Both the position numbers and the translations under genes were made by a program. A DNA stretch of 50,020 nt from a virus (lineage: Duplodnaviria; Caudoviricetes). Shown in pieces: positions 1-50,020 of the stretch (position 1 is the first letter of the stretch; each line of letters opens with the position of its first letter). Location: IMG/VR virus record IMGVR_UViG_3300033144_003463, positions 1 through 50,020 of that record, one strand, 5' to 3'. The notes under the pieces were generated by a model. The model saw only the letters and a list, made by a program, of their open reading frames with translations. It made no database searches and was not told where the DNA came from.

Positions 1-114
1 CAATAAATCAATATCTCGCCGAGAATCCTTATAGAAAAGAATTGGATGAAATGGTGAAAGCAAAAGAATTTGATGAAGGTGTTTTGGAAAAGGCAGATAG
101 ATGGGAGATGGAGC
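1..114. repeat. Terminal direct repeat, left copy (circular assembly overlap)
   Basis: 1-114 is identical to 49907-50020. Confidence 0.97.
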
Positions 115-3100
115 AAGTACTAAAGGATAAGCCGGCTTATTTAAATGATGGACATTTTTTATCAAAAGAAGAGGTAACGGATTTCGCTAAAAAGAATAAT
201 CTTTGGTTCAGAACAAGTGGGGAAACTGGAGATTTAATTGTCGCGAAAGACATAGATTCTCTTAATAAGGTTTTAAATGCGATAGAAAGTGGAAATCAAA
301 GAGATATTGGCATAGCTCTTGGATATGAGGATGTCAAACAACCGGCCAAGGCCACTAAAGAAGAAAAGTCTGGAGAATTAATACTAGAAGCAGTTGAATT
401 ACCTAGCCAACCAGTCCTTACCAAGAAGATGATACAAAAGAAAGTTCCAGAGATCTCTCAGAACTTCAAGGGTGGGGCTTTATTCGTGAAGATTTCCAAG
501 CAAGACTTTATGGATATTCCTCCAGAAGTGTCAACGAAATTAAAGGCCAAACCAGACAAGTTTCCTCTTATGTCTCAGAAGGCATTAAAGGAAGCGGGAG
601 TTCCAACAGAAATAGCAAAAAAGATAGGAGAATTACATGGCAAGATAGACATAACTACTGATGATTTTACAATAACAAAAAAGGGCAAGAAATATATAGT
701 TACCCTGCCAAACAAGGTGTTTGCAGAGTTTACACCAAAACGTGTTTCCACAGGACATGTGACAGCAGTTCGTAAGATTAGGGGAGAAGAAGTGCCATTG
801 TACAAACCTCCCATTACCAAAAAACAATTTAAGGACTTTGTAGAATCTAATCCAGAATTTATTGCTAATCCTGTTCTAAAAGTTGATGAAGATAAGCGGT
901 TAGTATTTGTTGGAAAGACATCTAGTTTTAAGATAAACGCAGGTGCTCTTGGATTACACGCTCAGAACCTGAAAAAGGGTCAAGAAATTGAAGTAGATTT
1001 GGAGAGTCTAAGAGATAATAAAAAGCCAGAACTAAGAGTTAGAAAATACACAGACAAGGATGTAGAAACATATGCCTTGTCTTTAGAGTTTAGCGAGGAA
1101 GAACTTAAAAATCCTAAAACTCCAGAAGCTAAAGCATATGCAAGGGCCATTCCAGATCATATGACAAAATCAAAGCTGGTGGGCAGAGAACGCTTGGCGG
1201 CAGTTAGGCTTGCTTATCATGCTTTCGCAACATCCAAAAAGACTGGAAGACTAAAGCCCAAGGACGTAGCTGCTCTTACTGGGCTAGATACAGATGTAGT
1301 AGAAAAGATTTATTTAGAAGGGCTGGGGGACTTAGTAGAAAGCTCAAGGGCCAAGGGGACTATGACAATAAAAAAGAAACATTTTCCGCATATGGCCGCT
1401 GTTGAAGATGCTCAATTGGGAGTAGATTGGAATGACTTGAGCACGGTAGAACAGAATGCAATGAGAATCTGGTCAACTAAAAATGAAGGACTTGTTCCAG
1501 GGATGAGAGAGGATTTAATAAAGCGCCAATCTAAGGCGAAGTATGATACATTCAAAATGGAAACTCCTATTACGAATCAAATAGTCAGGGATTCTCCTCG
1601 CAGAACCTATCAGTCAAAATTAATGTTAAACATTAAGCCAGAAGCTGCAGTAGAGAAACTGCGTCAGATAGCTGAATATATTGGAGCCACTGTTAATCAG
1701 AGGGTTAGAATCAACATAGATAACATTGGAAGTGCAAGGGGAGTAATTCATGTAAGAAGAGATGGTTCGTTCTTGTGGCAAATATCCTTAAAGAGATTCG
1801 ATGACTTTGTAACAATGGGGCATGAGGTGGGGCATTTGTTTGACATAATTATTTTAAGAACTAAGGGAGTTAACTCTAGGCTTGCAGGCAGAGTTAGTCT
1901 TTCAGAATCAACCGAGAAAGAGTTGATGGAAGAATTAAAAGAGGTTGCCAAGCATGCTCAAGGGTTTGCTGGGGCAAGGAAAAGCGATTACAAGAATAAA
2001 AGTGAACTATTCTCTGATTGGTTCCAGGTTTATTTGAATGATTATAAGTTTGCCAAATTAGCCGCGCCAGCCTTCACTAGACAAATGGAGAGAGTACATC
2101 CAGAAATATTAAAAATCAAAGGAATGTATGCATTTCCAGAAGAAGCTGTTTCTCATAAGGGATTGCCGATAGATAGAATTAGAGCTGGAGGGTTGTCGGC
2201 GATGGAGGCAATGAGAAAAGTTAACCCAGAGATAAATGTTGATGTTCGCAAGAGAGGATTATTTGAGGCTCGTGGGATGAGAGGTCGCGTGTGGCAATTG
2301 TTCGGAATGCCAAACTGGCATCCAGAACTTAAAAAAGTTTATAGGGTGGTTACTGACAACGCCGTTCAGGCCAATTCTGGAGCGAATATTCGGGCGCTAA
2401 GAGAATTAAATATTAAAAGGATAAGGGAAAAGGTTGTAGAGGCACGTCGCAATGATATAGCAGAGGCATTGTTTACTGGAGACGATAAGGGGGTAGAGAG
2501 ATATCATTCTGAAAAGTCCCTGAAGGAAAACTTTTTATTTAATGAAGAAGAAATAGCAACATACAATCGAGTAGTAGATGCAATAAGAACCGGTGGAAAA
2601 TACGAGGTCAAATATATAAAGCTTAAAATTGGATATGCCGGAATGACAAAACAACAAAAGGCCTTGGCTGATGAATGGATAGAGAATGAGGCGAATAGAT
2701 TGGGCGGGTATGTTCCTCGTACTAGATCTGGGAGATACGCTATCTATGCAGAACAAAAATCAATAAAGGGGCCACCAGCAACTACCTTTTATCAGCAATA
2801 TTCTAGAAAAATAACAGATAAGGTTCATCTTTCTGGATGGAGGGGTATCCCTGACAGTGTTGTTAAAGAGGGAAATAAATTAAGTAATATGGGATACGAG
2901 AAGGTGGAAATTTATGATACCAAGAATTTGAGAGACGACTTCATAAAAAACATTCCAAAACTTAGTGTTTCTCAATTAGAGATGTTGGCAATAGAAGCTG
3001 GGATTGATAGCAAAAATAAGACTGTCGAGGCTATTAAAGATTATTTAAGAAAGCAATCTTACGAGAAACATCTAATTACTAGAAAATATGTCCCAGGATA

Positions 3101-4709
3101 TTCTAGGGACTGGAATGCATTAGAGGCCGGAGTAGTCAATCATCTAAGGCATTCTATTAGAAAATATTACAGAGAAAAGGCCAGACAAGAAGCATATGAG
3201 GTTATTGACAAGCTTGATGTAGATAAATATCCAGAATCAGGCGTATTGGGTAGAGAATATATAGAAAATTTCTTCTATTCTAGCCCAGACGAATTTTATG
3301 TTATAAGAAAAGGGATATATCTATGGTATCTGGCACTAAAAACTAGTTTCCTTGTACAAAATGTAACTCAGCCGCTTTTGACACAACTACCAGCAACCGC
3401 CAACTATACGAACATGGCGAACACAGTAAAGATATTCGGCCATTCCGCGCTAAGCTCTATGAGATATATAGGGCAAAGGCTATCTGGAAAAGCCCCGAAG
3501 AAAGGTGATCCAATGCTTTGGAGACTATGTGATAAGGCTGTTGATGAGATGGTAATAAGTGGAACAATGAATAAGTTTATTTTAAGCGATCCTACTAAGA
3601 AAGATGATAAGGTCGCCAAGGGTCTTGGATTTTTTGCAACTGTTAGTGAGTATTGGAATAGGACATGGGCCGCATGTAATGCTTTTGAAATCGCAAGAGA
3701 TATTCTTGGCTATGGCGAAATGGAAACGTATAAGTTCATGGTCGAGTTTATCGAGAACACTCACTTTCCCTATGGAAGGCATGCATTACCAGGATTTATC
3801 GCTAATGCAGGTAAAATGAGGGGGTTAATGAAAACATTCTTTGTCTTTAAAACATGGATGTTCCAATATTTTCATTTTTTCAATCAGAAGGTGGCAAGGG
3901 GAACATTCGGTGCGAAAACATTCGGAGTGAGCTCTTTAATATCTGTTGCAGGCTTAAAGTCTCTCCCATTTATGGCTTTAATAACATATCTCTTTAGGGC
4001 GTTTTTCCAAAAAGATCCAGAAGTGGAGCTTCGCAAGGCACTTGGCCCAGAAAGAGACTGGCTGGCTGATGGCATATTAAACGGAGTGCCCGCGTTGTGG
4101 GGAATGAACACAACCTATTTAATCGGTGTTGGAGATATGGTTTCTCCCAATTTCGATCCGACTGGACAAATATTTGGCCCAGGATATGGATTATTGAGTA
4201 AGTTTAATTATGGTTATAAGTTATATCAAGAAGGTGATTATGATGGCGCAATTGCCAACTGGACCCCATATACATTGAGAAATATCTTAATAGCTAGCGA
4301 GTGGAGTAAGAGGGGCCTTGATTTTCGCGATAAGGTATATATTAAGCCGACAGAGGGAGATGTGTTAATGAAGGCGCTTGGGTTTACTCCACAATCTGTA
4401 GCTAGGCAATATAAAATTAGAGAGGTTGAAACATTTCTTAACAAGAGATATGTAAATCTTCGTAAAAATGTTATCAACGAATCTGCTAGGGGAACCGATG
4501 TGGTAGATATTCGCAATGAATTTGGTGATAAAATCGTCAAACACAACGAACAGGTATATGACTACCTATACATACTTTATCAAACCTCTGATGCTGTAAT
4601 AACAGAGAAAACATGGAATTCTATAGTTAAGTCTTATACGGTTAGCGAAGGAGACTTCGATAGCTTTATAGCGAAAGGTCGTCAAGAAATAATGAAAATA
4701 AAAAGATGA
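1..4709 (+). CDS. Giant virion/DNA-ejection (large polyvalent, PLxRFG-like) protein, C-terminal part; full ORF 48118..49906+1..4709 = 2165 aa
   Basis: Frame is continuous across the junction; HExxH motif (MGHEVGHLFD); YVPRTRSGRY resembles the PLxRFG motif; hydrophobic C-terminal AGLKSLPF segment; last gene of the tail/ejection block. Confidence 0.7.
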   Translation, partial: INQYLAENPYRKELDEMVKAKEFDEGVLEKADRWEMEQVLKDKPAYLNDGHFLSKEEVTDFAKKNNLWFRTSGETGDLIVAKDIDSLNKVLNAIESGNQRDIGIALGYEDVKQPAKATKEEKSGELILEAVELPSQPVLTKKMIQKKVPEISQNFKGGALFVKISKQDFMDIPPEVSTKLKAKPDKFPLMSQKALKEAGVPTEIAKKIGELHGKIDITTDDFTITKKGKKYIVTLPNKVFAEFTPKRVSTGHVTAVRKIRGEEVPLYKPPITKKQFKDFVESNPEFIANPVLKVDEDKRLVFVGKTSSFKINAGALGLHAQNLKKGQEIEVDLESLRDNKKPELRVRKYTDKDVETYALSLEFSEEELKNPKTPEAKAYARAIPDHMTKSKLVGRERLAAVRLAYHAFATSKKTGRLKPKDVAALTGLDTDVVEKIYLEGLGDLVESSRAKGTMTIKKKHFPHMAAVEDAQLGVDWNDLSTVEQNAMRIWSTKNEGLVPGMREDLIKRQSKAKYDTFKMETPITNQIVRDSPRRTYQSKLMLNIKPEAAVEKLRQIAEYIGATVNQRVRINIDNIGSARGVIHVRRDGSFLWQISLKRFDDFVTMGHEVGHLFDIIILRTKGVNSRLAGRVSLSESTEKELMEELKEVAKHAQGFAGARKSDYKNKSELFSDWFQVYLNDYKFAKLAAPAFTRQMERVHPEILKIKGMYAFPEEAVSHKGLPIDRIRAGGLSAMEAMRKVNPEINVDVRKRGLFEARGMRGRVWQLFGMPNWHPELKKVYRVVTDNAVQANSGANIRALRELNIKRIREKVVEARRNDIAEALFTGDDKGVERYHSEKSLKENFLFNEEEIATYNRVVDAIRTGGKYEVKYIKLKIGYAGMTKQQKALADEWIENEANRLGGYVPRTRSGRYAIYAEQKSIKGPPATTFYQQYSRKITDKVHLSGWRGIPDSVVKEGNKLSNMGYEKVEIYDTKNLRDDFIKNIPKLSVSQLEMLAIEAGIDSKNKTVEAIKDYLRKQSYEKHLITRKYVPGYSRDWNALEAGVVNHLRHSIRKYYREKARQEAYEVIDKLDVDKYPESGVLGREYIENFFYSSPDEFYVIRKGIYLWYLALKTSFLVQNVTQPLLTQLPATANYTNMANTVKIFGHSALSSMRYIGQRLSGKAPKKGDPMLWRLCDKAVDEMVISGTMNKFILSDPTKKDDKVAKGLGFFATVSEYWNRTWAACNAFEIARDILGYGEMETYKFMVEFIENTHFPYGRHALPGFIANAGKMRGLMKTFFVFKTWMFQYFHFFNQKVARGTFGAKTFGVSSLISVAGLKSLPFMALITYLFRAFFQKDPEVELRKALGPERDWLADGILNGVPALWGMNTTYLIGVGDMVSPNFDPTGQIFGPGYGLLSKFNYGYKLYQEGDYDGAIANWTPYTLRNILIASEWSKRGLDFRDKVYIKPTEGDVLMKALGFTPQSVARQYKIREVETFLNKRYVNLRKNVINESARGTDVVDIRNEFGDKIVKHNEQVYDYLYILYQTSDAVITEKTWNSIVKSYTVSEGDFDSFIAKGRQEIMKIKR

Positions 4710-4921
4710 ACGACATCGAAAACAAAAGATTCGAAAATATAGATAAGCATATAGCTGTGCTTAATAGTGAAATGGGCGGAGTTCAAGAGGATGTGGGTGA
4801 AATTAAGGTTGATTTAGCCGTAGTAAAAACGGATGTAAATTGGCTAAAAAGGTTCTTTTTTATCGTCGCTACGGCCTCTATTGGCAGCCTTTTGGCTACT
4901 TTATTTAGCATACTTGGTTAA
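4706..4921 (+). CDS. Small membrane protein, XhlA/holin-like
   Basis: Coiled coil plus one C-terminal TM (FFFIVATASIGSLLATLFSILG); upstream of the endolysin. Confidence 0.55.
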   Translation: MNDIENKRFENIDKHIAVLNSEMGGVQEDVGEIKVDLAVVKTDVNWLKRFFFIVATASIGSLLATLFSILG

Positions 4922-4923
4922 AC

Positions 4924-4952
4924 TTGCATTTTTCCCTAAAGTGTGCTATACT
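4924..4952 (+). promoter_or_regulatory. Sigma70-type promoter with extended -10
   Basis: TTGCAT-17 nt-TATACT with TG extension; near-identical to the 7915 promoter. Confidence 0.75.
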
Positions 4953-5038
4953 GGAAACATATAATTAACAACATATATATGAAAACTAAGGCGGCAAATA
5001 GTTCTTTTACAACCCAAATAGGGAAGGAGATGATGGAA

Positions 5039-5959
5039 ATGTTTAAGTGTCCTATAGAAGGATGCAACAAGGTGTTCACCAAGAACTCTAATCGTAGGAG
5101 ACATATCAAGCTTGTCCACAAAGAAGACCCAGATAAATATTTGGGTCGTGGTGGAGCGATTAAAATCGTTCCGAAAGCACCTACTGGAACTAGGAAGATT
5201 GTCTTGCTTCCAGACTTTCATCACCCGCATCACAACGTTGCTGCCACTAGAGCAGTGTTCCAATTCCTTGAATGGTTCAAGCCAGACGAAGTGAACCTGA
5301 TTGGTGACGCAATGAATATGGATGCCGCTGACCACTGGTTGAGGGATAAGAGAAATCTTAGAGCCCTTGAGGGAAGGCGGATTATTGAGGGATATGATTG
5401 GTTTGACCAAGACATTCTGTCTAAGATTGAGACAATCTGTCCACAAGCACATTGGGTGTATATGGAGGGAAACCACGAAGATTGGATTAACATAGTGGTT
5501 GACCGAGACCCAGCACTTGAGGGACTTGTAGAGCCAGAGATAGTTCTCAAGCTCAAGGAAAGAGGTTGGGAGTGGATTCCTTATCTTACAAAGAAAGGGA
5601 ACGCTGTTACCAGAGGTATTAAGCAATATGGGAAACTGATTGTTTTCCACGGGCAATACACGAACAAATATCACGCAGCCAAAACTGCTGATATGTTCTC
5701 AAAATCGTGCGCCTATGGACACACTCACGACATACAGCTTTATACCAAGGTTACCGTTGATGACCATAAGGGTTATCACACCGCCCAATCAATCGGTTGT
5801 CTCTGCGAAATGAGTCCTGCCTTTATGAAGGGGAGATACAATCGTTGGGTGAACGCATTTGGCGTTCTCTACGTCAGAGAAGACGGCTCATACAATTTGT
5901 ATGTTCCAATCATTATTCGCGGGAAATTCGTATTCAACGGAATTGAATTCGGAGGCTAA
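5039..5959 (+). CDS. C2H2 zinc finger + calcineurin-like metallophosphoesterase
   Basis: CPIEGCNKVF..RRRHIKLVH; DFH, GDA, GNHE, HG and GHTH motifs; SD AAGGAG at 5024-5029 favours the ATG at 5039. Confidence 0.85.
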   Translation: MFKCPIEGCNKVFTKNSNRRRHIKLVHKEDPDKYLGRGGAIKIVPKAPTGTRKIVLLPDFHHPHHNVAATRAVFQFLEWFKPDEVNLIGDAMNMDAADHWLRDKRNLRALEGRRIIEGYDWFDQDILSKIETICPQAHWVYMEGNHEDWINIVVDRDPALEGLVEPEIVLKLKERGWEWIPYLTKKGNAVTRGIKQYGKLIVFHGQYTNKYHAAKTADMFSKSCAYGHTHDIQLYTKVTVDDHKGYHTAQSIGCLCEMSPAFMKGRYNRWVNAFGVLYVREDGSYNLYVPIIIRGKFVFNGIEFGG

Positions 5960-5960
5960 A

Positions 5961-6203
5961 ATGGGCAAGAGCAAAAGGAGGCTCAAGAAACGATTAAAAC
6001 ACTCTAGGCGGAAGCGGGTTAAGGGAATTAACCGACACCATCTGACCCCGAAAAGTCGTGGTGGTAAGGCGAAACCTAACAACCTGCTCCGCATAGACAT
6101 TCAGAAACACGAATGCTGGCACAAAATTTTCAAGAACCGAACGCTAGAAGAGGTGATTGCTGAACTTCAACGACTTCACCGAATGAAAGGGAGGTTGCCA
6201 TGA
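5961..6203 (+). CDS. Small HNH-like endonuclease
   Basis: RHHLTPKSRGG..NNL..H..WH; GGAGG SD upstream. Confidence 0.65.
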   Translation: MGKSKRRLKKRLKHSRRKRVKGINRHHLTPKSRGGKAKPNNLLRIDIQKHECWHKIFKNRTLEEVIAELQRLHRMKGRLP

Positions 6204-6409
6204 GATGCGACATGTGTCATGAACATTGGGCATTTCAAGAATTGTGTCCAGATTGTTGGTCAGAACTCACGGAAATGATGGAAGCACAAGATTGGAAATG
6301 TTCTGTTTGCGGCGGACCAGTTGACCGCATTGGGATTACCACACCGAATGGTCAATTGATTCTCATGATGTCATGCTCAAATTGCAAGGTTGTTTATCGC
6401 CCAGCATAG
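6200..6409 (+). CDS. Double zinc-ribbon protein
   Basis: Four CxxC pairs; GGAGG SD; ATGA overlap. Confidence 0.6.
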   Translation: MRCDMCHEHWAFQELCPDCWSELTEMMEAQDWKCSVCGGPVDRIGITTPNGQLILMMSCSNCKVVYRPA

Positions 6410-6418
6410 GAGGTTAGA

Positions 6419-6601
6419 ATGGTCAGCAAATGCTGTGGGGCAAGTGTGTATGTGATGTGGCATACCCTTGGTGGAAAACGATGGCACTGTCATAAGTGCG
6501 GAAAACCCTGCGAATGCGTCAGCGAGGTGATACCATGCGACAGTCATGTTGGCTCTGCCAGGAAAGACTCGGAAGAACCTATTACCGAGTCAAGGGGATG
6601 A
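6419..6601 (+). CDS. Small zinc-binding protein
   Basis: SKCCGA..CHKCGKPC; AGGAGG SD. Confidence 0.55.
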   Translation: MVSKCCGASVYVMWHTLGGKRWHCHKCGKPCECVSEVIPCDSHVGSARKDSEEPITESRG

Positions 6602-6681
6602 AGGGGCGATACTGTAAAAAGTGCGCCATAAGAATTGCGAAAGCTCTCAATGAGAGAGTTACACGAGAACACTGTGAATGA
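6535..6681 (+). CDS. Small zinc-binding protein
   Basis: CWLC..YCKKC; GAGGTG SD before the ATG at 6535. Confidence 0.5.
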   Translation: MRQSCWLCQERLGRTYYRVKGMKGRYCKKCAIRIAKALNERVTREHCE

Positions 6682-6715
6682 ACACTGTTGCCAGATGAAG
6701 GCAAAATACAAAACG

Positions 6716-6743
6716 GGAGGGTAGAGACTACATCTACCTTCCC
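6716..6743 (+). terminator. Hairpin closing the SD-led island
   Basis: GGGAGGGTAGA-loop-TCTACCTTCCC; no strong U tract. Confidence 0.45.
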
Positions 6744-6760
6744 ACTATACTTAAAAACAT

Positions 6761-7273
6761 ATGATAAAACTATTAAGAAGGCTAATAGAGCTTTACCAAA
6801 AGCTGTTGAAGCTTAAAAAGGCAGAGTTTAATGAGTTCGCTTTAGTCATAAGGTTGCGCGAATCAAGTGGAAACTATCGAATAGTAAATTCGTTAGGGTT
6901 TCTTGGCGCGTATCAATTCGGAATGGCTCGTCTTTGTGATCTTGGACTTACAAAAAGAATCAACGGAACAAGTGGTTATGCTAATAAAAACTTTGAGTGG
7001 AAGGATGGTTATAGTAAGGAAATATTCTTAGTGAGTCATAGGTTACAAGATAAAACGTTTCGTGCTCATGTGAAAGATTTAATAAAGCAAATCAAGCGAT
7101 CGGTATCAGATGGTATTATAAAAGAGTATACTCTTTCTGGGTTAGTCGCAGGAGCCCATCTAGGGGGTATAGGAGGTGTTAAGAAGTTTTTAGAGGGAAA
7201 GGATAGGGAAGACGCATATGGAACGTCTGTGGGTGATTACATTAAGAGATTTAAGGGTTACAATATTGAATAA
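6761..7273 (+). CDS. Endolysin, lysozyme/transglycosylase-like fold
   Basis: RESSGNY..N..G..GAYQFG catalytic Glu motif; AGAHLGG; next to holin-like genes. Confidence 0.75.
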   Translation: MIKLLRRLIELYQKLLKLKKAEFNEFALVIRLRESSGNYRIVNSLGFLGAYQFGMARLCDLGLTKRINGTSGYANKNFEWKDGYSKEIFLVSHRLQDKTFRAHVKDLIKQIKRSVSDGIIKEYTLSGLVAGAHLGGIGGVKKFLEGKDREDAYGTSVGDYIKRFKGYNIE

Positions 7274-7356
7274 TGGATAACTGGAGATTAAATTCATTAA
7301 ACAATATCGATAAAAAAAGGTACGATAAGAATTATAATTTAATATTTAATAAACAA

Positions 7357-7533
7357 ATGCCAAACGGAGATAAAACAGGGCCTCAAGGAAAAGGTCCATT
7401 AACAGGAAGAGGAATGGGTTCGTGTGGGAGTTTCGTAAAAAGAGGATTCGCATCAATGAAGAACCCATGGGTATGGGCAGCATGGGGTAAAGGTTTAGTT
7501 GCTGGCTTACTTTTAGGCTGGTGGTTACTATAA
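7357..7533 (+). CDS. DUF5320-like peptide with C-terminal TM
   Basis: MPNGDKTGPQGKGPLTGRGMGSC matches the DUF5320 pattern; the ATG at 7357 follows an A-rich leader. Confidence 0.6.
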   Translation: MPNGDKTGPQGKGPLTGRGMGSCGSFVKRGFASMKNPWVWAAWGKGLVAGLLLGWWLL

Positions 7534-7566
7534 AAAGGTCGGATTATAAACCAATAAAATAAAACA

Positions 7567-7746
7567 ATGATTACAGATTTATCATTTTTGGGTTCTCGTA
7601 GATTTTGGTGCTTAGTGGGAATTTCAATAGTCGGGCTCTTATCATCGGAAGGAATCCTATCTTTAGATATCGCTCAAGCGATTATAACTATCTTAGGAGG
7701 CTTCACAGTGATTGGAACTGTTGACAAATTCGCGAAAAGAAGATAA
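7567..7746 (+). CDS. Putative holin (59 aa, two TM; not in the ORF track)
   Basis: MITDLSFLGSRRFWCLVGISIVGLLSSEGILSLDIAQAIITILGGFTVIGTVDKFAKRR. Confidence 0.65.
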   Translation: MITDLSFLGSRRFWCLVGISIVGLLSSEGILSLDIAQAIITILGGFTVIGTVDKFAKRR

Positions 7747-7764
7747 AAATTAACACAAAAAATC

Positions 7765-7851
7765 ATGGAAACAGAAGAAAACAAAGATTTTCATTGTGAC
7801 GTTACAATAGAAGAGGGAGAAGAAGTTAGTGATGAAGATTTAGAGTTATAA
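7765..7851 (+). CDS. Acidic 28-aa micro-ORF
   Basis: METEENKDFHCDVTIEEGEEVSDEDLEL; A-rich leader; precedes a terminator. Confidence 0.35.
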   Translation: METEENKDFHCDVTIEEGEEVSDEDLEL

Positions 7852-7863
7852 GCCATTGATTCC

Positions 7864-7892
7864 AAGCTGCCCCCCGTTTTTGGGGGCAGTTT
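7864..7892 (+). terminator. Rho-independent terminator ending the late/lysis transcript
   Basis: AAGCTGCCCCC..GGGGGCAGTTT hairpin. Confidence 0.7.
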
Positions 7893-7943
7893 AGTTATCC
7901 ACAGGTGGTTAGACTTGCATTATTTCGTAAAGTGTGCTATACT
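7893..7943 (+). promoter_or_regulatory. DnaA box + sigma70 promoter
   Basis: TTATCCACA 7895-7903; TTGCAT 7915-7920, 17 nt spacer, TATACT 7938-7943. Confidence 0.8.
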
Positions 7944-7968
7944 GGATTTAGATAATTAATAAAAAGGT

Positions 7969-8274
7969 ATGAAGAAATCTTTAGTAGAGGCATTTAACGA
8001 GTTTCAGCGTCAAGATCCAGGGAAATCGTCCATTATATCGTTTATGCAGGCTATTACAAACAGGAAGATGGACAGGGTTAATGTTCTAAAATACTTTCGG
8101 GCATTAGTAGATCCTGATGATTATGCGGTAAATGAGCAAAAGATATGGGAAACCCGTATGTGTAAAATTACACATTGGAAGAAGCCTCCCGTTGCAATAC
8201 GAATTAGAATGCCAGAATATATTACATCTCCCCCGGAGATTGATTTAGGGAGTAGATTCACCATAAATAGCTAA
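7969..8274 (+). CDS. Hypothetical protein
   Basis: 101-aa ORF directly after the promoter. Confidence 0.6.
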   Translation: MKKSLVEAFNEFQRQDPGKSSIISFMQAITNRKMDRVNVLKYFRALVDPDDYAVNEQKIWETRMCKITHWKKPPVAIRIRMPEYITSPPEIDLGSRFTINS

Positions 8275-8486
8275 ACACCAGAATCATTGCTATATCAACG
8301 ATGCTTAGCTTTGTAAAATATTTGGAAAAATACCCTAAATAGGCCAAAATCGTCCTTTTTGCCCCCCAGAAACGTTGATTTGACAAGGGTAAAAAGTTGT
8401 CCCTACCCATGTATGGTATATATGTACCTTCGATGGAGGGAGGGGCCTAAAAAAACAAAGGTCGGAGTAAAAATAACAACAAAAAA

Positions 8487-9239
8487 ATGGCGGTAAAAAA
8501 GAAAATATATTATTGCGAATCTTGCAAAAGTTGGAGAGGAGCAAAAGCAATTTGTCCAGAATGTGGAATGGAGTGTATAGAGAGAGATCTCCCCAAGGCT
8601 AGAGGTGGATATTACTTTATAGAAGGAGTTGATATTCCATTAGTAAGGGTAACTGGAGTATTGGGGGATGTATTGGCTAAGCCTGCGCTAAGATACTGGG
8701 CTGCAAAAGAAGCTGCAACTGCTGCGCTAGCTGATCCTACAATGTCTGTCCAGCAAGCAGCTAATGCTATGTATACGAAAAGGGATGCGGCTGGTCTTAC
8801 TGGAACAGATGCTCATAAGGCAATAGAATTATTAAGTAAGGGCGGAAAGGTAAGTCAATTAAAGCTAGACATGCCTCAAGTAAAGGCATACCAAGATTTT
8901 TGTAAGGAGGTTCCGCATGAGATAATGCAATCAGAGTTAACAGTGCATTCTGTTAAATATGGGTATGCAGGAACATTAGATGCTATAATAAAGATGGACG
9001 ATGGTAGAATATGCTTGATAGACTATAAGACCTCTAAAGGAGTTTATCCCGAAACTGCCCTTCAAATGTCTGCTTATAAACAGGCAGTAGAAGAGATGGG
9101 AATTCCAGTGAAGATTGATGGGTTGGCAGTAGTTCACCTGAAGAAAGACGGAACATTTTCATTCATTAAGATGGCTGAATGTTTCGATGTGTTCGAATCG
9201 GTATTAAGAATATACCAATGGCAACAATTAACCAAATAA
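8487..9239 (+). CDS. PD-(D/E)XK (RecB/Cas4-like) exonuclease with N-terminal zinc ribbon
   Basis: GTDAH, YAGTLD, IDYKTS and LQMSAY motifs. Confidence 0.85.
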   Translation: MAVKKKIYYCESCKSWRGAKAICPECGMECIERDLPKARGGYYFIEGVDIPLVRVTGVLGDVLAKPALRYWAAKEAATAALADPTMSVQQAANAMYTKRDAAGLTGTDAHKAIELLSKGGKVSQLKLDMPQVKAYQDFCKEVPHEIMQSELTVHSVKYGYAGTLDAIIKMDDGRICLIDYKTSKGVYPETALQMSAYKQAVEEMGIPVKIDGLAVVHLKKDGTFSFIKMAECFDVFESVLRIYQWQQLTK

Positions 9240-9243
9240 AAGG

Positions 9244-9492
9244 ATGACAACAGAAGCCTTAACTCAAATTGTGGAGACAATAAAAACACTCAACCTAAAC
9301 GTAGACAGTCAAAGTGCAATAGAGATAGTAGAGAACATAAGTCCAATGCTATGGGCGATGACCATAAGGCCGTATATCGAAATGGCATTATTCGCAATAG
9401 TCCCAATTATTTTAGCGGTACTTATCTTGAGATATGTTAGATGGTATTTCAAGCACTTTGAAGATTATAATAGGTATAATAAAAACGCTTAA
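9244..9492 (+). CDS. Small membrane protein
   Basis: One TM (ALFAIVPIILAVLIL). Confidence 0.6.
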   Translation: MTTEALTQIVETIKTLNLNVDSQSAIEIVENISPMLWAMTIRPYIEMALFAIVPIILAVLILRYVRWYFKHFEDYNRYNKNA

Positions 9493-9510
9493 AAGTAACT
9501 AAATAAACAG

Positions 9511-9909
9511 ATGGATGCTTCAAAAGAGTTCCTAAAGGAACAGGGCATAATGCCCAAAATATCGTTTAAGGACGGTTTAGTTCATACAATTAAGTTAATA
9601 AACGACAAGAAAGACACAATAACAACGCCAGAGGGAGAGGAAAAACCAGGACTTAGATACCTAGTAGAAGAGGATGGAGAGAAGAAGATAATTATCACAG
9701 CGAGCATATCATTGATTTCTAAGTTATCCTCAATAGAAAAGGGATCAATGGTAAAAGTTAAAATGATAAGCACAAAGGGTAGCGATGGAAAGTATAGAAG
9801 CTCATACGTAGTAGATAAAGAGATAGACAACGCGCCAAAACAGGACAATGAAGAGGTTCCCGTTATTGAAGAGGGGGATGAGTTGTTCAATATAGACGAC
9901 ATAGAATAA
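9511..9909 (+). CDS. Putative ssDNA-binding protein
   Basis: Beta-rich core with acidic tail (..ELFNIDDIE); lies between the nuclease and the initiator. Confidence 0.5.
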   Translation: MDASKEFLKEQGIMPKISFKDGLVHTIKLINDKKDTITTPEGEEKPGLRYLVEEDGEKKIIITASISLISKLSSIEKGSMVKVKMISTKGSDGKYRSSYVVDKEIDNAPKQDNEEVPVIEEGDELFNIDDIE

Positions 9910-10011
9910 ACACCAAACCAGTTACGTCCCGATTCGTGTATAAGCCTTGTCTCGGTTAGAGACTTAATATATCTTTTGCGGTCGGGAGGTTTCTGGCTAA
10001 AATTAAACATA

Positions 10012-10704
10012 ATGGTTCAAAAAATAAAAAGAATTAAGGGGTTTACGTGGATACGTAATGAGGTCTTGAAAAATGCGGAGCTTAATGGCTCTGATATTAT
10101 GGTTTATTTGGTTCTTATGAGTCATGCGGATAACAAAACCTTTGAATGTTGGCCAGGCCTTGAGCTTATAGCGAAAGAATCTAGGCTTCATAAACATACA
10201 GTTTGGAAAAGTTTAGATAAGTTAGAAGAGAAAAAGCTAATTTATCGAAAAAAAGGTAGGGGAAGAGTCAACCATTATACAATTTTAGAGCCTCCCAAGA
10301 GTAGTACGAAAAAACTGACCGGGTCAAAAAGAGCACCTGCTAGAGGACCAAATGGAGACCTGCCAGAGGACCAAAAGAAGACCTCGAACTATACTAAGCT
10401 TAATAATACTAACTTAAAGAAGGACGATAAAATATCTAACAATATTTTACATCGTCAAGTTATGGATCTATTTAATTATTATAAAGATGAGTTTCTTGTA
10501 AAGATAAGTGATACGCCGCCGATGTTCAACGCCAAGCAGTGTGAGAAGTTGGCGCGCCCACATATTAAGGTATTGGGGATAGAGAGAATGAAGGAGTTAA
10601 TAGATGTCTATCTTGATTCGTACGATCGTTTTTTTAAGGATAATGCTTTTTCGTTATCATGTTTCTTATCGACTAAAATCATACATCGCCTAAACCAAAA
10701 ATAG
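10012..10704 (+). CDS. Replication initiator (N-terminal winged HTH, lambda O-like layout)
   Basis: VYLVLMSHAD..CWPGLELIAKES..TVWKSLDKLEEKKLI; internal repeats; upstream of the helicase. Confidence 0.75.
   Translation: MVQKIKRIKGFTWIRNEVLKNAELNGSDIMVYLVLMSHADNKTFECWPGLELIAKESRLHKHTVWKSLDKLEEKKLIYRKKGRGRVNHYTILEPPKSSTKKLTGSKRAPARGPNGDLPEDQKKTSNYTKLNNTNLKKDDKISNNILHRQVMDLFNYYKDEFLVKISDTPPMFNAKQCEKLARPHIKVLGIERMKELIDVYLDSYDRFFKDNAFSLSCFLSTKIIHRLNQK
10312..10420 (+). repeat. Putative replication origin: 23-bp-period iterons plus AT-rich tract
   Basis: ACCTGCTAGAGGACCAAATGGAG (10335), ACCTGCCAGAGGACCAAAAGAAG (10358), ACCT (10381), then ATACTAA x2. Confidence 0.55.
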
Positions 10705-10705
10705 T

Positions 10706-11110
10706 ATGCCTACGGGAATTTATAAACATAAAAAGGGATATAAAAGACCAGAATACAGTAAAAAAATGACTGGTCATTTGGTATCCATAGAAACTAAAGA
10801 AAAAATAAGTAAAGCAATGAGGGGCGAAAATCATTGGAACTGGAAAGGGGGAATGTCTTTTAAGTCCTATTCGGCAAACTGGACAGAAGATTTAAAAAGA
10901 GCTATTAGAAAACGAGATAAGTATACTTGCCAATTACGTGGCGGGGAGCCAGCGATTTGTGTTCATCATATTGATTACGATAAGCAAAATTGTAATCCCG
11001 ACAATTTAATTACTCTTTGTCGCAAGTGTCATGCAAAGACTAATTTCAATAGAGAATATTGGGAATTATATTTTAACAATTTAACAACATGGATTACGGC
11101 GAAACAATAA
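10706..11110 (+). CDS. NUMOD3 + HNH homing endonuclease
   Basis: ETKEKISKAM, NHWNWKGG, RDKYTCQ, VHHIDY..N..NLITLCRKCH. Confidence 0.85.
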   Translation: MPTGIYKHKKGYKRPEYSKKMTGHLVSIETKEKISKAMRGENHWNWKGGMSFKSYSANWTEDLKRAIRKRDKYTCQLRGGEPAICVHHIDYDKQNCNPDNLITLCRKCHAKTNFNREYWELYFNNLTTWITAKQ

Positions 11111-11964
11111 AACATTTATGGGATGTGGCAAAGGCGTATAAGCCAAACAAAGAGGTATATCCATGCGGTATACATGAGTTCGACAAGGCAATGGACGGCG
11201 GATTTAGGGATGGCGAGGTGATAGTTCTCTCCGGTCAAACGGGTCAAGGGAAAACTACATTCGCACAGGTGCTGACAAAGAACTTTACAAAGGTCAGCGT
11301 TCCCTCACTTTGGTTTTCATATGAGTGTAATCCGTGGTATCTAAAAGAGAAATTTATTCAAATGGGGTGTGATAAAAGCCTATTGGCATATAGTCCAATA
11401 GACCTAGCAACAAATACGTTAGAATTTTTAAGACAGGGGATAGTAGAGGCGATAGAAGAGAAGGCGTGTAAGGTAGTATTCATTGACCATTTACATTACC
11501 TTATTCCGTTGGATCAGAGTACTAATTCGTCATTACTTATTGGTGGGATAATGAGAGAATTAAAGAAAATGGCAGTAAAATATAACATTGTTATCTTCTT
11601 AATAGCCCACACAAAGAAAATATATCAAGACGAAGGATTGGATTTATCGTCTATTAGGGATAGTTCATTAATCGCCCAAGAGGCAGATTATGTATTCTTA
11701 ATAGAAAGATTAAAGAAAGACAAGAAAATGGGTGGTGCAAAGCATGTAGAATGGTTAAATAAAACAAAAGTTCAGATAGCCAAGAACAGAAGAACAGGAA
11801 ACATGATGTATGTATTATTTGATTTTGAGAATAATAATTTAATTGCAATTGATAAAGAACATGAAGAAATGTTTGAATCCCTGGACGAGTCTGATTCATG
11901 GGCTAGCTTTGCGAGGAACGTCCAGCATCCCGGCAAAAAGACTGGGATATATAAGAGTTATTAA
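11089..11964 (+). CDS. DnaB-like replicative helicase (C-terminal domain type)
   Basis: Walker A GQTGQGKTT; FIDHLH; SSLIAQEAD; AKNRRTG. Confidence 0.9.
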   Translation: MDYGETIKHLWDVAKAYKPNKEVYPCGIHEFDKAMDGGFRDGEVIVLSGQTGQGKTTFAQVLTKNFTKVSVPSLWFSYECNPWYLKEKFIQMGCDKSLLAYSPIDLATNTLEFLRQGIVEAIEEKACKVVFIDHLHYLIPLDQSTNSSLLIGGIMRELKKMAVKYNIVIFLIAHTKKIYQDEGLDLSSIRDSSLIAQEADYVFLIERLKKDKKMGGAKHVEWLNKTKVQIAKNRRTGNMMYVLFDFENNNLIAIDKEHEEMFESLDESDSWASFARNVQHPGKKTGIYKSY

Positions 11965-12112
11965 ACAGATGAGAGATATCGGGGAGGTATTGTATGAGGA
12001 ACTACCATTAGATAGAACCAAACAAAGTGTCGACTATCTGAATAATGTGGTAGAAACTTATAAGATATACCCCAAATTGGCGGATGTAATAATTAATCCA
12101 ATATATGAGTAG
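11861..12112 (+). CDS. Hypothetical protein (start uncertain: 11861 or 11969)
   Basis: Fills the gap between the helicase and the next gene, overlapping both. Confidence 0.4.
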   Translation: MKKCLNPWTSLIHGLALRGTSSIPAKRLGYIRVIKQMRDIGEVLYEELPLDRTKQSVDYLNNVVETYKIYPKLADVIINPIYE

Positions 12113-12512
12113 TTTCAAATGGTGTATTATAGGAATTACAATAGGAATATGTATCGGAATAGTGATAGGCAGTAATGTATTCGCCAAAGAGTCCGTTAAG
12201 ACATATTCGAGTTTCTATGACTCGTCAGTAGTATGGTGGGAGTCCAATGGTCATGTTGATCCGTATCCGGAGACAAGATTAATGGATAGAATCATATTCT
12301 GCGAATCAAGGGACGATCCAAATGCGAAGAATCGAAAGTCAAGTGCATATGGATTGTGCCAATTCTTAGATAGCACATGGGGTTATGTTCAAAAGAAATG
12401 GAACATGACACTAGACAGGCAGAGTTCCTCTGATCAGAGGTATGCTTGTGAAAGGTTATTGGCGGAAGAAGGCACGAGTCATTGGTTAGAGTCAAGGCAT
12501 TGTTGGAAATAA
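12105..12512 (+). CDS. Membrane-anchored lytic transglycosylase/lysozyme-like protein
   Basis: N-terminal TM; CES..PNAKN..SSAYGLCQFLDSTW. Confidence 0.8.
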   Translation: MSSFKWCIIGITIGICIGIVIGSNVFAKESVKTYSSFYDSSVVWWESNGHVDPYPETRLMDRIIFCESRDDPNAKNRKSSAYGLCQFLDSTWGYVQKKWNMTLDRQSSSDQRYACERLLAEEGTSHWLESRHCWK

Positions 12513-12531
12513 GGTGTATAAAGGCGGAAAA

Positions 12532-12581
12532 AGTTATCCACAGGTTGCACACTTGTATTTTATTGCAAAGTGTGCTATACT
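12532..12581 (+). promoter_or_regulatory. DnaA box + sigma70 promoter
   Basis: TTATCCACA 12534-12542; TTGTAT 12553-12558, 17 nt spacer, TATACT 12576-12581. Confidence 0.8.
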
Positions 12582-12587
12582 AGAAAC

Positions 12588-13049
12588 ATGGAGACAATGG
12601 TGAAACAAAACATTATAGATATTAAGCCAAGACAAACGGAGTTGAGGGTTTATTCAATAGTTCTTAGTTCTGGGTCAACGTCAACGTATGGGAGTAAGCG
12701 TATGCTATGGCTAGGACTTAGCTATACATTAGAAGAGGCGATATTAAGGGCTAAAGAAATGGCGTTGAGAAATTATCCCGAAGAGGGTAATAGTGTGATG
12801 TTCTGGACGCCAGAGATGTATTTAAGTGCCCCAGTTTCACAAATGATGGAGGAGGGCATAGCAGTTAGTAGGCGTGAGGTCGGCGGTGTGCCTACGATAA
12901 GTGGATTTCCGAAACTAGAACGAACTAAAAATGATATAATGAATCAAATTATTGATACTAGAGATAAGGCTTTATTTAAGAAACACTTAAAGGCGTTTAC
13001 AAAAGAAGAAAGGGCGTTTTTAAGAGATTCTTTCAAAAAACATGACTGA
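12588..13049 (+). CDS. Hypothetical protein (possibly leaderless)
   Basis: ATG lies 7 nt after the -10 box. Confidence 0.65.
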   Translation: METMVKQNIIDIKPRQTELRVYSIVLSSGSTSTYGSKRMLWLGLSYTLEEAILRAKEMALRNYPEEGNSVMFWTPEMYLSAPVSQMMEEGIAVSRREVGGVPTISGFPKLERTKNDIMNQIIDTRDKALFKKHLKAFTKEERAFLRDSFKKHD

Positions 13050-13209
13050 AGAAGAGGTAAAAGAAAAATTAATAAAGGCTGGTAAAAATTGGGGAGACTT
13101 TATAGAATGGAACATTTGCACAACCGTAGGGATATATGATGATGGCTCGCTTGACTATTATGAGATTGATGTAGATAGATTTATAAGCGGAGGACGACCA
13201 ATTGATTAG
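13042..13209 (+). CDS. Hypothetical 55-aa protein (not in track)
   Basis: MTEEEVKEKLIKAGKNWGDFIEW..RPID; overlaps the previous stop. Confidence 0.55.
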   Translation: MTEEEVKEKLIKAGKNWGDFIEWNICTTVGIYDDGSLDYYEIDVDRFISGGRPID

Positions 13210-13322
13210 GGACTGGGGGTGCTTGAATGGAGCCAAAAAATGATTTGAACTACTATCTCAAGCTAAGTGATCTGAATGGCTGATAAATGGTCAGCCCCTA
13301 TAATAATTAATACAATAAAAAT

Positions 13323-13412
13323 ATGCCAAATAAAGATGGAAAAGGCCCTCGCAAAAGGTCTCCTCGCCCGAGTAGAAAAAAGGGAGGAAGAAAAAGGGGA
13401 AATTGTAAATAA
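13323..13412 (+). CDS. Basic 29-aa DUF5320-like peptide
   Basis: MPNKDGKGPRKRSPRPSRKKGGRKRGNCK. Confidence 0.45.
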   Translation: MPNKDGKGPRKRSPRPSRKKGGRKRGNCK

Positions 13413-13417
13413 AAACT

Positions 13418-13546
13418 ATGGAAATGACAAAAGAAGAAAAACTTGAATTATTAAAAAATAGGTTAGTGAGAGGAGAAATTGCCGACGAGGATTATTGGAA
13501 TGAGTATCACAAAATTAGTTGGGAGTTAACCCCTAAACGAACATAA
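13418..13546 (+). CDS. SHOCT-like micro-protein
   Basis: LELLKNRLVRGEIADEDY. Confidence 0.45.
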   Translation: MEMTKEEKLELLKNRLVRGEIADEDYWNEYHKISWELTPKRT

Positions 13547-13563
13547 TTAACATAATAAAAGGT

Positions 13564-13779
13564 ATGGATAAAGAAGAAATAATTAAATTATTAAAGTCAG
13601 GCAATTTTACAATTGCTTATCATGATAATGGAGAAGCGAGTATATATAGAGGTCATTATGAGTATGAGGAATTGCCTGAAAAAGAACTTTATAGTGCGGA
13701 AGATTTTTTTAATGGATACATTCCTGAAGTAGTAGAAATGTTGGTTAATGTGTTGGGTGGTAAGGTTGTAACGATTTGA
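13564..13779 (+). CDS. Hypothetical protein
   Basis: 71-aa ORF with A-rich leader. Confidence 0.6.
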   Translation: MDKEEIIKLLKSGNFTIAYHDNGEASIYRGHYEYEELPEKELYSAEDFFNGYIPEVVEMLVNVLGGKVVTI

Positions 13780-13807
13780 ACCCCTAAACAAGTATAGATA
13801 AAAAAGC

Positions 13808-14227
13808 ATGAAGAAAAAGAGAAAAAAAATAATACTAGAAAAGATTGGTAAAAGAACTATTAAGATATTTGACCCCATTTTTAGACAAAGGATTTATGTT
13901 TTGCTGAATTACAACGAAAAAGATTATGAAAAATTTTTGAATAGACATAAAATAATAAACATTGAAAAAGAAGATTTGGCGTTGGATAGATTCACTGGGT
14001 TCAGTACATATTTAGAAGATAATGATGGGGTTAGGGATTATTTGATTTTACTAAAAGAATTTAATTGGAGTATATTCCATCAGGGAACATTGATACATGA
14101 GATTATTCATATTGTTATTAAGATTTTCTCTGGGAATAATATACCGTTTAATGAGGACACGCAAGAGTTTATAGCACATATGACTGGAAGAATATATGAG
14201 GAAATTGCTCATAAACTATTGGTCTAA
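13808..14227 (+). CDS. Small HExxH zincin-like metallopeptidase
   Basis: TLIHEIIH..QEFIAH. Confidence 0.6.
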   Translation: MKKKRKKIILEKIGKRTIKIFDPIFRQRIYVLLNYNEKDYEKFLNRHKIINIEKEDLALDRFTGFSTYLEDNDGVRDYLILLKEFNWSIFHQGTLIHEIIHIVIKIFSGNNIPFNEDTQEFIAHMTGRIYEEIAHKLLV

Positions 14228-14281
14228 AAATTTATGACCGAAGAAGAGAAATAATTTAACAAGTATAGATAAAATGAATAT

Positions 14282-14373
14282 GGCACGGTGGCGGAATAGG
14301 TATCGCACAGAGATATTGCGCTACAAATCGGTAACATTGTAGTATTGTCAGGTGCAAATCCTGACCCGTGCCT
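14282..14373 (+). ncRNA. tRNA-like RNA with non-canonical anticodon region
   Basis: Acceptor GGCACGG/CCGTGCC; D-like TGGCGGAATAGGTATCGC; T-arm GTCAGG-TGCAAAT-CCTGAC. Confidence 0.65.
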
Positions 14374-14399
14374 CAATAATTAACCCCAACAAAAGAACT

Positions 14400-14645
14400 A
14401 TGAAGGAAGATTGGAGAGAACAATTTAAGAATCTATATTTTAACTGGCAGAAAAACGGAGATTTCTTTAGGTGTGTATTAATCCCATTTGTTGAAACGTT
14501 ATTGGAAAAGCAAAGGGTAGAGTTTCTGGGAAAATTGAATGATATTTTGCATAAGGACAAATTTGAAGAGAGCGGGGTTACACTTGAAGAGAGGGTAGAA
14601 GAAGTAATGGAAAGATATGAAGACCGAAATAAAAATAACAAATAA
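14400..14645 (+). CDS. Hypothetical protein
   Basis: ATG at 14400, downstream of the tRNA-like element. Confidence 0.55.
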   Translation: MKEDWREQFKNLYFNWQKNGDFFRCVLIPFVETLLEKQRVEFLGKLNDILHKDKFEESGVTLEERVEEVMERYEDRNKNNK

Positions 14646-14904
14646 ATGTATTTTTACAGTAGAGTTTGATCCTAAGGATTATTTTCTTGTGTATTCTAAT
14701 AATGACCCCACGATTTATAATGGTAGTGGAGAAGAGTTGTATAGGGAATATACGCTTAATCTCAAAATAGATAGATCATATAAGGGGAAAGATCCAGACG
14801 TAGGTATGCCAGTATTATTTTTAGATGTAGAAGAAGGTGAAAAATTAAAGGAATATTTTGACTTTGTGGAATATCCCGTTAACCTTGAGACAAATCATGG
14901 ATAA
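14617..14904 (+). CDS. Hypothetical protein
   Basis: 95-aa ORF in a tightly packed run. Confidence 0.55.
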   Translation: MKTEIKITNKCIFTVEFDPKDYFLVYSNNDPTIYNGSGEELYREYTLNLKIDRSYKGKDPDVGMPVLFLDVEEGEKLKEYFDFVEYPVNLETNHG

Positions 14905-15172
14905 GAAATGGATGTTTAGTGTTGTAGAAGAGGCAATACTAAATGAAGATTTTATAAAAAAGCATCCCAATATGCGTGGGGGCAGAATAGAGATATGGCA
15001 CGAAGATGAGTCATATGATGTAGAAGAAATAAGATTTATGCTACCGGAAGAGATTTTTCTACCATTTAGAGAGGCCATTGATATGAAAGAGTGTGATTAT
15101 TTTCAATTAGGCAGAGTTCGTTCGGAAGATTTAGAAGAATTTATTAACAAAAAAAATGAACAGAGAAATTAA
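14897..15172 (+). CDS. Hypothetical protein
   Basis: ATG at 14897 overlaps the previous stop. Confidence 0.55.
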   Translation: MDKKWMFSVVEEAILNEDFIKKHPNMRGGRIEIWHEDESYDVEEIRFMLPEEIFLPFREAIDMKECDYFQLGRVRSEDLEEFINKKNEQRN

Positions 15173-15548
15173 ATTTAGAGCTTGGGATAAAAAGAATAAG
15201 AAAATGATTTATGATGATGAAAGAGATATTGATTTGTTTATTGATTTTGGCGGAACGATCTGCGAGAATGAATGTCAAACATTTTCAGGGACGAGAGGAT
15301 ATGAATTATATCTTATGCAATACACGGGACTAAAAGACAAGAACGAAAAAGAGATTTATGAGGGGGATATAGTGGATTATGGTTTCAAAATCCCAGGATA
15401 TACAGAGCTATATAAAGGTAAAGTATTTTTTGGAAAAGGAATGTTTTTAGTAGATGGCGATACTCTTAACAATGAATTTCATCAATTGAATAAGTGCTGT
15501 TATCTAAAAATAATCGGCAACATATACGAGAATAAAGAATTAATTTAA
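15156..15548 (+). CDS. YopX family protein
   Basis: REIKFRAWDK..LMQYTGLKDKN..EIYEGDIV..IIGNIYEN. Confidence 0.92.
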   Translation: MNREIKFRAWDKKNKKMIYDDERDIDLFIDFGGTICENECQTFSGTRGYELYLMQYTGLKDKNEKEIYEGDIVDYGFKIPGYTELYKGKVFFGKGMFLVDGDTLNNEFHQLNKCCYLKIIGNIYENKELI

Positions 15549-15552
15549 AAAA

Positions 15553-15753
15553 ATGAGAGACGAAAAGAGAATACCAAAAATAATTAAACTATTAGAAGAA
15601 GCGTGGACACTTGTCCCGGATTGGAGGTTGGGACAGCTTATCTCTAATTTAGTAGGGAGTGGGCGACAAGATGTGTTTCACCCCGAAGACGATCAATGGG
15701 AGGAATACTTAAAAGCATTTATAGATTATTGCCATGACCAAGAAAAAAGCTAA
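15553..15753 (+). CDS. Conserved small phage protein
   Basis: MRD..RI..I..L..AW...PDWRLGQLI pattern. Confidence 0.6.
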   Translation: MRDEKRIPKIIKLLEEAWTLVPDWRLGQLISNLVGSGRQDVFHPEDDQWEEYLKAFIDYCHDQEKS

Positions 15754-16147
15754 AACAACTACACAAAAGAAGAAGCAAGCACTTGATAAAGAGCTATTAG
15801 AATTATGGAAAATGGCCTGCTATAAAGCTTGGGGCGATGAGTGTATAATATGTGGGAACACAGACCAAACAACTTACCACCACTATATACCCAAGAGTAG
15901 AAGCATAAGATTAAAGTATGATGTAATAAACGGAGTTCCTATCTGTAATGGCAAGGCACACTATAAGCTACATCATAGCGGAACACCAGATGAGGTTTTT
16001 GAGATATGCGAAACGATTAGAATAAAAAGGGGTAAAACTTGGTGCGATTATATAGATAAGGCAAAGGCAATGGATAACCGAAGCATTTATACGCTTCGCT
16101 GGTTAGAGGAACAAAAAGAGATATTAAATAATTATTTAGATTCTTAA
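15734..16147 (+). CDS. NinG/Rap-like HNH nuclease
   Basis: CIICG..HHYIPKSR..LKYDVINGVPIC..H. Confidence 0.7.
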   Translation: MTKKKAKTTTQKKKQALDKELLELWKMACYKAWGDECIICGNTDQTTYHHYIPKSRSIRLKYDVINGVPICNGKAHYKLHHSGTPDEVFEICETIRIKRGKTWCDYIDKAKAMDNRSIYTLRWLEEQKEILNNYLDS

Positions 16148-16149
16148 AT

Positions 16150-16190
16150 GGCGCACCCCTACACTTGTTGGGGCGCACCCTTACACTTGT
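16150..16190. repeat. Tandem 19-bp repeat, 22-bp period
   Basis: GGCGCACCCCTACACTTGT (16150) / GGCGCACCCTTACACTTGT (16172). Confidence 0.85.
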
Positions 16191-16424
16191 ATGCTATGCC
16201 ACCCAAAAGAGATACAAAAACTCCCCGAATATGCTAATTTCAAGGAAGATTATAAAAAATATAGGGAACTAGAATCTTCACGAAATGATCAATACCGGGC
16301 AAGGCAAAACTTAATAAAGAAATATGCCAAGTATGGGATATTTTTAACTCCAAAAGAATGTTCGGAAAAATGTCCTTATTATAAAATATGTAAAAAACAC
16401 GATAACCTATGGGGCGACTATTGA
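16191..16424 (+). CDS. Hypothetical Cys-containing protein
   Basis: C-terminal CSEKCPYYKIC. Confidence 0.45.
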   Translation: MLCHPKEIQKLPEYANFKEDYKKYRELESSRNDQYRARQNLIKKYAKYGIFLTPKECSEKCPYYKICKKHDNLWGDY

Positions 16425-16750
16425 AAAAATGTAAAATATGTGATATGGTGTTTGAAGACACTACTAGGAATCAAAACAAAAAGTATTGCTCTGCTAAATG
16501 TAGGTATGTAGCCGGGAACGAGCAAAAACGATTAAAAAAGAATGAACTACTTATATATAGCAGAAAATGTGGGAAATGTGGTAAGAAATGGGTATTTGAT
16601 TTTTGTCCTATTGACCATTGTAGAAAATACGCAGAAATGAAATGTCCCTATTGTGGTTATTCGGTTAGAGAGGATATTCGTAGTGCTATGGAGTATCAAG
16701 AGTTTGAAGATTTGGTAAGTTATTGTGATGATAGTTTGGCAGTAATTTAA
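16409..16750 (+). CDS. Zinc-finger protein
   Basis: CKIC..YCSAKCR, CGKC, CPYC. Confidence 0.6.
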   Translation: MGRLLKKCKICDMVFEDTTRNQNKKYCSAKCRYVAGNEQKRLKKNELLIYSRKCGKCGKKWVFDFCPIDHCRKYAEMKCPYCGYSVREDIRSAMEYQEFEDLVSYCDDSLAVI

Positions 16751-16754
16751 TAAA

Positions 16755-16836
16755 AGTTATCCACAGGTAGCTAGAATCCCTTTGTTTATAAGGGATTTTT
16801 GGGTGGCTTGTATTTTTTTGTAATGTATGCTATACT
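16755..16836 (+). promoter_or_regulatory. DnaA box, terminator-like hairpin and sigma70 promoter
   Basis: TTATCCACA 16757-16765; AATCCCT/AGGGATT hairpin plus T run; TTGTAT 16808-16813, 17 nt spacer, TATACT 16831-16836. Confidence 0.75.
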
Positions 16837-16855
16837 GATGTTGTTCGGGTGAGAA

Positions 16856-17017
16856 GACCATTTGCCCTTTTGACAATTTGCGAGTGATAACGAGAACATA
16901 GGATATTTTTTTAACAAGGGACTATCTAAATGGAATCCCTAAAATCGTTTATTTTTTAAGCACTAATCCTAATCGGTTCATTGGCTTATTGTGTTCAAAC
17001 AAGAGGGCGAAATGGTT
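16856..17017 (+). ncRNA. Structured ~160-nt 5' leader RNA
   Basis: GACCATTTGCCCTTTTG pairs with CAAGAGGGCGAAATGGTT; inner helices visible. Confidence 0.55.
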
Positions 17018-17040
17018 TTATTATAATTAAACAGAAAAAA

Positions 17041-17517
17041 ATGGCAAAAAAGAAGAAAACTAGGAAGAAAATAATAGAACTAGATATTAAAAAGCGAGGA
17101 ATGTCAGTTGTATTAGGTATCAAGGCAGAAAAAAGATTAGAGGATTTTTTCCGCAATATGTCAGAGGGGAAAACTGCTGTATCTTCTAAATGGCGGGACA
17201 ATAGCGGGAATGGGTTGCTCTTCTATAAGGGGAACGATAAGTTGGAACTTTTTAGAAAGCAATTAGTTGAATCCGGGATATACTGCTTTGACGATTTTGG
17301 TAGTGGGTTTTTTCATAAAGAATTAGAAGATCCGAATGTAGCTTTATTAAGAATAGTAGGAATAGGCAAGGGGGTAAAGATCAAAACAGACGATTTTATA
17401 GCTTTTGAAGATTTGAAATTATATGTAGAGAAATTGGCAAGAGTAGTAAAAGAGATTTATCAAAACTTTTTGCTAGATACGAATGTTAAGGCAAGAATAA
17501 GCTATGATATGGACTAA
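17041..17517 (+). CDS. Hypothetical protein, first gene of the amidoligase operon
   Basis: ATG at 17041 after an A-rich leader; TAATG coupling to the next gene. Confidence 0.7.
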   Translation: MAKKKKTRKKIIELDIKKRGMSVVLGIKAEKRLEDFFRNMSEGKTAVSSKWRDNSGNGLLFYKGNDKLELFRKQLVESGIYCFDDFGSGFFHKELEDPNVALLRIVGIGKGVKIKTDDFIAFEDLKLYVEKLARVVKEIYQNFLLDTNVKARISYDMD

Positions 17518-18317
17518 TGGAAAATATACCTAGATTATTATTATCAGATTTAGAATTGGCAGTAGAGATAGAGGGGGCTTTTTCTACCGAGTTGGCAGAA
17601 TTGGTTGATGTTAATAAATGGGGAACTTGGGCTGATGATGGTTCTGTTGATCACGACTTGATTGATGAATTAGATTATCCCATAGACGCAGAGGAGTTTC
17701 GCTCTGGGGTTGTTGGTTATAAAAAGCTATATAAGATATTGAGGGCTTTTAGCAAACCTAACTATGCTTCAAATGATAGTTGCGGAATACACCTACATAT
17801 AAGTGCCAAGGATTGTTCTCCTAAGATATTGGCAAGGATTGTAAGCGATTTAGATTTTATGGAACATATAAGAGACGTTGCTAGAAATAATTTTGGGGAA
17901 GAACAAAGTAGAAGATTAGGGGAAGATAACGAGTATTGTCAATTTTTTAAGGGTTCGGGCGATTTATCTCATTGTATCAGGAATCGTGATAAGTATAGAT
18001 TTATGCGTTATCACCCTAGCTACAATACTCTTGAATGGCGATTTTTTTCGGCTCTTGAAAATGGGAATGATAATGTTGATAACATAAGATTGTTTCTAAA
18101 AGAGTTTCTAAAACACATAAATGGTTGTAGAACTATTAAAAACATAACAGAAATTGAGGTAAATGATGAAGAGCAAGTAGTAAAATCGTTTGAGTTGAAT
18201 CTTGGAAAAGGATTTAGCCCAAGTGGCAGAGTGGTTGAGTTAGAGCATTCTTTCAAAGCGTCGGGGCATTATGTTAATATGGATATACCCTTTTATGTTA
18301 TGGCTAAAAAAGAATAA
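17517..18317 (+). CDS. Putative amidoligase (COOH-NH2 ligase, Amidoligase_2-like)
   Basis: AVEIEG, DDGSV, EEFRS, SCGIHLHIS, KYR and TLEWRFF motifs. Confidence 0.8.
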   Translation: MENIPRLLLSDLELAVEIEGAFSTELAELVDVNKWGTWADDGSVDHDLIDELDYPIDAEEFRSGVVGYKKLYKILRAFSKPNYASNDSCGIHLHISAKDCSPKILARIVSDLDFMEHIRDVARNNFGEEQSRRLGEDNEYCQFFKGSGDLSHCIRNRDKYRFMRYHPSYNTLEWRFFSALENGNDNVDNIRLFLKEFLKHINGCRTIKNITEIEVNDEEQVVKSFELNLGKGFSPSGRVVELEHSFKASGHYVNMDIPFYVMAKKE

Positions 18318-18331
18318 TTAAAATAAAAAAT

Positions 18332-19372
18332 ATGTGCTTTATATCAAGCGTTTTCAGAACAAAGGAACGAGATAAGGAGGTTGAGAGAGTTTTGTTGAAT
18401 AATTTTGCTTCACAAATGAATATGAATAGTGAGGGGTTTTCTCTGCTATCAAAAAATCAGAATAATAAGGGGTATATAAGGAAGAGGGGACTAGATCCAA
18501 AGCTATTTTATAAAGAATTGGAAATGGCAGTTAAAAAAGAGGTTTTATTTACTCATTTTAGATTGGCTACCTCTGGGGGAATCAGTATAAGAAATACTCA
18601 TTTTTGGCAGTTGGGTGATTATTATTTCGGACACAATGGAATAATGGGCTATAATTATAACACAATGAGTTATGGCTACAAGCAAAAATATGAGAGCAAA
18701 GAGGTTGATAGTTTTGTATTTTTCAAAAAGCTATATGGAATGATAAGAACAGAAACTGATGTAAACTTGATAGCTGATTTATTAAAGGGGCTGAAAGACG
18801 AGGATTTACTCCACGGAAGAGGATTTTTGATAGACAAAAAGAATAATCTAGTTTATACCTTTGGGGATTTACACGCTTATCTTATAAATGGAAATTATCT
18901 TGTAATGTCTTCTGTTGGTATGGATTGGACAGATTATAAAATGAGAAAATATGGTGATTTATCTTTTGTTAGATTTAAGGAGTTGTTTGATGTTGAGAAA
19001 ACAAAAATACTTGAAGACGAATCTTTTGTTGCTACCCTAGGCGATTGGAAGTTTAAGAGGATTCCTAGTGGCGATTCTTTAATAGGGGCAGATTATGGGC
19101 AACCAAAATCCTTTGAGGGCGGATCAGGCAAGATAGAGTTAGAGGAAATTGACAAAGAGATTGAGGAAGAAATTAAGGAAAAGAAAGACGAGATAAAAGC
19201 AAGGGAAATGGTGATAGATTATGATAATGATGATGATTTTGCCAAAGCGTTTGGGTATGACTTAGATAGAAACCTATATGACGAACCGACTTACAATGAT
19301 AGGAATCTCCCCATAGAATCCCCGGAGGTTATAAAAGAAGTTAACCGGTTATTAGAAAAAAATGCTGGGTAA
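18332..19372 (+). CDS. Class II (Ntn) glutamine amidotransferase with acidic C-terminal tail
   Basis: N-terminal Met-Cys; N.EGF; HFRLATSG; NTHFW; GHNG; VDS. Confidence 0.85.
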   Translation: MCFISSVFRTKERDKEVERVLLNNFASQMNMNSEGFSLLSKNQNNKGYIRKRGLDPKLFYKELEMAVKKEVLFTHFRLATSGGISIRNTHFWQLGDYYFGHNGIMGYNYNTMSYGYKQKYESKEVDSFVFFKKLYGMIRTETDVNLIADLLKGLKDEDLLHGRGFLIDKKNNLVYTFGDLHAYLINGNYLVMSSVGMDWTDYKMRKYGDLSFVRFKELFDVEKTKILEDESFVATLGDWKFKRIPSGDSLIGADYGQPKSFEGGSGKIELEEIDKEIEEEIKEKKDEIKAREMVIDYDNDDDFAKAFGYDLDRNLYDEPTYNDRNLPIESPEVIKEVNRLLEKNAG

Positions 19373-19610
19373 TAGATACTATTATAAAATACTTATAGGT
19401 GTCCCCTCAGGTAGTCAAATGAGGGGTGAAAACTCGTATTGGGAGGGGTTTGTTGTTAGCCCTTATGAGTTTACTCGTTTCAAAGTTGAAATCCAAGAAG
19501 CAAATAAAAAGGTTGGGGCAGGATCGGTTAGTAAAATGGTATCTTATTGTCGCAGAAATGGTATTTTCCGTAAAATTGAAATGGGGGCGTTGTCCTATAC
19601 ATTAAAATGA
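19362..19610 (+). CDS. Hypothetical protein
   Basis: Overlap-coupled ORF. Confidence 0.55.
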   Translation: MLGNRYYYKILIGVPSGSQMRGENSYWEGFVVSPYEFTRFKVEIQEANKKVGAGSVSKMVSYCRRNGIFRKIEMGALSYTLK

Positions 19611-19927
19611 TAAAACAAGATAATATAAAACTTATAACCCTTAATTGGAGTATTGATGTAAATGTTCACGGCTATCCAGAAAATACTTTTGGTGATGTGA
19701 GGTATGAAAGAAAAGAGGATAGTGGAAATGTAGAGTATGGGACTTATACCTTTATGGCTAGGCAAAATTGTAGTGATAATGTGTTGGACAATATGATTAG
19801 AGAGCTTTATAGAACCCTTAATCATAGGCAGAATAGGCAAATGCCCTATTCTTTAATAAAGATTTTAGAGAACGCAAACTTGATTAGACATTTTAATAAG
19901 GATAATCGTTGGAGTTATAACTTATGA
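19607..19927 (+). CDS. Hypothetical protein
   Basis: ATGA overlap. Confidence 0.6.
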   Translation: MIKQDNIKLITLNWSIDVNVHGYPENTFGDVRYERKEDSGNVEYGTYTFMARQNCSDNVLDNMIRELYRTLNHRQNRQMPYSLIKILENANLIRHFNKDNRWSYNL

Positions 19928-20487
19928 AAACAATAAAGCTAACAAAAGAAGAAATTGGTAGCATTGAAAAAAAACTACAAAACATATATAGGCAGTATTG
20001 TATAATCCAAGTTCCGGGAATGGATTGTGCCATTCGTGAGGTAGCTTGTAGAATGGCAAAAATAATAAGTGCCGGAAAAAAAATACAAAAAGATTCTACA
20101 AGGATATCGGAAGAAGAAGCTAGTAATGGACTAAATGTATCGCAACGAATAGCACAGAAAATGATAGAACAACAACAGCAACAGCGAGAATATGACAGGC
20201 AGTTTCGGGTTATGTTTGCGGGAAATGAGGACGATACATTAACTACATTAGACGATAACGAAATAGAAAATAGTGTGCTTAACGAACCTAGTGAGTCGGT
20301 GGGATTGTCGGGGACAACAACAGCAACAACGATTGATCCGGGAACAACTATAAATATGGGACATACCCACGAAATCCCGGAAGCAATATCAGCGTTGCCC
20401 GAAATTAGTGAAGAGCCGGGCGAAGAATTGGAAGAGCCGGACGAAGAGTTAAGGGGATTAAGGCGTTGGGTTGGTGGCTATAATTAG
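19924..20487 (+). CDS. Hypothetical protein with low-complexity acidic tail
   Basis: ATGA overlap; 187 aa. Confidence 0.6.
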   Translation: MKTIKLTKEEIGSIEKKLQNIYRQYCIIQVPGMDCAIREVACRMAKIISAGKKIQKDSTRISEEEASNGLNVSQRIAQKMIEQQQQQREYDRQFRVMFAGNEDDTLTTLDDNEIENSVLNEPSESVGLSGTTTATTIDPGTTINMGHTHEIPEAISALPEISEEPGEELEEPDEELRGLRRWVGGYN

Positions 20488-20541
20488 CGAATAGTTAAAA
20501 AATAAAGGTCGGTCAAAATAATTAACATAATAATAAATAAA

Positions 20542-20757
20542 ATGAAAAACAAAAAATTAGGTGGAATGAACATAATGCTCAAAAAGGTTTTAGATCCCGA
20601 TATTAGAACATTGTTAAAAGCGGGATTTATGAATGGCGACTTGTTAATGACGATAAAGGGGATTAGAGCGTTGCGTTGGTTAGAGTTCAGAGATAGAAAA
20701 GACGAATTGGTGGAATTGGCAAAAGATCAGATAAAAGAAGATAAGGGAAAGGATTAA
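20542..20757 (+). CDS. Hypothetical protein
   Basis: Preceded by AAAGGTCG and an A-rich leader. Confidence 0.65.
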   Translation: MKNKKLGGMNIMLKKVLDPDIRTLLKAGFMNGDLLMTIKGIRALRWLEFRDRKDELVELAKDQIKEDKGKD

Positions 20758-20796
20758 AGTAATTAGGGGGGGGGTTAATCCCCCCTCCATAAAAGA

Positions 20797-21153
20797 ATGG
20801 AAAATATACCCATAAAAGAATCAGATCCCCTCCCTAATCCGACAAGGAAAACGATTGTAAAAGATTTAGATCGTTGGTTGAAACATTATCCAAAAATGAA
20901 TTATTTGCGTAAGATAGTAAAGTTTGCATTTGATTATATAAAGGAATATGAAACTGAGTATAGTGATTTAGAATGTGATAGGGATAATTTGAGTGATAGG
21001 TTGAATGAGCTTGAAAACGATTATGATAGTGTGTGCGAAGAGAGGAACGATTCTGATTGGGAGGTGGGCGAGCGAAATAAAACTATAACTGAATTGGAAG
21101 AAAAAGTAAGAGAATTAGAAAAAGAGATAGAAGATTTTAAGGATAGTCAATAA
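20797..21153 (+). CDS. Acidic coiled-coil protein
   Basis: Heptad-rich D/E C-terminal half. Confidence 0.65.
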   Translation: MENIPIKESDPLPNPTRKTIVKDLDRWLKHYPKMNYLRKIVKFAFDYIKEYETEYSDLECDRDNLSDRLNELENDYDSVCEERNDSDWEVGERNKTITELEEKVRELEKEIEDFKDSQ

Positions 21154-21154
21154 T

Positions 21155-21258
21155 GGGCGGAAAAACAAGCTCCTGTGAATAGGAACAGCTTGTGAATGTG
21201 GGGAAACTCCATTATTCCCTATGCGGTAGAACGCAAGGTTCAACTCCTTGTCCGCCCT
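21155..21258 (+). ncRNA. tRNA-like RNA (acceptor stem + T-arm, novel core)
   Basis: GGGCGGA/TCCGCCC; CAAGG-TTCAACT-CCTTG; two internal hairpins. Confidence 0.65.
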
Positions 21259-21338
21259 ATACATTATATCAACTAGAAGATTTTAAGGGCTTATATGGCT
21301 ATTATGTGCGTTGGAGTTATATAATTAACAAAAATACT

Positions 21339-21569
21339 ATAAAAATTGTAAAAATAATAATAAAACTTATCAGGAAATTGTTTGCCGGAGTGGCGGGAAT
21401 TATACTATTGTTAATTGCCTTTATTGGCATTCTTGGAGTGTTGGCAGTATTGGCAGGAGTGTTGCCGGTTGCCGGGTTGCTTGTTGGAATATACAGGGGT
21501 GGGCGTTGGCTATATAGAAGAATCAAAAGGGCTTATTTGTCAGCATTTGGTATTTATGTGGAGTATTAA
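21339..21569 (+). CDS. Membrane protein, possible non-canonical ATA start
   Basis: Long hydrophobic stretch followed by a basic segment; the track's start at 21192 lies inside the tRNA-like RNA. Confidence 0.4.
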   Translation: MKIVKIIIKLIRKLFAGVAGIILLLIAFIGILGVLAVLAGVLPVAGLLVGIYRGGRWLYRRIKRAYLSAFGIYVEY

Positions 21570-21620
21570 AGTTATCCACAGGTTGAGCATTTGACAGCTA
21601 GTATATAAAACTGGTAAAAT
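21570..21620 (+). promoter_or_regulatory. DnaA box + strong sigma70 promoter
   Basis: TTATCCACA 21572-21580; TTGACA 21591-21596, 18 nt spacer, TG-G-TAAAAT 21615-21620. Confidence 0.8.
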
Positions 21621-21661
21621 AAAGACAATTAAGCGAGGATCGTTCGGGGTTCTTAAAAAAT

Positions 21662-22018
21662 ATGTTCACAAAAAAACATTATAAAGAGGTAGCAGGTTTT
21701 TTCAAAAAAGCATTTGAAAGCGACAGGTCAAAAGATAATGATGATGTAAGAGACGCCCTGTTGGATATTAAGGAAGATTTTGAGGGGTTTTTCCTAGCAG
21801 ACAATAACAGCTTTGATGTATCAATTTTCAACGATGTTATTTTTCCCGATCCTGAAGAAGAATTAGAAGAGGTGGGTAGCATTGAAAACCTAACTCCAAA
21901 GAATATGGGTGATGAAGAGGTGGAAGAAGCGGAAGAACAGCAAGAATCAGAAGAAGAGGAAGAAGAGGAAGAAGAAGAGGAGGAGGAAGAAGAAGAGGAA
22001 GAAGAGAATAATAAATAA
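21662..22018 (+). CDS. Acidic early protein with poly-Glu tail
   Basis: MFTKKHY..F..DN..FD..F small phage domain plus a long E run. Confidence 0.7.
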   Translation: MFTKKHYKEVAGFFKKAFESDRSKDNDDVRDALLDIKEDFEGFFLADNNSFDVSIFNDVIFPDPEEELEEVGSIENLTPKNMGDEEVEEAEEQQESEEEEEEEEEEEEEEEEEEENNK

Positions 22019-22075
22019 GTAATCCGAAGTTGTCCGGGTGAGCCGAACCTTGCCCGGATATAATTAAATAATAAT

Positions 22076-22237
22076 ATGAAAACATTTGGAGTGAAAATCT
22101 ATGCTATGCCTACTGAATATGATATAGACGCAGAAAGCAAGGAAGAAGCGGAAGAAAAGGCAGGACAAGCGTATAATGGCAATAATTTTATGGAAATATA
22201 CAAGATTGAAAGTAGAGAACTGGAAAATGACGAATAA
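22076..22237 (+). CDS. 53-aa protein, DpnD/PcfM-like motif (not in track)
   Basis: YDIDAESKEEAEEKA. Confidence 0.55.
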   Translation: MKTFGVKIYAMPTEYDIDAESKEEAEEKAGQAYNGNNFMEIYKIESRELENDE

Positions 22238-22253
22238 TTAACTTAATAAATTT

Positions 22254-22382
22254 ATGAATAAAGAAAATAAGAAAATTACAATACCATTATCAGAGGAAGA
22301 TTTAGAAGCATTAAAAAATGGAGAATCGTTTGACTGGACTTTTGATGATGTTGATGTTCATTTGGAATTGGAAGATAATTAA
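22254..22382 (+). CDS. 42-aa acidic micro-protein (not in track)
   Basis: MNKENKKITIPLSEEDLEALKNGESFDWTFDDVDVHLELEDN. Confidence 0.55.
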   Translation: MNKENKKITIPLSEEDLEALKNGESFDWTFDDVDVHLELEDN

Positions 22383-22396
22383 CTTAATAAAATAAT

Positions 22397-22537
22397 ATGG
22401 GGGATATAATAAGAGTGCCAATGAGAGTATATCATATCAAAAACAAGTGGGTGTATATTATATTTAGTCGCCTATTTAAAAAGAGGGTTCGGCATAAAGC
22501 AAACAAAATCCGGGACATTAAATGGGACAATAAATGA
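22397..22537 (+). CDS. 46-aa basic micro-protein (not in track)
   Basis: MGDIIRVPMRVYHIKNKW..; leader shared with the previous gene. Confidence 0.4.
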   Translation: MGDIIRVPMRVYHIKNKWVYIIFSRLFKKRVRHKANKIRDIKWDNK

Positions 22538-22576
22538 ATAAATAAATATGGGACATTATAAGTAATCAATAATACA

Positions 22577-22840
22577 ATGAACAAAGAAGAATTGAACCAA
22601 ATATCAAAGGTAATAAATGAATCATTAGGTGTTATAAAGGCGTTGGAAGAGTTAGGCAACGAGATAGAACTGAGATTAAAGGGGGATCAAACATTGAAAG
22701 AAGAAATAAATCGTTGGTTGAAAGAGATTAAAGAAAGAGATATGATAGATAGGGGATTGACGCTGGAACAAGCCGGAAGAATGTTGTCAAGTGGTTATGA
22801 TCTACTCCAACGAGCATTGAAAGAACTGCCCTGTGGATAA
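22577..22840 (+). CDS. Helical hypothetical protein
   Basis: 87 aa; its stop codon lies within the reverse DnaA box. Confidence 0.65.
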   Translation: MNKEELNQISKVINESLGVIKALEELGNEIELRLKGDQTLKEEINRWLKEIKERDMIDRGLTLEQAGRMLSSGYDLLQRALKELPCG

Positions 22841-22876
22841 CTTTTGATTGTTTTGTTGTGTTATGTATGCTAAGAT
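22830..22876 (+). promoter_or_regulatory. Reverse DnaA box + sigma70-like promoter
   Basis: CCTGTGGATAACT 22830-22842; TTGTTT 22848-22853, 17 nt spacer, TG-C-TAAGAT 22871-22876. Confidence 0.65.
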
Positions 22877-22902
22877 ACAAACATAATAAGTAATAAAAAA
22901 AT

Positions 22903-23067
22903 ATGACTAAAAAAGATTTCAAAGCATTTGATAACCGGCTTGGGGAGTTGATAGAAGAATATGTAGATTGGGATAATAAGTTGTGGAAAACCGATAAATA
23001 CAAAGCAAAGTATTACAAGGTTAGAGATAAGGCAGTCAAGTTGATAGACAAAATTAAGGGGGCATAA
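22903..23067 (+). CDS. 54-aa hypothetical protein (not in track)
   Basis: MTKKDFKAFDNRLGELIEEYVDWDNKLWK.. Confidence 0.55.
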   Translation: MTKKDFKAFDNRLGELIEEYVDWDNKLWKTDKYKAKYYKVRDKAVKLIDKIKGA

Positions 23068-23083
23068 TAAGTAATAAAAAAAT

Positions 23084-23419
23084 ATGGAAGATAAACTAAC
23101 ATATTATAAGCTAGTGGAACAATTAAAGGAAGCGCTGGAAGACCGCCGGGAAGAGATAGAAAAGAATGGAGATTTGATTGGCGAAGCTGAAAATGAAAAT
23201 ATAATCAATGAGGTGGTAGATAATAGCGTTCCAATATACAATGGTGATTTGGTTGATGTGTGCCGGGATAACTTCGATCTAATGCTAGTTAGCCCGGAAA
23301 TGGGAGTAGCAGAAGAATCAACACCCCTTGATCTGTTAAGAATGAATGTATATGAAGCGTTAAGTGCCGAAGCATATAAATGGTTAGAAGAATTGAATGA
23401 TAGATTGGACAATACCTAG
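23084..23419 (+). CDS. ocr: Ocr-like DNA-mimic anti-restriction protein (T7 gp0.3 family)
   Basis: 111 aa and very acidic; INEVVDNSVPIYNGDL and LLRMNVYEAL align with T7 Ocr IHMAADNAVPHYYADI and ILQARIYEQL (T7 sequence recalled from memory). Confidence 0.75.
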   Translation: MEDKLTYYKLVEQLKEALEDRREEIEKNGDLIGEAENENIINEVVDNSVPIYNGDLVDVCRDNFDLMLVSPEMGVAEESTPLDLLRMNVYEALSAEAYKWLEELNDRLDNT

Positions 23420-23542
23420 ACAAATGTTGTTTTGGTTGCTCTTTATACTTACTTTAATGTTCTTTAATATGCTTTGGTCCATAATCATAGGTGTTGGGTT
23501 GTATCATTTATTGTATGAGGAATAGCCACAAAGATCAGAATT

Positions 23543-23576
23543 ACCAATAAACCCTCTTAAATGGGGGTTTTTGGTT
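23543..23576 (+). terminator. Rho-independent terminator
   Basis: AAACCCTC-TTAAAT-GGGGGTTTTT. Confidence 0.65.
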
Positions 23577-23635
23577 TGTCCGGGACTGAAACAATGCACA
23601 TAAATGACCTATAAGGGCTTAAAATATGGTTTAAC

Positions 23636-23665
23636 TTGCATTACCCCTTACTAATGCTTTATAAT
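23636..23665 (+). promoter_or_regulatory. Sigma70 promoter for the packaging/structural operon
   Basis: TTGCAT-18 nt-TATAAT. Confidence 0.6.
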
Positions 23666-23675
23666 GAATAGTGTA

Positions 23676-24119
23676 ATGGAAAATACAGCCCAAAAGGCCA
23701 CAAAGGCCAATAAATACGCCAAGTTTACCAAAGAGAATGGTGGAGCATACCCCGAAAAGAAAGTGGGGTCTTTAAGTTTAAGAAGAGATCAAGCATTAAA
23801 CGACATATTAAAGGGTAAATCACCCCATAAGTCCTTATTAGACGCTGGTTATAGTAAGTATTACGCAGAACAGCCCGGAGTATTCTTTAAGGGCAAACAG
23901 GTCCAAGATAGATTGCGCGAAAGAATAGACGAACTAAGCTATGAAAGGGATCAGGCCCTATCGGCAATGAAAGGCAAAAGAGAGGGTGCTTCATACTCTG
24001 ATCTAACTGGTGCAGTAGAGAAACTAACCAAACTAACCCAGTTATTAGAAGGTAATCCTACCGAAAGGGTAGAGATAGAAGAGATAGCACAAGGTATCCG
24101 GGACATAGCAAGTAGATAA
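23676..24119 (+). CDS. terS: Terminase small subunit (probable)
   Basis: SLLDAGYS..YA HTH motif; upstream of terL; start at 23676 or 23664. Confidence 0.65.
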   Translation: MENTAQKATKANKYAKFTKENGGAYPEKKVGSLSLRRDQALNDILKGKSPHKSLLDAGYSKYYAEQPGVFFKGKQVQDRLRERIDELSYERDQALSAMKGKREGASYSDLTGAVEKLTKLTQLLEGNPTERVEIEEIAQGIRDIASR

Positions 24120-24123
24120 ATAT

Positions 24124-24510
24124 ATGATTAAAAGGTGTATACAATGTAATAAAGAGTTTGATTCAAAGAGAAAAGACGCTAAGTTCTGTTCTTCAGGATG
24201 TAGGAAGGCACATAGTAGGGATGTCACAGATAATACAACAGAGGATGTCACAGATAAAGTCACAGATAAAGTCACAGATAAAGTTAGCGTAACAAAGAAT
24301 GAAATAGACAATAGTATGGCCACAAAGATAGCAAACCCAAGCAGGAAGATCAAAGGTCTAGAAGAATCATATCTAGGTAATACAATGGCCCAGATAAGGA
24401 AAATGACTACTGATGAGCTTCAGTTTGAGGTAGGTTGTTATCCGGGTAACATGTGGATAGATAGCCCAGAGTATAACCAATTAAAGAAATGCTTGAATAT
24501 ACATCATTAA
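24124..24510 (+). CDS. Zinc-finger protein with VTDK repeats
   Basis: CIQC..FCSSGCR; GTCACAGATAA x4. Confidence 0.6.
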   Translation: MIKRCIQCNKEFDSKRKDAKFCSSGCRKAHSRDVTDNTTEDVTDKVTDKVTDKVSVTKNEIDNSMATKIANPSRKIKGLEESYLGNTMAQIRKMTTDELQFEVGCYPGNMWIDSPEYNQLKKCLNIHH

Positions 24511-24655
24511 AAGACCTAATAAAAGAAATAGAACGAATGACTAGGTGTAGAGTGTCCGGGGTAAGAGAAGAGAACAGGTATTGGATATTAACCATAATAA
24601 ACCCAAAGAGTAGCGTAGTGGGTGCTAATATAACAATTAAAGTATTAATACCATA

Positions 24656-26107
24656 ATGGAAGAAGGCGCATTAAGCAAAGGTGAAATGGGTACATTTGAA
24701 CTAGTCAAGACTCTATACAAGAATGATGAAGGTAAACCATTTGAGTTAACTACATCACAAGTAGAGTTGTTTGATTTAGTATTCAAGAAGAAGCATAAGA
24801 GATGTCATATAATGACACATACCCAGTATGGCAAGAGTCTAGTTGTAGCATTGGCTGTATTGACAAGAGTCAGTACATTCCCAGAGAAGTGGTGTATTGT
24901 AGCACCTAGCAACAAGAAGGCTGAGATCATAATGGGGTATATCATACAACATGCGTTTGATAATGCCTATACAATGAATAAAATGGAGATAGGCAAGGAA
25001 TCATCAATGGAACGATTAAGAAGAGAAAGAAGCAGTAAGAGGCTAACCTTTAGAATAGGCAAGAGGATAGGTGAGGTATTTGTACTATCAGCAGAAGCAA
25101 GAAGGACCAGTGATGTAGAAGAAGCTTTAATGGGGTTTGGTAGTCCAAACATAGTAGAAGACGAATCAGCATTGATTAAAGACAAGATTCATAGTACAGC
25201 TATGCGTATGCTCGGTGGATATCATGATAACTATCTATTTAAGATTGGTAATCCCTTTAGAAGGAATCATTTCCTTAGAAGCTTTAGAGACGATAAATAC
25301 TATAAGCTAACAGTAGACTGGAAGAAATCTGTAGCAGAAGGAAGAATCAAACAAGACTTCGTTGATGAGATGAGAAAGGAAGCATTCTTTGATGTATTAT
25401 ATGATTGTCAGTTTCCACCAGAAGATTATATAGATGAGAAGGGATGGATGCCTCTATTGAGTGAGAAAGATATACAAATGGCCCAAGAGGAAGGAGACCA
25501 TTTTGGACAAGAGAGAATGGGTATAGACGTAGCCGGTACAGGGAGTAACAATAGTGTTATAGTTAAAAGGTCGGCAGGATATGCAGAGATGCTATTCAAG
25601 AGTGATAGTATAGATCTAATGGACTTTGCTGGTAAGATAATGATAGAATCAAAGAACTTCAATACAGATAGAAGATATATAGATAACATAGGAATAGGAG
25701 CAGGAGTCTATTCAAGATTAAGAGAACAGGGGTTCCGGGTAGTCGGTGCTAACGTAGCCCTAAAAGCTGCGGACTCCCGGTTCTTCAATAAGAGGGCAGA
25801 AGTATACTGGAGGTTAAGAGAATGGATAAAGTCGGGTGGTAAGTTGTCTAAAGATAAGGATTGGAACCAATTATTGTATATAAAGTATAAAGCAGACTCT
25901 AGCGGTAAGTTACAAATAATACCAAAGATAGAACTGTTAAGAGAAGGAAAGGAATCACCAGATGCAGCAGATGCATTGGCACTAACATTCTATGATCCAC
26001 CAAGGTTAAAACTATTAACCGAAGAGGAAAAGAGATTTTATAAGCGCATATTAAGTAAAAAGCGTTCTAAAAAGGATAGAAATCCTAGAAGAATGACAGC
26101 ATATTAA
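24656..26107 (+). CDS. terL: Terminase large subunit
   Basis: Walker A HTQYGKS; Walker B VEDES; IGNP; nuclease motifs GIDVAG and SPDAADALAL. Confidence 0.92.
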   Translation: MEEGALSKGEMGTFELVKTLYKNDEGKPFELTTSQVELFDLVFKKKHKRCHIMTHTQYGKSLVVALAVLTRVSTFPEKWCIVAPSNKKAEIIMGYIIQHAFDNAYTMNKMEIGKESSMERLRRERSSKRLTFRIGKRIGEVFVLSAEARRTSDVEEALMGFGSPNIVEDESALIKDKIHSTAMRMLGGYHDNYLFKIGNPFRRNHFLRSFRDDKYYKLTVDWKKSVAEGRIKQDFVDEMRKEAFFDVLYDCQFPPEDYIDEKGWMPLLSEKDIQMAQEEGDHFGQERMGIDVAGTGSNNSVIVKRSAGYAEMLFKSDSIDLMDFAGKIMIESKNFNTDRRYIDNIGIGAGVYSRLREQGFRVVGANVALKAADSRFFNKRAEVYWRLREWIKSGGKLSKDKDWNQLLYIKYKADSSGKLQIIPKIELLREGKESPDAADALALTFYDPPRLKLLTEEEKRFYKRILSKKRSKKDRNPRRMTAY

Positions 26108-26109
26108 AC

Positions 26110-28107
26110 ATGTTAAATGAAGATATAAACGATCCAGGGTATAAACCATATAAGCCAAATAAACCTAAGAAAAAGGTTATTTCGATGGTTTATGAAGAAG
26201 TAGCAGAAATGGTAGATAGAAGGAATGAAACATATCCGGCGTTTAATGATATAACGCTGAAAGATTATATCGAAGATGGACACAAAAGATTAAACTCATA
26301 TGTATTAGACAAAGATTCATATGATATACCAAAGGAAGATTGGCAGGCAAATGTAGCTTTACCGACGATTAGAAACAAGCAAAAGAGAATGATTGCTGGT
26401 TTTGCATTAGATGTACCAGAATTGGAGGTTAAGGCATATGGTGAAAACAATGATATGGATGTAGATCGTGCAGAAATATCTAAGGCTTTAATCAAAGGCT
26501 CATACCTACAAGAAGAGAATCCTATCTTGGAGAGTTTTTGGGAAGCATGGGGGGCATCAACAGATGGAACAGTCATTAAATATGAAGGGTATCTAAAAAC
26601 CAGATACAAACAGAAGTTCATTAAATCTTATGATATTATAACAGGAGAGGTGGAATTTGATGAAAAGGAGGTAGATGTAGACGATAAATGTATTTCGTTA
26701 CTCTTACCCTTAACAGAGTTATTTATAAAAGACTTCTATGTACATGACATACAAGACCAAACAGCATTGGCATGGGTGAGATATTATGATCAGGGACAGT
26801 TTGATCATGAGTTTAGTAAATACGCAGATGCAAAGTTTGTGCATAAGAAAGTAGAAATCTCAGATATTGATGTAGAGACAGATTTCTTCCAACAGCAAAA
26901 ATGGGGAGATAGAGTTGAAAACAATAAAATTGAAGTAATCCGTTACTACAACAGAATCGAAGACCAATATATCATAGTTGCCAATGGAGTTCTATTATTA
27001 GATGCACCATTGCTTTGGAGAGTCAATGGTAGGAAAGTATATCCATTTGCTAAAAGCATTTGGGAACCATTTGTTAATAAGCACTTCTTTTATGGCAAGT
27101 CCTTCGCAGATATACTGATGGGTGAATATGATGTAATGAATAGTCTATGGAACACAACGATGGATAAAGGAACAAGGAGTTTAATTTCTCCATTGTTAAT
27201 CGGTAGAGTTAATCAAGATGCATTAGATTTGGAAGATGAGATTGTTACATCGTCAACAAAGATATACGTAGAAGATGTCAAGCAAGTAATCCCAATGCCA
27301 ATCAAAGAACCATCACAAGCAGATGTAAAAATGATTGAATTGGTAGCCAAGGGGATTGAAGAGTCTGCGCCATCTATTCCTGATCTAGTAGCAAAGAGAG
27401 ATGCTACGGCAAGAGAGATCGTATTGGCAGAAGAGAAGCTAAAAGAGATTAAATCATTACACAATGAAATGCTTGCAGATCTATGGAGACAGAAGTATTC
27501 TTTAAGGCTAGCAAACATTCAATTGAATTATCCACAGCCACGTAAGATTGTAAACAAAGAAGGTAAAAAGGAATCATTGTATAGAACATTCATTATACCG
27601 AATATGGTTCTTGAGCAGGACACTGGAGAACGTGGAACATTGGCAATCCAATTTAGGAATGTTAAGGGAAAGGCTAAAAAGAAACTACAAGAAGATTTGG
27701 CCGCAGAAGAAGAGATGATGAAAAGCAAGGGAATAAACTATAAGAAGATAATCGTATCAACTAATTATCTGGATAATTATAAGTTCCATATGGTAGTTGT
27801 CCCAGAGACATTATATAAAACATCATTAGCCAAGATGCAAGCGACTATAATAGAAAAGTTAGAGAATATAGCAAAGTACTTCCCACAAGTGTTTGTAATG
27901 AATCAGAAGGAATACTTTGAACAGTTAGCTAAGGCATATGATGATGATCCAAGTGCAGCAGTAGAAAAATTAAATCAAGCGGAGAAGGCGGCAGAACAAC
28001 AGCAAGGAGCACCACAAGGCGGGGGTCAAGGAGCATCACAAGGAGCGCCCCAAACCACAGGTGGAGCGTCAGGAAGTTTAGCCGGAACTCTTCCACCATT
28101 ACAATGA
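26110..28107 (+). CDS. Portal protein
   Basis: 665 aa directly after terL; YPF..FYGKS and TAREI motifs; Q/G-rich tail. Confidence 0.85.
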   Translation: MLNEDINDPGYKPYKPNKPKKKVISMVYEEVAEMVDRRNETYPAFNDITLKDYIEDGHKRLNSYVLDKDSYDIPKEDWQANVALPTIRNKQKRMIAGFALDVPELEVKAYGENNDMDVDRAEISKALIKGSYLQEENPILESFWEAWGASTDGTVIKYEGYLKTRYKQKFIKSYDIITGEVEFDEKEVDVDDKCISLLLPLTELFIKDFYVHDIQDQTALAWVRYYDQGQFDHEFSKYADAKFVHKKVEISDIDVETDFFQQQKWGDRVENNKIEVIRYYNRIEDQYIIVANGVLLLDAPLLWRVNGRKVYPFAKSIWEPFVNKHFFYGKSFADILMGEYDVMNSLWNTTMDKGTRSLISPLLIGRVNQDALDLEDEIVTSSTKIYVEDVKQVIPMPIKEPSQADVKMIELVAKGIEESAPSIPDLVAKRDATAREIVLAEEKLKEIKSLHNEMLADLWRQKYSLRLANIQLNYPQPRKIVNKEGKKESLYRTFIIPNMVLEQDTGERGTLAIQFRNVKGKAKKKLQEDLAAEEEMMKSKGINYKKIIVSTNYLDNYKFHMVVVPETLYKTSLAKMQATIIEKLENIAKYFPQVFVMNQKEYFEQLAKAYDDDPSAAVEKLNQAEKAAEQQQGAPQGGGQGASQGAPQTTGGASGSLAGTLPPLQ

Positions 28108-28409
28108 AACAATTTATTATAAAACTATTATTTCGCTTAATAGATAATAACGATACCTATAGGGATATTGATGATAAGAAAATACAGAAATGGTTAACAA
28201 GACAGCATCAAGACATGGGATTCCGCGAGTATATGAGAAAGCGAGATTTACAGTTATTAAAGACATTGGGATTGGCATTGACACAAGATGATTATAAAAC
28301 AACTTGTGGGCAACGACTAGAACTATTGCGCTTGTTACAAGTTGTAGAACAAGCGAACAAGGTACAATTAAAAAGGTCGGAGCAAATAAAAAAACGTAAT
28401 AAAAAATAA
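28104..28409 (+). CDS. Hypothetical protein (head module)
   Basis: ATGA overlap with the portal gene. Confidence 0.65.
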   Translation: MKQFIIKLLFRLIDNNDTYRDIDDKKIQKWLTRQHQDMGFREYMRKRDLQLLKTLGLALTQDDYKTTCGQRLELLRLLQVVEQANKVQLKRSEQIKKRNKK

Positions 28410-28410
28410 T

Positions 28411-28629
28411 ATGTTTGATAAAACTTATTACGAGAACAAAAGGAATTCTTTAGAGACCAGAATGGTGAAAGTAAAAGATAGATTTATTATGGAACAGGTA
28501 GAGAATGTCAAAAGACTTTTATCTGATCAACAGGAGATCCAGGCAGATTATAATGAAGTGGTAAAGAGAATGCAAGATGATAAAGAATTGGAAGACAAAG
28601 AGAATAAAAAGGGAAAGAAAAAGAAATAA
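28411..28629 (+). CDS. Coiled-coil hypothetical protein
   Basis: 72 aa with K-rich end. Confidence 0.65.
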   Translation: MFDKTYYENKRNSLETRMVKVKDRFIMEQVENVKRLLSDQQEIQADYNEVVKRMQDDKELEDKENKKGKKKK

Positions 28630-28641
28630 AGGTTTGAAAAA

Positions 28642-28796
28642 GGTGGAGTTAACCCATAGGGGTTAGCTTCGCCATTCGGTGAATTAATTTCACTACTTAA
28701 CGGTTGGGGTTTATCCGCCTTTCCCCTGGTTGTTGAGTGGTGAACTTAGTTCATCAGAACTATATAAAGGTCGCCATCTTGGGGTGAATGCCCAAG
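28642..28796 (+). promoter_or_regulatory. Structured intergenic leader before scaffold/capsid genes
   Basis: Three hairpins plus AAAGGTCG. Confidence 0.5.
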
Positions 28797-28821
28797 TCCA
28801 AATAATTAACATTTTAAAAAC

Positions 28822-29523
28822 ATGGCAGACGAAAAAACATTAGGCTTAAACACAGGAGAAGCAGAAACTCCTGCTGGTGATGGCCAACCAGAACAAAAAA
28901 CTAAGGAAGTAACATCTCCAGAAGTAGATGCTTTATCTAATGATCTTGATCGATTTATCGGTGAAGATGTAGATGATAAAGGACTTATGGAAATAGGAGA
29001 TGATGACGAAACACTTGTTATTTCCAAAACTAAGTTAGAGAAATTGCAAAAGGATCGGGACAACTATCGTGAAGGTTTAAAATCCGTGAAGGGAAAGTTA
29101 AAAGATTTCAAGAAACAGGATAAACCAGAAGATAAACCCAAACCAAAGCAACAGCCGAAGGGTGACTTTCTTAAACGGTCAGACTACTATAAGGCCATAG
29201 AGAAACAAGCTATTAGTACTGCGTGTCTAGATGAATCGTTGGAAAAGAATTGGAGTGAGATTATTCCATTCTATTCTCCAAGGCGAGGAATTGAGACAGT
29301 AGACGATATTGTTGCTGATTTAAAGGATGCACAACATCTTTTCAATAAGAACAATCCGACTGAAACTGAAGAGGACCCAGGAGTTCTCTCTGATCTTTCA
29401 GCCGATAATGCCAAACAAGTAGGCGCCTCTACTAGTGGAGATAAACAAAAGAAACGAAAGCATATTCTTCCTAGAAGAACACCCGTACAAGAATGGTACG
29501 GTAAAGTCGAAGAAAAAAAATAA
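28822..29523 (+). CDS. Capsid scaffolding protein (probable)
   Basis: Acidic N-terminus and coiled coil; lies between portal and MCP. Confidence 0.65.
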   Translation: MADEKTLGLNTGEAETPAGDGQPEQKTKEVTSPEVDALSNDLDRFIGEDVDDKGLMEIGDDDETLVISKTKLEKLQKDRDNYREGLKSVKGKLKDFKKQDKPEDKPKPKQQPKGDFLKRSDYYKAIEKQAISTACLDESLEKNWSEIIPFYSPRRGIETVDDIVADLKDAQHLFNKNNPTETEEDPGVLSDLSADNAKQVGASTSGDKQKKRKHILPRRTPVQEWYGKVEEKK

Positions 29524-29536
29524 TTACGAATTGAAA

Positions 29537-29938
29537 ATGTTTAAACCAAAACAATACGACGACGGCCAATTGGTCACATTATTGTGTGCCAGTGGTGTTA
29601 CTATAACAAAGTATGACGCTTTAGATTTCTCTAGTGGATACGTTCAGCGTGCAACTGATGCTACCACTCAGGTAAAATTTGTTGCCATGGAGGATGTTAC
29701 TGCTGCGACTGAAGGAGACGAAATTCTTTGTCTTAGTACCAAAGGAGTTAGATTTGTTGCAGATTGTACAACTGCCACCACTCAAGCCACGATGGGGACA
29801 TGTGTAGATCTCACAGATCATCTTACCATCGACGAGGATGCCGCAAGCACAGATTATGTGTTTGAAATGGAATCCATCCAAGGGGCTGTTGCAGACAAAA
29901 AGATTGTTGGATATTTTCATCAAGCCGTTAGCGCTTAA
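29537..29938 (+). CDS. Capsid decoration/cement-like protein
   Basis: Small A/T/D-rich beta protein directly before the MCP. Confidence 0.55.
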   Translation: MFKPKQYDDGQLVTLLCASGVTITKYDALDFSSGYVQRATDATTQVKFVAMEDVTAATEGDEILCLSTKGVRFVADCTTATTQATMGTCVDLTDHLTIDEDAASTDYVFEMESIQGAVADKKIVGYFHQAVSA

Positions 29939-29943
29939 TTACT

Positions 29944-30924
29944 ATGCCTATTTTATCTACAGACTTTGCTTCATTAACAGATGACTTACAGTCTATCTTT
30001 AATGAGGTTGCAAAGAGAAAAATATCAGAAAATGTTGGTTTTAGCGTGTTTGATGTTTTTGATACAAATCGTTTGACCTATGACCATTTAATCCTTCATG
30101 GATTAGCTGGTATTGAAAAGGTTGCTGAAGGACAAGATTTGCCAAAAGTAGGAACTGAAGAGGGTGATACAATCACTTATACTCAGGCTTATTATGGTGC
30201 GATTGTTCCTGTAACCAAAAAGATGAGAAAGTTTGATCTTCACGACCAAATTACAAGCGTCATTAAATCCGTTTCAGGAGATGCTTTTGATAAGGTTGAT
30301 CAGTCTTTAGCTGATGTCTTAATCCATGGCTGGGATGATTCCTATGTCGATGTGTATGGACAGACAGTTTCTTCTTTAGGCCCAGATGCTTTGTGTACAT
30401 TCAACGCTCTTCACAGTAATCCAGTCACTAGTGCCACTTATACCAATATCATAAGTGATGGTGCTGTTTCCAATCCTGCTCTTTCAAGAGCTGCTATCGT
30501 TCATATGATAGCTACAGGATTAAAGCACACCGATCCAAATGGTATTATGAGACCTATTAGATATGATACATTAATTATCTCTCCCGATCTTGCAGATCTA
30601 GCTGATAGAATTTTATATTCTACCTTGCTACCAGGGACTGCTAATAATGATATCAATGCCTTAAAGGGTAAAATATCTAATGTGGTTATATGGCCAAGAT
30701 TGGCTACTGCTGCCGACTCTACTGATGGTTCTTCGTACTGGTATCTAGCAGATTCTAGTGGATTGAAAGAATCATTGAAGTGCCTATTCGCCGAGAGACC
30801 TTCTTTGGATGCGCCAAATGAAGTATACTCGAATAAGAATTGGGAATATTCAATTGATTTCTTCTATGCATTAGGTCGCGGATTCCCAGCATATGTTGCT
30901 GGATCAGACGGGACTGGAAGTTAA
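29944..30924 (+). CDS. Major capsid protein (HK97 fold, probable)
   Basis: 326 aa; VAEGQDLP, VTKKMRKFD and LIISPDL motifs; position in the head module. Confidence 0.85.
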   Translation: MPILSTDFASLTDDLQSIFNEVAKRKISENVGFSVFDVFDTNRLTYDHLILHGLAGIEKVAEGQDLPKVGTEEGDTITYTQAYYGAIVPVTKKMRKFDLHDQITSVIKSVSGDAFDKVDQSLADVLIHGWDDSYVDVYGQTVSSLGPDALCTFNALHSNPVTSATYTNIISDGAVSNPALSRAAIVHMIATGLKHTDPNGIMRPIRYDTLIISPDLADLADRILYSTLLPGTANNDINALKGKISNVVIWPRLATAADSTDGSSYWYLADSSGLKESLKCLFAERPSLDAPNEVYSNKNWEYSIDFFYALGRGFPAYVAGSDGTGS

Positions 30925-31030
30925 GAGATCCTTGTACTCACTAAATGATTGGATTCGTTTCTGTCTGAGACATCCAATCATTAGGACAGCGAGTGAGAAA
31001 AGGTCGTTAAATAATTAATATAATAAATAT

Positions 31031-31348
31031 ATGAGCGGTATAAATTGGGCAAAATTAGTTGGGGAAAATCGTGCAAAGGCAATGGGTATTCCTTGGTCTA
31101 AAGAAGAATTAGATGCTATTCATAATAAGGGCATCAGTGTAGAAGATGTAAGAGCTGGTATCTTAAATAAAAAGGAAGTAAAGGAAGCAGACAAGAAAGA
31201 GAAGGAAGATGGTCCAGACTTAGCAAGAATGAAAAAGTCTGAACTTATAGATATAGCCAAAAAGCTTGGCGTATCATTTATCGAAGAGGACGTTATAAAG
31301 GCAGATCTTATTTTAGAAATTGAAAAAGCAGACAAGAAGGCGTTATAA
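31031..31348 (+). CDS. Hypothetical protein with Rho-N/SAP-like C-terminus
   Basis: LARMKKSELIDIAKKLGV..KADLI. Confidence 0.6.
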   Translation: MSGINWAKLVGENRAKAMGIPWSKEELDAIHNKGISVEDVRAGILNKKEVKEADKKEKEDGPDLARMKKSELIDIAKKLGVSFIEEDVIKADLILEIEKADKKAL

Positions 31349-31428
31349 TTAAAAAAGAAGCGGTAAAAATAGTCGAATGAGTCAACATTAAACCCTAAAT
31401 CGCTTTATCTTTTTTCGCCAAGGTAAAG

Positions 31429-31752
31429 ATGGCAGGTATGCGAAAACAACTACTCAATCTTAAAAAAGGAATATCGACTAAAGCTGAAAGACGTTTTAGT
31501 GAGATCCTGAAAGGGGCTCATATTCCATTTAGGTCGAAAGTAGTTGTAAATGGTCAGGGAGTAGGTTTCATGATTGGAAAATACGCAATAGATATCAATG
31601 GTAATAAACAAAGTGAGAAGAGAAACTTTCTTTTGTTAAATGCCGGATACGTTCCAATTTACTTTTCAGAAGAAGAGACAATGACCCCTGATCAAAAACA
31701 ATTAATTAACAAATTAAAAAAATTATGTATACAAACTTTCCGAACGGAATAA
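31429..31752 (+). CDS. Degenerate DUF559/Vsr-like endonuclease
   Basis: TKAERRF..IPF..VGFMIG.YAIDING; catalytic acidic residues altered. Confidence 0.5.
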   Translation: MAGMRKQLLNLKKGISTKAERRFSEILKGAHIPFRSKVVVNGQGVGFMIGKYAIDINGNKQSEKRNFLLLNAGYVPIYFSEEETMTPDQKQLINKLKKLCIQTFRTE

Positions 31753-32681
31753 CAAGTTTTGGAGTTCCTGTAATGGGTGGCAGTTTGCCAAATACTTTTG
31801 GAACTTATTTTTTCGTGAATTATGCAACGGGTTCAGATGGTAACGATGGGTTGTCATTAGAAGCACCAAAGAAAACCATCGCCGCTGCACTCGCCTTATG
31901 CACCACTAACAAGGATGATGTTATTGTTTTAGATACAACTTCTGGTCACGCTTTATCTGCGATGCTAGATATATCAATCAATAGGGTTCATTTTGTTGGA
32001 GATGTTTATGGCAGAAGGTATGGATCAAGAGCTAGAATTACAATGGGTGTTACAACTGCTGCTACTGATGTATTCGCAGTTAAAAACACTGGTGTTGGTA
32101 ATACATTTACTGGTATTAAATTTGACTCCGGGAATACTCTAACTCAAGCCGTTGCCACAGTAGGCGAAGGTGGCGAATATGCAGTTTATAGGAATTGTGA
32201 GTTTTATAACTCTGGAAAGCAAGCATCTGATACTCACGCCGAAATGGTGTTGAATGGAGATTCAGCTCAATTCTATGGATGCACATTTGGTTCATTGGCA
32301 ACAGCAGTTTCTGGTGACAAGATCAGACCAGCTGTCCTCTTAACCAAAGCAACTGTTGCCGCTGGCAAGGTATCCAGGGATGTCTTGTTTGATGATTGTA
32401 GATTCTGGAAAAAAGCAGGCGGAACTACTACTGCATTTATTAAGGGTGCAGCTACAGATGTAGAGAGGGTTATGGAATTTCATGACTGTCAATTCATAGC
32501 AAATGTATTGGGAAGTGTCCCAGCTGTTGCTATTGATGTTGCTAACTTAACTGTTGGACAGATTATTTTAACTGGCGATACTGCAGCTTTTGAATGCACA
32601 AAGATCGCTACAGCCACGAATGTAATTTCTGGTCTTACCGAAAAGGTTGCTACAGCAACTATTGGAATACAAACTACTTAG
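31725..32681 (+). CDS. Virion protein with pectin-lyase-like beta-helix
   Basis: TNFPNGITSFG N-terminus; GSDGNDGLS..PKKTIAAA; repeated F..C.F. Confidence 0.7.
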   Translation: MYTNFPNGITSFGVPVMGGSLPNTFGTYFFVNYATGSDGNDGLSLEAPKKTIAAALALCTTNKDDVIVLDTTSGHALSAMLDISINRVHFVGDVYGRRYGSRARITMGVTTAATDVFAVKNTGVGNTFTGIKFDSGNTLTQAVATVGEGGEYAVYRNCEFYNSGKQASDTHAEMVLNGDSAQFYGCTFGSLATAVSGDKIRPAVLLTKATVAAGKVSRDVLFDDCRFWKKAGGTTTAFIKGAATDVERVMEFHDCQFIANVLGSVPAVAIDVANLTVGQIILTGDTAAFECTKIATATNVISGLTEKVATATIGIQTT

Positions 32682-32766
32682 AGTTTGAATGGTATTTACT
32701 GGCTTTTACCATAAAATAAGCCAGACCCTTCTGGGGTTTAACAACAATTAAAATAACAATAACAAT

Positions 32767-33213
32767 ATGGCAAAACATTTTACCTATTCAAAGGGAATTG
32801 TTTATACCCCTACATTGATTAGTGCCGTTACTGCGACCACTACATCGATAGCTCAACTCGTTGCTGGCGCAAGAGCAGTTGGGATTGAGTTCTTTAGTTC
32901 ATTAGTTGACGATACTCAAGATCGCGCGGGAAACCTTACGGTTCAGGTATCAATGGATGGTGGAACTAATTTCCGGGCATATAATATGCTTATATCCAAT
33001 ATTACAGCTGATGCAGGGGCGGGAACTGCAGGTGAAGATATCGGGCATACAAGAGTTTCTAGTCTAGCATTGACTGCTGGATCGGCACAGAGTGGAATTC
33101 TTTGGCTTGATACGGCTACGTTAGGAGGAATTACTCATATTAAGACGATATTCACCAGAACTACAACTGGGACTAAGGGGACCTTTACCGTTAGGGCAAC
33201 AATTGCTTATTAG
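32767..33213 (+). CDS. Virion structural protein
   Basis: T/G/A-rich jelly-roll-like sequence; VQVSMDGGTNF. Confidence 0.6.
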   Translation: MAKHFTYSKGIVYTPTLISAVTATTTSIAQLVAGARAVGIEFFSSLVDDTQDRAGNLTVQVSMDGGTNFRAYNMLISNITADAGAGTAGEDIGHTRVSSLALTAGSAQSGILWLDTATLGGITHIKTIFTRTTTGTKGTFTVRATIAY

Positions 33214-33268
33214 ATCTTGTACAAATATGTACAGTTTAATGCAATGTATAATTAAAATAGATTAGATC

Positions 33269-33490
33269 ATGGACAGTTCAACATTAACGTCAGACCAATT
33301 ATCAGCACGAGTCGCGAAAGAGGCAAAACGCGGACGTGTTCGAGATGCAGATGGTAAAATTGTTTTTACTAAAGAACAATTGGAAGTGAGAATCAAACAC
33401 TTCAAGGCAAAAAAAGAAGGTTATAAAAAAAGGATGGAGAATATAGAGGTCGAAATAGAAAGGGCAGAAGAATTATTAAAAAATAAATAA
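33269..33490 (+). CDS. Coiled-coil hypothetical protein
   Basis: 73 aa. Confidence 0.55.
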   Translation: MDSSTLTSDQLSARVAKEAKRGRVRDADGKIVFTKEQLEVRIKHFKAKKEGYKKRMENIEVEIERAEELLKNK

Positions 33491-33492
33491 TT

Positions 33493-33915
33493 ATGGCAGA
33501 CGTAATTTACAACAATTTTAAGAAAAACATAATGAATGGTAATATCGATCTTGATACCGATACTATCAGGGTTATGTTAACCACTTCCGATTATACTGCA
33601 GACGCTGATACTCATGAATTCATGAATCAAGTTACCAACGAGGTAACTGGAACAGCTTATACTGCTAACGGTGAGGAATTGACAAGCGCAGCAGTGACAG
33701 CAGATACGACAGATGACGAGGGAGTATTCGATGCCGATGATGTAACTTGGGCCTCTTCAACGATTACAGCAAGATATGCTGTTATCTATAAAGACACTGG
33801 TGCATCAACTACATCACCTCTTATTTGTTGCATTGACTTTACAGAAGACAAGTCTTCTAGTAATGGTGATTTCAAGATCGCTTGGAATGCAGAGGGTATC
33901 CTTAACTTAAACTAA
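33493..33915 (+). CDS. Tail/fibre-associated structural protein
   Basis: IDLDTDTIRVML..EVTGTAY..FDADDVTW..TITARYAVIY..LICCIDF..GDF.I.W pattern. Confidence 0.7.
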   Translation: MADVIYNNFKKNIMNGNIDLDTDTIRVMLTTSDYTADADTHEFMNQVTNEVTGTAYTANGEELTSAAVTADTTDDEGVFDADDVTWASSTITARYAVIYKDTGASTTSPLICCIDFTEDKSSSNGDFKIAWNAEGILNLN

Positions 33916-33917
33916 AC

Positions 33918-34586
33918 ATGAACTCAAAATCAAGACAAAGTGTTTTGATTGGTGTTCCTTTTAGCCGCGGTTCATTAGAGCCTGAATTTATGCTTTCGTT
34001 GATTAATAACATTTTTGATTTAACTAAAAATGGGATTGACGGGAGCATAAACACTCAGGAGTCCTCCCTGATCTCTTCCTCTAGGAATTCAATAGCTGGG
34101 AAGTGCGATTCGGATTATCTAATGTTTATCGATACTGATATGGTCTTCCCAAAAGACGGAGTCAGAAGGCTGATAAAGGCCAATAAAGACATTATCGGTG
34201 GATTATATTTCAAAAAGGGAGATGGCAATAAACCTGTCATCGCGAACATAGATCCCGAAACCAATAAATTTGTAGAGTTTTTTGAGGTATCTGATGAGAT
34301 GTTTCAATGCGATACAATTGGGACTGGATTTATGTTAATTAAGAAAAAGGTTCTTGATGCTTTTACTGAGGAATTTGTAAGGGCGAACGGGAAGCCTTTT
34401 AATTTTGGCAAAATTCCAGGGACAGATGCTGACGAAGAGTCAGAAGATTGGGCCTTTTGTAGGAGGGCTAAAAAATTGGGATTTGAAGTATGGTGCGATC
34501 CTACTATCAGAATAGGACATGTTGGTAAATATATTTATGGCAAAGAAGACTTCATCGCCAATTTAGAATTTACTAAAAAACAATGA
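33918..34586 (+). CDS. Glycosyltransferase, GT-A/GT2-like
   Basis: SRN, YLMFIDTDM (DxD), IGTGFMLI, SEDWAFC, IGHVG. Confidence 0.85.
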   Translation: MNSKSRQSVLIGVPFSRGSLEPEFMLSLINNIFDLTKNGIDGSINTQESSLISSSRNSIAGKCDSDYLMFIDTDMVFPKDGVRRLIKANKDIIGGLYFKKGDGNKPVIANIDPETNKFVEFFEVSDEMFQCDTIGTGFMLIKKKVLDAFTEEFVRANGKPFNFGKIPGTDADEESEDWAFCRRAKKLGFEVWCDPTIRIGHVGKYIYGKEDFIANLEFTKKQ

Positions 34587-35233
34587 TTTCAGTAACAATA
34601 GGTACTCCACATAAAAGGAATCTTACTCCTGAATATGTTTTATCTTTAATTGATTTACTCAGTCATATTAATGGTAAAATTCGTGGAAGAGTTTTATTGT
34701 ATCAAAGTTCTATTATTAGCAAGGCAAGAAATAGCATTGCCTTTCAATCTGAATCTGATTATCTTTTATTTATTGATTCAGACACAGTATTTTCAGAGGA
34801 AGTATTAGACCAATTATTGGCACACGATAAGGATATTGTTGGAGCAATCCAACATTGTAAGAGTTATCCATATAAGCCAAGTGTCTATAACTTAAACGAG
34901 AGGAATCGTTTTACCGGAATCTTTGATGTGCCAGATAAGTTATTTAAGTGTGATGGAATAGGATTCGGAATTGTATTAATCAAAAGAAAGGTGTTCGATG
35001 CTTTTACAGATGATGTAATAAAAAAAATCGGTTATCCCTTTAACTTCTATGAAAGAGAAGATGACAAGATAGAAGAAGGAGAGGACCTCGGTTTCTGTAG
35101 AAGAGTAAAGGAATTAGGGTTTGAAATTTGGTGTGATCCCAATATAGACATTGGACACATGCATACGGTGGTTGTTAATCCGTCTCATTTCAAAATGGCC
35201 AAAAAATTAAACAAGGAAAAAAATGAAGCTTAA
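34583..35233 (+). CDS. Glycosyltransferase, GT-A/GT2-like (paralog of the previous gene)
   Basis: ARN, YLLFIDSD, IGFGIVLI, GEDLGFC, IGH. Confidence 0.85.
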   Translation: MISVTIGTPHKRNLTPEYVLSLIDLLSHINGKIRGRVLLYQSSIISKARNSIAFQSESDYLLFIDSDTVFSEEVLDQLLAHDKDIVGAIQHCKSYPYKPSVYNLNERNRFTGIFDVPDKLFKCDGIGFGIVLIKRKVFDAFTDDVIKKIGYPFNFYEREDDKIEEGEDLGFCRRVKELGFEIWCDPNIDIGHMHTVVVNPSHFKMAKKLNKEKNEA

Positions 35234-35732
35234 TATAGGTGCGGGTTATCGTCAGATACCGGGATATAAAAGTGTAGACATTAGAGAGGAAACTGATCCC
35301 GACTATTTAATAAATTTAGAGGACGATAATTGTTTAGAAGATATCAAAGACAATGCCGTGGATGAAGTTATTATGTCTCATTGTTTTGAGCATATTAAAA
35401 ACATTCATGGATTTATGAAAGAGTTATATCGTGTATGCAAGGACTCTGCTATGGTGCATATTATTTCTCCTTATTGGAGTCATTATACTGCAGTAGAAGA
35501 TCCTACCCATATAAGGTTTATGACAGAGAGATCAATGATGTATTTTAGTAAGGATACTATTAGCTCAGATGGAAAGCCTTTCGTTAAGGATTATAATTTT
35601 AAAACAATGGCGGTTCAAATGCATCCAGATAAAAAATATAAAGATACTCCCATAGAGGAGTTAAAAGAACTTGCAGGAAAATATATTAATGTTATTGAAT
35701 CTGTAAGTTATGAATTAAAAGTAATAAAATAA
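35223..35732 (+). CDS. Class I SAM-dependent methyltransferase
   Basis: LNIGAG, SHCFEH, ELYRVCK, DPTH. Confidence 0.85.
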   Translation: MKLNIGAGYRQIPGYKSVDIREETDPDYLINLEDDNCLEDIKDNAVDEVIMSHCFEHIKNIHGFMKELYRVCKDSAMVHIISPYWSHYTAVEDPTHIRFMTERSMMYFSKDTISSDGKPFVKDYNFKTMAVQMHPDKKYKDTPIEELKELAGKYINVIESVSYELKVIK

Positions 35733-35736
35733 AAAC

Positions 35737-36411
35737 ATGGCAATAGAACAGCCGCAATCAACGGATAAATTAAATAATCCCAGTCATTCATTATTGCATA
35801 GACAAATTGCCTCTGACGCCTCGACAAGCGCTGGGGCTATTAGTGTTGCTAGTGATGATGTCATTACAGTTAAAAACGTTATAAGGGGGGCTACAGGTTT
35901 ATGGTATAGAGCCGTTCACGTTTGTGCCTCAAGCGTTTCGCAAGGAGCTTCTGGAGCAACTTTTACAGCACCCTCTACCGATACTTTAGGCGGATATAAT
36001 ATTGATACCAACACAGAATATCTTTATTTCGGGAATAGCATTACTTCTCAATGGGATGGGGCATCTGATTTATCAGTTAGAATTACTTGGGAAGTTAATG
36101 TAAACAACACCGGTGGAGCAGATACGGATACGGTTGATTTACGATTAAACTGTTATTATAAGGGGCATGATGACGTAGCGTGTAAGTCTCAAGTCGTAGA
36201 AGAGTCAACAATCGTAGGTAAGTCGGTGCAATATAAAAGATTTACAACTTTATTTACAATAGATTGGGACGCTAGCGATAATATAGTAGAGGTGGGAGAT
36301 AAGATGAATTTTAGATTAAATTTAGAAACCGATACAAGCGAAGTCGATAACATTATTGTAAATACAATTATGTTTAGATACCAAACGGATAAAATAAACC
36401 CAGAGGTATAA
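35737..36411 (+). CDS. Virion structural protein (tail-associated)
   Basis: PSH..LH N-terminal motif and beta-sandwich C-terminus. Confidence 0.6.
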   Translation: MAIEQPQSTDKLNNPSHSLLHRQIASDASTSAGAISVASDDVITVKNVIRGATGLWYRAVHVCASSVSQGASGATFTAPSTDTLGGYNIDTNTEYLYFGNSITSQWDGASDLSVRITWEVNVNNTGGADTDTVDLRLNCYYKGHDDVACKSQVVEESTIVGKSVQYKRFTTLFTIDWDASDNIVEVGDKMNFRLNLETDTSEVDNIIVNTIMFRYQTDKINPEV

Positions 36412-36433
36412 AACAGTTGATAAATTAGGAAAG

Positions 36434-36586
36434 GTGACAGAAAAAACTTCAGAAACTGCAGCAGCTTCACCAGTAATATCAGATAGTGCGATAGCGGCAG
36501 ACGCTATACTAACCTTTGATATAGACGGAATAGCAAGCGGAACAGCTGGCAAGGGATTAGTTATTCGGCTTAAAGCAACAATATAA
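36434..36586 (+). pseudogene. Orphan C-terminal fragment of a tail-protein domain
   Basis: EKTSETAAASPVISDSAIAADAILTFDIDGIASGTAGKGLVIRL resembles a common phage tail-protein C-terminal domain; no ATG. Confidence 0.55.
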
Positions 36587-36681
36587 TGAATAAGGTTGAC
36601 AAAACAACTTGAAAAAATGTAGTAAATGATAGTAATAAGTAATCAGGACAACATAGATTTGGCGAAGTTTGAGCTAAATAG

Positions 36682-39600
36682 ATGAAAAACATATTAAATA
36701 AAATTAAAAAGTATTTTAGAAAGCCAGAGATTGAATTCAACAGACCGCTAACATCCGATGATGTTGTTAGAATGTTTAAGGAAAAGCGGTTTTATGAGTT
36801 GAAGAAACTGATGCCTAAATCAAGTTTTGGCAAAAAACAATTCAGCAGAGGGAAAACTTTGCTAATTATTTTAGGAGTTGGATTATCTGTATTATCTAAT
36901 AACCCGATTCCATTTTTTGTAATGTTGGGAATTTCTTATGGTTCGATAGTTGCATTTTTTGAAGGAACTCAAATGTATTATAATTCTTGTGCGATGTTAG
37001 ATGACACTCATTTTGTAGTTGCATATCAGGCTAGCAACCTTGGCAGAGCTTCAATAGGAGTTGTTACTGACGATGAAATAGTTTTTGGAGACGAATATAC
37101 TTTTAATTCAGCAGATTCTACTTATATTAGTTGTGCTAAAATAGATTCTACACATTTTGTAATTTCATATAGAGACGAGGGGGGCAGTGACAGAGGAGAA
37201 TCAATAATCGGAACTGTTGTCTCTGATGATGAAATATCTTATGGTTCAATATACGCTTTTAATACAGCAGGAACTAAATATGTTTCTTGTGCGGTATTAG
37301 ACTCAACACATTTTGTTGTAGCATATAGAGATGACGCAGGTGACGATAACGGTCATACAAAGATAGGAGTTATCTCAAACGATGATGAAATAGCTTTTGG
37401 TTCAGAGGACACTTTTAATGCTGGAGCAGATGTTGATTATACTTCTTGTGCTGCGTTAGATTCAACGCACTTTGTTGTAGCATATGCTGACAGCGGAGAC
37501 GATTTTGGTTATGCTCAAATCGGAGTTGTTTCTGGAAGCGACACAGTATTTGGTTCTATATATGTATTTTGTTCAGGAGCGATGTATGCTCCTATGGCTG
37601 TTTGTGCGTTAGACGCTACACATTTTGCAGTTGCTTATAGAGGAACTAATGGTGAAGCTAAAATTGGAGTTGTTTCAAACGGAAACGAAATAGCTTATGG
37701 CTCTGCATATACTTTTAATACTTCATATACCAATGATATTTCCTGTGCAAAATTAGACTCCACCAACATTGTGGTTGCGTTTAGAGACCAAGCCGATAAT
37801 GATAAAGGCAAGGCTAGAGTAGGAGTTTTTTCTTCAACTGATACAATAACTTTTGGTAGCGAAGCTACTTTTAACTCAACAAGCTCTAAAATCACCACTG
37901 TCGCAGGATTAGATGCAACTCATTTTGCGGTTTGTTATAGAGACGAGGGGGGTGCTGATTACGGAGAGGCAATAGTTGGAGTATATTCACTACCATTGGT
38001 AGTGCCAACAGTAACCACGCAAGCAGTATCAGCAATAGAAAAAACAACAGCAACAGGAAATGGAAATATAACAGATGACGGAGGAGCAACAGCAACAAGA
38101 GGTATGTGCTGGGATACTTCTTCAACTCCGACGATTACAGATAGCCACGCTACCAATGGAACAGGTGAAGGTGCTTACACGGTAGCGATGACAGGATTAA
38201 TAGCAGGGACTCATTATTATGTAAGAGCTTATGCTACTAATTCAGAGGGAACAAGCTACGGGGGCGAAGTAGAATTTGATACCGCAGAAGACGTAACGGT
38301 AAATCTAGCTGCTCAATCTCTTACATTTAGTACTATCGCGGCCACAATATTATTGGGGTGTAGCTTGGCTGTCGCCGCACAAGCTGCGACTTTTTCTATT
38401 CCAGAATATACCGTCTCTGTTAGTGATACAACCCATGAATCATCGGTTCAAGAACTTACCTTTAGTATTCCAGAGATTGAAATTCGGGGTAATTTAGTTA
38501 CAGCATGGAAATCACCTGCTACAGCAGCATCTGTTTTAATATCGGGGACAACAATACCTTGGGTTGACCCTAATAATTGTTTTTCTAGTAACGGTTCTTA
38601 CGCTACTGCAGCTCTTACTTATCCATCAACTGGCGGTGATAAAAGTTATTATCTGAAGGCAACTAATTTTAGTTGTTCTGTCCCAGCTGACGCAACTATT
38701 GAGGGGATAATAGTTGAGGTAGAAGCCAAAGGACATCTCTCAGAATATAATAAAGATGAAAGAGTCCGCATTGTAAAGGGTGACAGCATAGGTTCTACAA
38801 ATAAACCCAATGCTACTGCTTGGACACAAGATGAAACTTATTATTCTCATGGTGGTTCTGAAGATTTATGGGGAGAAACTTGGACCGCTGCTCAAATAAA
38901 CGCCTCTGACTTTGGGGTTGCTATTTCAGCTCAACAATTCACTGGTACAGCCAACTCTATGGCTTATATTGACCATGTCCGAATAAGAGTATATTATGCT
39001 TCAGACCCAGACACGGAAGTGAAGCCATCTGCCCAGGCTCTAACCTTTAGTATCCCCACTCATGGGTTTGAGATTTCAAAAACAATGGATGCCTCAGTCC
39101 AGGATTGTACATTTTCAATACCTACTCCTACATATGAATATGATTATCAAATAGATGCGACAACTCAAGGCCTAACGTTTAGCATCCCTTCTTCTGAAGT
39201 AAACATACCTAAGACCGTTGATGCGGGAGTGCAATCGGCAACCTTTAGTGTTCCCGCTTATGGGGTCAAGATTCCAAAGACCATAGACGCTAGCGTCCAA
39301 GATCTTACGTTTTCAATATTATCTCCGACCTATGAATACAGTTATCAGGTTTCGGTAAGTGCCCAGTCTGTAACGCTTAGTATCCCGACCCCTACTTATG
39401 AATATGATTATACTACGTATCCTTCGGTTCAGTCTTCAACTTTTTCCATTCCTGGATATACTGCGACAGGAGGTTCCTTGGTGTCCGTAAGTGAACAAGC
39501 GCTAACCTTTTCAATACCATCTTATGCGACTAGTGGCGGGGCTCTTTATGCCTCATCAGTACAGGAGTTAACCTTTACGATACTAGCGCCTACCTACGAA

Positions 39601-41130
39601 TATGATTATCAAATAGATGTATCTGTTCAAGATGCAACATTTAGTATTCCAACTCCTACTTACGAATACGATTACGAGATAGATGTTGCCACACAAGACA
39701 TTACTTTTACAATACCGGCAACTACAATCTCCGGCGATTCGTTAGTTAGTCCCTCAGAACAAACAATCACGGCAAGTATTCCAGCATATACTGCGGCAGG
39801 AGATTCATTGGTGTTGCCTGCCACACAAACTGTTACTTTTAGCGTACAAGAATATACAATAAGTGGAGATTGTCTTATAGAATTAGAATATGAAGTAGGT
39901 GGAGGATTAATGGTATATGATGGCGCGGCTACAAAATATGACCAAGAAAATGTTTATTACGATGGAAAGAAAGCTTTTGTAATGAGTATCCCAGAGGTTG
40001 AAATATGTCTAGAATGGTGTATCAGGCCAGATGTCCAAAATGTTACGTTTAATATTCCTGTGCCGACAATAGAATCTGATTGCATAATAGACGTTGGAGT
40101 TCAAACGGCAACATTTAGCATTCAAGAAGCAACAGCCGGAGCATTTGTAGAAGTTAGCTCAAATGTTCAAGACTTGACCTTCTCAATACCCACACCGATA
40201 TATTCATGCGATTATCAGGTGAATATATCTACTCAAGAAGTAACGTTTAGCGTCCCTACATATGCTCAAACAGGTGATTCATTATACTCGGCAAGTATCC
40301 AAGAGGCAACATTCTCTATTCCAGAATACATAATTACAGGTGATGCTCTTTATGCAAGTTTAACGCAGGAATTAACCTTTTCAATATTAACGCCAACTTA
40401 TAAATATGACTATGAGATAACTCCATCTGCCAGAACGTTAACATTAAGTGTCCCCGGATATGAAATAACTGGAGATGCGTTATCTGTATTATCAGTTCAA
40501 AATATTACCGTAAGTATCCCGTCTTTCATAGCAACTGGAAACGCCCTAGATTCACCGTCGGTTCAAGACATTACGTTTACTATCCCTGGATTTGCCATTA
40601 CTGGAGATGTGTTATATCCGGCAGGAATTCAGTCTGTTACATTTACAATCCCAACCCCAACTTACGAATACGATTATCAGGTAAATGTAAGTACTCAGAC
40701 AGGAACATTCACTGTCCCAGAATCAGCTGTGTTTATAAATATATCGACTACAACATCTGCCCAAGCAATTACTGCTAGTATTCCTGGATTTACGGTTACT
40801 GGAGAAACGTTAGTTAGTCTAGGTGCCCAAACATTAATATTCTCATTGCCATCGCTTGCCATTACGGGAGAATCAAATTATTCTTCTGGCATTCAAGAAT
40901 TAACATTCGCAATCAATGCATCAAGTGTGATAGAGGGAACCGGAACGTCCCAATCTCCATCTGTTCAAGAAGTAACGTTCAGTATTCTAAGTTATGAGGT
41001 AGAAATTCTACATCATATACAACATAGGCCAATGGGAAGCATCCAATTCTATAAACCAACATCAAGAATAATTAAGGCTAATCCAATTGTAACAATTATG
41101 AAAAACATTAATAAACCAATCGCAAGATAA
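36682..41130 (+). CDS. Giant mosaic fibre/adhesin: 7-repeat propeller, Fn3-like domain, ~30 x 22-aa repeats
   Basis: LDSTHFVVAY x7; PTVTT..YYVRAYATN; Q..TFSIP repeats with period 22. Confidence 0.8.
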   Translation: MKNILNKIKKYFRKPEIEFNRPLTSDDVVRMFKEKRFYELKKLMPKSSFGKKQFSRGKTLLIILGVGLSVLSNNPIPFFVMLGISYGSIVAFFEGTQMYYNSCAMLDDTHFVVAYQASNLGRASIGVVTDDEIVFGDEYTFNSADSTYISCAKIDSTHFVISYRDEGGSDRGESIIGTVVSDDEISYGSIYAFNTAGTKYVSCAVLDSTHFVVAYRDDAGDDNGHTKIGVISNDDEIAFGSEDTFNAGADVDYTSCAALDSTHFVVAYADSGDDFGYAQIGVVSGSDTVFGSIYVFCSGAMYAPMAVCALDATHFAVAYRGTNGEAKIGVVSNGNEIAYGSAYTFNTSYTNDISCAKLDSTNIVVAFRDQADNDKGKARVGVFSSTDTITFGSEATFNSTSSKITTVAGLDATHFAVCYRDEGGADYGEAIVGVYSLPLVVPTVTTQAVSAIEKTTATGNGNITDDGGATATRGMCWDTSSTPTITDSHATNGTGEGAYTVAMTGLIAGTHYYVRAYATNSEGTSYGGEVEFDTAEDVTVNLAAQSLTFSTIAATILLGCSLAVAAQAATFSIPEYTVSVSDTTHESSVQELTFSIPEIEIRGNLVTAWKSPATAASVLISGTTIPWVDPNNCFSSNGSYATAALTYPSTGGDKSYYLKATNFSCSVPADATIEGIIVEVEAKGHLSEYNKDERVRIVKGDSIGSTNKPNATAWTQDETYYSHGGSEDLWGETWTAAQINASDFGVAISAQQFTGTANSMAYIDHVRIRVYYASDPDTEVKPSAQALTFSIPTHGFEISKTMDASVQDCTFSIPTPTYEYDYQIDATTQGLTFSIPSSEVNIPKTVDAGVQSATFSVPAYGVKIPKTIDASVQDLTFSILSPTYEYSYQVSVSAQSVTLSIPTPTYEYDYTTYPSVQSSTFSIPGYTATGGSLVSVSEQALTFSIPSYATSGGALYASSVQELTFTILAPTYEYDYQIDVSVQDATFSIPTPTYEYDYEIDVATQDITFTIPATTISGDSLVSPSEQTITASIPAYTAAGDSLVLPATQTVTFSVQEYTISGDCLIELEYEVGGGLMVYDGAATKYDQENVYYDGKKAFVMSIPEVEICLEWCIRPDVQNVTFNIPVPTIESDCIIDVGVQTATFSIQEATAGAFVEVSSNVQDLTFSIPTPIYSCDYQVNISTQEVTFSVPTYAQTGDSLYSASIQEATFSIPEYIITGDALYASLTQELTFSILTPTYKYDYEITPSARTLTLSVPGYEITGDALSVLSVQNITVSIPSFIATGNALDSPSVQDITFTIPGFAITGDVLYPAGIQSVTFTIPTPTYEYDYQVNVSTQTGTFTVPESAVFINISTTTSAQAITASIPGFTVTGETLVSLGAQTLIFSLPSLAITGESNYSSGIQELTFAINASSVIEGTGTSQSPSVQEVTFSILSYEVEILHHIQHRPMGSIQFYKPTSRIIKANPIVTIMKNINKPIAR

Positions 41131-41145
41131 TTAAAATAAAAACTT

Positions 41146-42276
41146 ATGAGAATTATACCTATCCAAAATCAAATATTAACCCAAAACAAAAAGTCCGGAT
41201 TCCTAACCGCGGATGCTAGTTCTGGTGATAGCACACTTACCGTAGAAAGTATTGTGGGGTTTGCTGTTGACCAAATCCTTTTAGTGGGAGAACTTGGTAA
41301 TGAGGATAGTGAGATAATTCTTACGCATGCCGATACGAGTCCAACTGGATCAACCGTGACATTGGTAGAGAACTTAACGTTTGCCCATACTCAGGGATGT
41401 AGAGTATATATCATTGATTGGAGTCAGGCAAGAATATCTTGGTCTGCAACCGCCACGGGAGATAAGACAGTATTAGATACTATCGATTTACAAGCAGATC
41501 AACTAGAAACTCTTTATACAGATACGACTGAAAGTAGTGGGTATTACTTTATACAATTTAAAGAAACTATTAATGATACTTATTCCGATTATTCCGATGC
41601 AATTCCATGGGCTGGGTGGAGTACAAATCAAGTAGGATATATTATAGAAAATGCCTTAAGGCAGAATAAGACTACCTTTACCGATAGTGTAAGTCATGAT
41701 TTCTGCATAGACGAGATTAATGCATCATTAAAATATATTAATGGGAAACGTAAGAAATGGCACAGATTACAACAGTTTGATTATGATTTGGCGACAACCG
41801 TTGATGGAACAGAAAGCTATGAATGTCCTAGCGATATGTGGGGATATTCTAATAAGTCTATCTTAGATATTCATTTAGATGGAGAAGATTCTTTGATATA
41901 CCTTGATGAAAGGATGTTTAATGAAGAGGACGATGACGATACTGGAGAACCAGAATATTATACGGTTAAAGAAGGCTCTGTTTATCTGCGTCCCATTCCA
42001 GATGATGAATATGATATAAAAATAGATTATTGGAAAGAATGTCCAGAGGTAGATAGTGATGCTGATACCATTGATATGGCCCGATACGATATGGTTAAGC
42101 ATTGGTTAATGTGGAAAATAAGAGCCATGTTAAAGAATGATGGAATCATCGATATGAGAGATGGCGATTTCGTAATCTTCCAAGATATGTTAAAGGATGC
42201 ATTATGGATAGAAAGTAATACTAGTGGCCAAGGGTATAAAATGAATCCTCATATAAATAAAATTCAATATAAATAA
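41146..42276 (+). CDS. Head-tail adaptor / tail tubular A-like protein with N-terminal extension
   Basis: GEPEYY..VYLRPIPD..IKIDYW; position in the tail module. Confidence 0.6.
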   Translation: MRIIPIQNQILTQNKKSGFLTADASSGDSTLTVESIVGFAVDQILLVGELGNEDSEIILTHADTSPTGSTVTLVENLTFAHTQGCRVYIIDWSQARISWSATATGDKTVLDTIDLQADQLETLYTDTTESSGYYFIQFKETINDTYSDYSDAIPWAGWSTNQVGYIIENALRQNKTTFTDSVSHDFCIDEINASLKYINGKRKKWHRLQQFDYDLATTVDGTESYECPSDMWGYSNKSILDIHLDGEDSLIYLDERMFNEEDDDDTGEPEYYTVKEGSVYLRPIPDDEYDIKIDYWKECPEVDSDADTIDMARYDMVKHWLMWKIRAMLKNDGIIDMRDGDFVIFQDMLKDALWIESNTSGQGYKMNPHINKIQYK

Positions 42277-42839
42277 TGAATGGTAATCTAGGGAAAATTA
42301 GAACGCCTGAAATGAAAAAAAGATATAGCGAGTCCAAAATGGGTGAGAAGAATCCCATGTACGGGAAAAAATATAGTAAAAAAGAAAAGGAAAAAATGAG
42401 CGAAATACTTAAGGGTAGAATGCCATGGAATCATAGGAGGAGACTATCAAAAGTTCACAAAGAAAATATTAGAATAGCAATGTTGAAACATGCCGCCAGA
42501 GGGGAAAGTCATTATCGCTGGAATTTAGATAGGGAGGCGGTGAGAAGGGATTTGAGAAATGATCCAGAGTATAAACAATGGAGGTATCGGGTTTTCAAAA
42601 GAGATAGACATGTTTGTAGAATGAATAACCAAGATTGTTTTGGAAAGGTACAAGCTCATCATATTTTGCCTTGGAAGGGTTATCCAAAAGAGAGATATAA
42701 TATTAATAATGGCATTACATTATGCCAAGCCCATCATCCAACTACGCGGGCTGAAGAGAAACGGCTGATTCCATTGTTTCAGGGATTAGTGTCAGTATCA
42801 AATGAAATAATTTGCCAAAAGTTGCACCACAAAATATAA
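42276..42839 (+). CDS. NUMOD3 + HNH homing endonuclease
   Basis: GEKNPMYGKK; WR..VFKRD..C; AHHILPW..NNGITLC..H. Confidence 0.85.
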   Translation: MNGNLGKIRTPEMKKRYSESKMGEKNPMYGKKYSKKEKEKMSEILKGRMPWNHRRRLSKVHKENIRIAMLKHAARGESHYRWNLDREAVRRDLRNDPEYKQWRYRVFKRDRHVCRMNNQDCFGKVQAHHILPWKGYPKERYNINNGITLCQAHHPTTRAEEKRLIPLFQGLVSVSNEIICQKLHHKI

Positions 42840-44248
42840 GAGATTGCTCAGAGGGAATTATCCAGTCTGTTGACCCAGCCATAGTCGCACCGAATAGTGT
42901 TTACTTAGCGGTGAATTTTCTATTCCATAAATACTTAGGCAGGGCGAAATTAAGAGGTGGAACAACTCAACTTGGAACACAGATAGTTAATAATAAAACA
43001 ATCCTGGGGCTTTATCAACACATTACTGCTAGCGGGACAAAGGTTCCATTAGCTGTTATTAACGATTCAGGAGATGCAAACTCAGACGTTTTTGCTTACA
43101 CTGCTGGTACGTGGAGTATTTGTACTGGTACTGGAATCAATTTAACAAAGAATAAAAAGGCCCACCTTGTAACATTTTTAGACACAACCGCATTGGTAAA
43201 CGGATCTGAACAGATCTCAACAACTGATGGAGAGGCGTGGGTAAACACTGGTGGAAACCTAGACATAGGAAATATGCCAGCAGCCAAATATATAATAGAA
43301 TTTAAAGATAGGGTTTATGTGGCCGGAGTATCTGGCAATTTAGATACATTATATTATTCATCAATAAGAGACGCTGGTGCAATTAGTTGGACAGTAGGGA
43401 ATGGTAATATACCGATAGAAGAAGAGGAGGGGGCTGGTGCAATAACAGGGCTAGCCAAGGTTCCTGGTTATTTATTAGTTTTTAAAGAAAGATCTTTAAA
43501 GAGATGGGATGTACAATCAACATATCCAGAAAGTTTAATTGATATAGGATGTCCATCACAAGAAGGAATTGTAATGACGCGACAATTAGCATATTACTTT
43601 AATAAGAGAGGTATTTTTGAAACGAATGGTGGTTACCCCAGAAAGATCTCACGCAGGATACAAGACATTATAGATGCTATTCCATCAAGTTATTATTCAT
43701 CCGTATCTGGATGGGGAGATGGAGAGAATGTTTATTTCTCAATAGGAGATATTACAATAGATGATTTAGATATTACCAACTGTGTAATAGCATATAATAT
43801 AGATACTAAAACTTGGAGTCTGTTATCATTTCCGAATGAGTTCATGGTATGGTATCACTATGTAGATAGTAACGGAGATGAAATAGTCGTAGCAGGAGAT
43901 GATGATGGAAATGTATGGAAGGTATTTGAGGGGACGCAAGATGGAAGTTCTGATATTTCTTGGTTGCTTCAATATCATCCACAAGAATTTGGATCTCGTG
44001 GTAGATTAAAAGATATAACTAATTTAGTTGTATATACCAAAAATGTCCGTAATGGAATATTAAATTGTAGAACCAATGAAGATGGAAACTTTAAGCCAGT
44101 GGGGAACATAACAAAAGATGTTCAGCATATTACAACTGGACTAAGGGGACATTCTTTTGAATTTAGATTAAATGGAATTGGAATTAACTCACAAATAATA
44201 GGAATTGATTTACCAGACTTAAATATTAATCTTAGTTATGATGACTAG
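42812..44248 (+). CDS. Tail nozzle / P22 gp10- or tubular B-like stabilisation protein
   Basis: Propeller-like FKDRVYVAG..LYYS, GAITGL, LLVFKE, IGC motifs; TTG start. Confidence 0.65.
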   Translation: MPKVAPQNIRDCSEGIIQSVDPAIVAPNSVYLAVNFLFHKYLGRAKLRGGTTQLGTQIVNNKTILGLYQHITASGTKVPLAVINDSGDANSDVFAYTAGTWSICTGTGINLTKNKKAHLVTFLDTTALVNGSEQISTTDGEAWVNTGGNLDIGNMPAAKYIIEFKDRVYVAGVSGNLDTLYYSSIRDAGAISWTVGNGNIPIEEEEGAGAITGLAKVPGYLLVFKERSLKRWDVQSTYPESLIDIGCPSQEGIVMTRQLAYYFNKRGIFETNGGYPRKISRRIQDIIDAIPSSYYSSVSGWGDGENVYFSIGDITIDDLDITNCVIAYNIDTKTWSLLSFPNEFMVWYHYVDSNGDEIVVAGDDDGNVWKVFEGTQDGSSDISWLLQYHPQEFGSRGRLKDITNLVVYTKNVRNGILNCRTNEDGNFKPVGNITKDVQHITTGLRGHSFEFRLNGIGINSQIIGIDLPDLNINLSYDD

Positions 44249-45929
44249 TTTAACACAACCAACATATAATATATTTGATTTAGGATATGATAGGGATCTT
44301 CTAAAGCCCGATGGGTTTTATGATGCTCCATCAAGGATGCAATCCAATATGGATAGTATGAATCCGATATCTCTTGGAGGTGGTGAAATAATAGGAAATC
44401 TAGAAATAATTGATGGTTATTTACAGTCTGGCAATTTTGTATCAGGATCTACCGGATGGAAATTAACTCCAACAAGTGCCGAAATAAATGTTTCAACAGC
44501 AATCCATTCTTTAGATATTCCGGACACAACGGGCGGAGATTCTTTTCATACAGATTCAGACGGGAATAGTTGGTGGGGATGTAACGTTGCAGACTTCGCT
44601 TCTAATAATGATAATGCCGATGCTTATATTTTAAAAACTGGCGTGGCAAAACTTCAATCCTTAACCGTAGTTGGGGGGGCAATTGACGGAACATCTACTA
44701 TTGGCGGAAGAGCGGCATCAATTATAGCCTCAGCTATAGATGCTTCTGGACATTTCGCAGATGATGCCATAAACACGGCCGCTGGAACAATTTTAGGAGA
44801 ATTTGCATTCAGCGGTTCTGGGGCAATACAAATAGGAGAATATGTAAATGGAGTTACTGGAGATTTGAAACTAAGCCCATCTGGAATTTTAGCAAGAAAT
44901 TCTGCTGGTGATACTACGTTTTCTATTAACGGAAATACTGGAGTAGCTGTATTGAACGGCTTAGTTGTAGGAACGAATGTAGGATTGGGAACAGCAGAAG
45001 ATAGTGCTGGGGTTACTGCAATTGTAGGAAATACCGTAACAACGGCTTATGTTAATGCGTTAGATGTTAATGCGGCCACTGTGTCAGCGAGTATATCTAT
45101 CACAACTCCAGCTATTACTGGTGGGACTATTCAAACTGCTGCTGGAACTGGTCAAAGGATTTTAATGAGTGGCAGCGACAATACATTGGCCTTTTATAAT
45201 GGAAGCAATGAGGTCGTTACTCAACTTGGTGGTGGAACTAACATCGGAAATGCAATAAGAATAATACTTGATACTTCTACCATGGCTGGGATGAGGATTG
45301 ATTCTGATGTTGACGCAACGGCAGGCATTCAGATTGTTAATGGTGGAGCTGTTACAATGAATGGACTTGCAGTTTCAATGACGAATGCTGGTGCAGGGAA
45401 TGATGGATATGGAATGCTTATTGACCATAGGGGAACTAGTTCTGGAAAGGGATTAGAGATAATTCGTTCAAATGGTAGCGGCAATTCTATTGATATTACT
45501 CACAGCACAACTGGTTCTGCAATATCAATTTCTAATGATGCAAATTCTGCTGCAATAGATATAATCCATAGTGGAACTGGTAATGCTTCCAATGCGATTA
45601 AAATAGATTCTTCTGAATCAACTGCAATCAGTGCATTAGATATTAGTTATGGTTCTGCATATAGTGACCAGTATGCAGGGAAATTTGCTCGTTCTGGCGG
45701 AGAATCTGTTCTTTTCCTTAGCCATACTGCTGATGCTAGTGGCACAAGACGAGCTGGCATTGAGCTGGATATTGGTGATACGACTGGAACTGGTGCAGTT
45801 GCTGCAGCATTTATATTTAATGGCAAAGAGGTTGCTACTGGAGCTGTGGGCGGTAATCAAGACAGGGTGTTGAGGGTATATGTTGGAGGCACTGTTTACT
45901 ACATACCATTACATACAACATATTCATAA
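44238..45929 (+). CDS. Tail fibre/spike-like protein
   Basis: LQSGNFVSGSTGWK; G/A/T-rich beta repeats; C-terminal VYYIPL. Confidence 0.7.
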   Translation: MMTSLTQPTYNIFDLGYDRDLLKPDGFYDAPSRMQSNMDSMNPISLGGGEIIGNLEIIDGYLQSGNFVSGSTGWKLTPTSAEINVSTAIHSLDIPDTTGGDSFHTDSDGNSWWGCNVADFASNNDNADAYILKTGVAKLQSLTVVGGAIDGTSTIGGRAASIIASAIDASGHFADDAINTAAGTILGEFAFSGSGAIQIGEYVNGVTGDLKLSPSGILARNSAGDTTFSINGNTGVAVLNGLVVGTNVGLGTAEDSAGVTAIVGNTVTTAYVNALDVNAATVSASISITTPAITGGTIQTAAGTGQRILMSGSDNTLAFYNGSNEVVTQLGGGTNIGNAIRIILDTSTMAGMRIDSDVDATAGIQIVNGGAVTMNGLAVSMTNAGAGNDGYGMLIDHRGTSSGKGLEIIRSNGSGNSIDITHSTTGSAISISNDANSAAIDIIHSGTGNASNAIKIDSSESTAISALDISYGSAYSDQYAGKFARSGGESVLFLSHTADASGTRRAGIELDIGDTTGTGAVAAAFIFNGKEVATGAVGGNQDRVLRVYVGGTVYYIPLHTTYS

Positions 45930-46000
45930 AGGATTAAAAAACAATAAAAAAATAGAATTATTAAAAAAATAAAAGGTCGTTATAAATAAAACTAAAAATT

Positions 46001-47098
46001 ATGGCAAATACAAAACAAAAACATTGGAATTATGCTTATGGAGCTACGGGAGGAGAAGATCATAAATTCTGGGGAACAGACGAAGAGGCAGAAGCATGGA
46101 TCAAAAAGAGGGGATATGTTACTACGAAACCATCGGCTGGAGAGATGAGTGGTAATATTGAGGATAAAATGGGTGATATCCAGCAACAGATAGAATTGTA
46201 TCAAGCCCAGCTAGAGGCTGCAAAAAGTGCAGGAGTAAGCGGGGATGAACCAATTCCTCAAAGTATTTTAGATGAAGTCGTAGAAGAACAAGAACAAAAC
46301 GATCAGTCTTTTGAAGACATTTTAAAGAATGCATCAGATGAATTAAAAAATTCTCCTTATTGGCAGTATCTAACGCCTCAACAACAAACGATGATGGTCA
46401 TGAGTGAATACTCTACTCAGGCTGGAAATGAAGCATATGCAGATGCATTTCAAGAGTCATTGGTACTGGCTGGACAAGCAGTTGGCCCATATTGGCAAGA
46501 ACAAATGGATATCATAACACAGCAGTTAGGATATGCCCTTGGAACAATGGATGAGAACTTCGAGAATCAACACGATTGGTTATTAAAGCAAATTGATAAA
46601 ATAGAAAATGATTTAGAATACGAATCAGAGTATTTAACATTAGAACAACAGTCTGCGTTAGCTAGGCAAAAAGAGAAGTATGGAATACAGGTAGAACAAA
46701 TGCAAGAGAATATGGCTAGTAGAGGATTGAGTGGTTCTTCTATAAAGGCAAAGACTGCCCAAAGATTAAAGATAGCTGATGAAGATGTAATAGAAAGCAC
46801 CACAAGACATTATAATAGATTGATGAGAAATTTAACAACTGGTGGGCAATTTAATATAGATTCAATTAATCAACGAATAGGAGAATTACAAGCGAGCCTA
46901 ACTCAAAGTCAAACATCTGCAGTTCATACAGCAGAGGGCGTGATAGGGACTGAAGCGGTATTGGGAGTTGGTGGAACATCTGGTCTTACTCTTGGAACTC
47001 CAGGAAGTCCATTTTCTGGAACAATAGGTCAACAAGAGCTTGAAGATACAAAAAGCACCGCAGAATCATTAATGATGACAAATTATCCAAACTTATGA
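46001..47098 (+). CDS. Putative DNA-ejection (internal virion) protein
   Basis: Q-rich coiled coil; MASRGLSGSS motif. Confidence 0.55.
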   Translation: MANTKQKHWNYAYGATGGEDHKFWGTDEEAEAWIKKRGYVTTKPSAGEMSGNIEDKMGDIQQQIELYQAQLEAAKSAGVSGDEPIPQSILDEVVEEQEQNDQSFEDILKNASDELKNSPYWQYLTPQQQTMMVMSEYSTQAGNEAYADAFQESLVLAGQAVGPYWQEQMDIITQQLGYALGTMDENFENQHDWLLKQIDKIENDLEYESEYLTLEQQSALARQKEKYGIQVEQMQENMASRGLSGSSIKAKTAQRLKIADEDVIESTTRHYNRLMRNLTTGGQFNIDSINQRIGELQASLTQSQTSAVHTAEGVIGTEAVLGVGGTSGLTLGTPGSPFSGTIGQQELEDTKSTAESLMMTNYPNL

Positions 47099-48111
47099 GT
47101 TATTATATAAAAGGAGAAAAAGATCCATATCCTAGCAAGGAATGGTATGAGGCTAGTCAAAAGATGAGGGGTCGCGGAGAAACCGTGACTAGTTCTGGTG
47201 TTAATAAGGAAAGGGCTGGAGTTGGCGGAACAACCGTGACAGACCTAGAGGGAACATTGGCAAAGGCCAAGAAAGAAACACCCAAGGCATTGCCAACTGG
47301 TGGAATAGATAGTTTCACGGCAATGAATATAATGATGAGAGATATAGCTGGGAGAGCCAAGAAGAGGCGTATGAAGACTGGAATGGAGGCTGTAACTGGT
47401 GGATTAGATGAAATGGGGTTTGATAGATCAAAAATGAGCGGAAGCGTAACTAGGGGAATCATAGACTTTGTTGCAAGACAAACTGCCCCAGCGATAGATA
47501 GGCAGTTCGATAATATGGCAGACATTATTAAGAGCCTATCCACACAGCAAGATAAGATAAAAAGTGATGCCAAGAGCACCATCCAAATGATGATGAGTTC
47601 TAAGATATGGAATAGCGCAACGGATGAACAAAGGAAGATATTATGGGAACAAGCAGGAATGCCTGGAAATCCTTTAACTGTCCCATTAGATACAGAAGAT
47701 CAGGAAGATATTAGAAAAGATATTGTAGATGATGTTTACCGTTCTCGAAGTGCATATAGGGATAGTTCGGAAGAGGGATGGCGTGAGGATCTTATAGGGG
47801 TAATGGTTGCTACTTATGGACCAGAATGGGAGGGGTATATTAAAAAACAGGTTTATGTATTATTGCCAGATGATTTAACTGTTGAAACAACTACATATGA
47901 TGACTTGAAGGCCGACGAACAATCACTGGTAAATGTTATTCAGCATAGAATTGATTCTGAATATAGCGATGAAGAATCAGAACTTGATTATAGTGATTAT
48001 GAGGCAGTGGTAAAAGCCTTTCCACAATATGCTCATCTATTAAAGCCTGCGAAAATGGGCGATATGGATGAAAGAGACTTTCAAACTTGGAAACAAGAAC
48101 AAGATAAATAA
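47095..48111 (+). CDS. Putative DNA-ejection (internal virion) protein
   Basis: Helical; lies between ejection genes; ATGA overlap. Confidence 0.5.
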   Translation: MSYYIKGEKDPYPSKEWYEASQKMRGRGETVTSSGVNKERAGVGGTTVTDLEGTLAKAKKETPKALPTGGIDSFTAMNIMMRDIAGRAKKRRMKTGMEAVTGGLDEMGFDRSKMSGSVTRGIIDFVARQTAPAIDRQFDNMADIIKSLSTQQDKIKSDAKSTIQMMMSSKIWNSATDEQRKILWEQAGMPGNPLTVPLDTEDQEDIRKDIVDDVYRSRSAYRDSSEEGWREDLIGVMVATYGPEWEGYIKKQVYVLLPDDLTVETTTYDDLKADEQSLVNVIQHRIDSEYSDEESELDYSDYEAVVKAFPQYAHLLKPAKMGDMDERDFQTWKQEQDK

Positions 48112-48117
48112 ACAATT

Positions 48118-50020
48118 ATGGATTGGGTACAACAACAATATAAAAAACTTACAGGTGAAGCTCCTGTTGTAGATGAAAAACCCGAAACTAAAACCCAGGA
48201 AAAGCCTGAGGAAAAGTTAGATTGGGTGCAACAACAATATAAAAAGTTGACCAGTGGGCCTGAAAAACCAACCAGTGAACCTAATAAACCTCAGCCCACC
48301 TATGGAGAATATGGGACTATTGGAAAACAAGACTGGAAATCGGGAATTATTCCCAAGTCCGCATTAAAAGAACCAATAGATAGAAGTAAATGGATGAAGC
48401 CAGAAGAGGGGAAGTCCGAGTGGACAAAACCACCTGCGTCTCGTCCACCAGTCAAATCGGAGTGGGAGAAGAATCAGGAATTACAGGAATCGTCAAAATT
48501 AGATAAAGAGATTAGCGATACGGAAAGAATCTTAAGCCAGCTAGAGGAACGTAAAGAAAGGTTACAAACACCGCCAGAGGGGTTTGCAGAGAAGGTAAAA
48601 TGGTTCATAACGAGAGAAGACCTGAAGAAGGAAATGAAAGAAGATGTGCCAGTAACGGAAGCAATAGCTCAATATAAAAGGAAGCTTAAAAAACTTAAAA
48701 ATACCAGAGATGGTCTTGTCCCATTGCACGAGGCAATTACAAGGCCAATAGAAAGCTTCGCGGTATCTCTACCGAAGGCTATTATTACTGGACTTAGGGC
48801 TATTACTGAACCCTATAAAGAATCAAAGGTTCCAGAAGGATATGAGGATCATTGGTTCGCGAATTTTAATGTGAATTTTAACAATGCGGTTGCCAACCTT
48901 CTTGAAAGTAAGAAAACTACAGAATGGGCCAAGAAATGGATCGGTGTTATGGATTATAGGCAAAGAGAAGTAATGGCGCCAATATATAACGACAAGCCTG
49001 GACTTGATGGTATCAGAGAATATGTCGCCACAATAGCTGATGGCACTCTTTCGTTGGCTTCAGCCATTGGAATTGCTCTTGTCACAAAAAACACAAACGC
49101 TGCGGCTGGATTTCTGAGTTTTCTTGAAGCTAGCGATGAATACAACAGGGGAAGAGATGCGGGGCTTTCTCCTGATAAGGCGCTTGGTGACACCCTTATG
49201 TCGGGAATCGGAACTTATTATTTAGAAAAGATTAGTTTAGATTTCATGTTTAGTGCTGGTGGATCAAGCAGAATTATAAATGCCCTTAAGGTGTCTGGTG
49301 CAGAAACTATGCAGGAGGAAATGCAAACGGTTTATCAAAACATTGTTAGAAAATATAGTTATGATGAAGGACAAGAGGTGTGGGAGGGGCTTTGGGAAAC
49401 AGCGGTAGGAATCTCTGTTCCTTCGTTTATTGCAGGTTTATTTACCAAGGTGCCAGTCGGGGCAAGTAGAAGCATGTTGCTTAACGAGATAATGAATAAG
49501 ACAGGAGTATCTAGGAGAAAAGCTGAGAAAGTTGTTGATGAGATGATCAATATTGTCCAAGAGGATAAGGTAATCTTTGAACAAGAACTTGAAAAAACTG
49601 ATCCTGGAGAAGCTGAAATCACCCCAGAAGCTCAGGCAGAGGGAGAAAGAGAGGCACAAGAATTCCTAACAAAAGAAGATATAGCCAAAGAGAAGAAGAT
49701 TTCGAAACCTGTCGAAACGAAGCCTAAAGTTGAGCCAAAAATCGAAACGAAGGAAGGGGCTATACCTAAAAAAGATATAATAAAAAAAGCCACAGAAGAA
49801 CGTGAAAAAAGATTAGCGAAAGAAGGATGGGTTGCCCCAGTTAAAGAAGAAAAGCCAGTTGCCAAGGAAGCGCCAGAACCTGATGGATATGTTAAAGAAT
49901 GGGGGACAATAAATCAATATCTCGCCGAGAATCCTTATAGAAAAGAATTGGATGAAATGGTGAAAGCAAAAGAATTTGATGAAGGTGTTTTGGAAAAGGC
50001 AGATAGATGGGAGATGGAGC
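48118..50020 (+). CDS. Giant virion/ejection protein, N-terminal part (continues across the junction; missing from the ORF track)
   Basis: ATG at 48118, MDWVQQQYKKLT..; open to the window end and in frame with 42..4709. Confidence 0.85.
   Translation, partial: MDWVQQQYKKLTGEAPVVDEKPETKTQEKPEEKLDWVQQQYKKLTSGPEKPTSEPNKPQPTYGEYGTIGKQDWKSGIIPKSALKEPIDRSKWMKPEEGKSEWTKPPASRPPVKSEWEKNQELQESSKLDKEISDTERILSQLEERKERLQTPPEGFAEKVKWFITREDLKKEMKEDVPVTEAIAQYKRKLKKLKNTRDGLVPLHEAITRPIESFAVSLPKAIITGLRAITEPYKESKVPEGYEDHWFANFNVNFNNAVANLLESKKTTEWAKKWIGVMDYRQREVMAPIYNDKPGLDGIREYVATIADGTLSLASAIGIALVTKNTNAAAGFLSFLEASDEYNRGRDAGLSPDKALGDTLMSGIGTYYLEKISLDFMFSAGGSSRIINALKVSGAETMQEEMQTVYQNIVRKYSYDEGQEVWEGLWETAVGISVPSFIAGLFTKVPVGASRSMLLNEIMNKTGVSRRKAEKVVDEMINIVQEDKVIFEQELEKTDPGEAEITPEAQAEGEREAQEFLTKEDIAKEKKISKPVETKPKVEPKIETKEGAIPKKDIIKKATEEREKRLAKEGWVAPVKEEKPVAKEAPEPDGYVKEWGTINQYLAENPYRKELDEMVKAKEFDEGVLEKADRWEME
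49907..50020. repeat. Terminal direct repeat, right copy
   Basis: Identical to 1-114. Confidence 0.97.

What the first reader, a model, noticed from the sequence alone, without database searches (positions are those of the whole stretch)
4674..45979. AAAGGTCG octamer at a fixed distance upstream of start codons in an SD-poor genome: candidate novel translation or RNA-processing signal
Seen: AAAGGTCG at 4674, 7534, 8457, 20504, 28372, 28766, 30999 and 45972. The gaps to the next ATG are 24, 25, 22, 30, 31, 48, 24 and 21 nt; the 48-nt gap contains a 19-nt hairpin, so it is about 29 nt effectively. The spacers are A/T-rich and have no SD. Two copies lie inside the upstream CDS (4674, 28372), which suggests they are selected for. 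The only other copy I found by eye (25566, inside terL) lacks this geometry. Inference: a non-SD ribosome-recruitment or standby element, an RNA-binding-protein site, or an RNase site in a host that does not use SD pairing.
Basis: partly seen in the sequence, partly recalled or inferred. Interest (0 to 1): 0.8.

Follow-up and report, generated by a model that had tools for sequence, protein, structure and literature searches.

The report
Shared host–phage 5′-leader expression signal
A strictly conserved eight-letter word sits just upstream of selected genes in this phage, in its relatives, and in their tiny Patescibacteria hosts, which have lost the usual ribosome-binding system; it is most likely a new kind of RNA signal that helps these genes get expressed.

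Summary
AAAGGTCG occurs 9 times on the + strand and 0 times on the - strand (0.95 expected). Eight of the 9 copies lie 21-48 nt before an ORF's ATG (P about 1e-9).

The motif is not private to this phage:
- It is conserved at orthologous intergenic spots in relatives (78 forward, 15 reverse in 988 kb).
- It is present in a related prophage inside a Ca. Staskawiczbacteria chromosome.
- It is used by the hosts themselves, before type IV pilin genes (24 of 58), atpE (5 of 15) and others.

The host family has few SD sequences, and its 16S tails lack the anti-SD.

In host genes, sigma-70-type promoters lie 1-53 nt upstream of the motif, sometimes with a hairpin in between. The motif is therefore transcribed and is a 5'-leader RNA element, not a core promoter box.

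Natural variants keep at least 5 contiguous letters of GGTCGAC. That sequence is complementary to the invariant apical loop of 16S helix 26 (UGUCGACC). The same-sense element also follows the 16S gene in 18 of 37 Patescibacteria, with apparent co-variation.

Best reading: a ribosome-docking or mRNA-protecting leader element that the phage has co-opted. A protein or RNase site, or an alternative-sigma promoter, is not excluded. No RNA data were available.

The parts
4674..4681 (+). AAAGGTCG, 24 nt before the ATG at 4706 (71-aa ORF). It lies inside the last 36 nt of the giant ORF 3..4709.
7534..7541 (+). AAAGGTCG directly after the stop codon of ORF 7273..7533, 25 nt before the ATG at 7567 (59-aa ORF).
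8457..8464 (+). AAAGGTCG, 22 nt before the ATG at 8487 (250 aa; PD-(D/E)XK/Cas4-like exonuclease, PHROG 298, E = 1e-34).
20504..20511 (+). AAAGGTCG, 30 nt before the ATG at 20542 (71-aa ORF). AAATAATTAA follows it.
28372..28379 (+). AAAGGTCG inside the 3' end of ORF 28104..28409, 31 nt before the ATG at 28411. Relatives carry the motif at the orthologous spot (for example L137:2946, L149:4958, L140:5748).
28766..28773 (+). AAAGGTCG, 48 nt before the ATG at 28822 (233-aa scaffold-like gene). It is separated from AAATAATTAA by the conserved hairpin.
28778..28796 (+). Conserved leader hairpin (CTTGGGG-TGAAT-GCCCAAG). It is present in relatives whether or not they carry the motif.
   Evidence: 6 predicted pairs, 4 with changes on both sides, 11 sequences; for the coordinates
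30999..31006 (+). AAAGGTCG, 24 nt before the ATG at 31031 (105-aa ORF after the major capsid gene). AAATAATTAA follows it.
45972..45979 (+). AAAGGTCG, 21 nt before the ATG at 46001 (365-aa ORF).
29503..29510 (+). Variant AAAGTCGA, 26 nt before the ATG at 29537 (MFKPKQYD... gene). Eight relatives have the exact AAAGGTCG at this orthologous spot; ten relatives there, plus L151 further upstream in the coding sequence, have other (G)GTCGA forms.
31369..31376 (+). Variant ATAGTCGA, 52 nt before the ATG at 31429. Several relatives carry AAAGGTCG followed by the same ...AACCCT.A...CCAAG leader at this spot.
25566..25573 (+). AAAGGTCG inside the terL coding sequence with no ORF start downstream. Probably a chance copy with no signal function.

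Best explanation
AAAGGTCG is a host-type cis element of a subset of Patescibacteria (Parcubacteria-like lineages whose 16S rRNA has lost the anti-SD). This phage clade has adopted it.

Where it sits: the motif is transcribed as part of the 5' leader. In the phage it usually lies directly behind the stop codon of the preceding gene, 20-32 nt before the next AUG. In host genes it lies within the first few to about 40 nt of the mRNA.

What I think it does (inferred): it acts on the RNA to raise expression of the downstream ORF by docking the small ribosomal subunit. The core GGUCG(A) would pair with the apical loop of 16S helix 26 (UGUCGACC), which lies near the mRNA exit side of the platform. 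That pairing would serve as a standby or recruitment site, and possibly as a 5' protecting site, in ribosomes that cannot use SD pairing.

Shown:
- The motif is real and conserved.
- Host and phage share it.
- It lies downstream of promoters.
- Its variants keep the part complementary to the h26 loop.

Inferred: that it binds the ribosome, and that binding enhances translation or stability.
For: (1) Non-random and conserved.
- 9 copies on + and 0 on - against 0.95 expected.
- 78 forward and 15 reverse copies in 80 related loci totalling 988,296 bp, at orthologous intergenic spots.
- Complete or near-complete relatives: 7/0, 8/0 and 11/0. The prophage has 5 forward copies and 1 reverse.

(2) The hosts use it.
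- In 300 kb of host chromosome, 7 of 13 copies sit 18-65 nt before the first ATG of an ORF. For the 1119 permuted words the figure is 532 of 7305. P = 1.3e-5.
- It precedes 24 of 58 pilin-like ORFs in 30 loci from 30 genomes.
- It precedes atpE in 5 of 15 genomes.
- Single examples are FtsZ, Ndk and a KH-domain protein (the names rest on my reading of the N-terminal sequences).

(3) It is transcribed rather than being a core promoter box.
- 9 of 26 host sites have a sigma-70-type match upstream.
- The end of the -10 box lies 1, 3, 13, 16, 16, 26, 37, 42 or 53 nt before the motif. Four of these matches score 11-12 of 12 (the sequences are).
- In 3 sites a hairpin lies between promoter and motif.
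- In the phage, promoter-like matches are no commoner than in shuffles: 54 against 48 +/- 7.3, and 18 against 15.2 +/- 3.7.

(4) Geometry.
- Phage gaps are 20-32 nt in 40 of 58 sites.
- The upstream stop codon starts 1-3 nt before the motif in 18 of 46 sites.

(5) Link to SD-less ribosomes.
- Host ORFs have an SD core in 3-10% of cases.
- 7 resolved 16S tails of the family lack CCTCC. This loss is published for about half of Parcubacteria, with h26 noted as highly conserved there (PMC9297842, passages read).
- In a sample of 151 genomes of the phylum, the strict pattern is concentrated in G001 (8 against 0 control), G097 (5 against 1; its tail also lacks the anti-SD) and G107 (3 against 0).

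(6) Candidate partner.
- All 11 bacterial 16S genes of the family have the h26 loop UGUCGACC on a stem that co-varies.
- The predicted duplex with the motif is -7.3 kcal/mol; 5% of permuted words do as well.
- Variants slide along the complement: AAAGTCGA (window 29503, L210, atpE in L288), GGTCGAC (pilin in L376, L387, L388) and GGTCGACA (L135, L208).
- In the phage set, the share of copies that sit in the geometry is 11-19% for GGTCGN and 14% for AGTCGA. It is 4-7% for AGTCG[CGT] and 0-6% for the other classes.

(7) The loop appears to be a real pairing site.
- 18 of 37 Patescibacteria 16S genes have a same-sense GGTCG/GTCGA element within 70 nt after the 16S end. The background is 153 of 2752 windows. 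P = 1.6e-13.
- It is not part of a leader-trailer stem.
- In G113 the loop is AUAGAUC and the trailer carries GAUCUAU. Each occurs only once in sense orientation in 4.5 kb.
- G145 (UCGACU with AGUCGA) and G198 (UCAAAUC with GAUUUGA) fit more weakly.
Against: - No RNA data: neither the transcript ends nor any effect on translation has been observed.
- The h26 complement covers only 5-6 of the 8 conserved letters. The invariant AAA is unexplained.
- Position 9 is A in 19 of the 21 pilin sites whose ninth base was printed, but in 0 of the 8 window sites and in only 30% of phage sites.
- CGACC occurs about 3 times per 16S, and I picked out the loop match after the fact.
- The UCGACC loop is also present in at least 18 SD-using Patescibacteria genomes that show no use of the motif.
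- The words predicted for genomes with variant loops were not enriched: G099 gave 12 against 12 control, and G170/G146 gave 3 against 2.
- The trailers of G170, G146 and G099 show no complement to their variant loops (read by eye).
- Before host pilin genes the gap to the ATG ranges from 13 to 87 nt. That pattern fits an element tied to the 5' end of the mRNA better than one read at a fixed ribosomal distance.
- The major capsid gene itself (29944) has no motif.
- Genomes that use the motif have extra small sigma factors: 3, 2 and 4 Sigma70_r2 hits, against 1 and 1 in two non-users. This keeps a promoter reading alive.
Confidence: 0.42

Rival explanations
1. The motif is the binding or cleavage site of a sequence-specific host protein, either an RNA-binding protein or an endoribonuclease. 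That protein would process polycistronic transcripts and the 16S 3' trailer, or protect the new 5' end, so that each downstream ORF gets a short translatable leader.
For: - The 8-mer is strict and one-mismatch forms are not enriched.
- The motif abuts the upstream stop codon in 18 of 46 phage sites.
- A hairpin lies directly upstream of the motif in several phage and host sites. After a cut there, the upstream RNA would end in a protective 3' hairpin.
- A same-sense (U)AGGUCG element follows the 16S gene in 18 of 37 genomes, where 3'-end processing must occur.
- Use of the motif is restricted to certain lineages although the h26 loop is widespread.
Against: - In host single-gene units the motif lies only about 0-15 nt from the predicted transcription start, where cutting would achieve little.
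- In 3 host sites a 5' hairpin precedes the motif within the leader. A cut at the motif would remove that hairpin.
- The trailer element changes together with the h26 loop in G113. That points to RNA-RNA pairing rather than protein recognition.
- No candidate protein was identified. No non-structural protein is shared only by the motif-bearing phages (tblastn).
Confidence: 0.25
2. The motif is a DNA-level promoter element. It would be a single-block -10-like or initiator box read by an alternative (ECF-like) host sigma factor, in the way T4 late promoters or the ComX cin-box work. The phage would use it to drive many internal transcription units.
For: - It is a strict, single-block, strand-specific word before highly expressed single-gene units (pilins) and at 7-11 places along the phage genomes.
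- The distance to the ATG has a lower bound and a long tail, as expected for something tied to the transcript start.
- The motif-using genomes G001, G097 and G107 have 3, 2 and 4 Sigma70_r2 hits, including ORFs of 169-188 aa. The non-users G099 and G113 have 1 each.
- GTCG resembles the CGTC/GTC -10 boxes of ECF sigma factors (recalled, not tested).
Against: - No conserved second block (-35) lies upstream. The position matrix of 56 sites is flat apart from A/T at -4 to -1, and the pilin leaders show none.
- Good sigma-70 promoters lie 1-53 nt upstream, so the motif is inside those transcripts.
- In three host sites a promoter-hairpin-motif order makes a terminator-then-promoter reading unlikely.
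- A G/C-rich core is a poor melting element.
- The sigma-factor count rests on 5 genomes and is confounded by phylogeny.
Confidence: 0.17
3. The motif is a loading site for a transcription antitermination or coupling factor, in the manner of the ops element for RfaH or of boxA for NusB/NusE. It would keep RNA polymerase processive along long operons.
For: - It is a short strict word in leaders of surface-structure genes and along a 50-kb one-directional phage genome.
- There are few sites per host genome: 30 copies outside the prophage, about a third to a half of them in the geometry.
Against: - Only one NusG-family gene was found in each of 5 genomes searched, motif users included.
- The motif is absent from all 11 rRNA leaders of the family. 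Those leaders carry a different conserved block.
Confidence: 0.05

Closest known systems
Shine-Dalgarno / anti-SD pairing
   Same: A short purine-rich word upstream of start codons. It is strand-specific and shared by host and phage. Here it may be read by base pairing with 16S rRNA.
   Different: - There is no complement in the 16S 3' tail; the host family's tails are GAUCAUUUUUUU.
- The distance to the AUG is 20-32 nt or more, not 5-10 nt.
- Only a minority of genes use it.
- In one SD-using genome it sits upstream of a normal AGGAGG.
Translational enhancers and standby sites upstream of the ribosome-binding site (T7 gene 10 epsilon, E. coli atpE leader enhancer; recalled, not tested here)
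   Same: A leader element 5' of the ribosome-binding region of strongly expressed genes. Strikingly, it occurs before atpE (c subunit) in 5 of 15 host genomes. Epsilon is thought to pair with an internal 16S segment.
   Different: A different sequence, a different proposed rRNA partner (the h26 loop), and an SD-less background. No functional data exist here.
TURBS of caliciviruses and the HCV IRES IIId loop, both pairing with 18S rRNA helix 26 (recalled)
   Same: The proposed partner is the apical region of helix 26 of the small-subunit rRNA. The element helps ribosomes start on a downstream ORF of a polycistronic viral RNA. The motif often sits at the stop codon of the upstream ORF (18 of 46 sites).
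   Different: Those are eukaryotic systems. TURBS lies 40-80 nt upstream of a stop-start overlap, whereas here the restart codon lies 20-32 nt downstream of the motif. Here the host's own mRNAs use the element as well.
STAB-SD 5' mRNA stabiliser of Bacillus cryIIIA (recalled)
   Same: A ribosome-binding word near the 5' end of an mRNA that need not be at start-codon distance. This would fit the 13-87 nt gaps and the closeness to the promoter in host pilin genes.
   Different: STAB-SD pairs with the anti-SD, which these hosts lack.
Single-block promoters (T4 late TATAAATA, streptococcal cin-box) and RfaH ops / boxA elements (recalled)
   Same: A strict 8-12 nt, orientation-specific word with few copies per genome, shared by phage or plasmid and host.
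   Different: - Promoters lie upstream of the motif at variable distance.
- There is no NusG paralogue.
- The motif is absent from rRNA leaders.

Membership tests
Shine-Dalgarno sequence | Complementary to the 3' tail (anti-SD, CCUCC) of the host 16S rRNA | tested here: not met
   CGACCTTT is absent from all 12 16S genes of the host family that were examined. With G-U pairs allowed, no 8-nt complement was found, only two isolated non-conserved 7-nt hits. 7 resolved tails read GGATCATTTTTTT-like.
Shine-Dalgarno sequence | Lies about 5-10 nt upstream of the start codon | tested here: not met
   The gaps are 21-48 nt in the window and 20-32 nt in 40 of 58 phage sites.
rRNA-pairing leader element (epsilon or TURBS type) | Complementary to an exposed, conserved single-stranded segment of small-subunit rRNA | tested here: inconclusive
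   The core GGUCG(A) is complementary to the h26 loop UGUCGACC in 11 of 11 family 16S genes, at -7.3 kcal/mol, with 5% of permuted words as good. Variants keep at least 5 complementary letters. AAA is unexplained, and there is no compensatory evidence for mRNAs.
rRNA-pairing leader element (epsilon or TURBS type) | Raises translation of the downstream ORF | not testable with these tools
   No RNA or ribosome data. No RNA run was listed.
Core promoter element (alternative sigma, single block) | Fixed register to the transcription start, with no need for another promoter upstream | tested here: not met
   Sigma-70-type matches end 1-53 nt upstream of the motif in 9 of 26 host sites; four of them score 11-12 of 12. 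Transcription starts themselves were not mapped.
ECF-sigma promoter | A conserved -35 (AAC-type) block 16-17 nt upstream of the -10 block | tested here: not met
   The position matrix of 56 sites shows no conserved block upstream. None is seen in the pilin leaders.
RfaH ops-type element | A specialised NusG paralogue is encoded by the organism | tested here: not met
   One PF02357 hit in each of G001, G097, G107, G099 and G113. These genomes are incomplete MAGs.
boxA / nut antitermination element | Present in the leaders of the host rRNA operons | tested here: not met
   0 of 11 16S leaders (400 nt upstream) hold GGTCG or GTCGAC. They share a different block, TTAGTTTTTTAAAGTTGTTTCGAAT.
Known RNA families (Rfam) | A match at gathering score | tested here: not met
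   0 matches in the window.

The most novel reading that the evidence does not exclude
In Parcubacteria-like bacteria that have lost the anti-SD, the apical loop of 16S helix 26 (UGUCGACC) serves as a second mRNA-docking site of the bacterial ribosome. It would pair first with a GGUCGA element in the 16S 3' trailer of the precursor, and after maturation with AAAGGUCG(A) in the leaders of selected abundant-protein mRNAs. Their phages copy this signal to get ribosomes onto internal ORFs of long transcripts. This would be a bacterial counterpart of the helix-26 docking used by eukaryotic viral RNAs.
Probability: 0.3. Interest if true: 0.95.

Novelty: new variant of a known kind. Interest (0 to 1): 0.8.

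Why it matters
How translation starts in the many Patescibacteria whose 16S rRNA lacks the anti-SD is an open question. The paper that reported the loss says the role of their conserved helix 26 is unknown (PMC9297842, passages read).

A strictly conserved leader word, shared by these bacteria and their phages and complementary to that helix's loop, turns the question into concrete experiments: end mapping, binding assays and reporter assays.

The motif is also practical in three ways:
- It marks real gene starts in genomes where SD-based gene callers have little to go on.
- It gives a host-linkage signal for uncultured phages. Motif-bearing and motif-free relatives separate cleanly.
- It could serve as an expression part if these organisms become tractable.

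I found no paper describing the motif. The searches were 'AAAGGTCG' (primers only among the 15 of 560 papers listed), Patescibacteria with anti-Shine-Dalgarno (none), Candidate Phyla Radiation with Shine-Dalgarno, Patescibacteria with ribosome binding site, motif and upstream, and Candidate Phyla Radiation with phage and promoter motif.

Tried and rejected
**Searches that found nothing or could not be run**
- Close relatives by terL alone: none in IMG/VR. Only matches below 31% identity turned up among cultured or deposited phages.
- The portal protein had no match among deposited phages. Relatives were reached only through a portal alignment.
- tRNA scan and Rfam on the window: nothing.
- RNA evidence: no RNA holder was listed for window 26000-32000.

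**Tests that did not support a specific idea**
- Full-length complement of the motif in 16S rRNA: absent. The 6-mer ACCTTT is conserved at about position 570-600 but lies in a helix strand. I did not pursue it.
- A phage-encoded recognition factor: no non-structural protein is shared only by motif-bearing phages (tblastn at 1e-4). Small proteins that evolve fast could have been missed.
- The motif as a -35-like box of leaderless genes: rejected, because a conserved RNA hairpin lies between motif and ATG at 28766 and in its orthologues.
- Co-variation of mRNA motifs with variant h26 loops: AAAGGTCA in G099 gave 12 against 12 control, and AAAGGACC in G170/G146 gave 3 against 2. These are uninformative or negative.
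- ITS GUCGAC present or absent against motif use in 7 family genomes: 10 against 3 control in the five with the element, 1 against 1 in the two without. The numbers are too small.
- NusG paralogue: none. An S1-domain protein is present in users and non-users alike. No motif in rRNA leaders.

**Surveys across the phylum**
- The loose pattern AAAGGTCG-N18-34-ATG is mostly coding noise. For example, all of the 21 hits in G209 were G/C-rich.
- The pattern with an SD inserted gave 40 hits against about 68 control hits (my hand count of the table). There is therefore no general use in SD-using lineages. Only G207 (3 against 0) looks real.
- Motif-free relatives (G045, G047, G050) show no alternative enriched word.

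**Limits**
- A possible extended 16S tail holding GUCGACUU(UU) 16-17 nt beyond the canonical end (L237, L238, L241, G097; duplex -5.1 to -7.7 kcal/mol) is kept only as a lead. The mature 3' ends are unknown.
- The script cap (40) was reached. The trailer-loop comparisons for G113, G145, G198, G170, G146 and G099 were therefore made by eye, and checked only with the DNA search.

Full report
**1. The observation**

AAAGGTCG occurs nine times in the 50,020-bp window, always on the + strand. Dinucleotide-preserving shuffles give 0.95 copies on average.

The gaps to the next ATG are 24, 25, 22, 30, 31, 48, 24 and 21 nt. The ninth copy (25566) lies inside terL.

The window is a complete virus record with 114-bp terminal repeats, and all its genes are on the + strand. 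I therefore used a control that allows for coding-strand bias. Eight of 9 copies lie 18-49 nt before the first ATG of an ORF. For the 1119 permutations of the same letters the figure is 63 of 1153 occurrences (P = 1e-9).

One-mismatch forms as a class are not enriched. The hairpin in the 48-nt gap (28778-28796) is kept in relatives with compensatory changes in 4 of 6 pairs. SD cores are rare: 3 of 55 ORFs have one.

**2. Relatives**

The phage has no close kin among deposited phages. A portal alignment recovered 80 IMG/VR loci.

- In their 988,296 bp the word occurs 78 times forward and 15 times reverse.
- It sits at orthologous intergenic spots, often directly after a stop codon.
- Near-complete relatives have 7/0, 8/0 and 11/0 copies (forward/reverse). 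Others have essentially none, among them one with 56% portal identity.
- Those motif-free relatives have no substitute word either.
- Across 58 phage sites with an A/T-rich spacer, the gap is 20-32 nt in 40. The upstream stop codon starts 1-3 nt before the motif in 18 of the 46 sites where an upstream ORF end could be assigned.
- The flanks carry no second conserved block.

**3. The host**

A scan of species-representative genomes found nine loci. One (portal 41% identical) lies in a 129,872-bp contig of a Ca. Staskawiczbacteria MAG. That contig also holds EF-G, ribosomal proteins L2 and S3, SecY and AlaRS, and has a phage integrase at the far end of the phage-like stretch. It is therefore an integrated prophage.

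The prophage has five forward copies and one reverse. The other contigs were binned to various taxa, which I read as binning noise.

The host's ORFs have an SD core in only 3-10% of cases. Seven 16S genes of its family end in GGATCATTTTTTT-like tails instead of the anti-SD. Four more could not be read at the 3' end, and one looks archaeal. Loss of the anti-SD in about half of Parcubacteria is already published, with the remark that helix 26 is highly conserved there and its role unknown (PMC9297842, passages).

**4. The turn: the host uses the motif too**

Genome-wide the host has no excess of the word: 36 copies in 0.9 Mb, 6 of them in the prophage. But many copies sit in the same geometry as in the phage.

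- In 300 kb of chromosome, 7 of 13 copies lie 18-65 nt before a first ATG, against 7.3% for permuted words (P = 1.3e-5).
- The genes behind them include two type IV pilins, the ATP synthase c subunit, a response regulator and small membrane proteins.
- Across the family, AAAGGTCG precedes atpE in 5 of 15 genomes.
- It precedes 24 of 58 pilin-like ORFs, in 20 of 30 loci.
- In another anti-SD-less genome (G097) it precedes genes that I read as Ndk, a KH-domain protein, a pilin and three copies of a GIY-YIG gene.
- In a sample of 151 genomes of the phylum, a strict pattern (motif, 10-24 nt, eight A/T, NN, ATG) is concentrated in G001 (8 against 0 control), G097 (5 against 1) and G107 (3 against 0). 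The overall count is 41 against 27.
- A pattern with an SD inserted shows no general excess: 40 against about 68 by my hand count. In G207, however, three sites have the motif, then 9-19 nt, then AGGAGG, then ATG.

**5. DNA signal or RNA signal?**

In host genes, recognisable sigma-70 promoters lie upstream of the motif, at variable distance. The end of the -10 box lies 1, 3, 13, 16, 16, 26, 37, 42 or 53 nt before it (9 of 26 sites; four score 11-12 of 12, sequences).

In three sites a hairpin lies between promoter and motif. The pilin leaders show TATAAT boxes 5-24 nt upstream by eye. The motif is therefore inside the transcript, usually near its 5' end.

In the phage, promoter-like matches are at shuffle level and none of the better ones precedes a motif. 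A CPR representative is reported to use ordinary -35/-10 promoters (PMC12641261, passages).

Against a pure translation-geometry reading, the gap to the ATG is 13-87 nt before pilin genes. What remains for a promoter reading is that motif-using genomes have extra small sigma factors. No -35 block exists, however.

An ops-like or boxA-like role is unlikely. There is one NusG gene per genome and no motif in 11 rRNA leaders.

**6. A candidate partner**

The full complement is absent from 16S. The apical loop of helix 26, however, is UGUCGACC in all 11 bacterial 16S genes of the family, on a stem that co-varies. CGACC is complementary to GGUCG.

Taken alone this is weak. The match is 5 nt, CGACC occurs three times per 16S, and 5% of permuted words pair as well. 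Two further observations raise it.

First, natural variants at orthologous sites slide along the complement GGUCGACA rather than changing at random:
- AAAGTCGA occurs in the window at 29503, in L210, and before atpE in L288.
- ATAGTCGA occurs at 31369.
- GGTCGAC occurs before three pilin genes that lack the AAA.
- GGTCGACA occurs in L135 and L208.

In the phage set, GGTCGN and AGTCGA are enriched in the geometry (11-19% and 14%). AGTCG[CGT] (4-7%) and the other classes (0-6%) are not.

Second, a same-sense element, (U)AGGUCG(A), follows the 16S gene within 70 nt in 18 of 37 Patescibacteria. The background is 5.6% (P = 1.6e-13). It is not part of a leader-trailer stem. Where the h26 loop differs, the trailer can differ with it:
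- In G113 the loop is AUAGAUC and the trailer has GAUCUAU. Each occurs once in sense orientation in 4.5 kb.
- G145 and G198 fit more weakly.
- G170, G146 and G099 do not fit (by eye).

The loop thus seems to be a real RNA-pairing site in the precursor, and the mRNA motif has the same sense as its partner.

Against this:
- The AAA is unexplained.
- Position 9 is free in phage sites.
- The loop is also present in lineages that do not use the motif.
- The words predicted for variant loops were not found.

**7. Verdict**

An RNA-level, non-SD leader signal in an SD-less host is the best reading. But it is a host signal that the phage copies, its distance to the ATG is bounded from below rather than fixed, and its proposed rRNA partner is the h26 loop rather than a CGACCUUU segment.

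I put about 0.7 on an RNA-level role in general. Within that, 0.42 goes to the ribosome-docking statement, of which about 0.3 to the specific h26 pairing. A protein or RNase site gets 0.25, a promoter element 0.17 and an antitermination site 0.05.

Everything about function is inference. No transcript ends, binding or expression effects were observed.

Noticed in passing
window, e.g. 7952, 12089, 13543, 18314, 20518, 22060, 22234, 22375, 28802, 31011, 33248, 41127: A second, commoner leader word, ATAATTAA, occurs 21 times on + and 3 times on -. Thirteen intergenic copies lie 16-24 nt before an ATG. Several copies counted as being inside ORFs actually precede better ATG starts (4961, 13303, 14376, 17023). 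In three places it follows AAAGGTCG. It also occurs in host leaders. Its role is unknown; it could be a -10-like box with a very short leader, or an A/U-rich ribosome-binding tract.
   Followed up: partly
loci L237-L243, L297-L326 (16S genes of Patescibacteria genomes): A conserved element (U)AGGUCG(A), or GUCGAC in the anti-SD-less family, lies 8-60 nt after the 16S end in 18 of 37 genomes (background 5.6%). It is complementary to the helix 26 loop and shows apparent co-variation in G113 (AUAGAUC with GAUCUAU). It looks like a pairing between precursor trailer and h26 loop that I have not seen described.
   Followed up: partly
loci L237-L243, L328 (G097), L333 (G214): The 16S 3' tails read GGAUCAUUUUUUU(A) and similar, instead of GGAUCACCUCCUU. 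The CAU plus the U-run are complementary to A-rich leaders that end in AUG. Loss of the anti-SD in Parcubacteria is published (PMC9297842). Possible pairing of the U-rich tail with the A-rich leaders was not examined further.
   Followed up: partly
L211 = G001:C17:80856-102772 (prophage about 80-125.6 kb of a 129,872-bp contig): A relative of this phage is integrated in a Ca. Staskawiczbacteria chromosome next to an integrase (C17:124579-125655). The contig also carries the ribosomal protein operon. This is direct host evidence for an otherwise uncultured phage clade.
   Followed up: yes
window 48118-50019 and 3-4709: A giant ORF runs across the record ends (634 aa plus 1568 aa, minus the 114-bp repeat) and has no Pfam match. 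A 32%-identical counterpart exists in one relative only (G042). Function unknown.
   Followed up: no
window 4941-4955 and 7932-7946: GTGTGCTATACTGGA occurs twice. It contains an extended -10-like TGcTATACT. Each copy lies 5 nt before an ATAATTAA and about 25 nt before an ATG. These are candidate early promoters.
   Followed up: no
window 22882-22902, 23063-23083 (and a similar leader at about 22556): Near-identical leaders, CATAATAAGTAATAAAAAAAT-ATG, precede consecutive small ORFs. AACCCCTAAAC occurs at 13528 and 13779, and AACCCTAAA at 31391. ACCCCT is enriched in leaders, in 5 of its 8 copies.
   Followed up: no
relatives L165:7755, L169:6679, L190:15379, L154:11998, L153:15368, L140:8950; window 31377-31428: Behind the motif upstream of the 31429 orthologue lies a longer conserved leader (...AACCCUCAA.A....CUUU..UUC.CCAAG...). 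It may be a structured RNA. It was neither folded nor modelled.
   Followed up: no
16S leaders in L237-L247: All 11 leaders share TTAGTTT(T/C)TTAAAGTTGTTTCGAAT about 60-110 nt before the 16S gene. By position it is probably a boxA-like antitermination block.
   Followed up: no
G097:C2:2083, C8:497, C22:433 (L360-L362): Three near-identical copies of a GIY-YIG-type gene each carry TATAAT, then AAAGGTCG, then the same leader. A mobile gene appears to travel with the signal.
   Followed up: no
G001, G097, G107 versus G099, G113: Motif-using genomes have 2-4 Sigma70_r2 genes, including ORFs of 169-188 aa. The two non-users searched have one. The sample is small and confounded by phylogeny.
   Followed up: no
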